64,000 nt of DNA from contig JABWCR010000001.1 in NCBI GenBank assembly GCA_013359125.1, forward strand, positions 174,183 through 238,182, in the 5' to 3' direction. Position numbers and translations under genes: made by a program. Below the pieces are notes generated by a model. That model was not told the origin of the DNA, did no database searches, and was given only the letters and a program-made list of their open reading frames with translations. Shown here piece after piece: positions 1-64,000 of this stretch. The DNA is from Armatimonadota bacterium. Its GTDB lineage: Bacteria > Armatimonadota > Fimbriimonadia > Fimbriimonadales > GBS-DC. Numbering within the stretch: the first letter of the stretch is position 1; each line of letters begins with the position of its first letter.

Positions 1-249
1 GATATAGCGGAGCGACCCAGGTTTGGCCCAATCAGCCGTCCTCCTGGGGAGCCAACCCTATGCCGTTTAGTAATCCACATGCTCACGATGTCCGATATCA
101 ATATCAGGTGCCGATCGCGCCGACTTTCGGATTCTGAGCCTGTTCAGCGAACCGACGCCGTATCTTCTGCGTATGTAGAGTACTTCAGGTAGAGCCGACC
201 TTTCGGCTCGACCCCAAAATGCCAACAAGTGTGATTGAGGAGGTAACTC

Positions 250-1758
250 ATGAACAAAAAACTAATCATGGCTCTGGTCGGACTGGGAGCCGCATTGGGC
301 TTCGGCCTGGCCAAGTGGAGCGCTTTGCCTCCGCTCTCGTCCGTATTTGCTCAGGACGCTCGGACGATCAACTTCAGCCCGGAGGAGAAAGCGACGCTTT
401 CGTCCATGGAGTCGGCGTTGACGCGAGTGGCCGATGCCGTGCTGCCGTCCGTCGTGCACCTGCGAGTTGAAAAGCGAACCGGCCGTGCGCCCACTATCGA
501 GGACGATGGCGGCAACTCGGAGATTCCACAGGAGTTTCAGCGGTTCTTCCGCAATGTGCCTCAAATAGTTGAGGGGCAAGGCTCTGGAGTGATCATACGG
601 TCGGACGGATACATTTTGACCAACGATCATGTGGTGAGCGGCGCCGACAGCGTTCGCGTTATCTTTCACGATGGCAGTTCGACCACGGGCAAAGTGCTTC
701 GCGATCCCACGGGCGATCTGGCCATCGTTAAGGTGGAACGAAAAGGTCTTCCAGCAGCATCGTTGGGGGATAGCGGCACGGTCAAGCCGGGGCAGTTCGT
801 ATTCGCCATTGGCAGTCCGTTCGGCATATCTCAATCGTTCACGATGGGCATCGTTAGCGGCATAGGGCGCGAGCAGATGATCGGCGACAGCGGCGGTTCT
901 GCTAGGCTCTATCCCAATTTGATCCAGACCGACGCGGCTATCAACCAGGGCAATTCTGGCGGGCCGCTTGTCAATTCTCGAGGCGAGGTCGTCGGTATCA
1001 ACACGGCTATCGTCGGCAATCGATTCGGCGGAAGCGTCGGCGTTGGGTTTGCCATTCCGATCAACATGGCTAAGTTCTCGACCGCCCAGTTGATCGAGAA
1101 GGGCAAGGTGGAGCGAGGCTATCTGGGAATCACTCCAGAGGATGTAACGCCGGACGATGAGGACACCTATGGCGTGCCGAGGGGCGCGCTGGTGCGATCT
1201 GTGCAGAACGGATCGCCGGGCGCCAAGGCTGGTTTGCAGCCGGGCGACGTGGTGGCTGAGATCAATGGCAAGCCGATCCGAGGCGAAGGCGACCTGCGGG
1301 AGACCATTGCGATGCTGGCGCCCGAAAGCAAGGCCGCTTTGAAGGTCTTTCGAGACAAGAAGCCGACGATGTTGACGGTAACGTTGGGAGCGCGACCGGA
1401 GGACCCCGCATTGTCGAACAGAGGTCGAGCCGACGCTGAGCGACCCACCTCGACGACGAGCAACCTTGGCATCTCGGTTGCGCCTGTCAATGCCGAAGCG
1501 CGCTCTAAACTGGAAATGAGCGATAGCGATCCGGGCGTAGTCGTGCGATCGGTCTCTCAGAACAGCGAGGCCTCTCGCGCGGGGCTGATGCCGGGCGACG
1601 TGATCCGATCGGTAAACGGCAGGACGGTCCGAACGCCTGAGGAGTTTAAGGCCGAAACGGACAAGATTCGCTCGGGCAGCCAGGTTCGTTTGGTCTGCGT
1701 GAGGGCAATGGGCGACGGCGCCGTGATGCAGGTGCTGTTGTCGTTCCCGGCTCCTTAA
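250..1758 (+). CDS. htrA: HtrA/DegP-family serine endoprotease with two C-terminal PDZ domains
   Basis: 502-aa ORF with N-terminal hydrophobic signal/anchor; trypsin-fold motifs (ILTNDHVV, DLAIVKV, GNSGGPLVN) followed by two PDZ-like segments; GAGGAGG Shine-Dalgarno 6 nt upstream of ATG 250. Confidence 0.9.
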   Translation: MNKKLIMALVGLGAALGFGLAKWSALPPLSSVFAQDARTINFSPEEKATLSSMESALTRVADAVLPSVVHLRVEKRTGRAPTIEDDGGNSEIPQEFQRFFRNVPQIVEGQGSGVIIRSDGYILTNDHVVSGADSVRVIFHDGSSTTGKVLRDPTGDLAIVKVERKGLPAASLGDSGTVKPGQFVFAIGSPFGISQSFTMGIVSGIGREQMIGDSGGSARLYPNLIQTDAAINQGNSGGPLVNSRGEVVGINTAIVGNRFGGSVGVGFAIPINMAKFSTAQLIEKGKVERGYLGITPEDVTPDDEDTYGVPRGALVRSVQNGSPGAKAGLQPGDVVAEINGKPIRGEGDLRETIAMLAPESKAALKVFRDKKPTMLTVTLGARPEDPALSNRGRADAERPTSTTSNLGISVAPVNAEARSKLEMSDSDPGVVVRSVSQNSEASRAGLMPGDVIRSVNGRTVRTPEEFKAETDKIRSGSQVRLVCVRAMGDGAVMQVLLSFPAP

Positions 1759-1764
1759 AGCCTC

Positions 1765-1798
1765 ATGACCTCTTCCCCGACGCCGGGGAAGAGGTCAT
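1765..1798. terminator. GC-rich hairpin between convergent htrA and peptide-permease genes (candidate bidirectional terminator)
   Basis: Perfect 14-bp inverted repeat atgacctcttcccc / ggggaagaggtcat with 6-nt loop; overlaps the stop codon of the minus-strand permease; no clear U-tract. Confidence 0.5.
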
Positions 1799-2601
1799 CT
1801 CTTCATTTTCTGTTGCAGCCATTCTCCCACGAACGTAAAACTCATTACAACGAGGCTTAGCGACACGCACGGATAGATAAGCAGGCCAGGATTAGATCGC
1901 ATCTGCTCTCGCGCTTGGCTGATCATCGATCCCCAAGACGGATAGGGCGGTTGCACTCCCAAGCCGATGAAGCTGAGCGCCGATTCGGCCAAGATCAGGC
2001 CTGCGATTTCGACCGTTGCGGCGGCCAGCGCCGCCCGGGTCAGGTGCGGGAGGATGTGGCCTCGCAGAATGGCCAGCTCTGAGACGCCGATCGACTTTGC
2101 GGCGATCACGAACTCGCGCTCGCGCAAAGTGAGCGTCATGCCTCTCAAGAGTCGGGTCATACTGGGCCAGCCGACAACGATCAGGGCAACAAAGACGCCC
2201 TTGATGCCCGGCCCGCTGATTCCGATGATCAGGATGGCCAGGAGGATGTCGGGAAAGGCGAACATGGCGTCGGTCGCGCGCATGGCAACGGTGTCCCATC
2301 GGCCTCTAAAGTAGCCTGCGGTCGTGCCGATCAAGAAGGCAATAAACAGGGCAACGGCCTCTACGCCTAAGCCAACGCCCGCCGACACTCTTGCGCCGTA
2401 GATGAGGCGGCTCAGCACGTCGCGGCCCAGTTCGTCAGTGCCCAGCCAGTGCAAGGAGCTGGGCGGGTCTAAGGGCCGATCTCGATTCTGCATGTCGTAG
2501 GGGTAGGGCGCGATATAGGGCGCAAAGAGCGCGCAAGCGAGAAATAGGCCCAAGATGACGAAGCTAAAGGCCACCACCCAATCGATCTTGCCGCGTTTCA
2601 A
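1795..2601 (-). CDS. Peptide/nickel ABC transporter permease (DppC/OppC-like)
   Basis: 268-aa polytopic ORF; binding-protein-dependent transport inner-membrane component pattern with EAA-like loop (AAKSIGVSELAILRGHILPH); 4-nt overlap with upstream permease gene. Confidence 0.85.
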   Translation of the reverse strand: MKRGKIDWVVAFSFVILGLFLACALFAPYIAPYPYDMQNRDRPLDPPSSLHWLGTDELGRDVLSRLIYGARVSAGVGLGVEAVALFIAFLIGTTAGYFRGRWDTVAMRATDAMFAFPDILLAILIIGISGPGIKGVFVALIVVGWPSMTRLLRGMTLTLREREFVIAAKSIGVSELAILRGHILPHLTRAALAAATVEIAGLILAESALSFIGLGVQPPYPSWGSMISQAREQMRSNPGLLIYPCVSLSLVVMSFTFVGEWLQQKMKR

Positions 2602-3530
2602 CTCTTCTCGCCCCCTTGGCGAATGCGCGGGTCGAGCCAGTGATAGAGCAAGTCGACCGTTAGATTGACCAGCACGAACAGGGTCGCAAAGAGCAGAGTG
2701 GTCGCTTGGATGACCGGAAAATCGCGCTGCTGGATGGCCTGCACACCCTTGTAGCCCAGTCCTGGCACGCCAAACGCAGTCTCAACGATAAACGAGCCGG
2801 TCAACAGGAAGCCGAAACTGTTGCCGATGCCGGTTAGGGTAACGACCATCGAGTTGCGGAGCGCGTGCCGCCAGATTACTTCGCGGGCTGTCAGGCCTTT
2901 GGCATAGGCGGTGCGAATGTAGTCTTGCGAGAGAGCGTCCGTCATCGCGGTCCGCGCCAGCCGAGCGATCATCGCCATAGGTCGTGCGGCCAGAACGATG
3001 GCGGGCAGAACAAAGTACTCGGCGCCGTCCCATCCGGCTACCGGCAGCCATCCAAGTCTGACCGAGAAAATCAGGGCGAGCAACGGTGCGAGCACGAAGT
3101 TGGGCACAGTAACGCCCAGCAGGGCGACGGCCACGGCGATGCGATCAAGGGGCTTTTCTTTGTAGTAGGCGGCCGCCGAGCCCAGGGAAATGCCCAAGAG
3201 CGACGCGATCAGGATCGCGATCAGCGCCAGAGTCATGGTCGGGCCGAATCCTTGGACGATCACTTCGGAGACAGGTCTCTTGGAGTAGAACGAGAGGCCG
3301 AAATCGAACCGGACGGCGTTCTGGACAAAGTCGATGTACTGGATGTGGAGCGGCTTATCAAGGCCGTACTGGCTTCGCAATCGTTCGATCGTCTCGGGCG
3401 TCGCCTTTTCGCCCGCCATCAGCATGATGGGGTCGCCCGGGGCGAGTTGAGCCATCAAAAATGTAACGAGCGAGATGAACAGCAACGTCGGAATCAGCGC
3501 GAGCAGCCGTCGCCCGACGTATTTGGCCAT
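2598..3530 (-). CDS. Peptide/nickel ABC transporter permease (DppB/OppB-like)
   Basis: ORF track gives 2598..3653. I place the start at ATG 3530 (MAKYVGRRLLALIPTLL), the typical N-terminus of this family; it overlaps the stop of the upstream binding-protein gene by 1 nt. The 41-aa upstream extension looks non-protein-like. Confidence 0.85.
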   Translation of the reverse strand: MAKYVGRRLLALIPTLLFISLVTFLMAQLAPGDPIMLMAGEKATPETIERLRSQYGLDKPLHIQYIDFVQNAVRFDFGLSFYSKRPVSEVIVQGFGPTMTLALIAILIASLLGISLGSAAAYYKEKPLDRIAVAVALLGVTVPNFVLAPLLALIFSVRLGWLPVAGWDGAEYFVLPAIVLAARPMAMIARLARTAMTDALSQDYIRTAYAKGLTAREVIWRHALRNSMVVTLTGIGNSFGFLLTGSFIVETAFGVPGLGYKGVQAIQQRDFPVIQATTLLFATLFVLVNLTVDLLYHWLDPRIRQGGEKS

Positions 3531-5122
3531 TACTTCTTGTCGCGAACGATTTCGGTCGTTGTATGCGGCAAGTGCCCCATTAGGCTGTCCCGTATGCCCT
3601 GCACATAGGGTTTGATCAGCTCGATATCGCGTTGATAGTAGGTCGTGATCCAAGGGGCGTCGTCGATTGCGATCCGTTCGGCTTGGCGGTACATCGACAT
3701 GCGCTTGTCGTGGTCGCGCTCTTTATCGGCCATATCGCAGATGCGATCGAACTCAGGGTTGCTATATCCGAGGGTGTTTTCCGGCGTGTCGGTGTGGAGC
3801 ATGAGAGACAGAAAGTTCTGCGGATCGATGTAGTCTGCCGACCAACGGAGGTGATAGAAGGCCATCGTGCCCTTGTTGCGGGCTTCGAGGAACGCGCCCC
3901 ATTCCATCTCTTGAAGTTGGACAGAGATGTTTAGATTCTTCTTCCACATGTCGGCGGCTACTTCGCTCACCTTGCGCAGGTCGGGCGTCTTTTCTCGGAA
4001 GGTCAGCGTCAGCTTGGGCAGACCTTGTCCATTTGGATAACCAGCGTCTGCCAAGAGTTTTCTCGCGCGCTCGGGATCGTACGGCCAGCCGGGGAAATCG
4101 GGGTCGTAGCCGGGAATGCCAGGCGGCAGGATGCCGTTCGCGGGTTTGTTGACATCCAAAAGAGCCACACGAGCGGCCTCTTTGCGGTCGAACGCGAGCG
4201 CCAGCGCCTGCCGAACTCGCTTGTCCTTGAACGGCTCGTAGGCCTGTTGATTGAGCGCAAAGTAGAAGACGGCGGCACGGTCAAAGAATTGAAGCTGTTT
4301 GCTGAGTACGGGGTCGCGCTGGTCGGCCTGGAGGTCTCCCTTCTGCACATCGACCAGATCGACTTCGCCTCGCTCGAACATTTGGTGGCGGATGGTAGCG
4401 TCTAAAACGATCGGCCTTTCGATACCGTCTAAAGTAGGCCGTCCGTCGTGATAGTCTTCGTTGGCTGCAAGGATCACCTTTGAGTTCTTTCGGTATTCCT
4501 TGAGCTTAAACGGGCCTGTGCCGACCATGTTTTCGGCCGTGATCTTGCCGCCGCCCTTCTCGACCTCTTCTTTGCACAAGGCATACCAAGTCGGATAGGT
4601 CAGTTTGGCCAAGAAGTAGGCTTTGGGCGCGTCGATCTCGATTTCGAGCGTGTAATCGTCGATGGCGCGTATGCCTCTCGTTGTGTCTGCTTGGCCGTTC
4701 ATTCGCTCTTTGGCCCCGACCAGGTCGTTCAGGTACGTTCCGGCAGTGGGCGATAAGGTGTCCGGATCGAGGCATCGATCGACGCTATAGACAAAGTCCT
4801 CGGCTTTCAACTCGCGCCCGTTGTGGAACTTTACGCCCTGCTTGAGTTTGAAGGTGTAAGTTCGGCCATCTTCGCTGATCTCCCAGCTTTCGGCGATGTT
4901 CGGCATCAACTCGCTGCCGACTTCCCATCGGACTAACCCTTCGAAAACTTGGAACAGCATGTCGATGGTTGGGCCGTCCTCGACCAATGCGGGATCGAAG
5001 GTAGTCGGTTCTGTGGTAAGCGGATAGCGGAGCACGTTGCCAGCGGGCAACGAGGCGTCGCGCTTGCTGCAACCGGATATGAGCAGGGCGGCCAATCCGA
5101 CCGCGATGACAAGCGATTTCAT
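3530..5122 (-). CDS. ABC transporter substrate-binding lipoprotein, family 5 (peptide/nickel)
   Basis: 530-aa ORF; lipoprotein signal peptide (LLISGCSK); overall SBP_bac_5-like sequence pattern; first gene of SBP-permease-permease operon. No ATPase genes follow. Confidence 0.85.
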   Translation of the reverse strand: MKSLVIAVGLAALLISGCSKRDASLPAGNVLRYPLTTEPTTFDPALVEDGPTIDMLFQVFEGLVRWEVGSELMPNIAESWEISEDGRTYTFKLKQGVKFHNGRELKAEDFVYSVDRCLDPDTLSPTAGTYLNDLVGAKERMNGQADTTRGIRAIDDYTLEIEIDAPKAYFLAKLTYPTWYALCKEEVEKGGGKITAENMVGTGPFKLKEYRKNSKVILAANEDYHDGRPTLDGIERPIVLDATIRHQMFERGEVDLVDVQKGDLQADQRDPVLSKQLQFFDRAAVFYFALNQQAYEPFKDKRVRQALALAFDRKEAARVALLDVNKPANGILPPGIPGYDPDFPGWPYDPERARKLLADAGYPNGQGLPKLTLTFREKTPDLRKVSEVAADMWKKNLNISVQLQEMEWGAFLEARNKGTMAFYHLRWSADYIDPQNFLSLMLHTDTPENTLGYSNPEFDRICDMADKERDHDKRMSMYRQAERIAIDDAPWITTYYQRDIELIKPYVQGIRDSLMGHLPHTTTEIVRDKK

Positions 5123-5163
5123 GGGGCTGCAGTTCGACGCAGGGCGCGGCCTTCCTACCTATC

Positions 5164-5172
5164 GGGTAGAAT
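5164..5172 (+). promoter_or_regulatory. GGGTAGAAT box (candidate extended -10) for ispH
   Basis: GGGTAGAAT ends 9 nt before ATG 5182; member of the recurrent GGGTAnAnT family seen upstream of many genes in this window. Confidence 0.45.
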
Positions 5173-5181
5173 AACGGACCG

Positions 5182-6117
5182 ATGGCAACGCAATCCATTG
5201 AGGCTAAGCCAAAGATGAAGGTCGTATTGGCCGAGGTTTTTGGCTACTGCTGGGGCGTCAGGCGCGCCGTCGACATGGTCGAGCAGGCGCGCCAAGCGTT
5301 AGACGGCGAAATCACCACGCTGGGCCCCATCATTCACAACCCTCAGGTGATCGAGAAGCACAAGACCATGGGCATCGGTTTTCGGCCCAATCTTGACGAG
5401 ATTGGGGGCGGAACGGTAGTCTTGTCGGCGCACGGCGTCTCTCCAAGGGTTTCGGAGTTAGCGCGAGACAAGGGTCTGAACGTGATCGACGCGACTTGTC
5501 CTTATGTTACCAAGGTGCACCGGGCTGCCAAGAAAATGGCGCAGGAAGGGTATCAGATCGTCCTGGTGGGCGATCATGGTCATACCGAGGTCAAGGGCGT
5601 TCTGGGCGCGATCGAGCAGGTGGGCGGCGAGATTTACGTCGTTTCGAAGCCGGAAGAAGTGGCCGAACTGCCTTTAGGGCGAAAGGTGGGCGTGGTTACC
5701 CAGACGACGCAGACCGCTGCAAACTTTGGCGCGGTGTTGGCGGAAGTGGCCAAGCGAGCCTACGAGGTGCGGGCCTACAACACCATATGCGGAGCGACGG
5801 ACGAACTGCAGGCCGCGGCGGAGAAGCTGGCCAGCGAAGTCGAGGTCGTCATTGTCATTGGCGGACGCCCTAGCGCCAACACGCGGCGCCTGCGCGACAT
5901 CTGCGAAAAAGAGGGCGTGCCCGCTTACCATATTGAAACGAAGGAAGAGATTCAGAGCGAGTGGCTGCAGGGGAAGAGCGTTGTGGGCGTTACGGCGGGC
6001 GCTTCCACTCCGGATTGGCTTGTGGACGACGTGATACGCTACCTCTCCGATGGGGAGCAGCGCCTGCCCGAACGGCGGTTGTTGGCGGATGACGAGGTTC
6101 AGTCTGCCTACCATTAG
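5182..6117 (+). CDS. ispH: 4-hydroxy-3-methylbut-2-enyl diphosphate reductase
   Basis: 311-aa ORF; LytB/IspH pattern (FGYCWGVRRAV, SAHGVSP, ATCPYVTKVH, HTEV, TQTT, SANT). Start 5182 fits a leaderless transcript from the 5164 box; alternative start ATG 5215 (MKVVLAE) with weak GAGG upstream. Confidence 0.9.
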   Translation: MATQSIEAKPKMKVVLAEVFGYCWGVRRAVDMVEQARQALDGEITTLGPIIHNPQVIEKHKTMGIGFRPNLDEIGGGTVVLSAHGVSPRVSELARDKGLNVIDATCPYVTKVHRAAKKMAQEGYQIVLVGDHGHTEVKGVLGAIEQVGGEIYVVSKPEEVAELPLGRKVGVVTQTTQTAANFGAVLAEVAKRAYEVRAYNTICGATDELQAAAEKLASEVEVVIVIGGRPSANTRRLRDICEKEGVPAYHIETKEEIQSEWLQGKSVVGVTAGASTPDWLVDDVIRYLSDGEQRLPERRLLADDEVQSAYH

Positions 6118-7801
6118 AGCGGCGCTGGCCGTTCTAATCTCAGTTTCATGCGCCATGGCCGGCCAACCCGAGTTCCGAGGCTTCTGGGTCGATGGATTTA
6201 ACGAAGGCTTTCGCAATCCTCAAGAGACAGACAACTTAATCCGGCGCGTCCGCGCGGCCAACTGCAACGCTGTTATCGTGCAGATGCGCAAGCGGGGCGA
6301 CGCGCACTATTTTTCTCTGCTCGAGCCATGGGCGGCCAATCATCAAGAGGGCTACGATGCGTTGACGGATCTTATCGCCAAGTGCAGAGCCGCTGAGCCG
6401 CGGATTCAGGTGCACGTTTGGACGAACTGCCATCCCATCTGGCCAGCAGCCAGTTGGCCGCCCGATCCCAAACACGCATTAAACCGAATGCCGGAGATTC
6501 AGACCGAGGATGTTGACGGCAACCGTCGGACGGAAGTTGGCTATGGGTTGGATTGGGGTCATCCACAGGCGTCGGATTGGCTTTATCGGGTCTATATGGA
6601 CATTGCCCGTCGGTTCGATGTGGACGGGTTGCATTTTGACTACATTCGCTATACCGGCGAGCAGTGGGGCTATAACCCGGTCAGCGTCGAGCGATTCAAT
6701 CGAGCTCATGGACGGTCGGGCATTCCTGCCAAGGACGATCCGGCGTGGAAGCAGTGGCGGCGGGATCAGGTAACCCAATTGGTGCGCAAGATCTATGTGG
6801 GCGCCGCGGCCGTCAGGCCCTCGATCGTCGTCAGCGCGGCCCTGATTACTTGGAACAACGGCCCCGTTCGGGATGAGGAGTGGACGAACAGCGCGGCCTA
6901 TCGAGCGGTCTTTCAAGATTGGCGCGGCTGGATGGAAGAGGGCATCTTGGATTTGGCCATTCCAATGGTTTATTACGCTCGGAGCAACGAACGGTACCGC
7001 GGCTGGTACGAGAACTGGGTGCGTTTTATCCTGCGACATCAGTATGGCCGTCGGGCTGTCATCGGGGTTGGCAATTACTTAAACTCGATCGAGGATACGA
7101 TTTACCAGATTGGGTTTGCGCGAGAGGGCGGGAAGGCGCTGGGCGTCAACTTCTTCTCTTATGCGGCGACACGGCGAGAGGGAACGGAGTACGCCATGCA
7201 CGACGAGGGTTTCTATAAGGCGATGGGCGATTACTTTGGTCCGCCAGTACCTGCCCCAGAACTTCCGTGGAAAGTCGAGCGGACGGTCGGCCATCTGCGC
7301 GGCGCGATCGTCAATGGCGACTTGGAACCGTTAGATTGGGTCGAAGTACGGCTTACAGATCGAGACAGCAGGGTCCGGACGACGCGCACGGACGGATGCG
7401 GCGCTTATGCGTTTGCCAACTTGCCGCCCGGTCGATACCGTCTTCAAGTGGGAGAGATCGACAGCGTTTTCTTGGTTTCCGAAGGATTAGTCTCGACCGT
7501 CAATCTCTTGACGGACAGAGAGAAGTTAGTGAGCAACATCGACGACTTGCCGGGTGTGAAGAAGGGCTCGGACGTTGTGCTGATGGACAAGCGGGTGGTC
7601 TTTGCCGACGTGGAGTTGGGGCAGATCATCGTCGAAGATCTCATGGGGAGCAAGCGGCTCACCGTCGGTGCTCGCACCAAGATACCGCTAACGCAGGGCG
7701 ATCTCGTCGCGTTATCTTTCAAGGCGGGCGATTCGGCTGCAAAGGTACAATTCCTGACGGCAGATAGGCCCGCCAATGCAGCGCAGGGGGGCGGACGATG
7801 A
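6089..7801 (+). CDS. Secreted glycoside-hydrolase-like family 10 (GHL10/YngK-like) protein with C-terminal carboxypeptidase-regulatory-like domain
   Basis: Start moved to ATG 6089 (MTRFSLPTIRAALAVLISVSCAMA signal peptide). EFRGFWVDGFN motif typical of the GHL10/DUF187 family. Later segment GRYRLQV resembles a CarboxypepD_reg beta-sandwich. Overlaps ispH 3' end by 29 nt. Confidence 0.6.
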   Translation: MTRFSLPTIRAALAVLISVSCAMAGQPEFRGFWVDGFNEGFRNPQETDNLIRRVRAANCNAVIVQMRKRGDAHYFSLLEPWAANHQEGYDALTDLIAKCRAAEPRIQVHVWTNCHPIWPAASWPPDPKHALNRMPEIQTEDVDGNRRTEVGYGLDWGHPQASDWLYRVYMDIARRFDVDGLHFDYIRYTGEQWGYNPVSVERFNRAHGRSGIPAKDDPAWKQWRRDQVTQLVRKIYVGAAAVRPSIVVSAALITWNNGPVRDEEWTNSAAYRAVFQDWRGWMEEGILDLAIPMVYYARSNERYRGWYENWVRFILRHQYGRRAVIGVGNYLNSIEDTIYQIGFAREGGKALGVNFFSYAATRREGTEYAMHDEGFYKAMGDYFGPPVPAPELPWKVERTVGHLRGAIVNGDLEPLDWVEVRLTDRDSRVRTTRTDGCGAYAFANLPPGRYRLQVGEIDSVFLVSEGLVSTVNLLTDREKLVSNIDDLPGVKKGSDVVLMDKRVVFADVELGQIIVEDLMGSKRLTVGARTKIPLTQGDLVALSFKAGDSAAKVQFLTADRPANAAQGGGR

Positions 7802-8829
7802 TAATCGCAATGGGACACGGGGCGACGGAAGATCAGATCAGGGCGGTGCTTGAGCGCATTCACGACGAAGGGCTCAAGACCGTAACGCTGCCGGGCGGGG
7901 ATCGGATCGCCATCGGCATCCCCAGCGCGATCGAACCGGACGTACGGGCGCGTTTGGACGAGGCTCTGAGCGCGATGGACGGCGTCGATCATGTCGCGCA
8001 CGTCTCTCGCCCGTACAAATTGGCCGGCAGAGAGTTTCATCCGCAGATGAGCATCGTGCGCATCAATGGCGTAGAGATCGGGGGCGATCGTGCCGTTGTG
8101 ATGGCCGGGCCGTGCGCGGTCGAGTCGCACGAACAACTGTTGGAGGCCGCGCGCGCGGTGAAGCAGGCCGGAGCCAGTATCTTGAGGGCGGGAGCGTATA
8201 AGCCGCGCACGTCGCCCTACTCCTTTCAGGGTCTGCACGACAAGGGTCTGAAAATTCTGCAGGAGGTCGCCAAGGATGTCGGACTTTTGTCCGTTACCGA
8301 GGTGATGGGGCCGGGCGATGTGGAACTCGTTGCCGAACATGCCGACATCCTACAGATCGGCGCGCGCAACATGCAGAACTATCCTCTGTTGATTGCGGCT
8401 GGCAAGACGCAGAAGCCGTTGCTGCTCAAGCGGTCTCCCAGCGCGACGATCGACGAATGGCTAGGCTCGGCCGAGTATCTTCTGGCTCAAGGCAACGAGC
8501 GAGTGATGCTGTGCGAGCGGGGAATTGTTGCGATCGATCGCACCTACGCCCGAAACACGCTGGATTTGAACGCGGTGCCAGTGATCAAGCAGCACTCGCA
8601 TTTGCCGATTATCGTCGATCCCAGCCATGGCACGGGGCATAGTCGATATGTGGCTGCGATGGCTTTGGCGGGATTGGCGGCGGGCGCGGACGGTCTGATG
8701 ATCGAGATGCATCCCCATCCCGAGAAGGCGCTTTCGGACGGCGCGCAATCGCTGACGCCAACGGCCTTTGCCGAATTGATGGCGCAAGCCTCGCAGCTGT
8801 GCCAGACGCTAGGCCGCACGCTTGGTTGA
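7798..8829 (+). CDS. 3-deoxy-7-phosphoheptulonate (DAHP) synthase, type I-beta with N-terminal ferredoxin-like regulatory domain
   Basis: 343-aa ORF; about 70-aa N-terminal ACT/FL-like domain then KDSA/DAHP core motifs (GPCAVES, RAGAYKPRTSPYSFQG, IGARNMQN, KRS, DPSH); ATGA overlap with upstream gene. Confidence 0.85.
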   Translation: MIIAMGHGATEDQIRAVLERIHDEGLKTVTLPGGDRIAIGIPSAIEPDVRARLDEALSAMDGVDHVAHVSRPYKLAGREFHPQMSIVRINGVEIGGDRAVVMAGPCAVESHEQLLEAARAVKQAGASILRAGAYKPRTSPYSFQGLHDKGLKILQEVAKDVGLLSVTEVMGPGDVELVAEHADILQIGARNMQNYPLLIAAGKTQKPLLLKRSPSATIDEWLGSAEYLLAQGNERVMLCERGIVAIDRTYARNTLDLNAVPVIKQHSHLPIIVDPSHGTGHSRYVAAMALAGLAAGADGLMIEMHPHPEKALSDGAQSLTPTAFAELMAQASQLCQTLGRTLG

Positions 8830-9725
8830 TGCGGGCGATCATTCTGGGCGGCTCGGGATTTATCGGTCGAGGTCTAGAGAACGGGTTCGACGAGCGGGGA
8901 TGGGAGACTTTCATCTTAACTCGGCGCGAGCCGAAACGCCCAAACGAAATCCAGTGGGACGGGGTATCGGGCGCCGCTTGGGCTGACTTGGTCGACGAAT
9001 CGACCGTCCTTGTCAACTTGGCAGGTGCGTCCGTCGCGCAACGGTGGACGCCCGTTGTGCGGCAGTTGCTGAAGGACAGCCGCGTCTTGCCGTCCAAGGC
9101 GATGGTGGAGGCTTGTGCGGATCGGCGTCCTGCGATGGTCGTACAGGCGTCGGCCATTGGGATCTATGGCCCGTCGGGAGACGAGGCGACGGAGGATACT
9201 CCGCCGAGCGACGACTTTCTAGGTCGGTTGGCAGTCGAGTGGGAGGAGGCTTCTGCTCCATTCGACCAGATGGGCGTGCCACGGGCGATTGCGCGGATCG
9301 GCATCGTGTTAGAGAAGGACGGCGGAATGCTGGGGAAGATGGCGCCGCCGTTTAGATTCTTCGTCGGGGGGCCGTTGGGCAACGGACGGCAGTGCATTCC
9401 GTGGGTGCACCGCGAAGATTTGGTTCAAGCGTTGCTCCTCATGATCGATAGACGGCTCGCCGGGCCTTACAACATTGTCGCGCCCAATCCGGTCAGTATG
9501 GACGAGTTTGCCCGAACATTGGGCAAAATATTGGGGCGTCCTGCACTTTTTCGAGCGCCTGCGTTCGTTCTGCGGGCGATGTTTGGCGAGATGGCGGACT
9601 ACACGATCCTAGCCGGTCGGCCTGTCAGCGGACAGAAGTTGACGGATGCCGGTTTTCAGTACCGATACGAACGGCTTGAGGAAGCATTGAGGGCGATCTT
9701 TAGCCGTTCATCAGAGGCCGCTTGA
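8829..9725 (+). CDS. YfcH/TIGR01777-like NAD-dependent epimerase family protein
   Basis: Start at ATG 8829 (MRAIILGGSGFIGRGL Rossmann motif) overlapping the DAHP synthase stop by 1 nt; C-terminal DUF1731-like segment (GQKLTDAGFQYRY). Confidence 0.75.
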   Translation: MRAIILGGSGFIGRGLENGFDERGWETFILTRREPKRPNEIQWDGVSGAAWADLVDESTVLVNLAGASVAQRWTPVVRQLLKDSRVLPSKAMVEACADRRPAMVVQASAIGIYGPSGDEATEDTPPSDDFLGRLAVEWEEASAPFDQMGVPRAIARIGIVLEKDGGMLGKMAPPFRFFVGGPLGNGRQCIPWVHREDLVQALLLMIDRRLAGPYNIVAPNPVSMDEFARTLGKILGRPALFRAPAFVLRAMFGEMADYTILAGRPVSGQKLTDAGFQYRYERLEEALRAIFSRSSEAA

Positions 9726-10824
9726 CCGTATCGATAACGACGGTTGCGTCTCCCGTCGCTCGCGCCGTTGCCAATCGAGCGCGGTCGCGATAGATCAGGA
9801 GCGCTTTTTTCATCGTGTTGGCAAAGAGTTCTCGGCTGAGCGCCATAGACTTGACCGGGTCGGTGCGATAGGTGAACTGGTCCTCGCCGAACCAGCCGTC
9901 GTAGCCCGTGTCGATGGCCGCGTAGCAGAACTCGGCCAGTCGCCACAGGTCGTCTGTGCCGGTAATGCGATCCTCGTCGTTCGAGTTGTACTTGGCCGCA
10001 TTGATGTGAAAGTTGTTGATAGGCACTCCGATGCGTCTTAGCAGGTAGAGGCTGTCTGCAGGAGTGTTGCCGACCATCTGTTCATGGCCATAGTCAATCA
10101 CAACGCCCATCGCGTTTGCGCCAAGCCCTTGGTTGACCAGATGCGCCGCCCAGGCCGCTTTGGCAGTCGTGTTCAGGATCATATTGCCCTCGCGCGGCTC
10201 CTTTTGCTTGGCTTCGACGCTGAACTTGAGGCCCTTTTCGCTCGCAGCCTTAGCGATTTGGGAGCAACCTTCCAAAAACCAGTCGAACTGCCTGCCGTAA
10301 TCGACCTCGAAACAGTAGTCCCAGCCGTCCGATCCGGGCCACAGTTGCACCATCGGGCATCCCATTCGCTCGGCGAGGCCAACGACCTCTAGACAATATT
10401 GGATTGCTTCATAGCGTCGCGTGGGATCGGGATGGGTGATGCCCCCAACGCGCCACTTTGCATGAGTCCAGACATTGATGTTCATGTTGGTGGCGATCAC
10501 GTTTTGGGTTTCAAGAACGTGTTTGGCCGCTTCTTCCAGCTCTCTATCGAACGTCAAATCTTTGCGTCGAAAGAGCGTGTCGCTCAGTTCGATGCCCTCG
10601 ACGCCCGCTTCAGAAACGCGACGGATGTCGTGCAGAACCCCGTGCTGGAACTCAGGATCCTCGGTATAGGATTTGCAGAACCGGTCGGAGAAATCGCCCG
10701 CGCACCAATGGCCGGCAGAGAATCGAATGTCGAAGGTCTTCAAGAGTTCGGTTACCCGGTCGCCTTCTAGGTAGCCGGAAAAGTCGGTCTCCAATCGTGC
10801 CAGGTTGCTTTCAGTCGTCTGCAT
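9700..10824 (-). CDS. Divergent xylose-isomerase-like TIM-barrel sugar isomerase
   Basis: 374-aa ORF; segments parallel class-I XylA (VEAKQKEPREGNMILNT, IDYGHEQM, FHINAAKYNSNDEDRITG). Substrate cannot be assigned from sequence. Confidence 0.6.
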   Translation of the reverse strand: MQTTESNLARLETDFSGYLEGDRVTELLKTFDIRFSAGHWCAGDFSDRFCKSYTEDPEFQHGVLHDIRRVSEAGVEGIELSDTLFRRKDLTFDRELEEAAKHVLETQNVIATNMNINVWTHAKWRVGGITHPDPTRRYEAIQYCLEVVGLAERMGCPMVQLWPGSDGWDYCFEVDYGRQFDWFLEGCSQIAKAASEKGLKFSVEAKQKEPREGNMILNTTAKAAWAAHLVNQGLGANAMGVVIDYGHEQMVGNTPADSLYLLRRIGVPINNFHINAAKYNSNDEDRITGTDDLWRLAEFCYAAIDTGYDGWFGEDQFTYRTDPVKSMALSRELFANTMKKALLIYRDRARLATARATGDATVVIDTVKRPLMNG

Positions 10825-11419
10825 CGGTCGCCTCCTTGTTCAGCAGCCTTTCAGCATACCGCGCCAGCACGTCGGCTTCAAAGTTCAGGGTGTCGCCTTG
10901 TCTGCGGTCGCTTAGATTGGTAACGTCCCAAGTAGTCGGCACGACCCAAACCGAAAAATTTGCCTCACAGACCTCTGCGACGGTCAGACTGATGCCGTCC
11001 AATGCGACCGATCCTTTTCTCGCGACATATTTGGCAAGGCTTGGGTCTTGCAGGCGCATTTTCAATTCGCGCCCGTTTCCGTGTTCATCGATAGCGATCA
11101 GCTCAGCTAAGCCATCGACGTGCCCCATGACGAAGTGGCCGCCGAGTCGCGAGGTCGGGGTAAGGGATCGCTCAAGGTTGACCCGAGCGCCGATGTCGAT
11201 CGTGCCGAGGTTGGTCAAGCGCAAGGTCTCATGAACGGCGTCGAAAACAAGCGTTTCCGAGTTACAGGCCACAACCGTCAGACAGACGCCGTTCACGCAG
11301 ACGCTGTCCCCTTTGTCGCACGGATAATCGGGGGCCGCGATTGCCAGCCGAGCCCCGCCGCCTTCGTTTGCAGCTCTCTCGATGAGCCTGCCCGTTCTTT
11401 CAACAATTCCGGTGAACAT
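10811..11419 (-). CDS. ribE: Riboflavin synthase alpha chain
   Basis: 202-aa ORF starting MFTGIVERTG; two lumazine-binding repeats (GDSVCVNGVCLTV, GSVALDGISLTV). Confidence 0.9.
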   Translation of the reverse strand: MFTGIVERTGRLIERAANEGGGARLAIAAPDYPCDKGDSVCVNGVCLTVVACNSETLVFDAVHETLRLTNLGTIDIGARVNLERSLTPTSRLGGHFVMGHVDGLAELIAIDEHGNGRELKMRLQDPSLAKYVARKGSVALDGISLTVAEVCEANFSVWVVPTTWDVTNLSDRRQGDTLNFEADVLARYAERLLNKEATDADD

Positions 11420-11428
11420 TCGGAAAAT

Positions 11429-11434
11429 ATTCTG
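11429..11434 (-). promoter_or_regulatory. CAGAAT -10-like hexamer 9 nt upstream of ribE ATG (leaderless candidate)
   Basis: Minus strand reads TCAGAAT-N9-ATG, the same geometry as greA (41427..41445). Confidence 0.3.
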
Positions 11435-11442
11435 ACATACCG

Positions 11443-11451
11443 TGCTATAAT
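11443..11451 (+). promoter_or_regulatory. Extended -10 TGCTATAAT for the 11515 secreted-protein gene
   Basis: TGnTATAAT consensus about 64 nt upstream of ATG 11515, which has a GGAGGG Shine-Dalgarno; no convincing -35. Confidence 0.4.
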
Positions 11452-11514
11452 CTGAGTTAGGTCGGCATTAACAGATTCGGCATCAAAATCTATCGCTCAG
11501 GAGGGCGAACAATC

Positions 11515-13113
11515 ATGCGGTGGCATAAAAGTTTCATCGCTTCGATGCTGTTGTCGGCCGCGGTCTGCGCGGCCATCGCCCAGCCGTTCATCAACGGGAC
11601 AGGCTTCGAGCCTCCCGCCTACCTTGGAACGCAGTCGGGACAGATTTTGACCAACCAGGATGGTTGGTTTTTGCCCGCTGGCAGCATGGACTTCTCCGTC
11701 TATCGTTACGCTGGAAATGGGCTCAGCCTGGCTAACAACCCGCAAGGTCAGCTTCAGTTTATCGCAGCGCAGAACCAGGGCAACGGCCTTTTTCCCAGGG
11801 CGCAACGCTTCTTCAACTTCTCCCAAGGCGACGTGTGGACCCTTTCGTTCCATACCGCAGCGCACTACCTAGGGCCGATAGGCTTCAACGCGAACAACCT
11901 TTCCAGTTTTTCGTTACAGCCATTGCCAAATCCAGCAAGTCCAACGACCAAGGCGTTCATTGGACTGAACGTTTGGGCGGCGCCGAACTCGGACGAGAAC
12001 GCTGGGTGGTATGCGGCCATCTTGGCCTACAACGCGGCCGGGGGCCAATACGACGCGGACCCAGGGACGCCAGAGCTTGATCTCCCTGCGATTGGCCCTT
12101 TAGCGATCAATCGCTGGCACCGCCATTCCTACTCGTTCAGCCTTTCGACGAATCGGTTCCTTCACATGTCGATCACCGACTTAGACACGAGGGCCGTTGT
12201 CGTGATGCGGCCGACCGACATCTATTTAGGCGGCGGAGCGGCCTCGACCTTGCCCAATCCCGACCAGTTCCGTTTCTTTGTAGGCGGCGGCACCGGTACA
12301 TCGCCCGGAAATATCATGGCGTGGGACAACGCGGTCTTTGTTCAAGGCCCGGCCATTCTGCCTGGCGACGATCACCTTCGCACCGTTGCAGGCAGCACTG
12401 CGGACATCCCCGGAATCGGCACAGTCGAGTTCAGGGGGATTCCCGACCTCGTGACGTTCGGCAATGCTGACACGTTAGTGAGGCGTCTAGATGCAGCGTA
12501 CTTGGCAGGGGCCGGCACCGAGGATGTTGTGCCGATCGAGTTTGTCCAGTTGCACCTTCAGAGCGTCAATCCGGTTCCGTTCAACGGCACGCTGTACGAC
12601 GTGTTTGTGAAGTTGGATCCGGATCAGCGATCGTTGGGCACGGCGACGATTCATCAAAACGCTGCCAACGACAACGGAGCCGCGCCGGAGGGCACGATTC
12701 ACGTCGAGTTCCACCTCAACACCGATGTGCTGTTCCGCGCGGTCGATAATCCGAACAACCAGTTCAGCATGAACATCGACAATCAGCGGTTCCATAGCGA
12801 GGTTCCGTCCGATTGGAGCTACGATCCCCATCCGCCCTTTCCCGGCTCGTCTAAGTTTGGTTTGGTCGGCCCGGTCGAAGAGAAGCACTTCGAGATGGAG
12901 TGGTATCACAAGGTCAGGCAGGCTCAATTGACGGGCGCTGGCGATGCGAACGGCAACGGCTGTGTGGACGACACCGATCTGGCTATTGTCCTCGAGGCTT
13001 TTGGCAAGAGTTGTCCGTTAGGCTACCGTTGCATCGGCGATGTAAACCAGAACGGCATCGTGGACGACGTTGACCTGGCTATCGTGCTAGAAACTTTTGG
13101 ACAAGGGTGTTAG
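11515..13113 (+). CDS. Secreted protein of unknown function with C-terminal double dockerin-like (EF-hand) repeat
   Basis: 532-aa ORF; signal peptide (SMLLSAAVCAAIAQ); C-terminus GDANGNGCVDDTDLAIVLEAFG...GDVNQNGIVDDVDLAIVLETFGQGC matches the dockerin type-I Ca-binding loop plus helix pattern. Confidence 0.6.
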   Translation: MRWHKSFIASMLLSAAVCAAIAQPFINGTGFEPPAYLGTQSGQILTNQDGWFLPAGSMDFSVYRYAGNGLSLANNPQGQLQFIAAQNQGNGLFPRAQRFFNFSQGDVWTLSFHTAAHYLGPIGFNANNLSSFSLQPLPNPASPTTKAFIGLNVWAAPNSDENAGWYAAILAYNAAGGQYDADPGTPELDLPAIGPLAINRWHRHSYSFSLSTNRFLHMSITDLDTRAVVVMRPTDIYLGGGAASTLPNPDQFRFFVGGGTGTSPGNIMAWDNAVFVQGPAILPGDDHLRTVAGSTADIPGIGTVEFRGIPDLVTFGNADTLVRRLDAAYLAGAGTEDVVPIEFVQLHLQSVNPVPFNGTLYDVFVKLDPDQRSLGTATIHQNAANDNGAAPEGTIHVEFHLNTDVLFRAVDNPNNQFSMNIDNQRFHSEVPSDWSYDPHPPFPGSSKFGLVGPVEEKHFEMEWYHKVRQAQLTGAGDANGNGCVDDTDLAIVLEAFGKSCPLGYRCIGDVNQNGIVDDVDLAIVLETFGQGC

Positions 13114-13117
13114 TCGG

Positions 13118-13149
13118 GAACTGGCCGGGGATCACTCCCCGGCCAGTTC
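13118..13149. terminator. Hairpin between convergent genes (candidate bidirectional terminator)
   Basis: 13-bp inverted repeat gaactggccgggg / ccccggccagttc with 6-nt loop; overlaps the last codons of alaS. Confidence 0.45.
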
Positions 13150-15786
13150 GCTTAGTATGGGTCCGATTGAGTTTAGGGCAGTCTCAATCTTGCTCGTGTC
13201 GCGGCCGCCAGCTTGAGCAAAGTCGGGTCGCCCGCCTCCTCCTCCGCCCGTCATCTCGGCTAATCTCTTAACGATGTCGCCCGCCTTCAGCCCCTTGGCG
13301 ATCGCGTCCGGTTTGCATTTGACCACCCAGAGCGCCTTGCCGTCCGCGTTCGATACGCCGATCGCGACGCTGGCTCCTTGGTCGGCCAGGGCATCGACCG
13401 CGGCGCCTAGGCTCTTGGAGTCGGCGCCGCCCAACTCAATTTGAGCGACTTGCAGTCCTGCGACGGCGATTGTCGTCGCTTCGCGGCTCTTGCCGACCGT
13501 TTGAGAGGCTCGCAGGCGCTGAACCTCCCGTTGTTCTTCCTTTATCCGATCTTTCAGCCGTTCGATCGCTTTGGGCAGTTCAGCTACTGTAGTCGATGCC
13601 AGATGGCTTGCCTCTTCAAGGGTCGCTTCGCGTTCTGACAGCCAATTCAAGAGCGCTTCGCCGGTCAGCGCTTCGATTCGCCTTACGCCGGACGCCACGC
13701 TGCCTTCGTGCACGATCTTGAAGAGCCCAGCTTGGATGGCGTTGCCAAGATGCGTGCCGCCGCACAGTTCGAGCGAAAAACCCGGAATCTCCACCATCCG
13801 CACCGAATCGCCATACTTCTCCCCAAAAAGCGCCATTGCGCCGCGCTCTCGGGCTTCGGAGAGGGGCACGTTCTCGTGGATTATAACGGGGCTTTCGGCC
13901 AATATCTGCTCGTTCACCATTCGCTCGACTTTGGCGATTTCGTCCTTTGTCATCGGCGCGCCGTGGGTAAAGTCGAAGCGCAGGCGGTCTGGCGCGACGA
14001 GCGACCCGGCCTGGCTGACATGCTTTCCCAGGACATTGCGCAGAGCCGCATGAAGCAGATGGGTCGTCGTATGGTGGCGCATGATGCGTCGGCGACGCTC
14101 AAAGTCGATCGCCGCTCGCACAGCTTGGCCTCTGCTTGCTGTGCCTGTAACGATCTCGGCATGATGAAGGTGGAAGCCGTCTCGCTTCTTGGTGTCCAAA
14201 ACTCGAACGATCAGGCCGTTGGTGGAAATCTCGCCCGTGTCTCCCACCTGCCCGCCCGATTCGGCATAAAAGGGCGTCTGGTCTAAGACGATCTCAACCG
14301 TTTGGCCCTGTTGCGCCGAATCAATCAAACTACCGTTCAGAACGATGCCGACGATCGTGGCTTCGGAGACTTTATCGGTATAGCCGACGAAGTGCGTTTC
14401 GCCGTGCGCCTTGGCCAATTCGGCCAACGCTGTGCCCGCATCTACGAAGAGCTGGCTGCTCATACCGCCCGCTTCTCTCGCGCGTTGGCGCTGCGCTTCC
14501 ATAGAAGTCTCAAAGCCTTGTTCATCGACCGTAGCGCCTCTTTCGGCGGCCACTTCGCGGGTCAGTTCCAATGGAAATCCGTAGGTATCGTAGAGCATGA
14601 AGGCCGTTTCGCCCGATAGTTGGCCGCCTTCCTCTACCTCTGCCAGGGCTTCTTCTAACCGAGCCAGTCCGGCGGCGACCGTGTGCAGGAATCGCTCTTC
14701 CTCTGTTTGCAAAGTCGTGGAGATCAGTTCTTTTCGCTGCTCTAGTTCGGGATATTGATCGCCCAACGCCTCAATGACGCCTGGCAACAGATCGGCTAGA
14801 AAGGGCCTCTTTAGGCCTAAAGCCCTTTGCCCGCGCAGCGCTGCGCGGCGAATGATGCGCCGTAGAACATAGCCGCGTCCCTCGTTTTGGGGAAGCACGC
14901 CGTCGGCGATGCAAAAGACCGCTGCTCGCGTATGGTCGGCGATCAGTCGAAAGGCCGCGTCGCTCGCTTCGCTCTGGCCGTATCGATGTCCGGACAGTTG
15001 CTCAGTCAGACGGATAATCGGCATGAAAACGTCGGTCTCAAAGACCGATGGAAAGCCGGAAAGCACACAGGCTGTGCGCTCGACGCCCATGCCGGTATCG
15101 ATGTTTTGTTTAGGCAGCGGCGTTAGGACGGGTTCGCCGTTCTTTTCCGTGCGTTCGTATTGGATAAAGACGAGGTTCCAGATTTCTAACCATCGGCCGC
15201 ATTCGCAGGCAGGACCGCACTGGGGATTGCCGCACTCTTGGCCGGGGGCGGTGTCGTAGAATATCTCAGAACAGGGGCCGCACGGGCCGTTCGGTCCCTC
15301 GCTGATGACGTTGGCCGGCCAATAGTTCGCATCCTCGTCCAGCCGCCAGATGCGCTCTTTTGGGATACCGATCCCGTTGTTCCAAAGGTCGAAAGCCTCG
15401 TCGTCGTCCTTAAAGACGGTGAACTGGAGCCGATTCGGATCGAGCTTTAAGCGCTCGGTAAGGAACTCCCACGCCCAAAAGATTGCTTCGCGCTTGAAGT
15501 AATCGCCAAAGCTAAAATTGCCCAGCATCTCGAAGAAGGTGCAGTGCGAAGCGTCGCCGACCGATTCGATATCCGTCGTTCGAAAACACTTTTGAGCGGT
15601 AGCCGCCCGGGGGTGCGGGGGTTGCGCCGTGCCCAAAAAGTAGGGTTTGAACTGCACCATTCCGGCGCTGGTAAACAGCAAAGAAGGATCCTGCGGAACC
15701 AAGCTGTCCGAGGGCATCAACCGGTGGTCCTTCTCTTGAAAGAACTCAAGAAAGGCCTTGCGCAAAGAGCGGGCGTTCCAGGTCAT
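13132..15786 (-). CDS. alaS: Alanine--tRNA ligase
   Basis: 884-aa ORF; class II AlaRS N-terminal pattern (FLEFFQEKDHRLMPS, FTSAGM, RTTD), editing-domain HxxxH/CxxxH motifs (HTTTHLLH, CGGTH), C-terminal DHHA1-like GGGGGRPDFAQAGG. Confidence 0.97.
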   Translation of the reverse strand: MTWNARSLRKAFLEFFQEKDHRLMPSDSLVPQDPSLLFTSAGMVQFKPYFLGTAQPPHPRAATAQKCFRTTDIESVGDASHCTFFEMLGNFSFGDYFKREAIFWAWEFLTERLKLDPNRLQFTVFKDDDEAFDLWNNGIGIPKERIWRLDEDANYWPANVISEGPNGPCGPCSEIFYDTAPGQECGNPQCGPACECGRWLEIWNLVFIQYERTEKNGEPVLTPLPKQNIDTGMGVERTACVLSGFPSVFETDVFMPIIRLTEQLSGHRYGQSEASDAAFRLIADHTRAAVFCIADGVLPQNEGRGYVLRRIIRRAALRGQRALGLKRPFLADLLPGVIEALGDQYPELEQRKELISTTLQTEEERFLHTVAAGLARLEEALAEVEEGGQLSGETAFMLYDTYGFPLELTREVAAERGATVDEQGFETSMEAQRQRAREAGGMSSQLFVDAGTALAELAKAHGETHFVGYTDKVSEATIVGIVLNGSLIDSAQQGQTVEIVLDQTPFYAESGGQVGDTGEISTNGLIVRVLDTKKRDGFHLHHAEIVTGTASRGQAVRAAIDFERRRRIMRHHTTTHLLHAALRNVLGKHVSQAGSLVAPDRLRFDFTHGAPMTKDEIAKVERMVNEQILAESPVIIHENVPLSEARERGAMALFGEKYGDSVRMVEIPGFSLELCGGTHLGNAIQAGLFKIVHEGSVASGVRRIEALTGEALLNWLSEREATLEEASHLASTTVAELPKAIERLKDRIKEEQREVQRLRASQTVGKSREATTIAVAGLQVAQIELGGADSKSLGAAVDALADQGASVAIGVSNADGKALWVVKCKPDAIAKGLKAGDIVKRLAEMTGGGGGGRPDFAQAGGRDTSKIETALNSIGPILSELAGE

Positions 15787-15797
15787 TTGAGCAGGAG

Positions 15798-15806
15798 AGT
15801 TTACCC
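15798..15806 (-). promoter_or_regulatory. GGGTAAACT box for alaS
   Basis: Minus strand GGGTAAACT followed by 11 nt then ATG 15786; no Shine-Dalgarno in between. Confidence 0.4.
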
Positions 15807-15829
15807 GACGCGCGCCCTTGACATCGATG

Positions 15830-15838
15830 GGGTAGAAT
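15830..15838 (+). promoter_or_regulatory. GGGTAGAAT box for the rpoA operon
   Basis: GGGTAGAAT 53 nt upstream of ATG 15892, which carries a GAGGTGA Shine-Dalgarno. Confidence 0.45.
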
Positions 15839-15891
15839 ATACGTCCTGTGTCTGGCGCGAGCGTCTTGCGCCGTCCAGAGGTGATAATCGG

Positions 15892-16878
15892 ATGATAACA
15901 AACATTGATCGACCCATGGTAACTTGCTTAGCGAGCGAGCCGACCTATGGAAAGTTCGAAGTACTGCCGTTAGAGCGCGGGTATGGCGCCACGCTGGGCA
16001 ATGCCATGCGCCGCGTTCTGCTTTCGTCCATCCCGGGCGCGAGCGTAACGGCCATCAAGATCGAAGGCATTTTGCACGAGTTTGCCCCTATTCCCGGCGT
16101 TAAGGAAGACGTCGTGCGGCTGTTGATGAATCTGAAGAATCTGTCGCTGGTCGTTCATCGGCGCGACGCTTCGGACGATGAGCCGAGAGTTTTGAAGCTG
16201 GACGTTAAGGGCGCCGGACGCGTAACTGCGGCCGATTTGCGCGCTCCAGCCGACGTCGAGATCTGCAACCCGGAACTCTACCTGTGCACGATGAGCGACA
16301 AGAAGGCTAGGCTTTCACTCGAAGTCTATGTCGAGGTTGGTCGCGGCTATGTAACGTCGGATCAGATGGACACTTTTCGCGGTCGCATCGGCGTGATTCA
16401 GGTGAGCGCGCTCTTCTCTCCGGTTCGCCGAGTGAACTACTTTGTCGAATCGACCCGCGTCGGCGAGCGGACCGACTATGACCGTTTGGTGCTCGAGGTT
16501 TGGACCAACGGCGCTGTCAAGCCCGCCGATGCGATCTCGCAGGCTGCCCGACAGCTCCAACAGCAGGTCGCCATCTTTACCGGCTTCGAAGATTATTCGG
16601 CCGAGGCCGCCGTTATGGTGGAACCGCCTGCCGAAGCGCCCGAATCTTTGGTGCCCGACATCAAGATCGACGAGATGAACTTCACTCAGCGGCCCTATAA
16701 TCGCTTGAAAAGCGCGAACATCAACACGCTCCGCGATCTGGTGTTGTGGAGCCCGAGCGAACTGATGAACATTCGCAACTTTGGCGAGGCCGCTCTAAAG
16801 GAAGTGCGGGAGAAGGTCGAGGCTATGGGCTTCAATCTGAAGAACGACAATTCGACGAGCGAGGATGATGAATTATGA
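15892..16878 (+). CDS. rpoA: DNA-directed RNA polymerase subunit alpha
   Basis: Start moved to ATG 15892 (328 aa) with GAGGTGA SD. N-terminal GKFEVLPLERGYGATLGNAMRRVLLSSIPG and C-terminal domain (NRLKSANINTLRDL) are classic RpoA. The 15544 ORF-track start is an antisense-of-alaS extension. Confidence 0.95.
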   Translation: MITNIDRPMVTCLASEPTYGKFEVLPLERGYGATLGNAMRRVLLSSIPGASVTAIKIEGILHEFAPIPGVKEDVVRLLMNLKNLSLVVHRRDASDDEPRVLKLDVKGAGRVTAADLRAPADVEICNPELYLCTMSDKKARLSLEVYVEVGRGYVTSDQMDTFRGRIGVIQVSALFSPVRRVNYFVESTRVGERTDYDRLVLEVWTNGAVKPADAISQAARQLQQQVAIFTGFEDYSAEAAVMVEPPAEAPESLVPDIKIDEMNFTQRPYNRLKSANINTLRDLVLWSPSELMNIRNFGEAALKEVREKVEAMGFNLKNDNSTSEDDEL

Positions 16879-17228
16879 ATCACGGCATTTCTCAGCGAAA
16901 GTTAGGTCGTCCGGGCGATCAGCGCAAAGCGCTGCTGAGGGGCTTGGTGCGTTCGCTCTTCATCCATAGCACGATCGTGACTTCGGTTACTCGCGCAAAG
17001 GAAGCGCGAAAGATCGCCGAGAAGCTGATCACCACCGCCAAGACGGATACGCTACAGGCGCGGCGAGAGGCCAGGAAGTTTCTGGTGGACGAGGATCTGG
17101 TGAAGTTGTTGTTTGACAACATCGTCAAGCGTTACGAAACGCGCAATGGAGGCTATACCCGCATCGTTCGGATAGGGCCTCGGCGCGGAGACGCCGTAGA
17201 ACAAGCGGCGCTGAGCCTGTTAGATTGA
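16875..17228 (+). CDS. rplQ: 50S ribosomal protein L17
   Basis: 117-aa ORF; RKLGRPGDQRKALLRGL and GGYTRI motifs; ATGA overlap with rpoA. Confidence 0.95.
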   Translation: MNHGISQRKLGRPGDQRKALLRGLVRSLFIHSTIVTSVTRAKEARKIAEKLITTAKTDTLQARREARKFLVDEDLVKLLFDNIVKRYETRNGGYTRIVRIGPRRGDAVEQAALSLLD

Positions 17229-17240
17229 CAATTTGTCGCC

Positions 17241-17969
17241 ATGCGCAGGCTGGCGATGGCTGTAGAATACGACGGAACCGATTTTCACGGTTTTGCCGCA
17301 CAGCCTGATCTGCGCACTGTGCAAGGGACATTGACCGATGCGCTCGAGCGGTTGCTCGGTTGCTCGGTCGAGGTAACCGGCGCCGGACGCACGGACGCAG
17401 GAGTGCACGCCAAGGGGCAAGTGGTCGATTTTGCAACCGAGGCGAGCATTCCCGCAAAGCGGGTCGCCCGAGCGATCAATCGGCTACTGCCGGTCGATCT
17501 GCAGGCGATCAAGGCTTGGGAGGTTGCTGAAGATTTCAGCGCGCGCTTCTCGGCCAAGAGCCGGATCTACCGGTATCGCCTCTACACGGGGAGGCGGGCG
17601 TCCGTTTGGAAAGCGCGGTATGCGTGCTGGTTTCCTTACGAGGTGGACGCAGCGATGGCGCAGACGGCGGCAGAGATGTTGGTGGGGGAGAAAGATTTTC
17701 GCGCGTTTTGCGCGGATTGGTCGGAACGAGAGAACTTTGTGCGAGAAATCTATCGCGCAGAGGTTAGACGAAAGGGCTCGTTCATCGATCTGGAGTTGGA
17801 AGGCACGGCCTTTATGAAGGGCATGGTGCGGCTGATCGCAGGCGCAGTCTTTCTGGTAGGGCGAGGGTCGAGATCGCTCGATTGGATGGGCGAGCTGGTG
17901 GCGAATTCGCGGCGAGCCAGCCTCATGATGCCGCCGCAGGGTCTGTGTTTGATGAAGGTGCGGTACTAA
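17241..17969 (+). CDS. truA: tRNA pseudouridine(38-40) synthase
   Basis: 242-aa ORF; YDGTDFHGF and catalytic GAGRTDAGVHA motifs. Confidence 0.9.
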   Translation: MRRLAMAVEYDGTDFHGFAAQPDLRTVQGTLTDALERLLGCSVEVTGAGRTDAGVHAKGQVVDFATEASIPAKRVARAINRLLPVDLQAIKAWEVAEDFSARFSAKSRIYRYRLYTGRRASVWKARYACWFPYEVDAAMAQTAAEMLVGEKDFRAFCADWSERENFVREIYRAEVRRKGSFIDLELEGTAFMKGMVRLIAGAVFLVGRGSRSLDWMGELVANSRRASLMMPPQGLCLMKVRY

Positions 17970-17983
17970 GTTGGAGGAACGAG

Positions 17984-18421
17984 ATGCATCGGACATATGT
18001 GGCTAAACCGGATGAGATAAACAGGACTTGGTGGGTAGTGGACGCGGAGGGCATACCCGCGGGCCGTCTGGCGGTCGATATCGCACGGCTGCTTCAGGGA
18101 AAGCACAAGACCACGTTTACACCCCACATGGACACCGGCGATTGTGTGATCGTGATCAACGCCGACAAACTGGCGCTGACGGGCAACAACAAGCGGGGCG
18201 AGGAACTGTTCCGGCATTCGCAATACCCGGGCGGTCTGAAATCGATCACTCGGGGCGACCTGATGGCAAAGCGGCCCGACAAAATGTTGCAGCGCATTGT
18301 GAGCGGCATGCTGCCCAAGACGCGATTGCGACCGCGCATGATGAAGCGATTTAAGATCTATTCGGGCGACGCCCATCCGCATTCGGCGCAAAACCCGCAA
18401 CCGATCAGTTTCAACAAGTAA
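17984..18421 (+). CDS. rplM: 50S ribosomal protein L13
   Basis: Start at ATG 17984 (145 aa; MHRTYVAKPDEINRTWWVVDA); GRLA...LLQGKHK pattern. Confidence 0.95.
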   Translation: MHRTYVAKPDEINRTWWVVDAEGIPAGRLAVDIARLLQGKHKTTFTPHMDTGDCVIVINADKLALTGNNKRGEELFRHSQYPGGLKSITRGDLMAKRPDKMLQRIVSGMLPKTRLRPRMMKRFKIYSGDAHPHSAQNPQPISFNK

Positions 18422-18434
18422 CGGAGAACAAAGC

Positions 18435-18827
18435 ATGAGTCAAACTTATCCATATGGCACTGGGCGACGAAAGTCGGCCATCGCGCGCGTCTGGATCATG
18501 CCCGGACAGGGCAAGATCACGATAAACGGGCGCGAATCGGCCGAGTATCTGCGGCGAGCGGTGTTAGAAAAGGTCATCGACCAGCCCTTCCGAGTCTTGG
18601 GCGTTGAGGGCCAGTACGACGTGAAGTGCACGGTGAAAGGCGGCGGTACCACCGGTCAGGCCGGCGCCATTCGTTTGGGCATTGCTCGAGCGCTTCAGGT
18701 TTCCAATCCCGACTTCCGCGCTGTGCTGAAGGAGAGCGGGCTGCTGACGCGAGACGCCCGAGAGAAGGAGCGAAAGAAGTACGGTCGCCACGGGGCGCGC
18801 CGTGGCTTCCAGTTTGTAAAGCGGTAA
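18435..18827 (+). CDS. rpsI: 30S ribosomal protein S9
   Basis: 130-aa ORF; GTGRRKSAIARV and C-terminal KKYGRHGARRGFQFVKR. Confidence 0.95.
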   Translation: MSQTYPYGTGRRKSAIARVWIMPGQGKITINGRESAEYLRRAVLEKVIDQPFRVLGVEGQYDVKCTVKGGGTTGQAGAIRLGIARALQVSNPDFRAVLKESGLLTRDAREKERKKYGRHGARRGFQFVKR

Positions 18828-18836
18828 GATTCTTGT

Positions 18837-19661
18837 ATGAAACGAGCGCTGCGCTCGACCCTTATCTATCTAGCGATGGGGCTGTGCGCCGCGCTCTTTC
18901 TAGTTCCTCTGGCTTTTATGGTCTCCACATCGCTCAAGCCCGATGGGGAACTGTTCACCGAGACCTTCGCTTGGATCCCCGATCGCTTGGCATGGGAGAA
19001 CTACTCCAAGGCGATCGAGGTGTTTCCGTTCTGGCTCTATCTGAAGAACACGCTTATCATCTGCGTCTTCACGGTGTTTGGCACGGTCGTTTCGTCGCTC
19101 TGCGCCTCGTATGCCTTTGCCAAACTGCGCTGGCGCGGATCGGGATTCTGGTTCGCGGCGATGCTGGCGACGATGATGCTGCCTCCTCAGGTAACGTTGC
19201 TTCCCGTCTTCCTGATTTTCCGAAAGTTGGGCTGGATCGACACTTTTCTGCCTTTGATCGTGCCGACGTTCTTTGGCAGCGCGTTTTCGATTTTCCTTCT
19301 GAGGCAGTTTATGTTGACCTTGCCCAAGGAGCTGTCCGACGCCGCACGGCTGGACGGTTGTAGCGATTGGCAGATTCTTTGGCGGATCGTGGCGCCGCTC
19401 AGCCGCCCCGCGATCGTAACGGTCGGCCTCTTTGCGTTTGTATGGAGCTGGACCGATTTTATGGGGCCTCTCATCTACCTCAACGACGCTGAGAAGTTCA
19501 CATTGGCAGTCGGCTTGCAGTTCTTTTTGGGGCGGCACGGCGAGCAGTGGAACTTGCTGATGGCAGCGGCCGTGATGGCAACCCTGCCCGTTGCCGTGCT
19601 TTTCTTTTTTGCGCAAAAGAAGTTTGTGCAAGGCGTGGCGACGACCGGCCTGCGCGGATAG
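18837..19661 (+). CDS. Carbohydrate ABC transporter permease (MalG/UgpE-like), orphan
   Basis: 274-aa six-TM ORF with EAA loop (ELSDAARLDGCSDWQILWRIVAPLSRPA); starts 9 nt after rpsI. No partner permease, binding protein or ATPase adjacent. Confidence 0.85.
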   Translation: MKRALRSTLIYLAMGLCAALFLVPLAFMVSTSLKPDGELFTETFAWIPDRLAWENYSKAIEVFPFWLYLKNTLIICVFTVFGTVVSSLCASYAFAKLRWRGSGFWFAAMLATMMLPPQVTLLPVFLIFRKLGWIDTFLPLIVPTFFGSAFSIFLLRQFMLTLPKELSDAARLDGCSDWQILWRIVAPLSRPAIVTVGLFAFVWSWTDFMGPLIYLNDAEKFTLAVGLQFFLGRHGEQWNLLMAAAVMATLPVAVLFFFAQKKFVQGVATTGLRG

Positions 19662-20972
19662 TTAGATCAGGCCCTTTGCTTTGGCGGAAGCATAGGCGGC
19701 GACCAATTCCTGCGGCGCTCGCTCTGGCTCTGCGTCTACGACCCATGCGCCCAGTCGTCGCAGGGCCGCCGCGACCGTGTGTCTGTCCTCTACGATCTGT
19801 GCGGCGACGGCTCGTTCGTACAGTTTAGCTTCGCTATCGGGAGATTGTCGGGCAATTTCGTCTATGTGCGGATCGGCGATGGCGACGCACAGCACGAAGT
19901 GTCTTCGCTGAAGCGCGGCTACCGCCGCCAAAAGCCGCCTTGAGGATTCGACATCGGCATAATCCGTGAAGAGCGCGATCAGCGAGCGTTTTTTCCAACG
20001 CTGGCCCAAGTAGCCTGCCAGCATCGCATAATCGGCTTCGGCAGGGCGAGGCTGCAAGGCTCTGGCCGCCTCCGCTATAATGCCCATTGCTCGTCGGGAT
20101 CGACCCGGCATGACAAAGCGCTCGATTTCGGTCGAAAAGGCGACGAATCCGACCTGGTCGCCCGCTTCGATGGCAGCCGTGGAGAGCATGATGGCCGAAT
20201 CGAGCGCAGCATCAAACTTCCTCATGCCTTGCGATTCGCCCATCATGTTTCGTCCGCAGTCCATGGCCAATAGAACGTTCTGATTACGCTCGATTCGGTA
20301 TTGCCGGACGATCGGTTTGCCTCTGCGAGCGGTGGCGCGCCAGTCGATGTTGCGAAACGGGTCGTCCTGCTGATACTCGCGCAACGATTCGAACTCCGAG
20401 CCTTGCCCACGGCTGCGCAAAGGACGCGAGCCGGCCAGACGCTGCAGTCCGCGCCGAGAGAAGGGCGCCATCTGCCGCACCGCCCGCAGGCTGGGAAAGA
20501 CCCGCGCAGTCTGCCGGAGGGGAACTCGATAGGCGCCTGCGACCAATTTCCATGCGCCTTCAACTCGTAAGAAAACATCTTCGAACCCATGATCGCCTCT
20601 TGTCTGAGGCGTTACAGAATAGGCAATTTCGGCCCGACCGCGTTCTGGCAGTTCGATCCGGAACTCTCTCTGGCCGAAGCGAAAGTCCAAAGGCGGTTCG
20701 TCTCTGAGCCGAATCTTAAGTGGTCGATCGACGCTCGATGCGATGGTGAGCGAGACAGGATGTTCGTCGAGACAGCCCATAGGGTCGTCGATAATCCGTT
20801 CAATTCGGATCGAATCCGCGCCGGGCAGGCGCAACCAATCGACAAGAATGGCGCACAGAAAGAAAAAGTCGAGCAAACCGACCAGAGCCAGCAACGGTTT
20901 GAGCCAAAAGGCAAGCAGGATGAGCAGGACGCAAAAAGCCAGCAGCGCCCAGGCTCTAGGAAGAAAGATCAC
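19662..20972 (-). CDS. DUF58 (vWA-like) domain protein with N-terminal membrane segments
   Basis: 436-aa ORF with GTG start; two N-terminal TM helices; DUF58-like core (GSEFESLREYQQDDPFRNIDWRATARRGKPIVRQY) then vWA-like region. No MoxR ATPase nearby. Confidence 0.7.
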   Translation of the reverse strand: MIFLPRAWALLAFCVLLILLAFWLKPLLALVGLLDFFFLCAILVDWLRLPGADSIRIERIIDDPMGCLDEHPVSLTIASSVDRPLKIRLRDEPPLDFRFGQREFRIELPERGRAEIAYSVTPQTRGDHGFEDVFLRVEGAWKLVAGAYRVPLRQTARVFPSLRAVRQMAPFSRRGLQRLAGSRPLRSRGQGSEFESLREYQQDDPFRNIDWRATARRGKPIVRQYRIERNQNVLLAMDCGRNMMGESQGMRKFDAALDSAIMLSTAAIEAGDQVGFVAFSTEIERFVMPGRSRRAMGIIAEAARALQPRPAEADYAMLAGYLGQRWKKRSLIALFTDYADVESSRRLLAAVAALQRRHFVLCVAIADPHIDEIARQSPDSEAKLYERAVAAQIVEDRHTVAAALRRLGAWVVDAEPERAPQELVAAYASAKAKGLI

Positions 20973-20982
20973 CCGAGTGGAA

Positions 20983-21003
20983 GGGGAGGGTGGCTCCCTC
21001 CCC
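20983..21003 (-). terminator. Intercistronic GC hairpin between pseudopilin gene and DUF58 gene
   Basis: Minus-strand GGGGAGGG-AGCCA-CCCTCCCC (8-bp stem) lies 12 nt after the pseudopilin stop and 10 nt before the DUF58 GTG; could act as partial terminator or attenuator. Confidence 0.35.
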
Positions 21004-21015
21004 TATGCCGTTCGC

Positions 21016-21906
21016 CTACCAGCCTAAGCGAAGCTTCTTGAAGCAAGGGCCCCATTGGTCTTCGTCCATGATGCCCTCGATCTGCATGCGGCATTGCCAG
21101 ACCGTTTGTTCGCCGCAGAGCCTTCTGTAAGGACCTTGCTCCAAGCACCACGGCGTGCGGGGCGACGATTGGATCGGGTTGTGATTGGTGATCATGGCGT
21201 AGCAACCTTCGTACTGGGCGCCGTACGCCGTCGCCTTTTTACCTTTGATCGCCTTGGAGTGGCCGTCTGCCAAATTGGCGTTCAAAAACTCATTGTGTCT
21301 GGCTTGCAAAGGAATGCCATAAACGCCGCTCTGTCTATCCATGCCGATGCCGGTCGCTCGCACGGAGCCGCAGTTGCCGGCAACTACGGCCAAGTCGCCT
21401 TCCAGATTCAGGTAAGTCTCGGCCGGATAGGGGATAAGCGCAAGGCTGACCGCTGGATAGCCGTTGCTGATGGGGGCGGCGGCGCCAGGGGGAAAGATGT
21501 CGAAGTTGAACATGTAGCCAACGTTCTTGAACTGGCCGCACTCGCCCGCCTGCCAACTGATGGGCGGCACTCGGAACGTCGAATCGATGTTGATGCCCAG
21601 ACTGTTCGAAGGACACTCGTAGATCGCCGTGTTCTTAATGTAAGGCGTTACGGCCGATACCAAGGAAAAACCGCAGACCTGGCCGGCTGGATTGGTCATT
21701 CGGTAGACGGCCATAGGCAGATGTTCGTCCCAATCGGTGCTGTAGGACAGCGTGGCCGTGGCTATCTGTCGAAGGTTGCTCAAGCACTGGGTCATGCGGG
21801 CTTTTTCTCGAGCTTGAGCGAACACGGGGAACAGGATGGCGGCCAATATGGCTATGATCGCAATGACCACCAGCAATTCGATGAGTGTAAAAGCAGAGCG
21901 TTTCAT
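21016..21906 (-). CDS. Prepilin-type N-terminal cleavage/methylation domain protein with H-X9-DG C-terminal motif (DUF1559-like pseudopilin)
   Basis: 296-aa ORF; [38 protein letters not shown]-terminus; C-terminal [14 protein letters not shown] (H-X9-DG). Confidence 0.85.
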
Positions 21907-22002
21907 TTTTCTTTGCTCCCTCCCATTGGCGCAAGATCGGGCGCCAAACGTTTAGTGATTCGACCGCTCGACGCCCCTATCCTGCAGGACTTGCCGGCAA
22001 TT

Positions 22003-22806
22003 TTAGCAGCCCGACATGCCAAAGTTCGTTAGGACGATGGCCAGGTCGGTGTCGTCGACGAGACCGCTGCCGTCAACATCGGCGTTCGCGTCGTCAGTGC
22101 CAAAGGCCTCGAGCACGATGGCTAGGTCGGTGTCGTCGATCACGCAGTCTCCGTTGACATTGCCCATTGTCTTTGGCACGCTGCCGCCGTACGCGACGAG
22201 TTGCATATTGGTCAGTTCGACTTGCGATAGAAATCCCGTGTTGCGCTGACAAAGCAGATAGCCGACGCCGTACAGTTTGTTGTCCGCATCGCCTCCGACT
22301 TGAACTCCGGATAGTGATTGGCCGCCAGACAACCGCTCTAACGGATCAGCCGCGCATTCGCGGGACGACAACATCAGGTGATAACGGGTAGTCAGGCTGT
22401 CCACTTCAAACGGCACCGGGTTTCCCTCGACTACTACTGTAATACAGAACCCGGGAGCCGGATTGAAGTTCATGTTCCACTTGACTTCGTCATCGTCAAC
22501 AATCGTTGCCAAGAACGTAACTAAAGTTTCGGAGCCAGGACCCTGGATTGCGCTGATCAATTCGTTCAACGTTACGCGAAAGTCCAAGCCAGTGCCTGAG
22601 CCGAGCTCCTGGAATGTGACGGCGATAGGGTTGCTGCTGGTCGTACCGCTACCATTGTAGGCACCGGTAAACAGGTAGTTGCAGTTGGTCAGGCGGAACG
22701 ACATTCTTCCTCCCGCTCGAAGACAATCGACCAGATCGGCCGACGCGATTGACAAAAGAAACGAGCTCGCGATGAGCAACGACGAAAGCTTCTTGATGCA
22801 AGACAT
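22003..22806 (-). CDS. Secreted protein of unknown function with C-terminal double dockerin-like repeat
   Basis: Start moved to ATG 22806 (GGAGGGAAC SD upstream; MSCIKKLSSLLIASSFLLSIASA signal peptide); C-terminus GNVNGDCVIDDTDLAIVLEAFG...DVDGSGLVDDTDLAIVLTNFGMSGC. Confidence 0.6.
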   Translation of the reverse strand: MSCIKKLSSLLIASSFLLSIASADLVDCLRAGGRMSFRLTNCNYLFTGAYNGSGTTSSNPIAVTFQELGSGTGLDFRVTLNELISAIQGPGSETLVTFLATIVDDDEVKWNMNFNPAPGFCITVVVEGNPVPFEVDSLTTRYHLMLSSRECAADPLERLSGGQSLSGVQVGGDADNKLYGVGYLLCQRNTGFLSQVELTNMQLVAYGGSVPKTMGNVNGDCVIDDTDLAIVLEAFGTDDANADVDGSGLVDDTDLAIVLTNFGMSGC

Positions 22807-22844
22807 CTTCTTTGTTCCCTCCTTCGGGCAAATGGCGCTGACAG

Positions 22845-22854
22845 ATTGTAACCC
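22845..22854 (-). promoter_or_regulatory. GGGTTACAAT -10-like box for the 22806 gene
   Basis: Minus strand GGGTTACAAT 38 nt upstream of ATG 22806 (leader contains the SD). Confidence 0.3.
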
Positions 22855-22900
22855 GGCTTTATGGTAATTGCACCGGGTTTTGCAGAAAACATTCGACGCC

Positions 22901-22908
22901 GGTATACT
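22901..22908 (+). promoter_or_regulatory. GGTATACT -10-like box for the GNAT gene
   Basis: GGTATACT followed by 10 nt then ATG 22919, no SD. Confidence 0.3.
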
Positions 22909-22918
22909 CAATTCCTCT

Positions 22919-23383
22919 ATGGACTTTAAGATTAGGCGCGCAATTCTCTCAGATGTGCCCGCTATCCAGCAACTGGTGAACGCTTACGCCGACCAAGGCA
23001 AGATGCTCCACCGATCGCTGGACGAGCTTTGTTCGAACATTCGCGACTATACCGTGGCCGATCGGGACGGAGTTTTGCTGGGTTGCGCGGCGACCGAGAT
23101 CTTTGGCGAAAACTTGGCCGAGGTCAAATCGATCGCTGTGTCGCCCACAGCGCAAAGGATGGGCGTTGGAAGGGCGCTGGTAGAGAAGTGCGCAGAAGAT
23201 GCCAGGGCGCTGGGCATCGGCAGGCTCTTTTGTCTGACTTTTCAGCCAGAGTTCTTTGAAGCGGCTGGGTTCAAGAGGGTCGAAAGGGAAGCGCTGCCCA
23301 AGCGGATTTGGGCAGAGTGCGTCTGCTGTCCGGGCTATCCGGATTGCGGCGAACTGGCCATGGTGATGGAGTTGGGCGAATGA
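22919..23383 (+). CDS. GNAT-family N-acetyltransferase (short N-acetylglutamate-synthase-like)
   Basis: Start at ATG 22919 (154 aa). Acetyl-CoA motif QRMGVGRALVEKC; C-terminal CxxC-containing tail (WAECVCCPGYPDCG) as in short ArgA-like acetyltransferases, from memory. Confidence 0.7.
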   Translation: MDFKIRRAILSDVPAIQQLVNAYADQGKMLHRSLDELCSNIRDYTVADRDGVLLGCAATEIFGENLAEVKSIAVSPTAQRMGVGRALVEKCAEDARALGIGRLFCLTFQPEFFEAAGFKRVEREALPKRIWAECVCCPGYPDCGELAMVMELGE

Positions 23384-24537
23384 AGATAGATTGGGACGCA
23401 TACAAAGCACGGTTTATAGCGCCGAGGGACACGATCTATTTGTTGGGCAATTCGCTGGGGCTTTACTCGCCCGAGGCCGAGGCTGGCCTTCTCAAAGCGA
23501 TCTCGCACTGGCGCGAACATGGGATCAACGGATTTATGGCCGAGGGCGCAGAGTGGTTCGCATGGGCCGAACGGATCGGAGAGTTGTTGGCGCCTTTGGT
23601 CGGCGCTAGCGCTCAAGAGTGCGTTCCGGCCAATTCCACAACGGTCAACCTTCATCAACTCTTGGCAACTTTGTACGAACCGATTGGGGATAAGAAGAGG
23701 ATATTGATCGACCGGTCGGCCTTTCCATCGGACTCTTATGCGGTTCAGAGTTTTCTCGCAGTCCGCGGCTGTCCCGAGGCGCTGAAAGTAGTCGAGCCGG
23801 CGGGGCGATTGTTGGACGCCGATCAGATCGTCGAGGCATTGACGGAGGAGGTCGCGCTTGTGCTGCTGCCTGCCGTTGTCTACACAACAGGCCAGCTATT
23901 GCCGGTTGAGCGCATTGCGAGGGCCTGCCAAGATCGAGGGGCAACGTTTTTGTTGGACTGCTCGCATTCGATCGGCGCGGTTCCTCATCGCCTGCACGAT
24001 TGGGGCGTGGACGGCGCGTTTTGGTGTTCCTATAAGTATCTAAATGCTGGACCGGGGTCGCCCGGCGGCCTCTTCTTGCACAGCAAACACTTTGGGCGCC
24101 GTCCGGGTTTGGCGGGCTGGTTCGGGTCGGACAAATCTCGCCAGATGGAGATGACCTTTGAGATGATCCCTGCCATGGGCGCAGGCGCGATGCAGATCGG
24201 TTCGCCGCCCGTCCTGGCATTTGGAGCGCTGGAGGCCTCTCTCAAGATGATCGACGAGGTTGGCATAGAGAACATCCGCGCGCGCTCGTTAGAGTTGACC
24301 GAGCGAATGATCGCGCTTTGCCCGTTGCCCATCGCAACGCCAAGGCTGGCCGATCAGCGCGGCGGGCATGTTTCTATCGTTCACCCGCAGGCGGCAGGAA
24401 TCCAGGAAGAGTTGCAAAAAAGAGGGGTAATGACCGACTTTCGCAACCCCGATATTGTGCGGATGGCGCCAAATCCGATGTACAATAGTATGGACGAGGT
24501 TGAGAGGGCCATGACAATCTTGGCCGGGATTGTATGA
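23380..24537 (+). CDS. kynU: Kynureninase (PLP-dependent, aminotransferase class V fold)
   Basis: Start at ATG 23380 (ATGA overlap with GNAT stop). [17 protein letters not shown] and the PLP-lysine motif [12 protein letters not shown] parallel bacterial kynureninase along the full length. Confidence 0.8.
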
Positions 24538-25310
24538 AAAGAGCGGGATTTACCTTGATCGAGCTTTTGGTCGTGATCGCTATCATCGCGATTTTGGCCG
24601 CCATTCTGTTTCCGGTGTTCGCCGCCGCGCGAGAGAAGGCTCGACAGACGCAGTGCCAAAGCAACATTCGCCAATTGGCCATCGCGAACTTAATGTACGG
24701 CAGCGATTGGGATGGCTACTTCGCGCCTGCCGCACAAGACCATTTTGAGCAAGATCGTCGTCGCTGGTTCGGCGCCCGCCAGGCCAATGGGCGCTTCTCG
24801 CCGACCGACGGCCCTCTATCGTCTTACTTAAAGGACGGCGGGCGCGTTCGAGATTGCCCGTCTTTCCAGCCAAAGGCCAGCTTTGACGCCGGGACGGGCG
24901 GATACGGCTACAACGCGATCGGAATCGGGTCGCGAGTGTGGAAGGTGGGTTACGTCGCGGAGGCGTTTCACGGCTCTTTGGCAGACGCGGAACTGCCCGA
25001 GCCGTCTGACGTTGCGATGTTCAGCGACACTGCTTTGGACGTTGGGACCGGCTTGGCGGAGTATGGCTTCTTAGTCGCTCCCGAGGCTGTGATGCGTCGT
25101 ATCCCGGGCGCAATGCCGAATCTCGATCCGTCTGTGCACTTTCGGCATCAAGGCAACGCGCTGGTAGCTTTTGCCGACAGCCATGTGGAACCGATGAAGA
25201 TGGCCGGGTCGGTGCAGAGCAGCGGCGTCTATCCGGGCGCCAATCCGCGGCAGAATCAGATCGGCTGGTTCGGCCCCGTCGAAGGCAAAACGCCCTACAG
25301 CCCGGGTTAG
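24534..25310 (+). CDS. Prepilin-type N-terminal cleavage/methylation domain protein with H-X9-D(S) motif (DUF1559-like pseudopilin)
   Basis: 258-aa ORF; [37 protein letters not shown]; C-terminal [15 protein letters not shown]; ATGA overlap with kynU stop. Confidence 0.85.
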
Positions 25311-26248
25311 TCGCGCTTAAACAACTCGATCGCCGTCTTTTCGATGGCGGGCGCGGTCATTCCGTACTTTTCCAGCACGGCTCTCGGCGCGCCCGATTCG
25401 GCATATTGACGCAGACCATGAAAGGCGATCTTACAAGGCTTTCGCTCGGCGGCCGACATGGCGACTTGAGCGCCCAGACCCGTCCAAACCAAGTGCTCTT
25501 CGACCACCAGAATGCGACCCGTCTCGCGGGCGGCCTGCTCCACAGCATCGTGATCTAACGGCCTTACCGTGTGCATGTCGAGCACTCGCGCTTCGATTCC
25601 CTTCTGGCTCAAACTTTCTGCGGCGATGAGGGATTCGCTCACTTGAAGACCGTTGGTTATTATCGTCAGGTCGCGTCCATCTCTGAGTTGAATCGAGCGA
25701 CCGACATGAAAGTCGCAGCCCTCTTTGTAGACAATGGGCGCTTTGGGGCGTCCGACTCGAATGTAAAAGGGGCCCTCTGTTTCTGCCGCCGCCCGGACGG
25801 CCTTTCTTGCAGAGGGCTCGTCGCACGGCAAGATGACGGTGAAGCTGGGCAGCGAGAGAGCAAGGCCTAAGTCTTCGTGCCCCATCTGCGAAACGCCATC
25901 CTCGCCGATGGAGATGCCTCCGTGCGATCCGACAATCTTCACGTTGGCGCCCGAATAGTCGACTGCCAGGCGAAGTTGATCGAACCCCTTGCACATGACA
26001 AAACAGGCGAAGCTGGATGCAAAAACAACGTTGCCCGCGGCAGCGATTCCGGCGGCCATTCCGACCATGTTCGCCTCGGAGATGCCGACGTTGAAGAATC
26101 GATCGGGGAACGCCTTGCCAAAGTGGTGCGTCATGGTGGACTTGCTGAGGTCGGCGTCCAGCACGTAAAGATTGGGCATCTCGCTTCCCAATTCGACCAA
26201 CGTTTGGCCGTACGCTTCGCGGGTGGCCGGCCCCAATTCAAACTCCAT
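25307..26248 (-). CDS. Transketolase family protein, C-terminal (pyrimidine-binding plus C-terminal domain) subunit
   Basis: 313-aa ORF; [19 protein letters not shown] and [19 protein letters not shown] motifs typical of the split-transketolase B subunit; GGGAGGAG SD upstream. Confidence 0.85.
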
Positions 26249-26271
26249 TCGCTCCTCCCGGGTGAGCGTCG

Positions 26272-26280
26272 ATTCTACCC
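26272..26280 (-). promoter_or_regulatory. GGGTAGAAT box for the transketolase-subunit gene
   Basis: Minus-strand GGGTAGAAT 23 nt upstream of ATG 26248; the short leader holds the SD. Confidence 0.45.
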
Positions 26281-26298
26281 ATCTGGTACCCTTGAATC

Positions 26299-26706
26299 GT
26301 GAAGCGGGTTCTATTGGACGGTCGGTTATGGTCGTTGGCGATTAGCGGCGCCATCGTCGCAATAGGGCTGGCTCTGACGCCGTCGCAATCAGGATTCGGC
26401 ACGCATCGCGAGTTAGGATTTGCTCCTTGTTCCGTACTGTCCGCGACGGGCCGTCCCTGTCCGACTTGCGGTATGACGACCAGCGTATCGGCGACGTTGC
26501 GAGGCGATTTTGCTTTGGCCTTTCGGGCTCATCCTTTGGGGATCGCGCTGGCGCTCGGATCGATCGCCGCATTCTTGATGAGCGCATGGGCGCTGGCGCT
26601 TTCGCGCCCTATGCCTTTGGCGCCCAGAACGCGCTTAGCGATACTGTTCTTGTTTGCACTGAGCGCTCTGATTTACGGCGGGATCCGGTTCTTTGCGAAC
26701 GATTAG
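26299..26706 (+). CDS. DUF2752-like small membrane protein
   Basis: 135-aa ORF with GTG start; CPTCGMTTS motif between TM helices as in DUF2752. TACCCT -10-like hexamer (26287..26292) 6 nt upstream of the GTG. Confidence 0.55.
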   Translation: MKRVLLDGRLWSLAISGAIVAIGLALTPSQSGFGTHRELGFAPCSVLSATGRPCPTCGMTTSVSATLRGDFALAFRAHPLGIALALGSIAAFLMSAWALALSRPMPLAPRTRLAILFLFALSALIYGGIRFFAND

Positions 26707-27185
26707 ACGCAAACGCGCTCGACCGTCGCGCTATACTGTTCGATAAAGTCGTCAAGATCCATTTCGGGAATAGAACCTTCTTCGATCAGTTCTTCGAGGC
26801 AGTATTCGAGAATGTCGGCTTCCTCATCCATAGAATCGACTTGGCCGATCCAAAGAAGCGGCTTGTCCGCTTTTGGCGGCAAAAAGGCGACGCTTGCCAC
26901 GCAAACTTCGAGATCATTCATGGTTGGTTGCTGTCCTGCGCTTATCGACTTAGGAATCCATGCGCCCGGGAAGATGCTATAGCCTGCGTGCGAAACATCC
27001 CGAACGACCGACTCGAACTCCCGCTCATCAACCACGAGGGTCATCAGCACGTACCCGAGTTGCGGCATGCCTACAGTCAGAATCCATTGGTCGCCATGGG
27101 ACTGCTCGTAAACGGGCGGTTTTTCCGATCCAAAATGGCGTTTCAGGGCCGACAAGAACTCCTCTGGCGGTACGATCAGTTCCAT
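26703..27185 (-). CDS. Hypothetical acidic cytoplasmic protein
   Basis: 160-aa ORF with strong GGAGGG SD; protein-like composition, acidic C-terminus. No family recognised. The 276-aa plus-strand ORF 26427..27257 overlapping it is Arg-rich and looks like a shadow ORF. Confidence 0.5.
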   Translation of the reverse strand: MELIVPPEEFLSALKRHFGSEKPPVYEQSHGDQWILTVGMPQLGYVLMTLVVDEREFESVVRDVSHAGYSIFPGAWIPKSISAGQQPTMNDLEVCVASVAFLPPKADKPLLWIGQVDSMDEEADILEYCLEELIEEGSIPEMDLDDFIEQYSATVERVCV

Positions 27186-27237
27186 AATATTCCCTCCGCC
27201 TGTGGTTTTCGCCGGTGTTTAGGTCTATCCTGTCGGC

Positions 27238-27246
27238 GGGTAAACT
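27238..27246 (+). promoter_or_regulatory. GGGTAAACT box for the HAD hydrolase gene
   Basis: GGGTAAACT followed by 7 nt then GTG 27254. Confidence 0.4.
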
Positions 27247-27253
27247 CCCGTCA

Positions 27254-27970
27254 GTGATTCCTGACAATGTTACCGCTGTTCTCTTCGATTTGGACGACAC
27301 GCTGTGCGTCTACGTGGCGGCTGCGATCAGAGCCAGAAGAGAGGCCTTGGCCGATCTGGCTGTGCCCAAGTTTCACCTGCCCCTGGAAACCATCGACAAA
27401 GCCTACATGAATCGTTTCAAAGAGGTTCGCAAACTCAAGGACGTTGAGCCGTGGCTGAGCAAATACCTCAAAAGCGGCGAGCCGACGCGAACGGAGACTT
27501 TTCGCCTTGCCTTCTCTGACTTGGGATTGGAAGATGCGGCCTTTGCGCGACAGGTCGGCGATCGTTATCTCGAACTGAGAGAGCGCTACATCGAACTCTA
27601 TCCCGACGCTTTGCCAGTCTTGCAGGCTTTGACGCCTCAGTACAGACTGGGCATCATTACCAACGGGCCGGCCGATACGCAGCGCGAGGAGATTCGGAGA
27701 CTGAGTATAGAAGGCTGGTTCCAGACCATCTTGATCGAAGGCGAGTACGGCGTTGGAAAACCGGATGCCTCCATCTTTCTTGAAGCATGCCGGCAGATGG
27801 AAGCACGACCTCGCGATGCGCTATTCGTAGGCAATTCTTGGGAGCACGACGCGATGGGCGCTGTTGGCGCGGGGCTTTGCGCGGTTTGGCTGAATCGCAC
27901 AGGAGAAGAGCGGGAAAGGGACGACCGCGTTGTAGAAATCCGATCGTTGCTAGAACTGATACCCGGGTAG
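27254..27970 (+). CDS. HAD-superfamily hydrolase
   Basis: Motif I VLFDLDDTL close to the N-terminus when started at GTG 27254 (in frame with ORF-track start 27215); later ITNGP and GVGKPD, FVGNSWEHD motifs. Confidence 0.75.
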   Translation: MIPDNVTAVLFDLDDTLCVYVAAAIRARREALADLAVPKFHLPLETIDKAYMNRFKEVRKLKDVEPWLSKYLKSGEPTRTETFRLAFSDLGLEDAAFARQVGDRYLELRERYIELYPDALPVLQALTPQYRLGIITNGPADTQREEIRRLSIEGWFQTILIEGEYGVGKPDASIFLEACRQMEARPRDALFVGNSWEHDAMGAVGAGLCAVWLNRTGEERERDDRVVEIRSLLELIPG

Positions 27971-28696
27971 ATGGAGCTTCGAGAATATGATCGGATGTTC
28001 CAGAACGAATCCAGCTACTGGTGGTTCGTCGCCCGGCGCGAGTTGGTTCTGTCGCTGCTCGAACCTTATGCGCCAAATGGCTGGTCGATTCTCGATGCGG
28101 GTTGCGGCACCGGCGCAATGGCCGTCGAGCTTCAAAAATGGGGCGATGTTACAGGCGCCGACAGCGAGGAGAGGGCTTTAGAATACTGCCGGCAGCGCGG
28201 ATTGCGAAACTTGGCGCTATGCTCGGTGGAATCGATGCCCTTTGGCGACGAGCAGTTTGATTTGATCACGGCTTTGGATTTGATCGAGCATGTTGGGGAC
28301 GACCGGGCGGCGCTCAGCGAGATGGCGCGATGCCTGAAGCCGGGAGGGATTTTGGCGCTTTCGGTTCCGGCTTATCGATTCATGTGGAGCGGGCACGATC
28401 TTGCGCTGATGCATAAGCGACGGTATCGGGCAAGCGAGCTCCGAGCCAAGATCGAGGAAACCGGGCTGAAAGTAGAGAAGATTTCCTACGCGCTGATGCT
28501 GCTCTTCTTGCCCATTCTTATCGTGCGGCTCTTGGATCGCTGGTTCCGGCGTGGAGAACCGGCGGCCACGGTGCTGCCCGTGCCTATATGGGTAAACCGA
28601 ATCTTGATATGGCTTCAGCGAATGGAGGCCAAACTGATTCGCAATGTGAATCTGCCCTTTGGCGTCAGCATCGTGGCAATTGCTAGAAAGAACTAA
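27971..28696 (+). CDS. Class I SAM-dependent methyltransferase with C-terminal membrane segments
   Basis: 241-aa ORF; motif I ILDAGCGTG and LKPGG post-I motif; two hydrophobic C-terminal helices. Confidence 0.8.
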   Translation: MELREYDRMFQNESSYWWFVARRELVLSLLEPYAPNGWSILDAGCGTGAMAVELQKWGDVTGADSEERALEYCRQRGLRNLALCSVESMPFGDEQFDLITALDLIEHVGDDRAALSEMARCLKPGGILALSVPAYRFMWSGHDLALMHKRRYRASELRAKIEETGLKVEKISYALMLLFLPILIVRLLDRWFRRGEPAATVLPVPIWVNRILIWLQRMEAKLIRNVNLPFGVSIVAIARKN

Positions 28697-29949
28697 CGAG
28701 CGTCGTGCACGATTCGGCCGCCCAAGATCGTCATGACCGGCCAGCCTCTCAATATCCAGCCCCCAAAGGGCGTGTTCTTGCTCTTGGACTTAAGGTCTTG
28801 AGGCTTGACCATTCGCTCTCGGTCGGGATCGATGACGACGATGTCGGCTGGCTGGCCCGGCGATAGACTGCCCGCGTTCAGCCCAAAGACTCGGGCAGGG
28901 GCGGTGGACATGAGTTCGATTAAACGCATCGGCGAGAGCGGATCGCCGTGGCGACGGTTCCATTCGAGCATCAAAGGCAGCGCGGTTTCCAGTCCTACGA
29001 TCCCAAAGGGCGCTTGGCCCAGCGGCTGCGTTTTCTCTTCGGCAGTGTGGGGCGCATGGTCGGTCGCGATGTGATCGATCTCGCCTTGTATCAGCGCTTG
29101 GCTGAGGGCGTCAGCGTCCTTTTGAGTTCGCAACGGCGGGTTCATTTTGGCCATCGTGCCTTCGGCCAGCACGGCTTTGTCGGTCAACAACAGATGGTGC
29201 GGGGCGACTTCGCAAGTAATCTTCGCGCCTAATTGGCGGAAATAGCGAATCAGGTCGATTCCGAGGGCAGTCGAGAGGTGTTGGACATGAAGGTGAGCGC
29301 CTGTTTCGAGCGCGAGCAAAGCGTTTCGCGCGATATGAATCTCTTCGGCGACGCTCGGCATTCCGGGGACGCCCAGCCTCTCGGCGACTTCACCTTCATG
29401 AATGGCGCCGGGCACAGTCAGGCTTTTGTCCTCGCAATGGGTTACGACGGGCAAGCCGACCCGAGCGGCCAAGCGCATGCCTTCGCGCATCATTCGGGCG
29501 CTTTGTAACGGGTAGGCATCGTCGCTGACCGCTATGGCGCCAGCCTCTTTGAGCGCCGCATAGTCGGTCAGGCGCTCGCCCGCCATGCCTTCGGTCATTG
29601 CCGCGACGACATAGAGCCGGACGTTCTTGGCTCGTTCCATCAGTTGCCGCACAAGTTCGGGGTTGTCAATTGAGGGCGACGTGTTGGGCATACAGGCGAC
29701 CGAGGCGTACCCGCCCGCTGCAGCCGACATGGAGCCGGTATCGATGTCCTCTTTGTGCGTTTGACCGGGCTCGCGAAAGTGAACGTGCGGGTCGATCAGG
29801 CCAGGGCAGACCCATAGGCCGCCGCAATCGATGACCTCGGCGCCGCCAGAAGCGACAATTAAGCCATCATCGACATGCAGGTCGGCCGTCTCGTCGCGCG
29901 AGTTCGCCGGATCGATTACGCGCCCGCCGCGCAACAAGAGGCTGCTCAT
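28693..29949 (-). CDS. pyrC: Dihydroorotase (cyclic amidohydrolase family)
   Basis: DPHVHFREPG metal-binding motif, later HxH/D signature (DHAPH). Start placed at ATG 29949 (MSSLLLRGGRVIDP), 7 nt downstream of a minus-strand AGGTAGAAT box. ATG 29958 and ORF-track start 30027 are alternatives. Confidence 0.85.
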   Translation of the reverse strand: MSSLLLRGGRVIDPANSRDETADLHVDDGLIVASGGAEVIDCGGLWVCPGLIDPHVHFREPGQTHKEDIDTGSMSAAAGGYASVACMPNTSPSIDNPELVRQLMERAKNVRLYVVAAMTEGMAGERLTDYAALKEAGAIAVSDDAYPLQSARMMREGMRLAARVGLPVVTHCEDKSLTVPGAIHEGEVAERLGVPGMPSVAEEIHIARNALLALETGAHLHVQHLSTALGIDLIRYFRQLGAKITCEVAPHHLLLTDKAVLAEGTMAKMNPPLRTQKDADALSQALIQGEIDHIATDHAPHTAEEKTQPLGQAPFGIVGLETALPLMLEWNRRHGDPLSPMRLIELMSTAPARVFGLNAGSLSPGQPADIVVIDPDRERMVKPQDLKSKSKNTPFGGWILRGWPVMTILGGRIVHDAR

Positions 29950-29956
29950 TGCGCTC

Positions 29957-29965
29957 ATTCTACCT
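29957..29965 (-). promoter_or_regulatory. AGGTAGAAT box for pyrC
   Basis: Minus strand AGGTAGAAT-N7-ATG 29949. Confidence 0.4.
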
Positions 29966-29975
29966 TCGATGCCAA

Positions 29976-29984
29976 AGGTATAAT
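29976..29984 (+). promoter_or_regulatory. AGGTATAAT box for prpB-like gene
   Basis: Consensus TATAAT followed by 9 nt then ATG 29994, no SD. Confidence 0.45.
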
Positions 29985-29993
29985 CCCGCCGCC

Positions 29994-30893
29994 ATGTTCC
30001 CCTTTGAACCCGACCGAAATCTTCCATCGCCTGGACGACGCTTGCGAAATCTGTGGGCCAGCCAGGAGATTGTCGTCATGCCGGGCGTCTACAACGCGAT
30101 TTTGGCGCGATTGGTAGAGCGCGCCGGTTTTCCGGCGGTCTATGTCTCGGGCGCGGGCGTAACGAACAGTCTGTTAGGCATGCCGGACACGGCGTTTGTA
30201 ACGCTGACCGAGATGGCCGAAACGTGCGGCCACATCTGCCGCGCGACCAGCCTGCCTGTGGTCGCCGATGCCGACACAGGCTACGGAGAGGCGTTGCAAG
30301 CGGCGCGCGCGGTGCAAGTCTTGTCGGCTTCGGGCTTGGCCGGCATCCATCTGGAAGACCAGGCCATGCCCAAGCGATGCGGGCACTTGGACGGAAAAGA
30401 GGTCGTGCCCGCCGAGCAGATGGCCTCAAAGATTCGGGCTGCAGTCAGCGCAAGGCCCGATCCTGATTTTATTATTATCGCGCGAACGGACGCCAAGGCG
30501 ATCGAGGGGATCGAATCGGCCATCGAGAGGGCTAAGCGGTATCTGGATGCAGGGGCGGACGCTATCTTTCCCGAAGCCCTGACCTCTCGCGGAGAGTTCG
30601 AGCAGTTCGCCCAGGCTGTGAAGGCGCCTCTGATGGCGAACATGACCGAGTTTGGCAAGACGCCTCTTTTTACCGCCAAAGAGTTTGCCGAGATGGGCTA
30701 CAAGATGGCGATCTTTCCCCAAACTCTCTTTAGGGTTATGATGAAGTCGGCGGAAACGGCTTTAGCGGCGCTATCGCGCGATGGGGGACAGGCTTCGCTG
30801 ATCGATCAGATGCAGACGAGGGCGGAGTTGTATGATCTTTTGTCGTATGCAGAGTACGAGGCGTTTGACAAGAGGATGGGGGAGAGCGAGTAG
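29994..30893 (+). CDS. prpB: Methylisocitrate lyase / PEP-mutase superfamily enzyme
   Basis: Start at ATG 29994 (299 aa); isocitrate lyase/PEP mutase pattern (VYVSGAG, DADTGYG, IHLEDQ..PKRCGH, IIARTDA, DAIFPEA). Exact substrate not certain. Confidence 0.75.
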   Translation: MFPFEPDRNLPSPGRRLRNLWASQEIVVMPGVYNAILARLVERAGFPAVYVSGAGVTNSLLGMPDTAFVTLTEMAETCGHICRATSLPVVADADTGYGEALQAARAVQVLSASGLAGIHLEDQAMPKRCGHLDGKEVVPAEQMASKIRAAVSARPDPDFIIIARTDAKAIEGIESAIERAKRYLDAGADAIFPEALTSRGEFEQFAQAVKAPLMANMTEFGKTPLFTAKEFAEMGYKMAIFPQTLFRVMMKSAETALAALSRDGGQASLIDQMQTRAELYDLLSYAEYEAFDKRMGESE

Positions 30894-30899
30894 CCGAAG

Positions 30900-31684
30900 A
30901 TGGCGATCAGACAGCGGTTTGGCATTGGCGAATGGTACGGCAGACCCATTCAATTTCTTTCGAACGAGCAACGCGGCGCCAATGCTGCCAATGTGAGCAA
31001 AAGCCAGCCATGCCCGTTCAAGACTCTGGGCGCCAATAGAACGTGTACCAAAGCGGGAGGGGTTTGCACTTTACAGAAGTTCTCTCCGATTCGAAGAAGA
31101 CTGGCGAATATTTGCATGGATCGGAAGGGAACTGTTGGGACACGAAGAGCCGCAAGTGGCAGGTGAAATTGGCTTCCTCGAAGGCGAACGGTCTGATGTC
31201 GGTCGAATTGACAACATCTTGGCCGTCGTTCGCGAGGGACGACTTGAATGGTGCGCTCTCGAGATACAAGCCGTCTATTTTTCGGGTCGATCGATGAGTT
31301 CTGATTTCATGGCTTGGTCCGAGCATCGATACAGGTATTCGCAGGCCCGATTTTCGCAGCAGCGGACCAAAGAGGCTCATGCCGCAGCTGCAGATAAAGG
31401 TTCCTACGCTGCGAAGATGGGGCAAGAAGATGGCCGTAGTGGTTGACGAGCCGTTCTATCGGTCGTTGTCCCCTATGCAGTCTGAATCCGATCCATCCAA
31501 CGCAGACATCGGCTGGTTTGTGGTCAATTATAAGGCTATTGAGGAGCGGTTCGAACTTGCGCCGAGATTTGTCGTGTACACTACCTTGGAACGCGCTGTT
31601 GAGGGGCTTACAGCGGGAAAGCCAGTTTCATTGGAGACGTTCGAGCAAAGGATAAGAAGCAAACTCAGACCGGCAGACAGCTAA
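30900..31684 (+). pseudogene. Type II restriction endonuclease, NotI-like PD-(D/E)XK family, disrupted by two frameshifts
   Basis: Homologous sequence runs through three frames. Frame of 30900: FGIGEWYG...QPCPFKTLGANRTCTKAGGVCTL, paralleling the NotI N-terminal Cys cluster. Frame of 31081: GRIDNILAVV...LEWCALEIQAVYFSG, a D...E-x-Q/K catalytic core. Frame of 31319: RPDFRSSGPKRLMPQLQIKVPTLRRWGKKMAVVV. Shifts lie near 31080..31090 and 31298..31340. Confidence 0.6.
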
Positions 31685-32558
31685 GCGATGTTAGCGAGCC
31701 ATTCAAAGTCTCGACTGATCATTAGCTCGAATTTGACCTCGTGGTGGCTGCTCTTCATCGGCGCTCGCTCCAGTGCCAGCCCATTTCGTGCAGCCAATCG
31801 TTCGATTTCGGGCGATTGGTCGTAAGTCATCAATAGCCTCCATTCGCCACCCTTACAGAGTTCAAATAGCTTTGCGTGGTCAACGTGGTTGAAGCGATAG
31901 AGTCTTCGCCCAGCCACGGTGTATGGCGGATCGACGAACATGGCGGTCGATGGGTTGTCTGGAGCGCTGGCGATCGACGCCAATCCGTCGCCCTGAATGA
32001 ACCTTATCTTGTCCCGCATTGCATGTATGGCCATGATTCGATTGGCCAAAGTCGTTGGATACCATCTCGAAGCCAAGCCGCGTCCGTTCTCGCCGCTCTT
32101 GATGCGACCCGCGCCCGGCGCCAAGATACCGCTCCTATTGACCCTGTTCAGCAAGATAGCGCGAAAGGCGCGATCAAGGTCGTTCTGACACTCAAAGTGG
32201 AGCCACTCGGCCACCGAGTCATGCGACAACTCGAAAGAGACGATTCTCTTGGCTAGGTGCTCTGCATCATGGCTTAGAACGACGCTCCAGACCGCCGCTA
32301 TGTCGGGGTCGATCTCGGTCAGAACGGCTCTCTCGACCAGACCCTCTGCTACCGCAGTGAGCGACGCAATGCCGCCCCACAAAATGGCTCATAAAATTCA
32401 CTTATGAGAGCAGGGCCGCTCCTGAGCCATGCACGCACATAAGGCACCATCCAGGTCTTGCCCCCGGGATAGCGGAACACGCTCCGCTGCGGCACTTTGG
32501 AGACATTAATGACTGGGACCGTTGGCTTTAAGTCGAAGAGCCGTTGCTGGGGGCTCAC
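31681..32558 (-). pseudogene. Dam-like (D12 class, alpha-type) N6-adenine DNA methyltransferase, disrupted by one frameshift
   Basis: N-terminal ORF has FRYPGGK and EPFCG; the downstream ORF continues GGIASL... and carries FVDPPY. Restoring one G in the G4 run (plus-strand CCCC 32375..32378) gives EPFCGGGI (FxGxG motif). Likely start GTG 32558 downstream of a GGGGTATACT box; the ORF-track ATG 32624 would overlap rpiB. Confidence 0.75.
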
Positions 32559-32568
32559 TGTAGACGAA

Positions 32569-32578
32569 AGTATACCCC
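32569..32578 (-). promoter_or_regulatory. GGGGTATACT box for the methyltransferase pseudogene
   Basis: Minus strand GGGGTATACT-N10-GTG 32558, immediately after the rpiB stop. Confidence 0.35.
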
Positions 32579-32580
32579 GC

Positions 32581-33012
32581 CTACCCCTCAATCTTTCCGA
32601 CCCTGCGATTGTGCCGCTCGGCATCGGAGAAGGGCGTTTCGATAAAGGCCTTCAAGATGGCGACCGCCATCTCGAAGCCGAGCAGATCTGCGCCCATACA
32701 CAGCACGTTCGCATCGTTATGATCGCGCGCCATGATTGCTGACAGCGGCTCGTCCACCCGCGCTGCGCGAATGCCCCGAATCCGATTCGCCGCAATGCTC
32801 ATGCCGATGCCCGTGCCGCAGATGAGGACGCCAAAGCGAGCCTCGCCGCTCGCAACCGCGTTCGCAACCGGCCTGGCAAAGTCGGGGTAGTCGCTCGACT
32901 CGCACGAATGGCCCCCCAGGTCGAGCGGCTCCCAGCCCCATTCGCGCAAGACCTCGATCAGTCTCTGTTTGAGCGCAAATCCGCGATGGTCGGCGCCCAG
33001 CGCGATCTTCAT
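32581..33012 (-). CDS. rpiB: Ribose-5-phosphate isomerase B
   Basis: 143-aa ORF; MKIALGADHRGF, ICGTGIGMSIAANR, NDANVLC motifs of the RpiB/LacAB family. Confidence 0.9.
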   Translation of the reverse strand: MKIALGADHRGFALKQRLIEVLREWGWEPLDLGGHSCESSDYPDFARPVANAVASGEARFGVLICGTGIGMSIAANRIRGIRAARVDEPLSAIMARDHNDANVLCMGADLLGFEMAVAILKAFIETPFSDAERHNRRVGKIEG

Positions 33013-33015
33013 AGT

Positions 33016-34305
33016 TTAGCGGTTCGCCTTCTCGACGCGCTCTCTCAGAATCTCAAGCGCTCTCTTCAATTGAGGGTCGTCTTCGCGCTCGGTTCCGTCG
33101 TAATCCTCGGGCATCTTAACTTCGATATCCGGTTTGATGCCGCCGCCCACGCGCTCGTTGTTCTCCAACTTGGGATTGATGTCGGTACCGTTCGGCGTCA
33201 GATACTTGGCAGTGGTGATCGCAACGGCAGTGTTCTGCAAAGAAATGACGGTTTGCACAAGACCCTTGCCGAATGTAGTCTCGCCGATGATGGGCGCCTT
33301 GCCATGATCTTGGATCGCGCCGGTCAGGATTTCCGAGGCGCTGGCGCTGCCGCCGTTGACTAACACGACGAAGGGAACTCGCGCTTTGAACCGACCTGGA
33401 ATCACGGCTTTCTTTTCTTGGGCGCCGTTCTTGCCTTGCACGATCACGACCGTGCCCTTCTCTAAGAATCGCGACGTAACCTCGACCGCCGAGTCGAGCA
33501 GGCCGCCCGGATCGTATCGCAAGTCGAGGATGAATCCTTTCATGCCCTTCTGTTCCGCTTCGCTCATGGCGCGATCGAGCAAGTTAGCGGCCTTTTCGTT
33601 GAAGTTCTGAAGATGAATCGTGAAGAGTTTGTTTTCGGGATCGTCCTCATAGAGATCAACCGTAGGGCTAACGATCACGTTCCGAACAATCTCGAAAGTG
33701 AGGGGCGCCGGCTCGCCATCGCGCTTGATCGTCAGCACGACTTTGGTGTTGCGTTGACCGCGAATCTGCCTCACGATGTCGTCGAGCGCAGTGTTGTCCA
33801 ACTTTTTGCCGTCGACTGCGACGATCACATCGCCCTTTTTGATGCCAGCGGCCAATGCCGGGCTATTGGGCAGCGGTCGCTGTACTTTGGCGCCTTCGGG
33901 AGCGTCGCGCAACTCGGCTCCTATGCCGACAAAGTCGCCTCGCGTGTCTTCCATCATCCGGCTGAACTCTTTGGGGTCCATAAACCGAGTGTAGGGGTCC
34001 TTCAGCACGGCGAGCATGCCTCGAATAGCCGAATAGGTCAACTCTTCCGAAGCGGGCGGTTCTTTATAAGCATGTTTTTGAACCGTTGCCAGAGCGTCTT
34101 CAAAGGCGCGCAGCGGCGAGAGTTCTGCCTGGGCAGGCTTTGTAAAACCGCCCTTGATCTTCTCGCCCAGTTCGTTCAGTGCGACGTTGGCCGACAGCGC
34201 ATCGCCCCGGCTCAGGTCGGTCGCGATGAAGCCGATCAAAAATGCGCAGATGGCGGCGGGAGCGACCAGCAGCGCCTTAATCAAAGCGTATCCACGATTG
34301 TTCAT
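33016..34305 (-). CDS. S41 carboxy-terminal processing peptidase with PDZ domain
   Basis: 429-aa ORF; N-terminal anchor, PDZ (GDVIVAVDG), catalytic region (LVNGGSASASEI, TFGKG). Confidence 0.85.
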   Translation of the reverse strand: MNNRGYALIKALLVAPAAICAFLIGFIATDLSRGDALSANVALNELGEKIKGGFTKPAQAELSPLRAFEDALATVQKHAYKEPPASEELTYSAIRGMLAVLKDPYTRFMDPKEFSRMMEDTRGDFVGIGAELRDAPEGAKVQRPLPNSPALAAGIKKGDVIVAVDGKKLDNTALDDIVRQIRGQRNTKVVLTIKRDGEPAPLTFEIVRNVIVSPTVDLYEDDPENKLFTIHLQNFNEKAANLLDRAMSEAEQKGMKGFILDLRYDPGGLLDSAVEVTSRFLEKGTVVIVQGKNGAQEKKAVIPGRFKARVPFVVLVNGGSASASEILTGAIQDHGKAPIIGETTFGKGLVQTVISLQNTAVAITTAKYLTPNGTDINPKLENNERVGGGIKPDIEVKMPEDYDGTEREDDPQLKRALEILRERVEKANR

Positions 34306-34309
34306 GCGA

Positions 34310-35701
34310 TTAACCTCCCACCTTGGCCGTTAAAGTCGAAATAGCTTGCTTGAGCGCCGGGTCGGCAGCCGGATCGCCCATCTTGGTCGGCTTTTCGGCG
34401 ACCTTTACTTGAGGCTGCACCCCAGTCCCATGAAACTCGGTACCGTCAGGGTTCAGATACCGTCCAAGGGTCAGCGTAAATCCAGAGTTGTCCGAAAGTT
34501 TGAAAAGCGCGATTTCCGACGCATCGCCGAACGTGGCCTCGCCGATGAGCGCGGACTTGGCCTGATTCTTGAGCGCAGAGGCCACAAACTCGGCAACGTT
34601 GTAGGTACCCTTGTTGACGAGCACGACCATCGGAATCTTGTACGGCTTTGGAGCCGCAACTAGCGAGATCGGGCGCGTTTTGTACGCCTTGTCCGCTCTA
34701 AATCGTGCTTGGCCCAGCGCGGTGCCCGGGACGAATCGGCTCAGGAGCTGCTTGGCAGGCTCTATCTGACCACCGGGCGCGTTTCGCAGGTCGAGCACGA
34801 TGCCCTTTATGTTCGGTCGAAGTTCGTCGATCGCCTTTTCGACAGCCTTGGGAGTGGCGGCGCCCAAAAAGTTCACGCGAACGTAGCCCAGCTTCCCAAT
34901 CGCTTTATGGCCGACGGGTGCTACGGTCAGTCGCGTAATGGGCGCTTCCAATTTGACGGGCTTGCCCTCACGTATCACCGTCATCGAGACGTTCGTGCTG
35001 CCCTTTGCGGCGTCGAACGAGGTCAGTCGGTTAACGGCGTCGCTCAATGTGAGACTGTTCTTAAGCCGCGCGCGCGCCCGTTGATCGGCCTCGCGCAGTT
35101 TCTTGAACTCGGCATGTTGCTTTCGCAAAGTCTCGATCTCGTGAAACGGATCGTGCGAGATCACCCATTTGCCGTCCACCTCGTCGATATAGTCGCCCGG
35201 CAACAGCCCTGCGCGCTCGGCAGGAGAATTGGGAAAGGGAGCGACCACTTTGAGCATCGTCTTCTCTAAGTCGCCCTCTTTCGCCTGTACAAGTGTGAGC
35301 GAAGCGCCGATACCTTCTAGCTTGCCGTTCGCTGCGGCTTCTAATCGAGCCGTCTCGTCCGGTTTGAAGAAGAGACTGTGCGGATCGTTGAGAGAAGCCA
35401 GCATCGATTCGAGCGATCCGTGCGCCATTTCGGTCGTGTTGGTCTTCTCGACATACTCTTGCCGAACGAGGAAAAGCACGTTGGCAAAAAGTCGCAGCAG
35501 GTTCGCGTTGCTGCCGTCAGCGCTCGATTCAAGATTGCGCAGTTCGGCAAAATGGGCTGCCATCTCTTGCGCGGCCACCACCTCGCGTTCGCGAGGCTGG
35601 CTGTCCATCCCGTTGCGCACAAAGAGGCCCGCGCTGAATGCGGCGATCACCGCGCAGCCTGCGGCTATGGCCAAAAATCGAGTCTTCTTATTGTTCGGCA
35701 T
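34310..35701 (-). CDS. S41-family peptidase paralog (divergent Ctp-like)
   Basis: 463-aa ORF; PDZ-like GDYIDEVDG; LDLRNAPGG and LVNKGTYNVAEF / TFGDA in place of canonical S41 motifs. The catalytic Ser position appears substituted (Y-N-V-A), so activity is uncertain. Confidence 0.65.
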   Translation of the reverse strand: MPNNKKTRFLAIAAGCAVIAAFSAGLFVRNGMDSQPREREVVAAQEMAAHFAELRNLESSADGSNANLLRLFANVLFLVRQEYVEKTNTTEMAHGSLESMLASLNDPHSLFFKPDETARLEAAANGKLEGIGASLTLVQAKEGDLEKTMLKVVAPFPNSPAERAGLLPGDYIDEVDGKWVISHDPFHEIETLRKQHAEFKKLREADQRARARLKNSLTLSDAVNRLTSFDAAKGSTNVSMTVIREGKPVKLEAPITRLTVAPVGHKAIGKLGYVRVNFLGAATPKAVEKAIDELRPNIKGIVLDLRNAPGGQIEPAKQLLSRFVPGTALGQARFRADKAYKTRPISLVAAPKPYKIPMVVLVNKGTYNVAEFVASALKNQAKSALIGEATFGDASEIALFKLSDNSGFTLTLGRYLNPDGTEFHGTGVQPQVKVAEKPTKMGDPAADPALKQAISTLTAKVGG

Positions 35702-35766
35702 GGCAACTCCTCCGCGCTTCGGGCGCGGCTATCGACCCTATATTCTATCCCAACATGCTCTCGATT

Positions 35767-35775
35767 GGGTATACC
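35767..35775 (+). promoter_or_regulatory. GGGTATACC box for alr
   Basis: GGGTATACC (palindromic GGGTATACCC) followed by 7 nt then ATG 35783; no SD. Confidence 0.35.
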
Positions 35776-35782
35776 CTACATT

Positions 35783-36847
35783 ATGACCCGCGCCTGGGCC
35801 GAAATTGACGCCAACGCACTTCGACACAATTTGGAACGAATTGCCGAGCACGTCGGTTCAAATTGCGGCGTTATGGCGGTTGTCAAAGCAAACGCCTATG
35901 GCCACGGCGTCGAATTGGTGGCAAAGGCGCTCGAAGGCAGCCGGGCACGCATGTTCGGGGTGGCGACGCTCGAAGAGGGCGCCTTGCTCAGGCGTCGAGG
36001 CATCAGAAAGCCCATTCTTCTGTTCGCGCCGTTGCAAGGCGAAGAATGGGAGGCGGCGGCCGAGTTGGGTCTGATGGCAACCGTCGAAGATCCACGAACA
36101 GTTCCAAAACTGCGCAAAACCCTCAAAGTCCATCTGAAGGTGGATACCGGCATGAGTCGCCTTGGTGCGCCGTGCGGCAGGCCTATTGTCTGGCCCAACG
36201 ACAGGCCGGACTTGGAATTGGAAGGGGCCTACACCCACTTTGCTTTAGCCGAGATCGAACAAGAGTTCGCAAAGCAGCAGTTGGCGCTGTTCCACCAAGC
36301 GACCTCTCAATTGCCTTTGGGATTGCGCCACGCCGCCAACAGCCCTGCGACCGTGAATCTGCCCGAGAGTTGGCTGGACATAGTTCGCCCAGGCCTCATG
36401 CTCTATGGCATCAAGCCGTTCTCGGTTCCCATTCCAATCGACCTGAGGCCCGTGATGACGCTCAAGGCGAGGGTCATTTCTATCCGTACAGTCCAACGGG
36501 GCCAAGGCGTCAGCTATGGTCATCGTTTCAAATCAACAAGAGAAACCCGGATCGCCACAGTTGGAATCGGGTACGCGGATGGGATTCCGCGCCGCCTCAG
36601 CGACATGGGGAGCGTCCTCATTCGCGGTAGACGCACGCCCATTGCCGGGACGATCTGCATGGACATGACCATGATCGACGCGACAGAGATCGAAGGCGCG
36701 CAGATAGGGGATATTGCAACGCTGATAGGGCGAGACGGCGAAGAGCAAATCACGGTCGAAGAGATAGCCGAGACGATTGGCAGCTCCCGCCATGAGATTG
36801 TAACCTGCATCGGGCCGCGGCCGCAACGAATTCTGGTCAACGGCTAA
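35783..36847 (+). CDS. alr: Alanine racemase
   Basis: Start at ATG 35783 (354 aa; MTRAWAEIDANALRHNL); PLP-lysine motif AVVKANAYGHG; C-terminal SYG...Y motifs. The ORF-track start 35378 is an antisense extension. Confidence 0.9.
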   Translation: MTRAWAEIDANALRHNLERIAEHVGSNCGVMAVVKANAYGHGVELVAKALEGSRARMFGVATLEEGALLRRRGIRKPILLFAPLQGEEWEAAAELGLMATVEDPRTVPKLRKTLKVHLKVDTGMSRLGAPCGRPIVWPNDRPDLELEGAYTHFALAEIEQEFAKQQLALFHQATSQLPLGLRHAANSPATVNLPESWLDIVRPGLMLYGIKPFSVPIPIDLRPVMTLKARVISIRTVQRGQGVSYGHRFKSTRETRIATVGIGYADGIPRRLSDMGSVLIRGRRTPIAGTICMDMTMIDATEIEGAQIGDIATLIGRDGEEQITVEEIAETIGSSRHEIVTCIGPRPQRILVNG

Positions 36848-36871
36848 GATATCGAGAACCCCGGCCAATAA
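36845..36871 (+). promoter_or_regulatory. Candidate sigma-28 (FliA) promoter TAAG-N15-GCCAATAA upstream of fliK
   Basis: Matches the flagellar class-3 consensus TAAA-N15-GCCGATAA at 10 of 12 positions with exact 15-nt spacing; overlaps the alr stop and ATG 36871. Confidence 0.3.
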
Positions 36872-37692
36872 TGGCCTTGGACATGATCGCCGCTTCGCTT
36901 ATCAATCTGGAAACTCTGCCGCCGACCGATGTCGTCGCGATGCCAGAGATGCCTCAAGATTCGCTCTTTATGGCGATGCTGGCCTCCCAACTGATGCCGA
37001 TGGGCTTTCAGGTTGCCGAGCAGCCGGTGGTCGTCAACGACGCAGCGCCATTGACGTTATCGACAGTCGAGCTGCCAGTCATCGCTCCTACGATAGAGCC
37101 CGCGGCGTTCCCACTGGAGCCGATGGCCATCGACAGCGAGCTGGCTGAGACCGCTCTGCCAAAGCCCGAGTTCGAGCAACCCAAGTTCGATCGACCGGAA
37201 CCGAAGGAAGACGTTCAGACCAATCTGCCGGTCGCGCCTCCTCAGCCAAGCACGGCGCAGCCAATTGGGCCGACCAGTCATACGGTCGAAGTTCGCATCG
37301 ATCCTGTTCAGCGAAGCCACTTGGTCGAACAGGCCGCGATTCGCATCGAGACGATGGTTCGGACCGGCGAGTCCGATCAAGCCCGAATTCAACTGAGCCC
37401 GCCCGAACTGGGAACAATCTCGATTTCGCTGACCGTAACGGGGGGAGAAGTCCATGCCCGACTGGCGGCCGATCAGGAGCAGACCCGACAGATGTTGGAA
37501 CAGGCCGCCGAGCATTTGAGGTCGGCGCTCGATCAGAAGGGTCTCTCGCTCAAGGAATTCTCTGTGGCGGATCAAGGAGCGCAACAGTCGCAGGCGCAGG
37601 GCGAAACGGCGCAGAGTTCCCAGATGCAACAGTCTGCTGAATGGCAGATCGGCGCCATCAACTTAGACGGCGTTTTCACCACAATAGTATAG
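36871..37692 (+). CDS. fliK: Flagellar hook-length control protein
   Basis: 273-aa ORF; Pro/Gln-rich N-terminal part and C-terminal Flg_hook pattern (RIQLSPPELGTISISLTVTGGEVHARLAADQEQTRQMLEQAAEHLRSALDQKGL). In-frame ATG 36883 is an alternative start if the sigma-28 box is real. Confidence 0.8.
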   Translation: MALDMIAASLINLETLPPTDVVAMPEMPQDSLFMAMLASQLMPMGFQVAEQPVVVNDAAPLTLSTVELPVIAPTIEPAAFPLEPMAIDSELAETALPKPEFEQPKFDRPEPKEDVQTNLPVAPPQPSTAQPIGPTSHTVEVRIDPVQRSHLVEQAAIRIETMVRTGESDQARIQLSPPELGTISISLTVTGGEVHARLAADQEQTRQMLEQAAEHLRSALDQKGLSLKEFSVADQGAQQSQAQGETAQSSQMQQSAEWQIGAINLDGVFTTIV

Positions 37693-37766
37693 GTAAGTTT
37701 TGCGCCAAGGCTGGCAAAATCAACCTCACGGACGATGGGGCCGACGGGGCCCTCCCGAGGTGCAAC

Positions 37767-38141
37767 ATGACGATCAACAGCATTGGCGCCGCGCAGACGT
37801 CTTCTGACGCTGCCTCTCGCGCTAACTTAGATACTCAGCAGTTTCTTAAGCTTCTCATAACGGAACTCACTAGCCAGAATCCGCTCGATCCGATGAAGGA
37901 TCGCGAGTTTATGGCCCAATTGGCCGCTATGAACACCGCCCAGAGCGCCGAAAAGATGGGCAAGGCCGTAACCGCTTCCATCGCTGCGTCGCTGGTTGGT
38001 CGAAACGTTCAGGCCAGTCTGCCGGACGGCTCCGCCAACATCGAGGGCAAGGTCGAGTGGGTGGAGTTTGCGAACGGTACGGCGCGAGTAAGGGTTGGCG
38101 AGCACACCATTCCGTTCGAGTCGGTCTACAAGGTCTACTAA
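37767..38141 (+). CDS. flgD: Flagellar hook capping/assembly protein
   Basis: Start at ATG 37767 (124 aa, GAGGTG SD); FLKLLITELTSQNPLDPM is the FlgD N-terminal signature. Confidence 0.85.
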   Translation: MTINSIGAAQTSSDAASRANLDTQQFLKLLITELTSQNPLDPMKDREFMAQLAAMNTAQSAEKMGKAVTASIAASLVGRNVQASLPDGSANIEGKVEWVEFANGTARVRVGEHTIPFESVYKVY

Positions 38142-38166
38142 TCGCAGGTTTAGGAGGATAACGCCT

Positions 38167-39441
38167 ATGTGGCAAGCCATGTTTGCTGGCGTCGCCAGTC
38201 TTCGCGCTCATCAGACGCGGATGAACGTGATCGGTAACAACATATCGAACGTCAACACGACCGCTTTCAAAGGCGGGCGCGCGCAGTTTCAGGACCTCAT
38301 GTCCCAGACGATTCGCCCAGCATCCAGGCCGGACGGCGCGAGGGGCGGCGTCAACCCGATGCAGGTCGGATTGGGCGTCAAGGTATCGAGCATCGATTCG
38401 CTTCCTAATCAAGGCAGCTTGCAATTGACCGGGCGCGAGACGGACTTGGCCATCCAAGGCCAGGGTTACTTCATGTTCACTGACGGATCTTCGACCCTCT
38501 ATACGCGCGACGGCAGTTTGGATATCGACAGCGGGGGGTATCTTGTCCACCGCGCAACCGGTATGAAGGCGCTTGGATGGACGAGCGATTTGAGCGGCGC
38601 CATCGACACGACCGCGCCTATCGATGCCCAGAGCACGATCTCGACGCCGATTGGCGGCATGACCGCAGTCAGACAGACGACCAGAGTTGTCTATGGCGGC
38701 AACCTGGACGCTCGCGCCGCGCCCGATCAAGCCTGGACGGCCACCTTGAACGTTTACGACAGCTTGGGCTCGGCGCATCCGATAACGGTTACCTTCCGCA
38801 ATCAGGCGGCGCCGGCCAACGGCCCAGCGCCGACCGGTTCGGTCGCATCTTGGGACTGGATCGCAGAGGAAGGCGGCGTGCCGGTCGGTTCTCACAGCAC
38901 TGGCAACAATGGGCGACTGCACTTTGACGGGAACGGGACGTTGATCGGCGGTCAGACTCAGAGCATTACGGTATCGCCGACCAATGGAGCGACACCTTTC
39001 CAAGTTCAACTGGACTTTGGCGCCATCTCGCGATTGGCGACGGACAGCGAGGTTCGACCTTCTTCTCAGGACGGTTTTCCGCCCGGCAGTTTGGAGCAGA
39101 TGGGCATTGGCATCGACGGCACGATCACAGGAGTGTTCACCAACGGACTGACCCGAGCGATCGGACGCATGTCGGTGGCGACGTTTGCTAATCCGGCGGG
39201 TCTAGAACGAGCAGGCAGCAGCCTGTGGCGCGCGACCGATAACTCGGGCATTGGGGTTGCCGGCACAGCCACGCAGGGCGGTCGAGGAGAGATCAACAGC
39301 GGCTATCTGGAACAGTCCAACGTCGATCTGGGCGCCGAGTTCTCCGATCTGATCCTGACTCAGCGCGGATTCCAGGCGAATACGCGCATTGTAACCGTCG
39401 TGGACGAGTTGCTCCAAGAGGTTGTGAACCTCAAGCGATAA
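38167..39441 (+). CDS. flgE: Flagellar hook protein
   Basis: Start at ATG 38167 (424 aa, AGGAGG SD); N-terminal flagellar basal-body rod signature (NNISNVNTTAFK) and C-terminal GYLEQSNVDL...LILTQRGFQAN. Confidence 0.9.
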   Translation: MWQAMFAGVASLRAHQTRMNVIGNNISNVNTTAFKGGRAQFQDLMSQTIRPASRPDGARGGVNPMQVGLGVKVSSIDSLPNQGSLQLTGRETDLAIQGQGYFMFTDGSSTLYTRDGSLDIDSGGYLVHRATGMKALGWTSDLSGAIDTTAPIDAQSTISTPIGGMTAVRQTTRVVYGGNLDARAAPDQAWTATLNVYDSLGSAHPITVTFRNQAAPANGPAPTGSVASWDWIAEEGGVPVGSHSTGNNGRLHFDGNGTLIGGQTQSITVSPTNGATPFQVQLDFGAISRLATDSEVRPSSQDGFPPGSLEQMGIGIDGTITGVFTNGLTRAIGRMSVATFANPAGLERAGSSLWRATDNSGIGVAGTATQGGRGEINSGYLEQSNVDLGAEFSDLILTQRGFQANTRIVTVVDELLQEVVNLKR

Positions 39442-39447
39442 GCCGAA

Positions 39448-39473
39448 CAGGGCGGGCCGCAAGGCCTGCCCTG
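39448..39473 (+). terminator. Stem-loop after flgE (candidate intrinsic terminator)
   Basis: 11-bp stem (one G-U) cagggcgggcc / ggcctgccctg with GCAA loop, 7 nt after the flgE stop; weak U-tract. Confidence 0.5.
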
Positions 39474-39520
39474 ATGCAAAAACCCAGCGCTTTTCTTAAC
39501 CCCGCGTTAACCCCTCAATG

Positions 39521-39529
39521 TGCTATCCT
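39521..39529 (+). promoter_or_regulatory. Extended -10-like TGCTATCCT upstream of pseudopilin gene
   Basis: TGn plus TATCCT 44 nt upstream of ATG 39573, which has an AGAGGGGGG SD. Confidence 0.3.
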
Positions 39530-39572
39530 TTAGGGGTATGAAATCAGACCAAGAGGGGGGTCCAAACCACTA

Positions 39573-40427
39573 ATGAAGCGACGAGGCTTTACCCTGATCG
39601 AGTTGCTGGTCGTCATTGCGATTATTGCGATTTTGGCGGCCATTTTGTTCCCCGTTTTTGCTCAAGCGAGAGAGAAAGCCCGACAAACCCAATGTCTGTC
39701 CAATGCGCGACAGATCGGCACCGGAATCATGATGTACACGACCGACTGGAACGATATGTTTCCGCGCATGGACGACTGTCTGAACACTCGATTGCCCTAT
39801 TCGGCAGCGGTTGGTTGCAACGGCCCCTACGGCCAGCGCATCAACCATTACAAGTGGCAATATTGGATTTGGCCCTACGTCAAAAACATTCAGATTTTCT
39901 TCTGCCCTTCGCGCGAGTACGATCGCGCGATGTGGAACGACAGCGCAGAGATCTTCAACGGCGGCTACGCCCTCAATCTCGCATTGACCGGATCGACCAA
40001 TACTTACAATGGACAGAACCAGACGGGCGCTTATCGCAATTCGTGGCGCGGCGGCGGGCTGCACGGGATCGGCGATGCGGCCTCGACGATGTTTATCATG
40101 GAGCACTGGTTCCCGGGCGTTTGGGGCTATGTAACGCCGGGCGGCGCCGTCCAGCAGACCGTCTATCCGATGGCCACGCGAGAAGTCTGGCGAAACGCTT
40201 TCAATCGGGGCGAGAAGCTGGCGAATCCACATAATAACGGCATGGTGGTCATCTACTGCGACGGCCATGCGGGCTATGTCCCGCGCGAGAAGTTCCTGGC
40301 GATGTCGCCTCCCAATGCCGATTATCGCGTTTCGAGCGTGCCGAACCCGTTTCCTAGCGGAATGGTTTGGACCGTCAGCGCTCCTCCCATCGTGAACGGG
40401 ACCTGGCCTTTCTGGGGTCTGGAGTAG
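39573..40427 (+). CDS. Prepilin-type N-terminal cleavage/methylation domain protein with H-X9-DG motif (DUF1559-like pseudopilin)
   Basis: 284-aa ORF; [37 protein letters not shown]; C-terminal [14 protein letters not shown]. Confidence 0.85.
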
Positions 40428-40431
40428 TTTA

Positions 40432-40578
40432 ATGAGGCAGCTGTTGCTTTCGTTGCTGCTTCTTCTTGGTTTGGCGGGCCTGACTGCGTGCAACGACAGT
40501 CAGGTCTCCTCCGAGAAGGGCAAGGAGCTTCGCGAGGCCGGCCAGCGCGATCCGAACGATCCTTCTGGCGGGCGATAA
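40432..40578 (+). CDS. Small lipoprotein (48 aa), not in the ORF track
   Basis: ATG 5 nt after the pseudopilin stop; MRQLLLSLLLLLGLAGLTAC has a textbook lipobox, followed by a short polar tail. Below the 60-aa track cutoff. Confidence 0.45.
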   Translation: MRQLLLSLLLLLGLAGLTACNDSQVSSEKGKELREAGQRDPNDPSGGR

Positions 40579-40579
40579 A

Positions 40580-40931
40580 GGGATCGGCCAGCCTATAAGC
40601 CGGGTTCTGTGTTCGGCGACGATCTCTCTGCGATCCGGCTTGCGCTCGGACCTGTAGCGGCCAACCCGAGAGGCGCGCGGGCCGCGCGATCCCTCTCCTA
40701 TTTGGCCTTGCTCCCGGCGGGGCTTGCCCAATCGACCATTGCTGGCCGACCGGCGCGATCTTATCTGCGCCTTTTCACCCTTACCCGATTGGCTACGGGC
40801 GGTTTCCTTTCTGTTGCGCTTTCCGTACGAGCCTTCGCTCGCCCCGGGCGTTACCCGGCGCCGCGCCCAATGGAGCCCGGACTTTCCTCCCTGCGAAGAA
40901 TCGCAGGGCCGCCGCCCAGCTGGCCGATCCC
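40580..40931 (-). ncRNA. rnpB: RNase P RNA, bacterial type A
   Basis: Minus strand reads GGGAUCGGCCAG...AGGGAGGAAAGUCCGGGCUCCAU...GGUAACGCC...CAACAGAAAGGAAACCGCC...GGUAAGGGUGAAA...GGAGCAAGGCCAAAUAGG...ACAGAACCCGGCUUAUAGGCUGGCCGAUCCC. All universally conserved regions are present, and P1 pairs 5' GGGAUCGGCCAG with 3' CUGGCCGAUCCC. Confidence 0.95.
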
Positions 40932-40936
40932 AAAAA

Positions 40937-40945
40937 GATATACCC
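40937..40945 (-). promoter_or_regulatory. GGGTATATC box for rnpB
   Basis: Minus strand GGGTATATC-TTTTT-G, where G (40931) is the first base of the P1 stem. This spacing is that of a -10 hexamer and its transcription start. Confidence 0.5.
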
Positions 40946-40960
40946 GATAAGAGCGATAGA

Positions 40961-40969
40961 TGCTATAAT
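40961..40969 (+). promoter_or_regulatory. Extended -10 TGCTATAAT for the repeat lipoprotein gene
   Basis: Consensus TGnTATAAT 48 nt upstream of ATG 41017. Confidence 0.4.
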
Positions 40970-41016
40970 TCGGCCTGGCATGATGCCAAATCAACCTGAT
41001 TGAGGTGAAGAAAACG

Positions 41017-41349
41017 ATGGGTACCAATTGGCTGCGCTACATCTGGGCCGCGCTGATCGTAACAGCGCTCTTCGCGCTCGGCGCTTGCAGCAAGGACGAG
41101 AAGACCGAGACCGCTCCCAACACGGACAGCGGCATAACCGCCGACAAGGATGCCGGCTCCGGTATGGGCGAGACAAAGACCACCGAAGGCGAGACGTCGA
41201 CCACCGAAGGCGGGACTTCGACCACCGAAGGCGGGACTTCGACCACCGAAGGCGAGAAGAAGGAAGGCGAATCCACCGAAGGCGAGAAGAAGGAAGGCGA
41301 TCATACGCACACCGAAGGCGAGAAGAAAGAAGCCGGTTCTGGCCACTAG
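41017..41349 (+). CDS. Repeat-rich acidic lipoprotein (T-E-G-E/K repeats, His-containing C-terminus)
   Basis: Start at ATG 41017 (GAGGTGA SD at 41002..41008; the ORF-track GTG 41005 lies inside the SD). Lipobox LFALGAC; then TTEGETS/TTEGGTS x3 and TEGEKKEG x3 repeats ending DHTHTEGEKKEAGSGH. Confidence 0.6.
   Translation: MGTNWLRYIWAALIVTALFALGACSKDEKTETAPNTDSGITADKDAGSGMGETKTTEGETSTTEGGTSTTEGGTSTTEGEKKEGESTEGEKKEGDHTHTEGEKKEAGSGH
41179..41334 (+). repeat. In-frame tandem repeats inside the lipoprotein gene
   Basis: Three 21-nt units accaccgaaggcg(a/g)gac(g/t)tcg at 41179, 41200, 41221, the last two identical. Then three longer units sharing accgaaggcgagaagaa(g/a)gaag at 41245, 41275, 41311. 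Confidence 0.85.
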
Positions 41350-41403
41350 TTCTTCTGAACGCATCCGGGCGCGCGAGAGGTTGGTTTGCGCGCCCGGCGT
41401 CTC

Positions 41404-41433
41404 TTGACTTCTGCTCTATCAATCCTTCAGAAT
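41404..41433 (+). promoter_or_regulatory. Candidate sigma-70 promoter for greA (TTGACT-N18-CAGAAT)
   Basis: -35 TTGACT 41404..41409, -10 CAGAAT 41428..41433, then 9 nt to ATG 41443 with no SD (leaderless candidate). Confidence 0.4.
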
Positions 41434-41442
41434 TATCCGCCT

Positions 41443-41913
41443 ATGGCCAAAGAGATATTGCTTACTCCCGAAGGGCACAAGATGTTGCTGAAGGAGTTGG
41501 ACGAACTCAAGACCGTCAAGCGGCGAGAAGTCGCCGAGCAGCTTCGACAGGCTCGAGCCCACGGAGACCTTCGGGAGAACTTTGCCTATGACGATGCCAA
41601 GCGCCACCAAGCGCTGATCGAAGGTCGCATAAGGGACCTGCAATACGTGATCGAGCGCTGCAAGGTGGTCGAGCGACCGGATGGGGTTACCGACTACATC
41701 CATCTAGGCAGCGAGATCGAACTGACCAACGTCGAAAGCGGCGAAAAAGCAAGCCTCACCTTGGTCGGAGTCTACGAGGCCGACCCTATGCAAGACAAGG
41801 TCTCGGTGCTGAGTCCAGTCGGAGAAGCGCTGATCGGTCGCGGCGTAGGCGAGATAGTAGATGTGGTAACGCCTAAAGGCGACATCCAATACCGCATCGA
41901 CTCCGTTCGCTAA
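41443..41913 (+). CDS. greA: Transcription elongation factor GreA
   Basis: Start at ATG 41443 (156 aa); LTPEGHKMLLKELDEL, ARAHGDLRENFAYDDAK, and C-terminal FKBP-like domain pattern. Confidence 0.9.
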   Translation: MAKEILLTPEGHKMLLKELDELKTVKRREVAEQLRQARAHGDLRENFAYDDAKRHQALIEGRIRDLQYVIERCKVVERPDGVTDYIHLGSEIELTNVESGEKASLTLVGVYEADPMQDKVSVLSPVGEALIGRGVGEIVDVVTPKGDIQYRIDSVR

Positions 41914-44294
41914 GCGCGAGCCTTTTTCAGAAACCTTTCTAAGTCCGCCTCGCTTACTTTGCGCCCGTGCACATCGGTTACATAGAAGCTGGTTACAGCG
42001 CGCCCCGCCCACGATCCGACCCGCGCGCTATGGATGTTCCAACGCTGCCGCGCCATGGCGGAGGCGCCCTGATAGAGCGCGTCCAAACCTATAGGATAGT
42101 GAAGCTCGATAAACGTCAACCCCCGTTCGTTTCGGCCTTCCGCTTTGATGATCTGAGGCTGTGCGTTCATTTCGCGCCGATGTCTCTTCAGCACAGAAGC
42201 CAGTTCAGTTTGGCCCAAGAGAACCGAGGTCAATTCCCTTTGAACCATTTCGCATCGCTGGACAGATAGCGGCTTGTCTCGATAGTCGATCCAAAGCGTA
42301 TCGATGGCGATGCCGGGCTTTCGAGTGAAGACCCTTGCCGAGTGGACACCTACGTCGCACGCATAGAGCACGCCGGCGATCTTGGCCAATAGGCCAGGCT
42401 GCGGGTCGTCCTGAGCGCAAATCGTGAGTTCTGTCCAGGCGCCGTTTTCCGAAACTTTCCAATCGAACTGCGGTTCGCCTTTCATCGCGCGCTCAACATA
42501 GACGATATGGAGCGAGATCTGCTCGGGCGTGTGGCTCAGCAGGTAGGAGGCCGGCATGCGCTTGGCGTGTTCGTCGATCTGCCTTTGCGGAATGGGTCGC
42601 TTAGACAATTCTCTCAGCAGCCGCCGTCTCGCCAAATCCTCGTCGGGCGTTCCGCTGTCTCCCTCCAATCGGTTCATCGCACGAATGTAGAGCTCGCGCA
42701 GGAACTCTGCAAAGACGGGCGTCCAGACCCCGGGGCCAACGCTCGAAGTGTCCGCACACGTCAACAGGTAGAGCATCCGGAGCCTTTCTGGCGTCTTGGC
42801 CAAACGACAGAACTGAGCGATCGTGCTGGGAAGGGACAGATCGTGCTGGCGCGCCGTGCGCGCCATTTCGAGGTGATTTCTAATCAGGAAGACAACGTCC
42901 TTCGCCTGGTCCTTGGGCCATTGCCAAGCCTTGGTCGCTCTTTGGGCGATTTTCGCGCCGCTGATCGAATGAGGCGCGGAGTAGTCCAACTTTCCAACAT
43001 CGTGCAATGCCGCCGCCAGATAGAGCGTCTCCGGGCTTTCGATCTCTTGCAACGCGTTGCGAAAAGGGCTGTCGTCCGAGTTCCAGTACTCGTCCAGCCG
43101 TTCGACAGTTCTCAGCGTGTGCTCGCCGACGGTAAACTCGTGCGACGGGTCGGGCGGTACAAAAGAGAGGCAGCGATCGAGATTAGGCAGCATGAAACGA
43201 AGCAGATCGAAGCGAACGGCGGTCCGAAGCGCCAGCCCGACCTTGCCTCGCTCGGCCAAGATCTTAGCCATCGCCCGCCCGATGGCCGCTTGGGTCAAGC
43301 GCAGAGGGCCTTCAGGTCGCACACAGTTGATCGGATACCTTTGGGTCAATGACAACGCTTCGAGCGAGCGATTGCCTGGAATCTGAAGGATTGTGCCGCG
43401 TTCGACTTCGAATCCCTCGACCGTCAACCTGCCGTTGATAGCACGGTCGATCGCCTCCTCAGAAATGTTCTGGACTGTCCGCATCGCGCCTAGCAGCGCG
43501 CTCATTAGCTCGGCGACGTCAGGTTTCCCCTCTTGAACAACGCCCATAGCCACGGCCAGATCTTCTTGTCGAGACCGAGGCAGGTCGTCTTTGCCGTCTC
43601 TTCGCATTCGATGGAGCGCCCAGCGGTATCGATAGAGCACGGCTTCGCCCGCCGCCAATCGGCCGCTATCTTCCGTAGCGATCAGAGGGTTTCCGACCAG
43701 CGTCGATACCCAGCGGACCGTATGCGCGTCCCGCAGACCGCCGGGCGACAGTTTCAGGTCGGGTTCGACTCGCATCGATCCGCCGACAAACCTCGCGCGC
43801 CGCGACATGAACTCGTCGTATCGCTCATAGACCATCCGACCTCGATCCGCGCGTTCCCAAAACTCTGTCAAAAATCGATCGAACAGTCGTGAGTCGCCAG
43901 CGACGCACCGGGCATCGATCAGGCCGCATCTTGTCTTGGCGTCCAACTCTTCCAGGGACTCCAGATCGTTCAGGGATCGGAAGCTATAGCCTATCTGAAG
44001 CCCGGCCGTCTGCTGAAGGCCGACAATCAGGCGACTGTAAAAGGTCTTCGCTCGCCGGTCGAGCGCAGGGTCGTCCTCTGCTGCCAATAGAAGCGATAGA
44101 TCCACATCGGACCCAGGCGACAGTTGGCGACGCCCATAACCGCCCGTAGCCGCGACGCAAAGTCCTTCGGGCGGGTCGTCTTCCAACAGTTGGCCGATCG
44201 CACGGTCGACCGCCGTTGCCAACCGATTCATTGGCTCAAGAGGATCGCTCTCCCCCTTGAAGGCGGCTATTATCCGCTTGCGATGCGCCGCCAA
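41910..44294 (-). CDS. glnD: [Protein-PII] uridylyltransferase/uridylyl-removing enzyme-like (NTase + HD + 2 ACT)
   Basis: 794-aa ORF; NTase motif GGYGRRQLSPGSDVDLSLLL, HD domain (AAALHDVGK), two C-terminal ACT-like segments. The start (TTG 44294 in the track) is uncertain; in-frame ATG at 44231. Confidence 0.8.
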   Translation of the reverse strand: MAAHRKRIIAAFKGESDPLEPMNRLATAVDRAIGQLLEDDPPEGLCVAATGGYGRRQLSPGSDVDLSLLLAAEDDPALDRRAKTFYSRLIVGLQQTAGLQIGYSFRSLNDLESLEELDAKTRCGLIDARCVAGDSRLFDRFLTEFWERADRGRMVYERYDEFMSRRARFVGGSMRVEPDLKLSPGGLRDAHTVRWVSTLVGNPLIATEDSGRLAAGEAVLYRYRWALHRMRRDGKDDLPRSRQEDLAVAMGVVQEGKPDVAELMSALLGAMRTVQNISEEAIDRAINGRLTVEGFEVERGTILQIPGNRSLEALSLTQRYPINCVRPEGPLRLTQAAIGRAMAKILAERGKVGLALRTAVRFDLLRFMLPNLDRCLSFVPPDPSHEFTVGEHTLRTVERLDEYWNSDDSPFRNALQEIESPETLYLAAALHDVGKLDYSAPHSISGAKIAQRATKAWQWPKDQAKDVVFLIRNHLEMARTARQHDLSLPSTIAQFCRLAKTPERLRMLYLLTCADTSSVGPGVWTPVFAEFLRELYIRAMNRLEGDSGTPDEDLARRRLLRELSKRPIPQRQIDEHAKRMPASYLLSHTPEQISLHIVYVERAMKGEPQFDWKVSENGAWTELTICAQDDPQPGLLAKIAGVLYACDVGVHSARVFTRKPGIAIDTLWIDYRDKPLSVQRCEMVQRELTSVLLGQTELASVLKRHRREMNAQPQIIKAEGRNERGLTFIELHYPIGLDALYQGASAMARQRWNIHSARVGSWAGRAVTSFYVTDVHGRKVSEADLERFLKKARA

Positions 44295-44316
44295 GCGCTG
44301 TCCAACGGCTTCTGCG

Positions 44317-45282
44317 CTACTTTCCAGGATAGAGCAGCGCCCTCGCTTCCGGCGTTTCCATGTTCTCTCGCGTTACGACCGTAACGCCGGTGTCGATTCG
44401 TTTCTCCAACGGTTCCTTTTTCAGGGCTTTGATCGCCGCGCCGACTCCGTCATATCCCATTCTAAAGGGACTTTGGACGATCAGCGCGTCAACCGTGCCC
44501 GACTTCAGTCCCTCAATTTCGGCTTCCGAAGCGTCAAATCCGATCAGCTTCACTTTGCCGACGAGCTTTCGCTGTTCGATCACGCGCTTGGCTCCCACGA
44601 CGCCCGGCTCGTTGGCGGCAAAGATGCCGGCCATGTCGGGGTGCTTGGTCAACATATCTTCCGCCGCCTTCATCGCTTCAGAAATCGCGCTTTGAGAGTA
44701 GAGCGTCGCGGCAAGCACGATATTCGGATACTCCGCAATGCCTTCCCGAAAGCCTCTCTCGCGCTCTTCGCTCGATCGCGCGCCTTTGATGAAGGGGATC
44801 AAACCGACTTTGCCCTTATCGCCGATGAGTTTAGCCAACTCGCGAGCGGCTATGCGCCCGCCCTCTACATTGTCCGTTGCGACGTACGAGAGCGGCAGAT
44901 CGCTATCGACGCCCGAATCGATGGTAACGACCGGAATGCCGGCATCCATAGCCTTTTGAACAGTTCCCACCAGCGCCTTGGCATCGCAGGCCGCCATCAC
45001 GATCGCATCCACCTTGCTGTTGATGAAGTCTTCTATGATCGCGATCTGGCCTTGAGTGTCCTTTTCGTCCGAAGGCCCTTTCCACAGAATCTGCGCGCCG
45101 TGCTCTTTTCCGGCTTTCTCGGCGCCCGCCAACACCGTCTGCCAAAAACTGTGCGCCGTGCCTTTTGGAACGACCGCAATTCTATGAGTCTTTTCCTTCG
45201 ATTGCGGGGCTTCGGCCTTCTCGCTTGTAGAGCACCCGGTCAAAATGAGCATTAGAGGCAGGAAAGCGATCCAACGTTTCAT
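44317..45282 (-). CDS. Sugar-binding lipoprotein, periplasmic-binding-protein type I fold (RbsB-like)
   Basis: 321-aa ORF; lipobox LILTGCS; RIAVVPKGTAHSFWQ, VDAIVMAA, IPVVTIDS pattern of ribose/galactose-type binding proteins. No permease or ATPase adjacent. Confidence 0.8.
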   Translation of the reverse strand: MKRWIAFLPLMLILTGCSTSEKAEAPQSKEKTHRIAVVPKGTAHSFWQTVLAGAEKAGKEHGAQILWKGPSDEKDTQGQIAIIEDFINSKVDAIVMAACDAKALVGTVQKAMDAGIPVVTIDSGVDSDLPLSYVATDNVEGGRIAARELAKLIGDKGKVGLIPFIKGARSSEERERGFREGIAEYPNIVLAATLYSQSAISEAMKAAEDMLTKHPDMAGIFAANEPGVVGAKRVIEQRKLVGKVKLIGFDASEAEIEGLKSGTVDALIVQSPFRMGYDGVGAAIKALKKEPLEKRIDTGVTVVTRENMETPEARALLYPGK

Positions 45283-45330
45283 AGTAACCGATTCGGCGGC
45301 TCGGCGGTCATTCCTGGCGGCCCGATTTGC

Positions 45331-45339
45331 GGGTATAGT
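45331..45339 (+). promoter_or_regulatory. GGGTATAGT box for the ilvE operon
   Basis: GGGTATAGT 37 nt upstream of ATG 45377 (leader with CGGAGG SD). Confidence 0.4.
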
Positions 45340-45376
45340 TTATGAGAAGGACCCTATACTCTCGGAGGTCTCATCG

Positions 45377-46258
45377 ATGTCCAAAATTGTCTACTTTAAC
45401 GGCGTTATCACGCCCGTCGAAAAAGCAACGATTCCCGCTTTCGATCACGCCTATCTCTATGGGGACGGCCTCTTCGAAGGAATCCGGATTTACAATAAGC
45501 GCATTTTCAAACTGGACGAACACCTAAAGCGGCTTTACAACGGAGTTCGCCATCTGGACATTCGCGAGCCGATGCCAATGGGCGAAATGCGGAACGCTAT
45601 TCTCGAAACGGTCGAGGCCTCTGGAGAAGAATCGGGCTACATTCGAGTCAACGTATCTCGCGGCACCGGGATTGGCCTTAATCCGGCCAACATCGATCTA
45701 ACGCCCAATCTGATGATCGCGATCACAACCCTGGCGCTCTTTAAGCCGGAACTCTATCAGAGGGGCGCCAAGAGCGTAACCCTCACCAATCGCGTTATCG
45801 CGCCCGACGCGCTCGATCCTCGCGTCAAGGCCATTGGTCGGTACGTCAGCAACATTCAGGCCCGGCTCGAAGCGAACAGACAGGGCGCCGACGAAGGCGT
45901 GATGCTGACGGCGCAGGGCTATGTGGCCGAAGGCACGGGCGACAATCTGTTCGTCATCAAAGATGAGGTACTAATCACGCCTCCAGCCTGGTGCGGCATT
46001 TTGGAAGGAATCACCCGCAACACAATACTCGATATGGCGGTCGAGATGGGGCATCGGACGCGCGAGGACGTGTTGACGATCCACGACGTCTACTCTGCGG
46101 ACGAGGCCTTTTTGACCGGCACGGCGGCCGAGGTGATGCCCATGGTCTCGCTGGATGGACGACCGATCAGCGACGGCCAGCCCGGCCCGATCACCAAGAA
46201 GCTGATGAAGGCCTTTCACGAGGCGGCAATGGAGGCAGGCGTCCTGGTCTCGGGATGA
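45377..46258 (+). CDS. ilvE: Branched-chain amino acid aminotransferase (PLP fold type IV)
   Basis: Start at ATG 45377 (293 aa); YGDGLFEGIR, catalytic-lysine region and EGTGDNLF, GITR motifs of class IV aminotransferases. Confidence 0.85.
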   Translation: MSKIVYFNGVITPVEKATIPAFDHAYLYGDGLFEGIRIYNKRIFKLDEHLKRLYNGVRHLDIREPMPMGEMRNAILETVEASGEESGYIRVNVSRGTGIGLNPANIDLTPNLMIAITTLALFKPELYQRGAKSVTLTNRVIAPDALDPRVKAIGRYVSNIQARLEANRQGADEGVMLTAQGYVAEGTGDNLFVIKDEVLITPPAWCGILEGITRNTILDMAVEMGHRTREDVLTIHDVYSADEAFLTGTAAEVMPMVSLDGRPISDGQPGPITKKLMKAFHEAAMEAGVLVSG

Positions 46259-46500
46259 ACTGCGACCTGTGCGGCGAATCGGCCTCTTTGAGAGTTCATC
46301 AAGCGGAACTGTGCGAAGCCTGCGCTAAGCAATGGAGTCGGCGCGAGTTCGGCAACGATTTAGTTATGCTCCCAACTTACGCGCGCGCTCCCAAAAAGCG
46401 CCTGGAATCTTGTCCGTTCTGCCAGGCCAAGTGGAGCGAGATCGTCCATACCGGGCTGTTCGGCTGTCCTCGCTGCTACGCCTTCTTTGAGGTTCAATGA
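46255..46500 (+). CDS. McsA-like double zinc-ribbon mini-protein (four CxxC pairs), no UVR domain
   Basis: 81-aa ORF with ATGA overlaps on both sides. C3xxC6, C20xxC23, C53xxC56, C71xxC74. CPFCQAKWSEIVHTGLFGCPRCYAFF parallels the second Zn module of McsA/UvrB-C-motif proteins. Confidence 0.55.
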   Translation: MNCDLCGESASLRVHQAELCEACAKQWSRREFGNDLVMLPTYARAPKKRLESCPFCQAKWSEIVHTGLFGCPRCYAFFEVQ

Positions 46501-47387
46501 AACTCTGCCTGCCCACTCCGCTACATCGGCTGGATAGGGCATTCCCCAACCACGACGTCTGGATCAAGCGCGACGACCTGACCGGCTTTGCGCTGGGCGG
46601 CAACAAGACCCGCAAGGCGGCCAAACTGCTGGAGGATGCAGAGGGGTCGGACGTTCTGCTGACCGTTGGCGATACGCAATCCAACCACGCCAGGGTGATC
46701 GCTGCTTGCGCCGCTCAAAAGGGTATCGAATGCGAACTGTTCCTAACCGGCCCGAATCCCGGAAGGGCAACCTCAAACCTCTTGCTCGATCGGTTGGCGG
46801 GCGCGTCTGTTCGCTTTGTTGACGACCCGGATCAGCGAGAAGCTGCCATGAACCAGCGAGCCTCCGAACTGCGAATAGCGGGTAAAAAGCCCTATGCGAT
46901 TCCATTGGGCGGTTCCAATGCGATCGGCGCTAGCGCCTTTGTCGAGGCGGCCAAGGAGATCGATGCGACCGATCCGGCGACCGTCGTCCTGGCCTCATCG
47001 TCGGGCGGAACCTATGCCGGTCTGATGAAGGGCTTTGAGGGCGCCCCAATCAAACTGATCGGCATTCGAGTAGATCGCGACCCAGACCCCGAAAAGCGTA
47101 TCTGCGAGATTGTAGAAGGCTTTGACCCGAGCGATGTGAACCTGAACAGCGATTTTGTCGGGGAAGATTACGCCGTGCCGACGCGGGAAGGCATGGCCGC
47201 GATCCGCCTGCTGTGGCAGAAAGAGGGCGTTCTGCTCGACCCCGTTTATACGGGCAAGGCCATGGCCGGTCTCATTTCTCTTTTGGAACGGGGCGAACTG
47301 AGCGGCCGTATCATCTTCTGGCACACGGGCGGCACGCCCTCTATCTTCAGATATTCTGCTACGGACCTGGGGGTTGACGACCTATGA
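46497..47387 (+). CDS. ACC deaminase / D-cysteine desulfhydrase family PLP enzyme
   Basis: 296-aa ORF; GGNKTRKAAKLLEDA (PLP lysine motif), SNHARV, SSSGGTYAGL. Confidence 0.8.
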   Translation: MKLCLPTPLHRLDRAFPNHDVWIKRDDLTGFALGGNKTRKAAKLLEDAEGSDVLLTVGDTQSNHARVIAACAAQKGIECELFLTGPNPGRATSNLLLDRLAGASVRFVDDPDQREAAMNQRASELRIAGKKPYAIPLGGSNAIGASAFVEAAKEIDATDPATVVLASSSGGTYAGLMKGFEGAPIKLIGIRVDRDPDPEKRICEIVEGFDPSDVNLNSDFVGEDYAVPTREGMAAIRLLWQKEGVLLDPVYTGKAMAGLISLLERGELSGRIIFWHTGGTPSIFRYSATDLGVDDL

Positions 47388-48409
47388 CGGAGCGATTTTT
47401 GGAGTTGCTCAAAGCATTGATCGCTATCCCCGCGCCGCCCGGTCAAGAAGAGGAACTGACCGCCTATCTGAAAGGCCTGTTGACCGATACTCCTCATGTC
47501 GTCGATCCGAGGGGCAATTTGTTGGTAGGCGATTGGGAAAGGCCAAAGCTCGTGGTTACCGCGCACATGGACGAGATCGCGCTGATGGTGAGCGATGCGA
47601 GCGAGGATTTCTGGGTTAGGTTAGCGCCGATGGGCGGATTGATGCCTTGGAAATGGGGCGAGCAGCCGATTGAGATCTTGACGAGCAAGGGCGCCGTGCC
47701 CGCTTGGATCTCCTTTGGTTCGATCCATACGACGGATCCATCCAGCCCCGTTCAACAGGCGCGCACCGGCCCGCTAACGTGGGCGTTGGGGCGCGCTTTT
47801 ACCGGCCTCAGCGCTCAGGAGATGTCGCGGCAGGGTGTTCGTACCGGTTCGCGCGCCGTGCTTGCTCGAACTCGGCGAGAAGCAAGCGAGATCGGCCCGT
47901 ACATTGGTTCCTACTTCATCGACGACCGGGCATTGGTCGCATTGTTGCTCTTTGCTATCGAGCGGTTTGACCCGCTTCCGCCAGGCGTTTGTTTTGCCGC
48001 TACCACAGCCGAAGAGGGCGGGGCGGAAGGCGCGGCCTACCTGATGAATAAGCTTCTGCCCGACCGATGCATCGCGCTCGAAATCAGCCCATCGACTCCC
48101 GAAACGACCTTCGTGCCAGACCCTGTGCCGACCATTTGGGCTAAAGACGGCCACTCGGCTCCTCCGGCGCGAGATATGTTCTGGATCGAAAAGGCGGCAG
48201 AACGCGCCGGCTGCCATCTGCGTTGGCAGTTTCTCTCTCGCGCAGGCTCCGATGCTTCGATCGCCCAAGAGTTGGGTTCAACGGCCTCCGGCGTTACTAT
48301 CGGCATCCCGGTCGAGAGCTCGCACGGTTTCGAGTTCATGCATAAAGACGCGCCCGAAGAATTGCTAAAGCTTCTGGTCGCAATGATCGAAACGCTACCA
48401 GCGGATTAG
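47384..48409 (+). CDS. M42-family metallo-aminopeptidase (FrvX/glutamyl aminopeptidase-like)
   Basis: 341-aa ORF; N-terminal LLKALIAIPAPPGQEEE, HMDEI, DDRAL, EEGG motifs typical of M42. Confidence 0.8.
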   Translation: MTERFLELLKALIAIPAPPGQEEELTAYLKGLLTDTPHVVDPRGNLLVGDWERPKLVVTAHMDEIALMVSDASEDFWVRLAPMGGLMPWKWGEQPIEILTSKGAVPAWISFGSIHTTDPSSPVQQARTGPLTWALGRAFTGLSAQEMSRQGVRTGSRAVLARTRREASEIGPYIGSYFIDDRALVALLLFAIERFDPLPPGVCFAATTAEEGGAEGAAYLMNKLLPDRCIALEISPSTPETTFVPDPVPTIWAKDGHSAPPARDMFWIEKAAERAGCHLRWQFLSRAGSDASIAQELGSTASGVTIGIPVESSHGFEFMHKDAPEELLKLLVAMIETLPAD

Positions 48410-50653
48410 GCGGTACTCCATCGGTTTCAACGTATGGCGGCCATGATCAACGAGCGCCGACTTGAGATCGACCTCGATCGTCTCTTGCGTTAAGTTGATC
48501 ACAAACGAGACGTTCTGCGCGGTCTGGCACACAACGCCCCATGCAAATTCGCCGTTGGTTCGGAATGCCTGCAGTCCCGGCGGGCGCGCATCGGTCTGTC
48601 GGATCAGCTTGAGCAGCTCGGCCGTCGTCTCCATCGCATTCAGGTTGGGCAATCGGTAGAGCGTTTCGCCGACAAATCGCTGGGTTCGCGCCCGCCCGTA
48701 GAGGTCTTGATCTAACACTGCGCCCTCAGGCACCAAGGCTTTGGCTCCGTTGGCCAGCGCAGTATTCAGGCGCACCAGCGCCTCGTCCGAAAGTCGGCGC
48801 GCGCCGGGAATAGCGATGACTGTCTCGGCTGGGGGCGTTACGCCCTCTTCCAAAGCGCGTTCGGTCAATATGCCCACTCGGAATCCCGCCGTTATCAGGG
48901 CTAAGTACCAGCGCTCAAAGTCGGCCTCGTGGCGTTCTGGATCGTGCGCCGCATCGACCGGCGAATAGAGCAGATAAGCATCCGGCGGAGCGCTGCCGAG
49001 CGTGCGAACGTCCGATCGAAGTCGGCCCAGTTCCGAAACGGCCCTTGATACGGCCAGCGTCCCAAGCGGATTGACTGCGCCTGACGAAAAACGGATGCCT
49101 GCTCCGTTGGCGCCCAGCACGGCAAGGAACATCAAGAGCCCTTCTGCTTGGTCCCCGATCTTCGCCGGCAGGTCGAGAGGATCGATGAGTATGTGCCGAG
49201 CGCCGCACGCTTTGGCCATGGCAAGCTGCTTGGCCAACTTTGACCAACCGACCGCCCAGGTTGCTCCCCGATCGTTGGGCATAGAGACCATGCCCTCGAT
49301 CGCGGCTAAGCCAGATTTGATGTAGCGCGGCTCCGTCAATCGAATTCGGCCAGAGTCGTCTGCCTCCATTCTATACAAAGTCGAGTCGGTCAAGTGAGGC
49401 TCTTTGGCGGCCTGCTCGAAACTTTCGTGCTTTGTGCCCCAGCGCAAGTTGAGCGTTGCGAGGCTCTTGTGCCGCGCTTCAAGCCACTTCTCAAGGCTCA
49501 ACGACTGTTTGGGCTCGGTGATTGTTACGGTCGGCTTCGGCAGAAGCCCTAAAGCATCCCGTTCGCCTTTTGTCAATTCGGGATCGCTGATCCAAACCAC
49601 GCCTCTTTCGCCTGTTGCGGCGGCATGGCCCTTCATTTGCAGCGCAAAGGGCAACAAGAGTAGCGCGTCCTCCTCTTTGGCCTGGCGGGCGAACAGAGCG
49701 AACGCTCCGTCGCTCGTATCGCCGGCTGGAGCGCGCATCTTGATAAACTCCTTGACTTGCGAGCCTGTATAGAAGCGAACTGTCCGCTCCAACGCTAGAG
49801 CCTCGCCGCCGATGATAATGGACAGTTCGAGCCTCTGCTTCTTCTCCAAGTCCTTAAACTGATCCGCGGTTCCGCCAAAGGTCAGCTTGCTGACGCCTGC
49901 AGGAATGTTCGGACGGATCGCCAGTTCGCCCTCTTCGCTGCCGGCGCGAATCACGGCGCCTTTGACCGCTTCGGTCGCCGCGATAATCGCCTCAGCCGAC
50001 CAACTTCCGTCGGGCGCGAAGACGACTGACGGCATCGCCCATTCAACGCTCAGCCTGCCGCCTTGTCCGGCGCTTGGGGCGCCTTCGAACACCTGCAGTC
50101 CGTCCACGCACAGTCCATCCGTGGCCGAATCGATCTGAAACTGAAGAGGCAAAGACGTCTGCTGGTCGTCCGTCGTGTACTCGATGCTCTTGCGAACCCA
50201 TTGGCCCTGGGTGTGCTCGAACGGCGACCGAAAACGTCCGCCGATCCCGTCGGTCAGCGAACCTTGATAAAAGCCGTCCGTTTTAAGCCAGAAGACGATC
50301 GAATAGGTCGTCTTGGGCTTCACGGTCAGCGGGCTATCCAGCGTCAAATGGGCGATAGCGCGAACGCCGGTCGAACGGTCGTTTGCGAACTTTAAGGCTC
50401 GCTGGCCGTGCACCGGAGAGGCCGTTTCCCACTCAATTCGAACGCCTGATCCGCGCGCGCTGAATGTCCATCCTTCGGGAGCCTCGTCGCCAATCTCGAA
50501 ACTGCCGTTTGTCAATAGACTTGGCTTTGCGCTCATCGCCTGAGGCTCGATTTTGACAAAGCGCACAGGCAACGGAGCGCCGCGCATGGTGTGAGCAGGG
50601 GGTTGGCCTTGCCCAATGAAAACCGAAACGCACAAAAGCCAGACAAACCGCAT
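48395..50653 (-). CDS. Large secreted protein of unknown function (CBM-like N-terminus, GH42-middle-domain-like region)
   Basis: Start moved to ATG 50653 (signal peptide MRFVWLLCVSVFIGQG; 7 nt downstream of a GGGTAGACT box). NGSFEIGDEAPEGW resembles CBM4_9/galactose-binding-like modules. WLEARHKSLATLNLRWGT resembles the GH42 beta-galactosidase linker motif. No catalytic assignment possible. Confidence 0.5.
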   Translation of the reverse strand: MRFVWLLCVSVFIGQGQPPAHTMRGAPLPVRFVKIEPQAMSAKPSLLTNGSFEIGDEAPEGWTFSARGSGVRIEWETASPVHGQRALKFANDRSTGVRAIAHLTLDSPLTVKPKTTYSIVFWLKTDGFYQGSLTDGIGGRFRSPFEHTQGQWVRKSIEYTTDDQQTSLPLQFQIDSATDGLCVDGLQVFEGAPSAGQGGRLSVEWAMPSVVFAPDGSWSAEAIIAATEAVKGAVIRAGSEEGELAIRPNIPAGVSKLTFGGTADQFKDLEKKQRLELSIIIGGEALALERTVRFYTGSQVKEFIKMRAPAGDTSDGAFALFARQAKEEDALLLLPFALQMKGHAAATGERGVVWISDPELTKGERDALGLLPKPTVTITEPKQSLSLEKWLEARHKSLATLNLRWGTKHESFEQAAKEPHLTDSTLYRMEADDSGRIRLTEPRYIKSGLAAIEGMVSMPNDRGATWAVGWSKLAKQLAMAKACGARHILIDPLDLPAKIGDQAEGLLMFLAVLGANGAGIRFSSGAVNPLGTLAVSRAVSELGRLRSDVRTLGSAPPDAYLLYSPVDAAHDPERHEADFERWYLALITAGFRVGILTERALEEGVTPPAETVIAIPGARRLSDEALVRLNTALANGAKALVPEGAVLDQDLYGRARTQRFVGETLYRLPNLNAMETTAELLKLIRQTDARPPGLQAFRTNGEFAWGVVCQTAQNVSFVINLTQETIEVDLKSALVDHGRHTLKPMEYRLIRW

Positions 50654-50660
50654 GGCCGAA

Positions 50661-50669
50661 AGTCTACCC
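50661..50669 (-). promoter_or_regulatory. GGGTAGACT box for the 773-aa secreted-protein gene
   Basis: Minus strand GGGTAGACT-N7-ATG 50653; left arm of a perfect 9-bp inverted repeat. Confidence 0.45.
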
Positions 50670-50675
50670 CCTAAA

Positions 50676-50684
50676 GGGTAGACT
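50676..50684 (+). promoter_or_regulatory. GGGTAGACT box for the RNase H-like gene
   Basis: GGGTAGACT-N8-ATG 50693; right arm of the same inverted repeat. Confidence 0.45.
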
Positions 50685-50692
50685 TCTGTATC

Positions 50693-51478
50693 ATGCTCAG
50701 AAGCACCTTTCTCCATGCTGTTGGGGCCGATGCTCGTCTGGAGCGGAATCTCTGGCGTCAGGGCGCGCTAACCTGGGAAGAGTTTCTTCGGGGTCCATAT
50801 GACGTGCCGGACGAGGCCGCGATCAAAAGCGAGATCGAAGGCTCTATCGCGGCATTGGATGAAAAAGATCGGACCTTCTTTTCGCGCCGCCTGCCTTCTG
50901 CCTATCGATGGAGAGCGTTCGACGAGTTTGGCGAGAAGACCGCTTATCTCGACATCGAGACAGACGGGAGGACGTTGATCACCGTGATCGGGGTGTTCGA
51001 CGGCTTCGAAATGCATCAGTACGTTTTGGGAGACAATCTGAACGACTTTCGCCGCGATATCGAGCAGTACGACCTGATTGTAACCTACTTTGGCGAGAAC
51101 TTCGACCTGCCCATGATTCAGCGCAACTTTCCGTCGGTTTTCTTCGATCAGGTTCACATCGACCTTTGTCCCGTACTAAGGCGGCTGGGCTACAAGGGCG
51201 GGCTGAAGAAGGTGGAACGGCTGATGGGCATTTATCGCGATGGCGATGTGGACGGCTTGGACGGTCGGGCCGCCATCCGGCTCTGGCAAGACCACATCGA
51301 CGGCAAGCGCGGCGCCTTGGACCTGCTGCTAAAGTACAACTATGACGACTGTGCGAATCTGGCCGTACTCATGAAAAAAGCCTACAAGAAGCTGAGAGCC
51401 GATACCGGCTATGACGCGATCGCTCGGCGGGTTAAGGCCGATGCGGCGGTATCAGATTCGCGCTCAGCGGCCGATTGA
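50693..51478 (+). CDS. RNase H-like fold exonuclease family protein (YprB/COG3359-like)
   Basis: 261-aa ORF; AYLDIETDG and VTYFGENFDLPM resemble the DEDD-type exonuclease motifs of the RNase_H_2 family. Recognition is by pattern only. Confidence 0.55.
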   Translation: MLRSTFLHAVGADARLERNLWRQGALTWEEFLRGPYDVPDEAAIKSEIEGSIAALDEKDRTFFSRRLPSAYRWRAFDEFGEKTAYLDIETDGRTLITVIGVFDGFEMHQYVLGDNLNDFRRDIEQYDLIVTYFGENFDLPMIQRNFPSVFFDQVHIDLCPVLRRLGYKGGLKKVERLMGIYRDGDVDGLDGRAAIRLWQDHIDGKRGALDLLLKYNYDDCANLAVLMKKAYKKLRADTGYDAIARRVKADAAVSDSRSAAD

Positions 51479-52775
51479 TCGCGTCCAAGGCGGCCATCGC
51501 CACGGCTCGGTAGCGGTCTTCGGTCGCCAGCGCCGCACCCACCAGCTCTTTTTGAGCGTCCGGCCCCTGCCAATGGATCACCACGTTAGCCAGCGCTCGA
51601 CCGGTACCCATCTCGCTGACGGCGACTTCGTTGAGGGTGAGCGTATGGCCCTGGGGCAACAGCTTGCTCAAGGCGTTCAAAGTCGCTTCGGCCACTAGCT
51701 CCATCGGATCGCGAGTGCCTTCCGCGGCGCCATAGGCTGTCTCGTCCGCCGCCCCCAGCCGAACCTGTACTTTGGCGGAATGTCCGTCTCGAACAAAGTT
51801 CAGGCCTTGAAGACGGACCCTCTGTTCGGCCATCGACGGATCCTGCAAGGGCAGAGCCATCTGCGGGCCGGTCGATTGTAGGCCCTTGGCTTCCAGGCAG
51901 TGTCGAGAGGCCAGGTTGATCAGGTTGTCGACGGTTGCGGCATAGTGGACGTGCTCTCTCTCGCGGGTGCGCTTGCCGCCGTGATAGCCATAAGTGATCG
52001 AGATGGGCATGTCGACTTCGGGCAGTCGGATCGCCGAGATTAGGCGCACGATCTGATGAGCCAATAGCCCCGCTTCTTCGCTTCGCCTAAGCGTGGCCAT
52101 TGCGAACTCGTCGCCGCCATAGCGGCACAGGAGTTCGATCTTTTGATCGACTTCGGCCTGGATCACGTTCGCCACGATTCGCAATACCTCGTCGCCCACT
52201 ACATGGCCGTATCGCTTGTTAAAGGCTCCAAACTGGTCCATGTCGAAGAAGATGACGGTAACCTCGTCCCCCATCGCCAGGCGCTCGATGCACCATTCTC
52301 TCAAAGTGTCCGACCAGGGGCAACCCGTCATCGGGTCATAGCTTCGGCCAATCTCGGGCAACAGGTCGAAGACGCTGATCATGCCCTGAAGCCCGTCGCC
52401 ATCGACCACGGGCAGGCAGGACAATCGAGCTTCCGCCAGAGTGCGCGCAGCCATTTTGACCGGCATTTCGGGGTCGATCGCTGGCGCTCGCATTGCGGCG
52501 TATTCTGAGATGGGCCGCCTTGGATCGGCGTCTACCAGCGCGCTCTGTTCGATGACGCCCAGCACCTTGCCCGCCTCGACGACCGGGAGTCCCACTAAAT
52601 GATGGCCTCGCATAAGAATGATAGCGGTTTCGACGGTTTGATCCGGGTCGATCCAGGCTTTGGCAGGACGCATCAGTTCGCGGACTTTTCTCATTGTAAC
52701 GGTCTCAAAAGTGAGCGCTTTGTCCGTCGGACGGCTCGGCGGTCGCGGCTCAAACGTCGTTACATCCTTGTTCAT
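51432..52775 (-). CDS. Diguanylate cyclase: tandem CBS pair + GGDEF + about 150-aa unassigned C-terminal module
   Basis: Start at ATG 52775 (AAGGAGA SD 8 nt upstream; track start TTG 52814). Two CBS motifs, GGDEF domain with intact RYGGDEF and no RxxD I-site. The C-terminal 149 aa form two similar about 60-aa halves. Confidence 0.85.
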   Translation of the reverse strand: MNKDVTTFEPRPPSRPTDKALTFETVTMRKVRELMRPAKAWIDPDQTVETAIILMRGHHLVGLPVVEAGKVLGVIEQSALVDADPRRPISEYAAMRAPAIDPEMPVKMAARTLAEARLSCLPVVDGDGLQGMISVFDLLPEIGRSYDPMTGCPWSDTLREWCIERLAMGDEVTVIFFDMDQFGAFNKRYGHVVGDEVLRIVANVIQAEVDQKIELLCRYGGDEFAMATLRRSEEAGLLAHQIVRLISAIRLPEVDMPISITYGYHGGKRTREREHVHYAATVDNLINLASRHCLEAKGLQSTGPQMALPLQDPSMAEQRVRLQGLNFVRDGHSAKVQVRLGAADETAYGAAEGTRDPMELVAEATLNALSKLLPQGHTLTLNEVAVSEMGTGRALANVVIHWQGPDAQKELVGAALATEDRYRAVAMAALDAINRPLSANLIPPHRP

Positions 52776-52803
52776 TGCCCAATCTCCTTTAACTTTAGCC
52801 CGA

Positions 52804-53673
52804 CTATTTGGCAACAGGTCGCAGTTTCAGGATCGGAATGATCAACTCATCCTTGACCTTCGACCGCCCTTGAGAGACGTCCCAAAGGAGCCTCGCGGCT
52901 CGATATCCCGCGTTTTCGGCGTTGTCGATTAGCAACAGCCGATACCGTCCGGTATCCAGCAGCTTGGCCTGCTCGGTGTCTGCCGTTATGGCCGCCACCG
53001 GCAAGCTCCCGCTCGCGTCAGCGCTCTTTTGAAACTCCTCGACGGCCTCTCGGCCCACGAGGAAAAGACCATTTCGACCTTCTCGACCAACTTCCTTTAC
53101 AATGTTCGAGATTTCTTCTTTTTTGTTCGTTTCCTTTTCTATCACGCGGATTCTCGCATCCGAACGACCAGCCGCGAACAATCCGTTTGCCAACTCCTTC
53201 ATTGCGCCAGGCGGATCGTACGACCCTGCGATCGTGATCGTCCTAGCGCCCGCGGCGATCAAATCGCCGGCCGCCTCTCTGCCGATCGCAAAGTAGTTTG
53301 GCCTAACGACGCAAGCCCTCACCGCGCCGGGCAGATCGCCGCCCACCAGCGCTACTGGCACGCCGACCGACGAAAGTTTTGACAGAAGATCCAAACTCTC
53401 GCTGCCCGGTTGCAACATTGCGACGATACCGGACAACCCCCCTGCGTCGCGCTCGATCGACCCGCCGTCAGACGGATAATACCGCTCTATTTTAACACGA
53501 AAAGACGCTAATCCGCGCCGAAATCCCTGCTCGACCCGTTGCCAATAGATTCCGTCTGGACGATCGGTCAATAAAGCGAACTGATAGGGTTCTGGCGTTG
53601 CTTTGCCTCTGCCGCAACCAGACGCCAAAATTGCGCCCAGGGCGAGCAGAACAAACCGACCCCAGCCTTGCAC
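52804..53673 (-). CDS. Lipoprotein with periplasmic-binding-protein type I-like fold
   Basis: 289-aa ORF with GTG start; lipobox ILASGCG; alternating beta-alpha pattern and VPVALVGGD resemble sugar-binding/LacI-type ligand domains. Weak assignment. Confidence 0.55.
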   Translation of the reverse strand: MQGWGRFVLLALGAILASGCGRGKATPEPYQFALLTDRPDGIYWQRVEQGFRRGLASFRVKIERYYPSDGGSIERDAGGLSGIVAMLQPGSESLDLLSKLSSVGVPVALVGGDLPGAVRACVVRPNYFAIGREAAGDLIAAGARTITIAGSYDPPGAMKELANGLFAAGRSDARIRVIEKETNKKEEISNIVKEVGREGRNGLFLVGREAVEEFQKSADASGSLPVAAITADTEQAKLLDTGRYRLLLIDNAENAGYRAARLLWDVSQGRSKVKDELIIPILKLRPVAK

Positions 53674-53712
53674 GACGATAGTATTAGACGCGAAGATGGC
53701 AGAATCCTGCCG

Positions 53713-54774
53713 TCAGGCCGCAATCAATTCGGGCGAAAGCGGGTGTTCGAGGTCGTGCAGCAGCAGGCTCCATTGAATCTGCTCGGACGGCTCGACTTGT
53801 GCCTGGCGTCCGATTACGCATCCGTGCAGACGGCTTTGCGCGCCGATCGTGGCCTGCGAGCCGACGATGCTCGCGCTCAAGATCGCGTGATCGTGAACCT
53901 GAGAGTTTTCGCCCAGAACGGTGAATCGTCCGAGGGAGGCTCCTCGTCCGACCGAGGCGCCCCGGCCTACATAGATCGGACCATCGATGCGCGCTTCGTT
54001 CGAGACCTCTGCCTCGGGGTGGATCCAGACGCCGTTGTCCGAAGGCCCAAACCCCCAAGGCAGATTGAGCCGGCCCATCAGAGCGTCAAAATGCACCTGT
54101 CGATAGCTGCTCAGATTGCCGATGTCGCACCAATAGCCGTCCATCGGTTTGCCATACAGCCCGTAATCCTGCGATAACAGCGAAGGGAAGAGATTGCGGC
54201 TGAAGTCGAACGGCCGGTCGTTCGGGATGAAGTCTAAGATTTCTGGCTCGAAGATATAGATCCCGGTGTTGGCCACGGTCGAGAACGCTTCGCTTGGCTG
54301 GGGCTTCTCGATAAAGCGAATGACGCGATCGTGCGCGTCCGTCTCCACAATGCCGTACTCGGATGGGTCTTCGACCGGCTTTAGGAGAAGCGTGGATAGT
54401 GCGCCCTTAGCCTTGTGCCAGGCAATAGCCTCGGTAAGGTCAAAGTCGGTTACCCCATCGCCGCTGACGACGATAAAGGTGTCTGTCAACTTCTCTTGAA
54501 AGGGCTTGAGGCTGCCGGCCGTGCCCAAAGGAGACTCTTCAAGGCTGTATTCGATGCAAGCGTTCCAGCGCTCTCCCGATCCGCAGTGCTCGATGATCCG
54601 CTCCGCCTGATAAGAGACCGTCATGCCGATGTTGTCGATGCCGTGCCGTTTGAGAAGGCTCAGCGTGTGGTCCAGCACGGGTCGGTCGAAGAGCGTTACA
54701 AGGGGTTTCGGCGTGGAGCGAGTGAGCGGATAAAGACGAGTACCGCGGCCGCCGGCGAGAACGACTGCTTGCAT
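53713..54774 (-). CDS. Sugar-1-phosphate nucleotidylyltransferase with C-terminal left-handed beta-helix (mannose-1-P guanylyltransferase / glucose-1-P thymidylyltransferase-like)
   Basis: Start at ATG 54774 (AAGGAGG SD); MQAVVLAGGRGTRLYPLT signature; C-terminal hexapeptide repeats. Confidence 0.8.
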   Translation of the reverse strand: MQAVVLAGGRGTRLYPLTRSTPKPLVTLFDRPVLDHTLSLLKRHGIDNIGMTVSYQAERIIEHCGSGERWNACIEYSLEESPLGTAGSLKPFQEKLTDTFIVVSGDGVTDFDLTEAIAWHKAKGALSTLLLKPVEDPSEYGIVETDAHDRVIRFIEKPQPSEAFSTVANTGIYIFEPEILDFIPNDRPFDFSRNLFPSLLSQDYGLYGKPMDGYWCDIGNLSSYRQVHFDALMGRLNLPWGFGPSDNGVWIHPEAEVSNEARIDGPIYVGRGASVGRGASLGRFTVLGENSQVHDHAILSASIVGSQATIGAQSRLHGCVIGRQAQVEPSEQIQWSLLLHDLEHPLSPELIAA

Positions 54775-54979
54775 CGATAGGCCTCCTTTATTCCCCAAGA
54801 TTCACGGTTCGTTTCAGCCCCAGGGGTACCGTTGATTATCGGAAAGCCTCGCAAAAATCCTTAGAGTTCAGGTAAGGATTGGGGGGCTAATCGCAGAATT
54901 CGCGATCCCTCGATTCGAACTCAAAGTTGTGCTACAAATTTTCAAAAAGCCGTTCGCGCATGAGGGTAACCTATGCCAC

Positions 54980-56296
54980 ATGCGCTATTGGCCAGCGTTA
55001 GCGATCTTGGCAGCCTCCGTGCCTGGCATCAGCCAAGTTTTTGTCGAAGGCTCTCTGCGCCTGGACTCCGATACGGCCGCCATGCTGGACGCGATGCGCG
55101 ATTCGGGCGGATGGTCGGGCGCATGGCAATGGCTCACTGGCGACTGGTTCTTGCAGAACGGCTTCTATCGCCCGACGACCTGTCTTTCGCTGTTGCTCGA
55201 CTACTCGATCTATGGCGAGACGGCTTGGGGCTTTCGGCTGACCAACTGGCTGCTTTGTATAGCGATCGGGTTAGGCGTCTGGCGGATGCTGGCGGTGTTG
55301 CCCGTGCCTGTGCGTCTGCAATGGTCGATTCCGATTTGGCTCATGCTTCAGATGTGCTCGGCCGTGCCCTTGGTCGTTGGTTCGTGGGCGGCCCTGGCAA
55401 CGGTTGTGGCGGTTTCTATTGGGAATGCCCGAACGTCGGGGGTCGCATGGAGCCAGCTTCAGACCCGCCACCTAACGGGAGGTCAGTCTCTATTACTGTT
55501 TGTCGGCGCGGCGTTGGCCTTAGGCTACGGCATCGATCGAATGACGACGATGGAGTTTGGGAGGCTGATCGCATGGACGCCATCGCGCACGGCGCTTTTG
55601 GCGACGGCTTTTTCTGTCTGGTCGTTGGCAGCGCTTCTAGAACGTCGCATCGCAATCGGCTTGGCGTTCTTTTTGTTGGGCTTGGGCGCTTACGAACAGC
55701 CGCTCTTTCTTGCGCCGGTCGTCTGCCTCTATGCCGCGTTCAAGATGCCGAAAGGAGGACGGATCGCAATCGGCGTCGCGATGATGTGCGCCTTATACAT
55801 CGTTCTTAGGCTATCGTTGGTCCAAACGGAGACCAGCGACTATCAGAAGCAGCAGATGCGCAGCAGCCCGATCGCTTGGGCGGCCAGTTATCTAGGCGAT
55901 CTCTTTCCTCCCGCGGCCGAGTGGAACTTCTGGCGCAGCATCGAGCCGTCGCCCTATATGCTCTTGTCGCCCCAACCGTGGCGCAGCCTGTTGCTAATGG
56001 CGAGCGGGATCGCGGCCATTGCCATCGCCTTGAGGCGCCGCGCTTGGTTTGGTTGGTGGTTCCTTTGGCACGCTGTAACGCTTTTGCCCATGAGCTTCCT
56101 GCACAGTTTCGAGCATTACCATTTGCTGCCTCAAATCGGACGGCTCGCGCTCGATATGGGCTGGGCCTTGATGGGCTTTTCGATCTTGACGGGCAGGGCA
56201 TTCTGGCCGGGCGTCGAACCAAGTGAGAAATCGGAGGCAACGAATGAACACATTGATAGCGATAGCGGCATTAGGAGCGATCTTGAGCACGATTGA
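54980..56296 (+). CDS. Polytopic membrane protein of unknown function (possible GT-C-type glycosyltransferase)
   Basis: Start at ATG 54980 (GAGGGT upstream); the track start GTG 54929 lies inside a TGTGCTACAAAT extended -10-like box. At least 10 predicted TM helices. Divergent from the NDP-sugar pyrophosphorylase gene. Confidence 0.45.
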   Translation: MRYWPALAILAASVPGISQVFVEGSLRLDSDTAAMLDAMRDSGGWSGAWQWLTGDWFLQNGFYRPTTCLSLLLDYSIYGETAWGFRLTNWLLCIAIGLGVWRMLAVLPVPVRLQWSIPIWLMLQMCSAVPLVVGSWAALATVVAVSIGNARTSGVAWSQLQTRHLTGGQSLLLFVGAALALGYGIDRMTTMEFGRLIAWTPSRTALLATAFSVWSLAALLERRIAIGLAFFLLGLGAYEQPLFLAPVVCLYAAFKMPKGGRIAIGVAMMCALYIVLRLSLVQTETSDYQKQQMRSSPIAWAASYLGDLFPPAAEWNFWRSIEPSPYMLLSPQPWRSLLLMASGIAAIAIALRRRAWFGWWFLWHAVTLLPMSFLHSFEHYHLLPQIGRLALDMGWALMGFSILTGRAFWPGVEPSEKSEATNEHIDSDSGIRSDLEHD

Positions 56297-56999
56297 CGCG
56301 GCGTCGCAGAAGAAACGCATCTTGGTCGTAACGCACACGACTGGCTTTCGTCATGCCGACTCGATCAAAGTCGGCGAACCGATCGTCAAGCAAATAGGAG
56401 CGGGCGACGGCGATTTTGAGGTCGAGTATTGCCGAGACGGCGAGGACGTCAAGACGATGCTGACCCCAGAAGGCCTTAAGCGGTTCGACGGCGTTTTCTT
56501 TTTGAACACTACCGGCGATCTGGGCATTCCCGATCTGAACGCGTTCCTGGCTTGGATCAAATCGGGCAAGGCGTTTATTGGCGTGCATTCGGCCACAGAC
56601 ACCTATCACAATCGCAAAGAGTTTATCGAGATGATCGGCGGCGAGTTCAAGACGCACGGCAAGCAGTGCACGGTGGAGATGAAGGTGGAGCAGCCCAACC
56701 ATCCTGCCGTGCGCCATCTTGGCCAATCTTGGACCTTGTTCGACGAGATATACATCATGACTGAGAACAATCGCAAGAACGTAACCGTTCTGCTCTCGCT
56801 CGATAACTATCCGGACGACGGCTCGCCGCAAGCCAATCAGCCTGGCGATCACCTCTTGGCCTGGACGCGCGCCTATGGCAGCGGTCGGGTTTTTTACACT
56901 GCGCTCGGGCATCGGCCCGACGTATGGGAGAAGCCCGAGTATCAGCGGCATCTGATCGGCGGCATTCGCTGGGCATTGGGTTTGGACGAGGCCCGATAG
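56244..56999 (+). CDS. ThuA-domain protein (secreted)
   Basis: Start at ATG 56244 (signal peptide MNTLIAIAALGAILSTIDAA); ILVVTHTTGFRHADSI and GVHSATDT motifs of the ThuA family. Confidence 0.8.
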   Translation: MNTLIAIAALGAILSTIDAASQKKRILVVTHTTGFRHADSIKVGEPIVKQIGAGDGDFEVEYCRDGEDVKTMLTPEGLKRFDGVFFLNTTGDLGIPDLNAFLAWIKSGKAFIGVHSATDTYHNRKEFIEMIGGEFKTHGKQCTVEMKVEQPNHPAVRHLGQSWTLFDEIYIMTENNRKNVTVLLSLDNYPDDGSPQANQPGDHLLAWTRAYGSGRVFYTALGHRPDVWEKPEYQRHLIGGIRWALGLDEAR

Positions 57000-57005
57000 C
57001 GAAAC

Positions 57006-57014
57006 GGGTAGACT
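57006..57014 (+). promoter_or_regulatory. GGGTAGACT box for mfd
   Basis: GGGTAGACT-N9-ATG 57024, no SD. Confidence 0.45.
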
Positions 57015-57023
57015 CTCCTTTGC

Positions 57024-60000
57024 ATGGCCGCCAATTGGCTGGAAGCCCTGCGGCAAAGATTAGAACTCGAACCCCCCGGCGCTCCGACCGAGTGGGCCGA
57101 TCTTTGCCAAGAAGCCAAGCCCCCTCTCTTCTCGGCAGTATTCCGCTCGTCCGACAAGCCCGCGCTGATCATTGCCTCGACCTTGGAGCGCGCCGAGACG
57201 TGGATCGCAGCGCTGTTGCGACTGGGGTTTCCCGAGGATCGGCTCGTTCGACTGCCCTCTGGCGCAGCGTCTTGGTTCGATCCGTCCGGCGTCGAACTGG
57301 AAGCCCGCAACGACCGGATCCAAGCGATGACTCGAGTTCAGAACGGCGACCCAGTAGTCGTTGTGGCTCCTGTGTCAGCCGCATTGCATCGCACGGGTCG
57401 CCCCGATTGGTTTGGCGATCAGACCGTCCGCATTGCCAAAGGCGAAGCGCTCGAGCCGGAAGCGCTGATCAAACGACTTCTTTGGACGGGTTATGAGCAT
57501 CAAGATCCGGTGCGTCTGCCAGGCCAGTTTGCTCGGCGCGGCGGCATTGTGGATTTCTTTCCTCTCGGCTCCGGATTGCCCGTGCGAGTGGAGTTTTTTG
57601 GGGACGAGATCGAGAGTTTAAGACGATTTGAGCCTTCCACTCAGCGATCGGTCAAAACAATGGAGCGCGCGACCGCGCCGCCCGCCAGGGAGATTCCGCT
57701 TGGAAATCCGCAAGTCGCTGCGCAGATTCGAGAGCTTTGGACGGACGTGGAGGACGATCTGCTTCATGCCGATCTGGGCGCGCTTCACCAAGGGTTGCCG
57801 TTCGATCGATTAGAGGTCTATCTGCCGTGGCTGGAGGAGCGCCCGACCTGTTTTATCGACTTCATGCCTTCGGACGGCCTGATCTGTCTGGACGAGCCGT
57901 TGCTGATCGCGTCTGCCTATCAGCGCTGGATGGAGGAATTGCAGGCTGCGCTCAACTCTCGCGCAGAAAGACACGATCTGGCATCGATGAGCGCGGAAGT
58001 CTACGCGCGACCGTTGACCGAGTTGAAAGGTCGAGCCTCCCTGGCGATGAGCGCGATGGACTCAGGAAAGTTGGATTGGTTCGCGCCCAAAAAGAGCATA
58101 AAAATAGGGGCCAAGTCGCTCGAATCGTATCGCGGCCGTCTGCCCGCGCTATTGGACACCGTTAAGCAGTGGCAAGCCAGCGGCCTCGATCTGATCGTGG
58201 CGACCGATCAGGCAACGAGGGTTGCGCGCGCCTTTCAAGACCAAGGCATCCCTTACATCAGCAACGAGGAGGCGACCGAGCTTCAACCTCGGATCGCGCT
58301 GTTAGAAAGGGGCAATTTGGGCGGCGGATTCATCTGCGAGACGGCAAAGATGGCGCTGCTGACCGACGGCGAACTGTTCGACCTCCATCGCTTGCGGCTC
58401 CCGCCCCGTCGATTTACCGAGGGTGTGCCGATCTCGTCTGTGCTCGACTTGAAACCAGGCGACTATGTGGTGCACATTCATCAGGGCATCGGCATGTTTC
58501 GGGGGCTGGTTACGATCGAGCGAGACGGCGTTACGAAGGAGTATCTGCACATCGACTACGCTCCTCCGGACAAGATCTACGTGCCGTCCGACCAGTTGGA
58601 CCGCGTTCAAAAGTACTACGCTGCAGACGACAAACCGCCCGAAATTCGCCGCCTTAACAGTCTGGCTTGGGCCAAGGCCGTCGCGACTGCTAGAAAGAAG
58701 GCGCAGGAGATTGCGGGCGAATTGGTCGCTATCTACGCTCGGCGAGAGAAGGCGACCCGACCATCGTGCGGACCAGACACGCCTTGGCAACAGGAGATGG
58801 AACTGGCGTTCCCCTATACGGAGACGCCCGGCCAGATGAACGCGATTGTCGAGACCAAGAGCGACATGATGGCGCCGCATCCGATGGATCGACTGGTTTG
58901 CGGCGATGTGGGCTTTGGCAAGACGGAAGTCGCCGTTCGAGCCGCGTTCAAAGCGCTGCAGGAAGGACGCCAAGTGGCCGTGCTCTGCCCGACGACCGTG
59001 CTGGCCTATCAGCATTGGCAGACCTTTACCGAACGGTTCGGGGCCTACCCGATTCGTGTCGAACTGCTGAGCCGTTTGATCAGCGCGAAGAATCAGAAGC
59101 CGATCGTGCAGGCGATCCATGCCGGAGCGGTCGATTTGGTAGTAGGCACGCATCGTTTGCTGTCAAAGGACATCGCATTTAAGAACCTGGGCCTTGTGAT
59201 CATCGACGAGGAGCAGCGATTTGGAGTGATGCAAAAGGAGAAGTTCAAACAATTGCGGGCGACGGTGGATGTGATGACGCTCACCGCAACGCCGATTCCG
59301 CGCACGCTCTACATGGCTCTGACCGAGATACGGGATATGAGCCTGATTTCCGACCCGCCGCCTGGCAGGATGCCGATCCGCACCCACGTACAGCCCCACG
59401 CCGATTGGCTGGTGCGGGAGGCCGTGCTGCGGGAGCTCCAGAGGGATGGACAGATTTTCTATGTGCACAATCGAGTCAGCGCGCTCCCCCACATTGCGGA
59501 AAAACTTCGCCAACTGGCGCCCCATTGTCGCATCGAGATCGCTCATGGCCAAATGCCGGCAGAGGAGATGGAATCGATCATGCTGGCGTTCTATCGCCGA
59601 GAGTTCGATGCGCTGGTCTGCACCACGATCATCGAAAACGGGCTGGACATCCCAAATGTTAACACGCTGATCGTCGATCAGGCAGACAAGTTCGGCCTGT
59701 CCCAGCTTTATCAATTGCGCGGGCGCGTAGGACGGAGCGATCGGCAGGCGTACGCCTACTTTCTTTATCGACCGGGGCAGAAACTGACAGACGCGGCCTT
59801 TGACAGGTTAGAAGCGCTGAAGGAGTTCAGTCACTTGGGCTCTGGATTTGCGCTGGCGATGCGCGACTTAGAGATTCGCGGCGCGGGCAATCTGTTGGGC
59901 AGCGAGCAGCACGGCGCGGTGCGGATGGTCGGGTTCGAACTCTATCAGACCATGCTGCGCGAGGAGATTCGCAGGCTCAAGCGCGGCGGCGAGGCGGTCT

Positions 60001-60452
60001 CGCTCGATCAGGCTTTGACGACCGAATTACCGACGCTTGAGATCCCGCTGAACGCCTACATCCCCAAGGATTACATCAAAGACGACGCCCAGCGGCTTTG
60101 GTACTACAAACGATTGGCAGGAGTAACGAACGAGCAAGAGTTGGACGACTTGAAGCGGGAGATTCGAGATCGATACGGCCCGCCGCCGACGCCCGTCAAG
60201 GCTCTGGCAAGGGCGATGAACTTGAGGCTCCTGGCATACGCCGTAGGCGTCGCAAAGATCGCCGGCGACCGGTACAAAATCGAGATCGAATTGAAAGCAA
60301 CGCACCGCCTGCCGGCCAAGAGGCAGATCGAACTGCAAAAGCGCTTCAAGGGACTTCGGGCGACGCCAGACAGCATAACCGCGCTCAAACCCGCCGATCT
60401 GCCCGAAGCGATCAAACTGATCTTGACCGCGCTAACGGAGCCTGCGACGTGA
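57024..60452 (+). CDS. mfd: Transcription-repair coupling factor
   Basis: 1142-aa ORF; UvrB-homology N-terminus, CarD-like RID ([12 protein letters not shown]), SF2 helicase motifs ([38 protein letters not shown]), TRG motif and C-terminal D7. Confidence 0.95.
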
Positions 60453-60490
60453 GGCGGTATATCGATTCGACGGCGTCGGAGAAGGACAAA

Positions 60491-61654
60491 ATGAGGGCGC
60501 TGCTGGCGGTGCTCGGCACGATCTTCGTCAGCCTGATGGGATTTGGGATCATCATCCCGATTCTGCCCAAATATGCCCAGGAACGGGGCGCGACGCAGTG
60601 GGAAGTGGGCGTCATTTTTGCCAGTTTTTCGATCGCGCAGATGCTCGCGTCGCCCTACTTGGGAGGGCTGTCGGATCGCATCGGACGGCGGCCTGTTTTG
60701 GTGTTCAGCATGTTCGGATCGGTCGCAAGCTTTGCGATCTTGGCGCTGGCGACCTCGATGCCGCTGGTGCTGCTGTCGCGAGTAGTGGACGGGTTGTCGG
60801 CGGCCAGCGTCGTTACGGCGCGAGCCTACATTGCCGACTTGTTGGCCGAGCACGAGCGAGCAAAGGGCTACGGCATGATGGGCGCTGCTTTTGGACTGGG
60901 CTTTATCGCCGGTCCGGCGATCGGCGGGCAATTGGCTCGGATTGGGCCGACCGCGCCCGCATGGGGCGCGGCAGGTCTGTCTCTTATCGCAATGATCCTG
61001 GCATGGCTCTACGTCTCGGAAACCCAGCATGCGTCGCAAGCGCGGGGCCCCAATCCGTTGCGCCATGCGCCGGGAATGCTCGGAAGACCGATCCTTGGAC
61101 GCATTCTGTTCGTCAATCTACTGGTATGGAGCTGCTTTGCGGTCTATCACTCCACCTTTCCAGAGTTCGGGATGAAGCAATTTGGGTTCAAAGAGTGGCA
61201 CTTGGGCAACATCTTGGCCTTGGTGGGCGGCACGGCGGTCGTAACGCAGCTTTACATCATGCCGCGCCTGGTGAAGCTATATGGCGAGCGATCGTGCATT
61301 GCCGGCGGTTTGGCAGTGTGCGCGTTGGGATTGGTCGGAGCGGCGACAACCCGCGATTCAAACCTGTTTATCGCGATGGCGGTGCCGATCACAGTGGGCG
61401 GCGCGTTCGCCTCGCCCTGTTTGACCTCGCTGCTCAGCCAAACAGCGGGGAAGCACGAAATGGGCCTGGTGCAAGGCGTTGCGAACTCGTTGGAGAGCCT
61501 TGGACGGATCATCGGGCCACTGTGGGGCTACATGATCATGGCGAAAGGCATTAGTTTGGCATGGCTTTCGGCGGGACTTGTAATGGTGGGCGTGGCCGCA
61601 TTTGCCCTGACAATGAAACCTGCGGCTAATACAATTGAGGCAACCGGGGTATAA
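60491..61654 (+). CDS. MFS transporter (drug:H+ antiporter-like)
   Basis: Start at ATG 60491 (387 aa, GGAGAAGG SD); 12 TM helices; motif A-like GGLSDRIGRRPVL. The 60098 track start runs through the mfd 3' end. Confidence 0.85.
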   Translation: MRALLAVLGTIFVSLMGFGIIIPILPKYAQERGATQWEVGVIFASFSIAQMLASPYLGGLSDRIGRRPVLVFSMFGSVASFAILALATSMPLVLLSRVVDGLSAASVVTARAYIADLLAEHERAKGYGMMGAAFGLGFIAGPAIGGQLARIGPTAPAWGAAGLSLIAMILAWLYVSETQHASQARGPNPLRHAPGMLGRPILGRILFVNLLVWSCFAVYHSTFPEFGMKQFGFKEWHLGNILALVGGTAVVTQLYIMPRLVKLYGERSCIAGGLAVCALGLVGAATTRDSNLFIAMAVPITVGGAFASPCLTSLLSQTAGKHEMGLVQGVANSLESLGRIIGPLWGYMIMAKGISLAWLSAGLVMVGVAAFALTMKPAANTIEATGV

Positions 61655-61851
61655 TATAGTGTGGAACCGCATGGGCGATGCCGCCCGTGCCGACTGCCCG
61701 CAACGGTGCGGACCCGGGCCATGAGGCCCAACGCGACGCGCGATCGAATATCGATCACGGCGGGCAGACTTCTGCTTCTTCGCCGTGTCTTGCCGATCCC
61801 GCTTCGCCGCATGGAGCATAGGCTCCGCTACCAAACGGAGGTCGGGAAAAC

Positions 61852-62850
61852 TTGAAAGCAGAATTTTTGAGCGCGGTCAATCTGCCCAGTCCGGCAGAGC
61901 AAATGCGCATGTATCGGCAGATGACCCTTATCCGCCGGTTTGAAGATCGAAGCAACCGAGCCTATCGAGAGGGCAAGGTCGGCGGCTATCTGCACGTCTA
62001 TAGCGGGCAGGAAGCCGTCGCAGTGGGCTTTATCAACCAGCTGAAGCAACAAGACCAAGTTGTCGGCCATTATCGAGACCACGCCTATGTATTGGCGCTG
62101 GGCAGCGATCCGAACAAAGTGATGGCCGAACTGTACGGCAAAGCGACCGGCCTGTGCCACGGCAAGGGCGGCTCGATGCACCTTTACGACAAGCCCAATC
62201 GATTTTTGGGCGGATACGGCATCATCGGCGGCATGATCGGCATTGCGACCGGCGTCGCTTTTGCCGCCAAGTATCGGCGCGAAGACTCCGTTACCCTCTG
62301 TTTCTTTGGCGACGGATCGATGAACGCCGGGATGCTGCACGAGTGCTTTAACATGGCCGGACTGTGGGACCTGCCGGTAGTCTTCATAGTGGAGAACAAC
62401 AAGTATGCGATGGGCACTCCGCTGGAGTTGCACAGCGCGGAGACGAATCTGGCCAAGCGAGCGTCCGTCTATGGCTTCCCATCGATTCAGGTCGATGGCA
62501 TGGATCCGTTTAAGGTCTGGGATGCGGCCGGATCGGTCATCGAGTACGTGCGCGAGCGGAAGTCGCCCTACTTTGTCGAGGCGCTGACCTATCGATTTGC
62601 CGGCCATGGCGCGGCAGACATCACCGACCCTGGCTCCTATCGAACCAAAGAAGAGCTCGAAGAGTGGAAGCAGCGCGACCCCATCCTAACGCTTGGACGA
62701 GAACTCGTCGCGAATGGCATCGCTACCCAGGCCGAGTTGGACGAGATCGATCGGGAAGCCCAGAGCATCGTGAGCGAAGCGGCCAAGTTTGCCGAGGAGA
62801 GCCCTGAGCCGGCTCCAGAAGCACTGTTCGCCGACGTGCTGGCCTCCTAA
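61852..62850 (+). CDS. pdhA: Pyruvate (2-oxoacid) dehydrogenase E1 alpha subunit
   Basis: 332-aa ORF with TTG start and GGAGG SD; TPP motif GDGSMNAG...NN, YRFAGH phospho-loop-like motif. Confidence 0.9.
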   Translation: MKAEFLSAVNLPSPAEQMRMYRQMTLIRRFEDRSNRAYREGKVGGYLHVYSGQEAVAVGFINQLKQQDQVVGHYRDHAYVLALGSDPNKVMAELYGKATGLCHGKGGSMHLYDKPNRFLGGYGIIGGMIGIATGVAFAAKYRREDSVTLCFFGDGSMNAGMLHECFNMAGLWDLPVVFIVENNKYAMGTPLELHSAETNLAKRASVYGFPSIQVDGMDPFKVWDAAGSVIEYVRERKSPYFVEALTYRFAGHGAADITDPGSYRTKEELEEWKQRDPILTLGRELVANGIATQAELDEIDREAQSIVSEAAKFAEESPEPAPEALFADVLAS

Positions 62851-62856
62851 AGCCCG

Positions 62857-63831
62857 ATGCGAGAAATCACCTATCGAGAGGCGCTGCGCGAAGCGCTGAT
62901 AGAGGAATTAGACCGCGACGAGAAGGTGTTCCTGATCGGCGAGGACATTGGCCGTTATCAAGGCACCTTTCGCGTAACCGAAGGGCTTTTTGAGAAGTAC
63001 GGCCCGCATCGAGTGTGGGACGCGCCTATATCCGAGCCTGGCTTTACCGCCATTGCCGTGGGCGCCGCGATCGACGGGTTGAGGCCGGTCGTCGAGATGA
63101 TGACCTGGAGCTTCGGTATCTTGGCGATGGACCAGATCGTCAATCACGCGGCTAAGATTCTGTACAAGTCGGGCGGCATGTGCCCCGTGCCGATGGTGAT
63201 AAGAGGTCCTGCAGGACCTGGCAAGCAGCTGGCCGCCCAGCACTCGCACAGTCTGGAGTCTTGGTTTGCCCATTCGCCCGGATTGAAGGTCGCTCTGCCG
63301 GCTACGCCTGCCGACGCCAAGGGATTGCTGAAGACCTCGATCAGGGACAGCAACCCGATCGTCTTTATGGAGCACCCGCATCTGTACGGGGTGAAGGGCC
63401 CTGTACCGGAGGGCGAACACTTGGTTCCGTTTGGCGTGGCCGACATCAAGCGCGAGGGGAGCGATGCGACCATCATCACCTACAGCCGCGGCGTGCACTT
63501 AGCATTGGAAGCGGCCGAAACCCTGAGCAAGGAAGGCATCGAGATCGAGATCGTTGATCTGCGCACGATCAACCCGATCGACATGGAGACGGCGATCAAT
63601 TCGGTTGCCAAGACGCATCGAGCCGTCGTTGTGCACGACGATTGGAAGTTCGCCGGCTTTGGCGGCGAGATCATCGCTCAGATACAGGAGCAGGCTTTTG
63701 ACGAACTGGACGCTCCCATCTTGCGCGTGGCGGGGGCGGACGTGCCGATGCCTTACGCCAAGAACTTGGAGCAATTAGCGATACCGCACGCGCCGGACAT
63801 TGTGGAAGCGGTCAAGCAGACGCTTCAGTGA
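62857..63831 (+). CDS. pdhB: Pyruvate (2-oxoacid) dehydrogenase E1 beta subunit
   Basis: 324-aa ORF; VFLIGEDIG, DAPISE, transketolase-like pyrimidine and C-terminal domains. Confidence 0.9.
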   Translation: MREITYREALREALIEELDRDEKVFLIGEDIGRYQGTFRVTEGLFEKYGPHRVWDAPISEPGFTAIAVGAAIDGLRPVVEMMTWSFGILAMDQIVNHAAKILYKSGGMCPVPMVIRGPAGPGKQLAAQHSHSLESWFAHSPGLKVALPATPADAKGLLKTSIRDSNPIVFMEHPHLYGVKGPVPEGEHLVPFGVADIKREGSDATIITYSRGVHLALEAAETLSKEGIEIEIVDLRTINPIDMETAINSVAKTHRAVVVHDDWKFAGFGGEIIAQIQEQAFDELDAPILRVAGADVPMPYAKNLEQLAIPHAPDIVEAVKQTLQ

Positions 63832-63844
63832 GGGATGGAACTGA

Positions 63845-64000
63845 ATGGTTGAAGTGATCATGCCCAAGATGGGCGACGGCATGGAAGAAGGCGTCATCAT
63901 TCGCTGGCTGAAGCAGGAAGGCGACCCGGTCGAGGACGGCGAAACGATCGCCGAGATCGGCACGGACAAGGCGAATGTGGAGCTTCCTGCGTCTGGCTCT
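63845..64000 (+). CDS. pdhC: Dihydrolipoamide acetyltransferase E2, N-terminal lipoyl domain (truncated by window end)
   Basis: [23 protein letters not shown]...[15 protein letters not shown] with the lipoyl-lysine TDKA motif; ORF runs off the window. Confidence 0.85.

Follow-up and report, generated by a model that had tools for sequence, protein, structure and literature searches.

The window, a 64,000-nt stretch of contig JABWCR010000001.1 from a metagenome-assembled genome (MAG) of an Armatimonadota bacterium of the Fimbriimonadia type, contains a recurrent box, GGGTAnAnT, upstream of genes as different as alaS, pyrC, mfd and that of the RNase P RNA (Table 1). All 14 boxes listed in the original prediction were found at their coordinates with the spacers given for them, and several further copies or variants could be added. 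The distance from box to start codon is bimodal, being either 6–11 nt (N6–N11) without a Shine-Dalgarno (SD) sequence or 23–196 nt with one. The boxes of rpoA, the transketolase subunit and ilvE belong to the second group and have SD-containing leaders as predicted.

A second, minor class of sites, TGC-TAnnnT, precedes genes for exported proteins and has 6 intergenic versus 6 coding copies. One site assigned to it, at 54928, has the sequence TGCTACAAA (54930–54938) and lacks the final T; the gene also has GGGTAACCT. A weak variant, TCAGAAT, is found before ribE and greA.

Table 1 Boxes, variants and second-class sites in the window, with distance to the start codon (or RNA 5' end). The remark "new" marks sites that the original prediction did not list.
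Sequence	Positions	Strand	Distance	Start	Gene or feature	Remarks
GGGTAGAAT	5164..5172	+	N9	ATG 5182	ispH	
TCAGAAT	11429..11435	-	N9	ATG 11419	ribE	weak variant; CCAGAAT in sister species
TGCTATAAT	11443..11451	+	63 nt	ATG 11515	secreted 532-aa protein	second class; strong SD
GGGTAAACT	15798..15806	-	N11	ATG 15786	alaS	no SD
GGGTAGAAT	15830..15838	+	53 nt	ATG 15892	rpoA-rplQ-truA-rplM-rpsI operon	leader SD GAGGTGA
CGGTAAGAT	18822..18830	+	N6	ATG 18837	ABC permease-like orf274	variant; new
CGGTATACT	22900..22908	+	N10	ATG 22919	GNAT acetyltransferase	variant; new
GGGTAGAAT	26272..26280	-	23 nt	ATG 26248	transketolase C-terminal subunit	leader SD GGGAGGAG
GGGTAAACT	27238..27246	+	N7	GTG 27254	HAD hydrolase	
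AGGTAGAAT	29957..29965	-	N7	ATG 29949	pyrC	
AGGTATAAT	29976..29984	+	N9	ATG 29994	prpB-like methylisocitrate lyase	back to back with pyrC box
GGGGTATACT	32569..32578	-	N10	GTG 32558	Dam-like methyltransferase	
GGATAGAAT	35742..35750	-	40 nt	ATG 35701	CtpB-like S41 protease	variant; SD GGAGGAG; new
GGGTATACC	35767..35775	+	N7	ATG 35783	alr	last base C
TGCTATCCT	39521..39529	+	43 nt	ATG 39573	prepilin-type protein	second class
GGGTATATC	40937..40945	-	5 nt	40931 (structural 5' end)	RNase P RNA (40580–40931)	
TGCTATAAT	40961..40969	+	47 nt	ATG 41017	lipoprotein	second class
TCAGAAT	41427..41433	+	N9	ATG 41443	greA	weak variant
GGGTATAGT	45331..45339	+	37 nt	ATG 45377	ilvE	leader SD GGAGG
GGGTAGACT	50661..50669	-	N7	ATG 50653	752-aa secreted protein	
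GGGTAGACT	50676..50684	+	N8	ATG 50693	RNase_H_2-like protein	6 nt from divergent box
GGGTAACCT	54964..54972	+	N7	ATG 54980	438-aa secreted protein	new
GGGTAGACT	57006..57014	+	N9	ATG 57024	mfd	24-nt gap after thuA
GGGTATAAT	61647..61655	+	196 nt		E1-alpha/E1-beta/E2 operon	overlaps MFS stop codon; new

Start codons close to the box

About 14 of roughly 51 transcription units have the box at N6–N11 and no SD. The spacer has its mode at N7 and a tail to N11, with N6–N8 before orf274, a DUF2752 gene, the HAD hydrolase, pyrC, alr, the 752-aa and 438-aa proteins and the RNase H-like gene, and N9–N11 before ispH, prpB, mfd, the GNAT gene, alaS and the methyltransferase. As predicted, no GGAG, GAGG or AGGA word lies between box and start codon in these genes. 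When anti-SD duplex energies of at most -6 kcal/mol are counted as SD-positive, 3 of 14 box genes score, compared to 38 of 68 others (Fisher p = 0.04). In all three cases the score comes from the G run of the box itself.

Homology or the structure of the ORF settles where AlaS, PyrC, PrpB, Mfd and the RNase H-like protein start. The AlaS N-terminus MxWNAR is kept in 34 relatives and has no in-frame start upstream, the PyrC Met at 29949 aligns with the N-terminus of solved dihydroorotases, mfd has an in-frame stop inside its box and its first 45 codons offer no alternative start, and ATG 50693 is the sole start codon in the first 36 codons of the RNase H-like gene. In PrpB, residue 10 already corresponds to residue 2 of the E. 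coli protein, so that conserved sequence is lost when the start is placed at 30078 as in the automatic call (28 residues shorter). Some automatic calls also differ from the starts of the HAD hydrolase (GTG 27215 was called; the DxD motif lies 11 residues after GTG 27254) and of the two secreted proteins, in both of which a signal peptide begins at the predicted Met (MRFVWLLCVSVFIG in the 752-aa protein, and a clean one opened by ATG 54980). The 752-aa protein had been described as a 773-aa gene, a length that belongs to ATG 50716; the automatic call gives 730 aa from 50587.

Some starts are less certain. GTG 27254 of the HAD hydrolase is a tentative start. The ispH box is in place at N9, but the start at 5182 is not secure because solved IspH proteins align only from the second Met (5215) onward. 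In the sister species the ispH spacer has a 1-nt insertion, and the automatic caller took the second Met. With a start at 5215, ispH may have a leader of about 35 nt with a weak GAGG. The Dam-like methyltransferase has its box with N10, but the ORF from GTG 32558 runs into a stop after about 68 codons, so that the gene is frameshifted or a pseudogene. The box variant of the GNAT gene is conserved in the sister species, which at 93% identity is too similar to allow footprinting of individual boxes.

Based on this layout, genes with the box 6–11 nt before the start codon probably produce mRNAs without a leader. In the divergent pairs the ATGs are only 39 nt (50653/50693) and 44 nt (29949/29994) apart, leaving no room for leaders. 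Such mRNAs had been called pervasive; the layout predicts them for about one transcription unit in four. With N9–N11 between box and start codon, leaders would be 2–4 nt long, not strictly absent, or discriminators unusually long. Alternatively, the -10 element could be real without the ATG-proximal genes being truly leaderless, if transcripts start 2–5 nt upstream and are translated by SD-independent, 5'-UTR-dependent initiation, or if the proteins are made mainly from longer read-through or upstream transcripts. This would fit the half of the proximal spacers that are N9–N11 as well as the possible 5215 start of ispH, and read-through is possible for mfd and orf274 as they lie only 24 and 9 nt behind a co-directional gene (rpsI in the case of orf274). 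However, the spacer mode of N7 puts +1 on the A of the ATG, the box-proximal genes have no SD, both divergent pairs lack room for a further promoter outside the partner's coding sequence, and the N7–N8 layout is found again in relatives. In addition, D. deserti transcripts with very short 5' UTRs were counted as leaderless and reported to be efficiently translated (PMC4007540). Initiation from short leaders or longer transcripts is thus an unlikely general explanation, and leaderless mRNAs are the preferred one.

Structure and frequency of the box

When 20 boxes are aligned, all 20 have T and A at -12/-11, 19 have A at -9 and 18 have T at -7, where the other two (alr and rnpB) have C. The box thus contains a TAnnnT hexamer in which, as in a -10 element, the A at -11 and the T at -7 are conserved. 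G at -14 occurs in 20/20, and -15 is G (18) or A (2), not T, so that the main box class has GGG and not TGn at -15 to -13, where information reaches 1.3–1.8 bits (20 sites). Informative columns are confined to -15 to -7 and none was seen from -45 to -16, i.e. there is no signal in the -35 zone. Classical bipartite -35/-10 sites were not enriched (2 versus 4.5 expected) and none coincides with a box, in line with the original view that these promoters have no convincing -35. As promoters of this type carry no -35 hexamer, recognition would fall to the -10 and its G-rich extension, and we can only infer that GGG functionally replaces the -35.

Two RNA genes provide anchors that are independent of translation. 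From the end of the rnpB box it is 9 nt to the start of the Rfam model (40927) and 5 nt to the 5' end at 40931 once P1 is extended by GGGA/UCCC, so that the predicted 5-nt distance is correct for the extended helix. On the same contig GGGTAAAAT ends 11 nt before tRNA-Arg(CCG), and in a relative with 62% AlaS identity the distance from the end of AGGTAAAAT to the orthologous tRNA-Arg is 13 nt; with 11–13 nt to the mature tRNA 5' ends, a short processed leader is possible. Over one tRNA, a spurious ORF had been called automatically.

Instead, the box could be bound by a nucleoid protein or a global transcription factor. GGG plus TAnAnT carries more information than most -10 elements do, and short divergent intergenic regions often contain the box. 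Yet it is non-palindromic and strictly gene-oriented, fits TAnnnT in the A and T that are canonically invariant, lies as far from two RNA genes as a promoter would and serves housekeeping genes unrelated in function. It is also the top upstream signal alongside the SD, as in Deinococcus (PMC12340547), and a factor site appears very improbable. Even less credible is a non-Shine-Dalgarno ribosome-binding signal in the mRNA. The short and fairly constant distance to many start codons without SD would suit such a signal, but the box also occurs 23–196 nt before genes with a strong SD of their own, is missing upstream of internal operon genes whose translation is coupled, is not complementary to the CCUCC tail, and precedes the untranslated RNase P RNA and tRNA-Arg, by which this reading is contradicted.

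The window has 12 copies of GGGTANANT versus 1.91 +/- 1.44 expected from dinucleotide shuffles, a number reached in 0/100 shuffles. Genome-side counts cover the window plus extended contig sequence (about 84 kb in total). In these 83.6 kb, 16 copies are present, 11 of them fully intergenic, while the intergenic share of the sequence is 6.3%; the intergenic versus coding density ratio is 33, compared to 3.7 for TANANT alone. All intergenic copies face a downstream gene. For about eight boxes (counted by inspection) the flanking genes are non-divergent, which makes orientation informative, and the direction was correct every time. An ATG/GTG at N6–11 that begins an ORF of 100 codons or more follows 38% of boxes, versus 0–6% for composition-matched control words and 3% in unrelated bacterial loci (1.1 Mb). 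In a de novo ranking of 6-mers in 51 gene-oriented upstream regions, GGTAGA, GGGTAG, GGTATA and TAGAAT came out on top (p 1e-10 to 1e-7), followed by GGAGG (SD) words. The recurrence and gene orientation claimed for the box are therefore borne out, and the box is rare in coding sequence. All the computational checks that had been proposed spoke in favour of the prediction. Chance or composition, conceivable for a short motif in a small sample, is refuted by the shuffles, the 33-fold intergenic excess, the control words without link to starts and the 6-mer ranking, and has a negligible probability.

A probable -10 signal with a G-rich extension

GGGTAnAnT is almost certainly the main promoter -10 signal of this bacterium. 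GGGTA(G/T/A)A(A/C)T would represent a housekeeping sigma-70-type -10 element with TAnAnT at -12 to -7, extended upstream by the near-invariant GGG at -15 to -13, which may be recognized by sigma region 3.0. Transcription would be expected to start about 5–8 nt downstream of the box. At 23–196 nt from the gene, the box would give a leader with a strong SD (rpoA, transketolase, ilvE, ctpB, gcvH). At 6–11 nt from ATG/GTG, the transcript would begin at or within a few nt of the start codon, and translation would be leaderless, perhaps by 70S-type initiation. This type would comprise alaS, pyrC, prpB, alr, mfd, the RNase H-like gene, the two secreted proteins and the HAD hydrolase, and probably also ispH, the GNAT gene and others. 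The reading as a whole, a -35-independent sigma-A -10 with a lineage-specific G-rich extension, from which a sizeable minority of genes would be transcribed without a leader, is likely in our view. A more speculative and rather doubtful extension is that the primary sigma of Fimbriimonadia reads GGG in place of TGn and -35, and that two sigma factors or binding modes might split cytoplasmic housekeeping genes (often leaderless) from envelope genes, with the TGC-TAnnnT class before leadered exported or envelope genes.

Two relatives with about 63% AlaS identity (L106 and L107) show (G)GGTAnAnT in the leaderless-type layout with N7–N8, in a divergent pair (GGTACACT-N7-ATG and GGTACAAT-N7-ATG), in GGGTATACT-N7-GTG and before AlaS (GGGTACAAT-N8-ATG), and they have leadered copies with SD too. 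The box behaves alike in L020 and L021. The annotation-free start statistic is noisy in relatives, at 12–16% versus 0–21% for controls. As (G)GGTAnAnT is common to relatives of the class Fimbriimonadia and is not shared by a more distant Armatimonadota genome or by unrelated bacteria, the term lineage-specific is justified.

The classical extended -10 of E. coli and Firmicutes (TGnTATAAT) is -35-independent and has G at -14 as its key extension base, and the consensus of Corynebacterium glutamicum has a G upstream of TAnaaT. The box shares -35 independence and G at -14 with the classical element, and the window also has the TGC-TAnnnT class, but G replaces T at -15 and G at -13 is conserved too. 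A -10-dominant leaderless architecture is established in Actinobacteria and Deinococcus-Thermus, with experimental validation in D. radiodurans (PMC12340547), D. deserti (PMC4007540) and M. tuberculosis (PMC3898074). In Deinococcus-Thermus (D. deserti dRNA-seq, PMC4007540; D. radiodurans and T. thermophilus, PMC12340547) the same TAnnnT lies a few bp before ATG/GTG without SD, the -10 alone suffices as promoter, -10 and GGAG are the two dominant upstream motifs, and roughly 30% of ORFs are concerned, with leadered SD genes in the same genome. Differences are the phylum, the near-invariant GGG and the A as fourth hexamer base (TAnAnT) in Armatimonadota, where the architecture is predicted. M. 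tuberculosis likewise has the -10 as dominant determinant, no -35 and many leaderless transcripts, and an SRN extension precedes its TANNNT, three nucleotides with G at -14 ([G/C][A/G]N; CGN in 45%) (PMC3898074). In contrast, the extension described here is GGG (TGC in the second class), not CGN, and information at -15 to -13 appears higher. Group C of GeneMarkS-2 (PMC6028130) and the TA-led genes of Zheng et al. 2011 (PMC3160421) have the same Pribnow-like box about 10 nt before first operon genes, mixed with SD-led genes, with spacers of 6–8 as opposed to the mode of N7 and tail to N11 here. The distances in the window are distributed in a fitting shape, but the tail extends beyond the textbook range. 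Both surveys centre on Actinobacteria and Deinococcus-Thermus, and no statement on Armatimonadota was found in the texts examined. The combination of box and leaderless layout, well known in other phyla, thus seems unreported for Armatimonadota.

SD-tuned gene callers misplace starts in a Fimbriimonadia-type lineage, as for prpB, and give inconsistent calls for the HAD hydrolase and the 752-aa and 438-aa proteins. Using GGGTAnAnT 7–11 nt upstream as a start marker would improve the annotation of Armatimonadota MAGs. The informative GGG extension offers a handle on the specificity of sigma region 3.0 and could aid promoter prediction or design. With the proposed explanation, a poorly studied and mostly uncultured phylum would join the lineages in which promoters are -10-dominant and -35-less and many mRNAs are leaderless, which bears on the spread and age of this mode of expression.

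Promoter-like boxes and the genes behind them

Judged from sequence, the GGGTAnAnT box is very likely the housekeeping -10 element of this lineage, carrying a G-rich extension and dispensing with a -35, and a start codon abutting it would give a leaderless or near-leaderless mRNA. The sequence analysed (83.6 kb, the window plus about 10 kb on either side) holds 82 gene calls and is 93.7% coding; precomputed independent calls with Pfam labels covered nearly the whole window, and four of the 82 calls are ORFs picked in this analysis for 18.8-22.9 kb, a stretch lacking such calls. The closest AlaS relatives that carry a name are labelled 'Fimbriimonadales', 'Fimbriimonadia' and 'Armatimonadota bacterium' (62-65% identity), which makes the organism an Armatimonadota of Fimbriimonadia type. 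It has a G+C content of 59% and carries lipid A genes, flagellar genes and numerous prepilin-type proteins.

Every box listed in the original prediction was recovered in place, together with its spacer and start codon. Distances from box to gene split into two groups. Members of the leadered group (23-196 nt; rpoA, the transketolase subunit, ilvE, ctpB, gcvH, the S8 peptidase, the E1 operon and the PLD operon) have a good Shine-Dalgarno (SD) sequence in every case. In the proximal group, which makes up about 14 of ~51 transcription units and 17% of genes, the box lies 6-11 nt (N6-N11) before the start, and the predicted lack of an SD in between is borne out, with an SD word in none of these genes. 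Anti-SD duplex energies are partly confounded by the G run of the box itself (e.g. -10.7 kcal/mol for the 752-aa gene).

Positions of boxes, starts and neighbouring features (window coordinates unless marked L007, a locus reaching outside the window)
Feature	Position	Strand	Spacer (nt)	Remark
HAD hydrolase			7	doubtful automatic call, 27215-27254
pyrC	29949		7	
alr			7	
752-aa secreted protein	50653	-	7	doubtful automatic call, 50587-50716
438-aa secreted protein	54980		7	
RNase H-like gene	50693		8	
orf274 (ABC permease-like)	18837		6	
DUF2752 gene			6	
ispH			9	second Met, 5215
prpB	29994		9	doubtful automatic call, 29994-30078
mfd			9	
Dam-like MTase remnant	32558 (GTG)		10	resumes in 233-aa call, 31681-32382
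GNAT gene			10	
alaS			11	
752-aa/RNase H-like box pair	50661-50684			6-bp gap
pyrC/prpB box pair	29957-29984			10-bp gap
Box copy within alaS	13965-13973			antisense
rpoA unit	15892-18827			
RNase P RNA (Rfam)	40927-40580	-		structural 5' end 40931
E1 untranslated stretch	61655-61851			
hyp94	61528-61812			doubtful automatic call
NotI-family fragment (101 aa)	31379-31684			
Apparent restriction-modification remains	30894-32580			
Hairpin	20973-21015			
~40-nt element	54916-54960	+		
RuvC/TatD intergenic region	L007 7520-7852			three ~40-nt elements
ORF over tRNA-Arg (50 aa)	L007 6889-7041			doubtful automatic call
tatD/ECF sigma factor starts	L007 8772-8783			outside window

Several proximal starts can be compared with homologues. 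The AlaS N-terminus, M-x-W-N-A-R in 34 relatives, is identical here with no in-frame start upstream, and the PyrC Met aligns to the N-terminus of solved dihydroorotases. Residue 10 of PrpB, counted from the start at 29994, aligns to residue 2 of E. coli PrpB, so the automatic start at 30078 loses 28 conserved residues. For both Mfd and the RNase H-like gene an in-frame stop lies at or beside the box and a nearby alternative start is absent, while both secreted proteins have a clean signal peptide from the predicted Met. The start of IspH is uncertain, since the region of homology opens at the second Met, the one also used in the sister species' gene call. In the two divergent pairs, the ATGs are 39 nt (752-aa/RNase H-like, boxes 6 nt apart) and 44 nt (pyrC/prpB) apart, which leaves no room for a leader in either. 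A short leader, or read-through translation, is a much less likely account of these proximal genes than the proposed leaderless or near-leaderless mRNAs. The gaps between the back-to-back boxes are so small that polymerases at both boxes would overlap, and transcription within each pair may be mutually exclusive.

Automatic calls look wrong at several places near boxes. The HAD call is probably 13 residues too long, the 752-aa protein has three differing call lengths, hyp94 (overlapping both the 3' end of MFS and the leader of E1) looks spurious, and an ORF was called on the opposite strand over tRNA-Arg. The divergent tatD and ECF sigma factor genes have called starts 10 nt apart with no recognisable box or SD at either; either the starts are miscalled or each promoter lies within the partner's coding region. 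The MTase ORF breaks after ~68 codons and resumes in another frame, a frameshift that is probably real since the same gene calls recur across independent Logan assemblies. With the adjoining NotI-family fragment and 485 nt free of gene calls, it forms the apparent remains of a restriction-modification system.

Other features accompany these units. The rpoA gene lies outside its usual rpsM-rpsK-rpsD-rpoA operon context. It is the first gene of a separate unit (rpoA-rplQ-truA-rplM-rpsI) that diverges from alaS and has a box of its own and a leader of 53 nt. Between a GGGTATAAT box, located at the stop codon of MFS, and the TTG with which the E1-alpha/E1-beta/E2 2-oxoacid dehydrogenase operon starts lies an untranslated stretch of ~196 nt; it matched no Rfam family at threshold and may be a long regulatory leader. 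A hairpin, GGGGAGGG...CCCTCCCC, in a 43-nt gap between two minus-strand genes is probably a terminator; this is the intergenic DNA most diverged from the sister species, with the stem kept and the loop and flanks changed.

Anatomy of the box, RNA genes and enrichment

In an alignment of 20 boxes, information is confined to positions -15 through -7: G at -15 (18, with A in 2), -14 (all 20) and -13 (19, A in 1), invariant T at -12 and A at -11, G, T or A at -10, A at -9 (19), A or C at -8, and T at -7 (18, C in 2). The expectation that no convincing -35 would be found holds, as its zone lacks any conservation in this alignment and a generic sigma-70 scan returned 2 bipartite sites vs 4.5 in shuffles, none of them at a box. 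A TTGACA does stand just 9 nt ahead of the rpoA box, but it was rejected as a -35 because the spacing is wrong. A transcription-factor site is a much less likely reading of the box than a -10 element. Across the 83.6 kb its intergenic density exceeds that in coding DNA 33-fold, as against 3.7-fold for TANANT alone, so that the GGG adds specificity.

A smaller second class, TGC-TAnnnT (TGCTANNNT), occurs 6 times in intergenic and 6 times in coding DNA, compared with 3 and 28 for TG[AGT]TANNNT, and shares the G at -14 with the GGG class. Its predicted association with exported proteins was seen three times in the window, in every case with a leader 43-63 nt long and a strong SD. A TGCTACA box is also contained in a ~40-nt element, ctcAAAGTTGTGCTACA(A)TTTtc..a..cCCGTTCGcg, of which the window has one copy, ahead of the 438-aa secreted protein, and the 330-nt RuvC/TatD intergenic region ~2 kb upstream of the window has three, in both orientations (0.03 expected). 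An Rfam search at the element gave no match, and the copies may serve as a common promoter and operator, or encode small RNAs.

RNA genes provide anchors independent of translation. P1 of the RNase P RNA can be extended by four pairs (GGGA/UCCC), and the resulting structural 5' end follows GGGTATATC by 5 nt, as had been proposed. The mature 5' end of tRNA-Arg(CCG), ~2.7 kb beyond the window, lies 11 nt past the end of GGGTAAAAT, and in L107, a relative with 62% AlaS identity, the orthologous tRNA lies 13 nt past AGGTAAAAT amid otherwise unrelated flanking sequence. These anchors fit a -10 element. A ribosome-binding signal in the mRNA, a much less likely reading in any case, was rejected, since the box also precedes RNA genes, which rules out an mRNA-level role, and distant SD-led genes.

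Chance is likewise much less likely, given 12 copies of GGGTANANT in the window vs 1.9 expected and at least 12 in 0 of 100 shuffles. Of the 16 copies in 83.6 kb, 11 are wholly intergenic, although intergenic DNA makes up 6.3% of the sequence. Most of the five scored as 'coding' proved promoter-like on inspection: one falls within the HAD call, which is too long, a further two overlap the MFS and E2 stop codons and precede the next operon, and one lies 11 nt upstream of the tRNA-Arg that the spurious ORF had masked; the antisense copy within alaS looks like the sole noise. Every intergenic copy faces an adjacent gene, as originally noted, including all of the ~8 non-divergent contexts identified by inspection. 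An unbiased 6-mer count over 51 gene-oriented upstream regions placed box words on top (GGTAGA, GGGTAG, GGTATA, TAGAAT, AGGGTA), followed by GGAGGT, AGGAGG and CGGAGG; upstream DNA is thus dominated by two signals, box and SD. Scored automatically, 38% of strict boxes have an ATG/GTG at N6-11 that starts an ORF of 100 codons or more, vs 0-6% for control words of equal composition and 3% in 1.1 Mb of unrelated bacterial loci.

Relatives and known leaderless systems

A sister species (L023), identical at 93% of nucleotides and colinear for 22.6 kb, retains all boxes, and its ispH spacer is longer by one inserted nucleotide. Its intergenic regions are nearly identical, so it has no power to resolve box-level conservation. 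In four loci at ~63% AlaS identity (L020, L021, L106, L107), (G)GGTA(C/T)A(A/C)T stands before leadered, SD-bearing genes (e.g. rpmB, rpmH, mscL) and also at N7-N8 ahead of SD-less starts, in L106 within a divergent pair and in L107 at AlaS (GGGTACAAT-N8-ATG). The signal is absent from a more distant Armatimonadota locus (L022, 51% AlaS identity). It was also not found in the outgroups, comprising 'Verrucomicrobia' MAG loci and 80 unrelated loci among the matches listed in a metagenome AlaS scan (the 1.1 Mb negative control), these 80 being at most 51% identical. Patterns for that scan were universal AlaS blocks; an Mfd scan of genome contigs gave only distant matches, from Verrucomicrobia, Bacteroidales and other MAGs at 38-52% identity, and the box was not enriched in them.

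A TAnnnT box some 10 nt ahead of the start codon is accepted as the hallmark of leaderless genes in bacteria (Zheng et al. 2011, PMC3160421) and characterises group C of GeneMarkS-2 (PMC6028130). dRNA-seq confirms it in D. deserti, where ~60% of mRNAs are leaderless (PMC4007540), and mutagenesis confirms it in D. radiodurans, where the -10 motif by itself acts as a promoter (PMC12340547). In M. tuberculosis a -35 motif was not found and [G/C][A/G]N, an extension typical of that lineage, precedes TANNNT, with CGN in 45% (PMC3898074). The architecture proposed here is the same as in these organisms, but the extension is GGG and more strongly conserved. Our literature search returned no report of it for the phylum Armatimonadota, and searches with the literal box sequences matched PCR primers only. 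The box would therefore be a new instance of an established promoter and leaderless type, of modest conceptual interest but helpful in practice when Armatimonadota MAGs are annotated.
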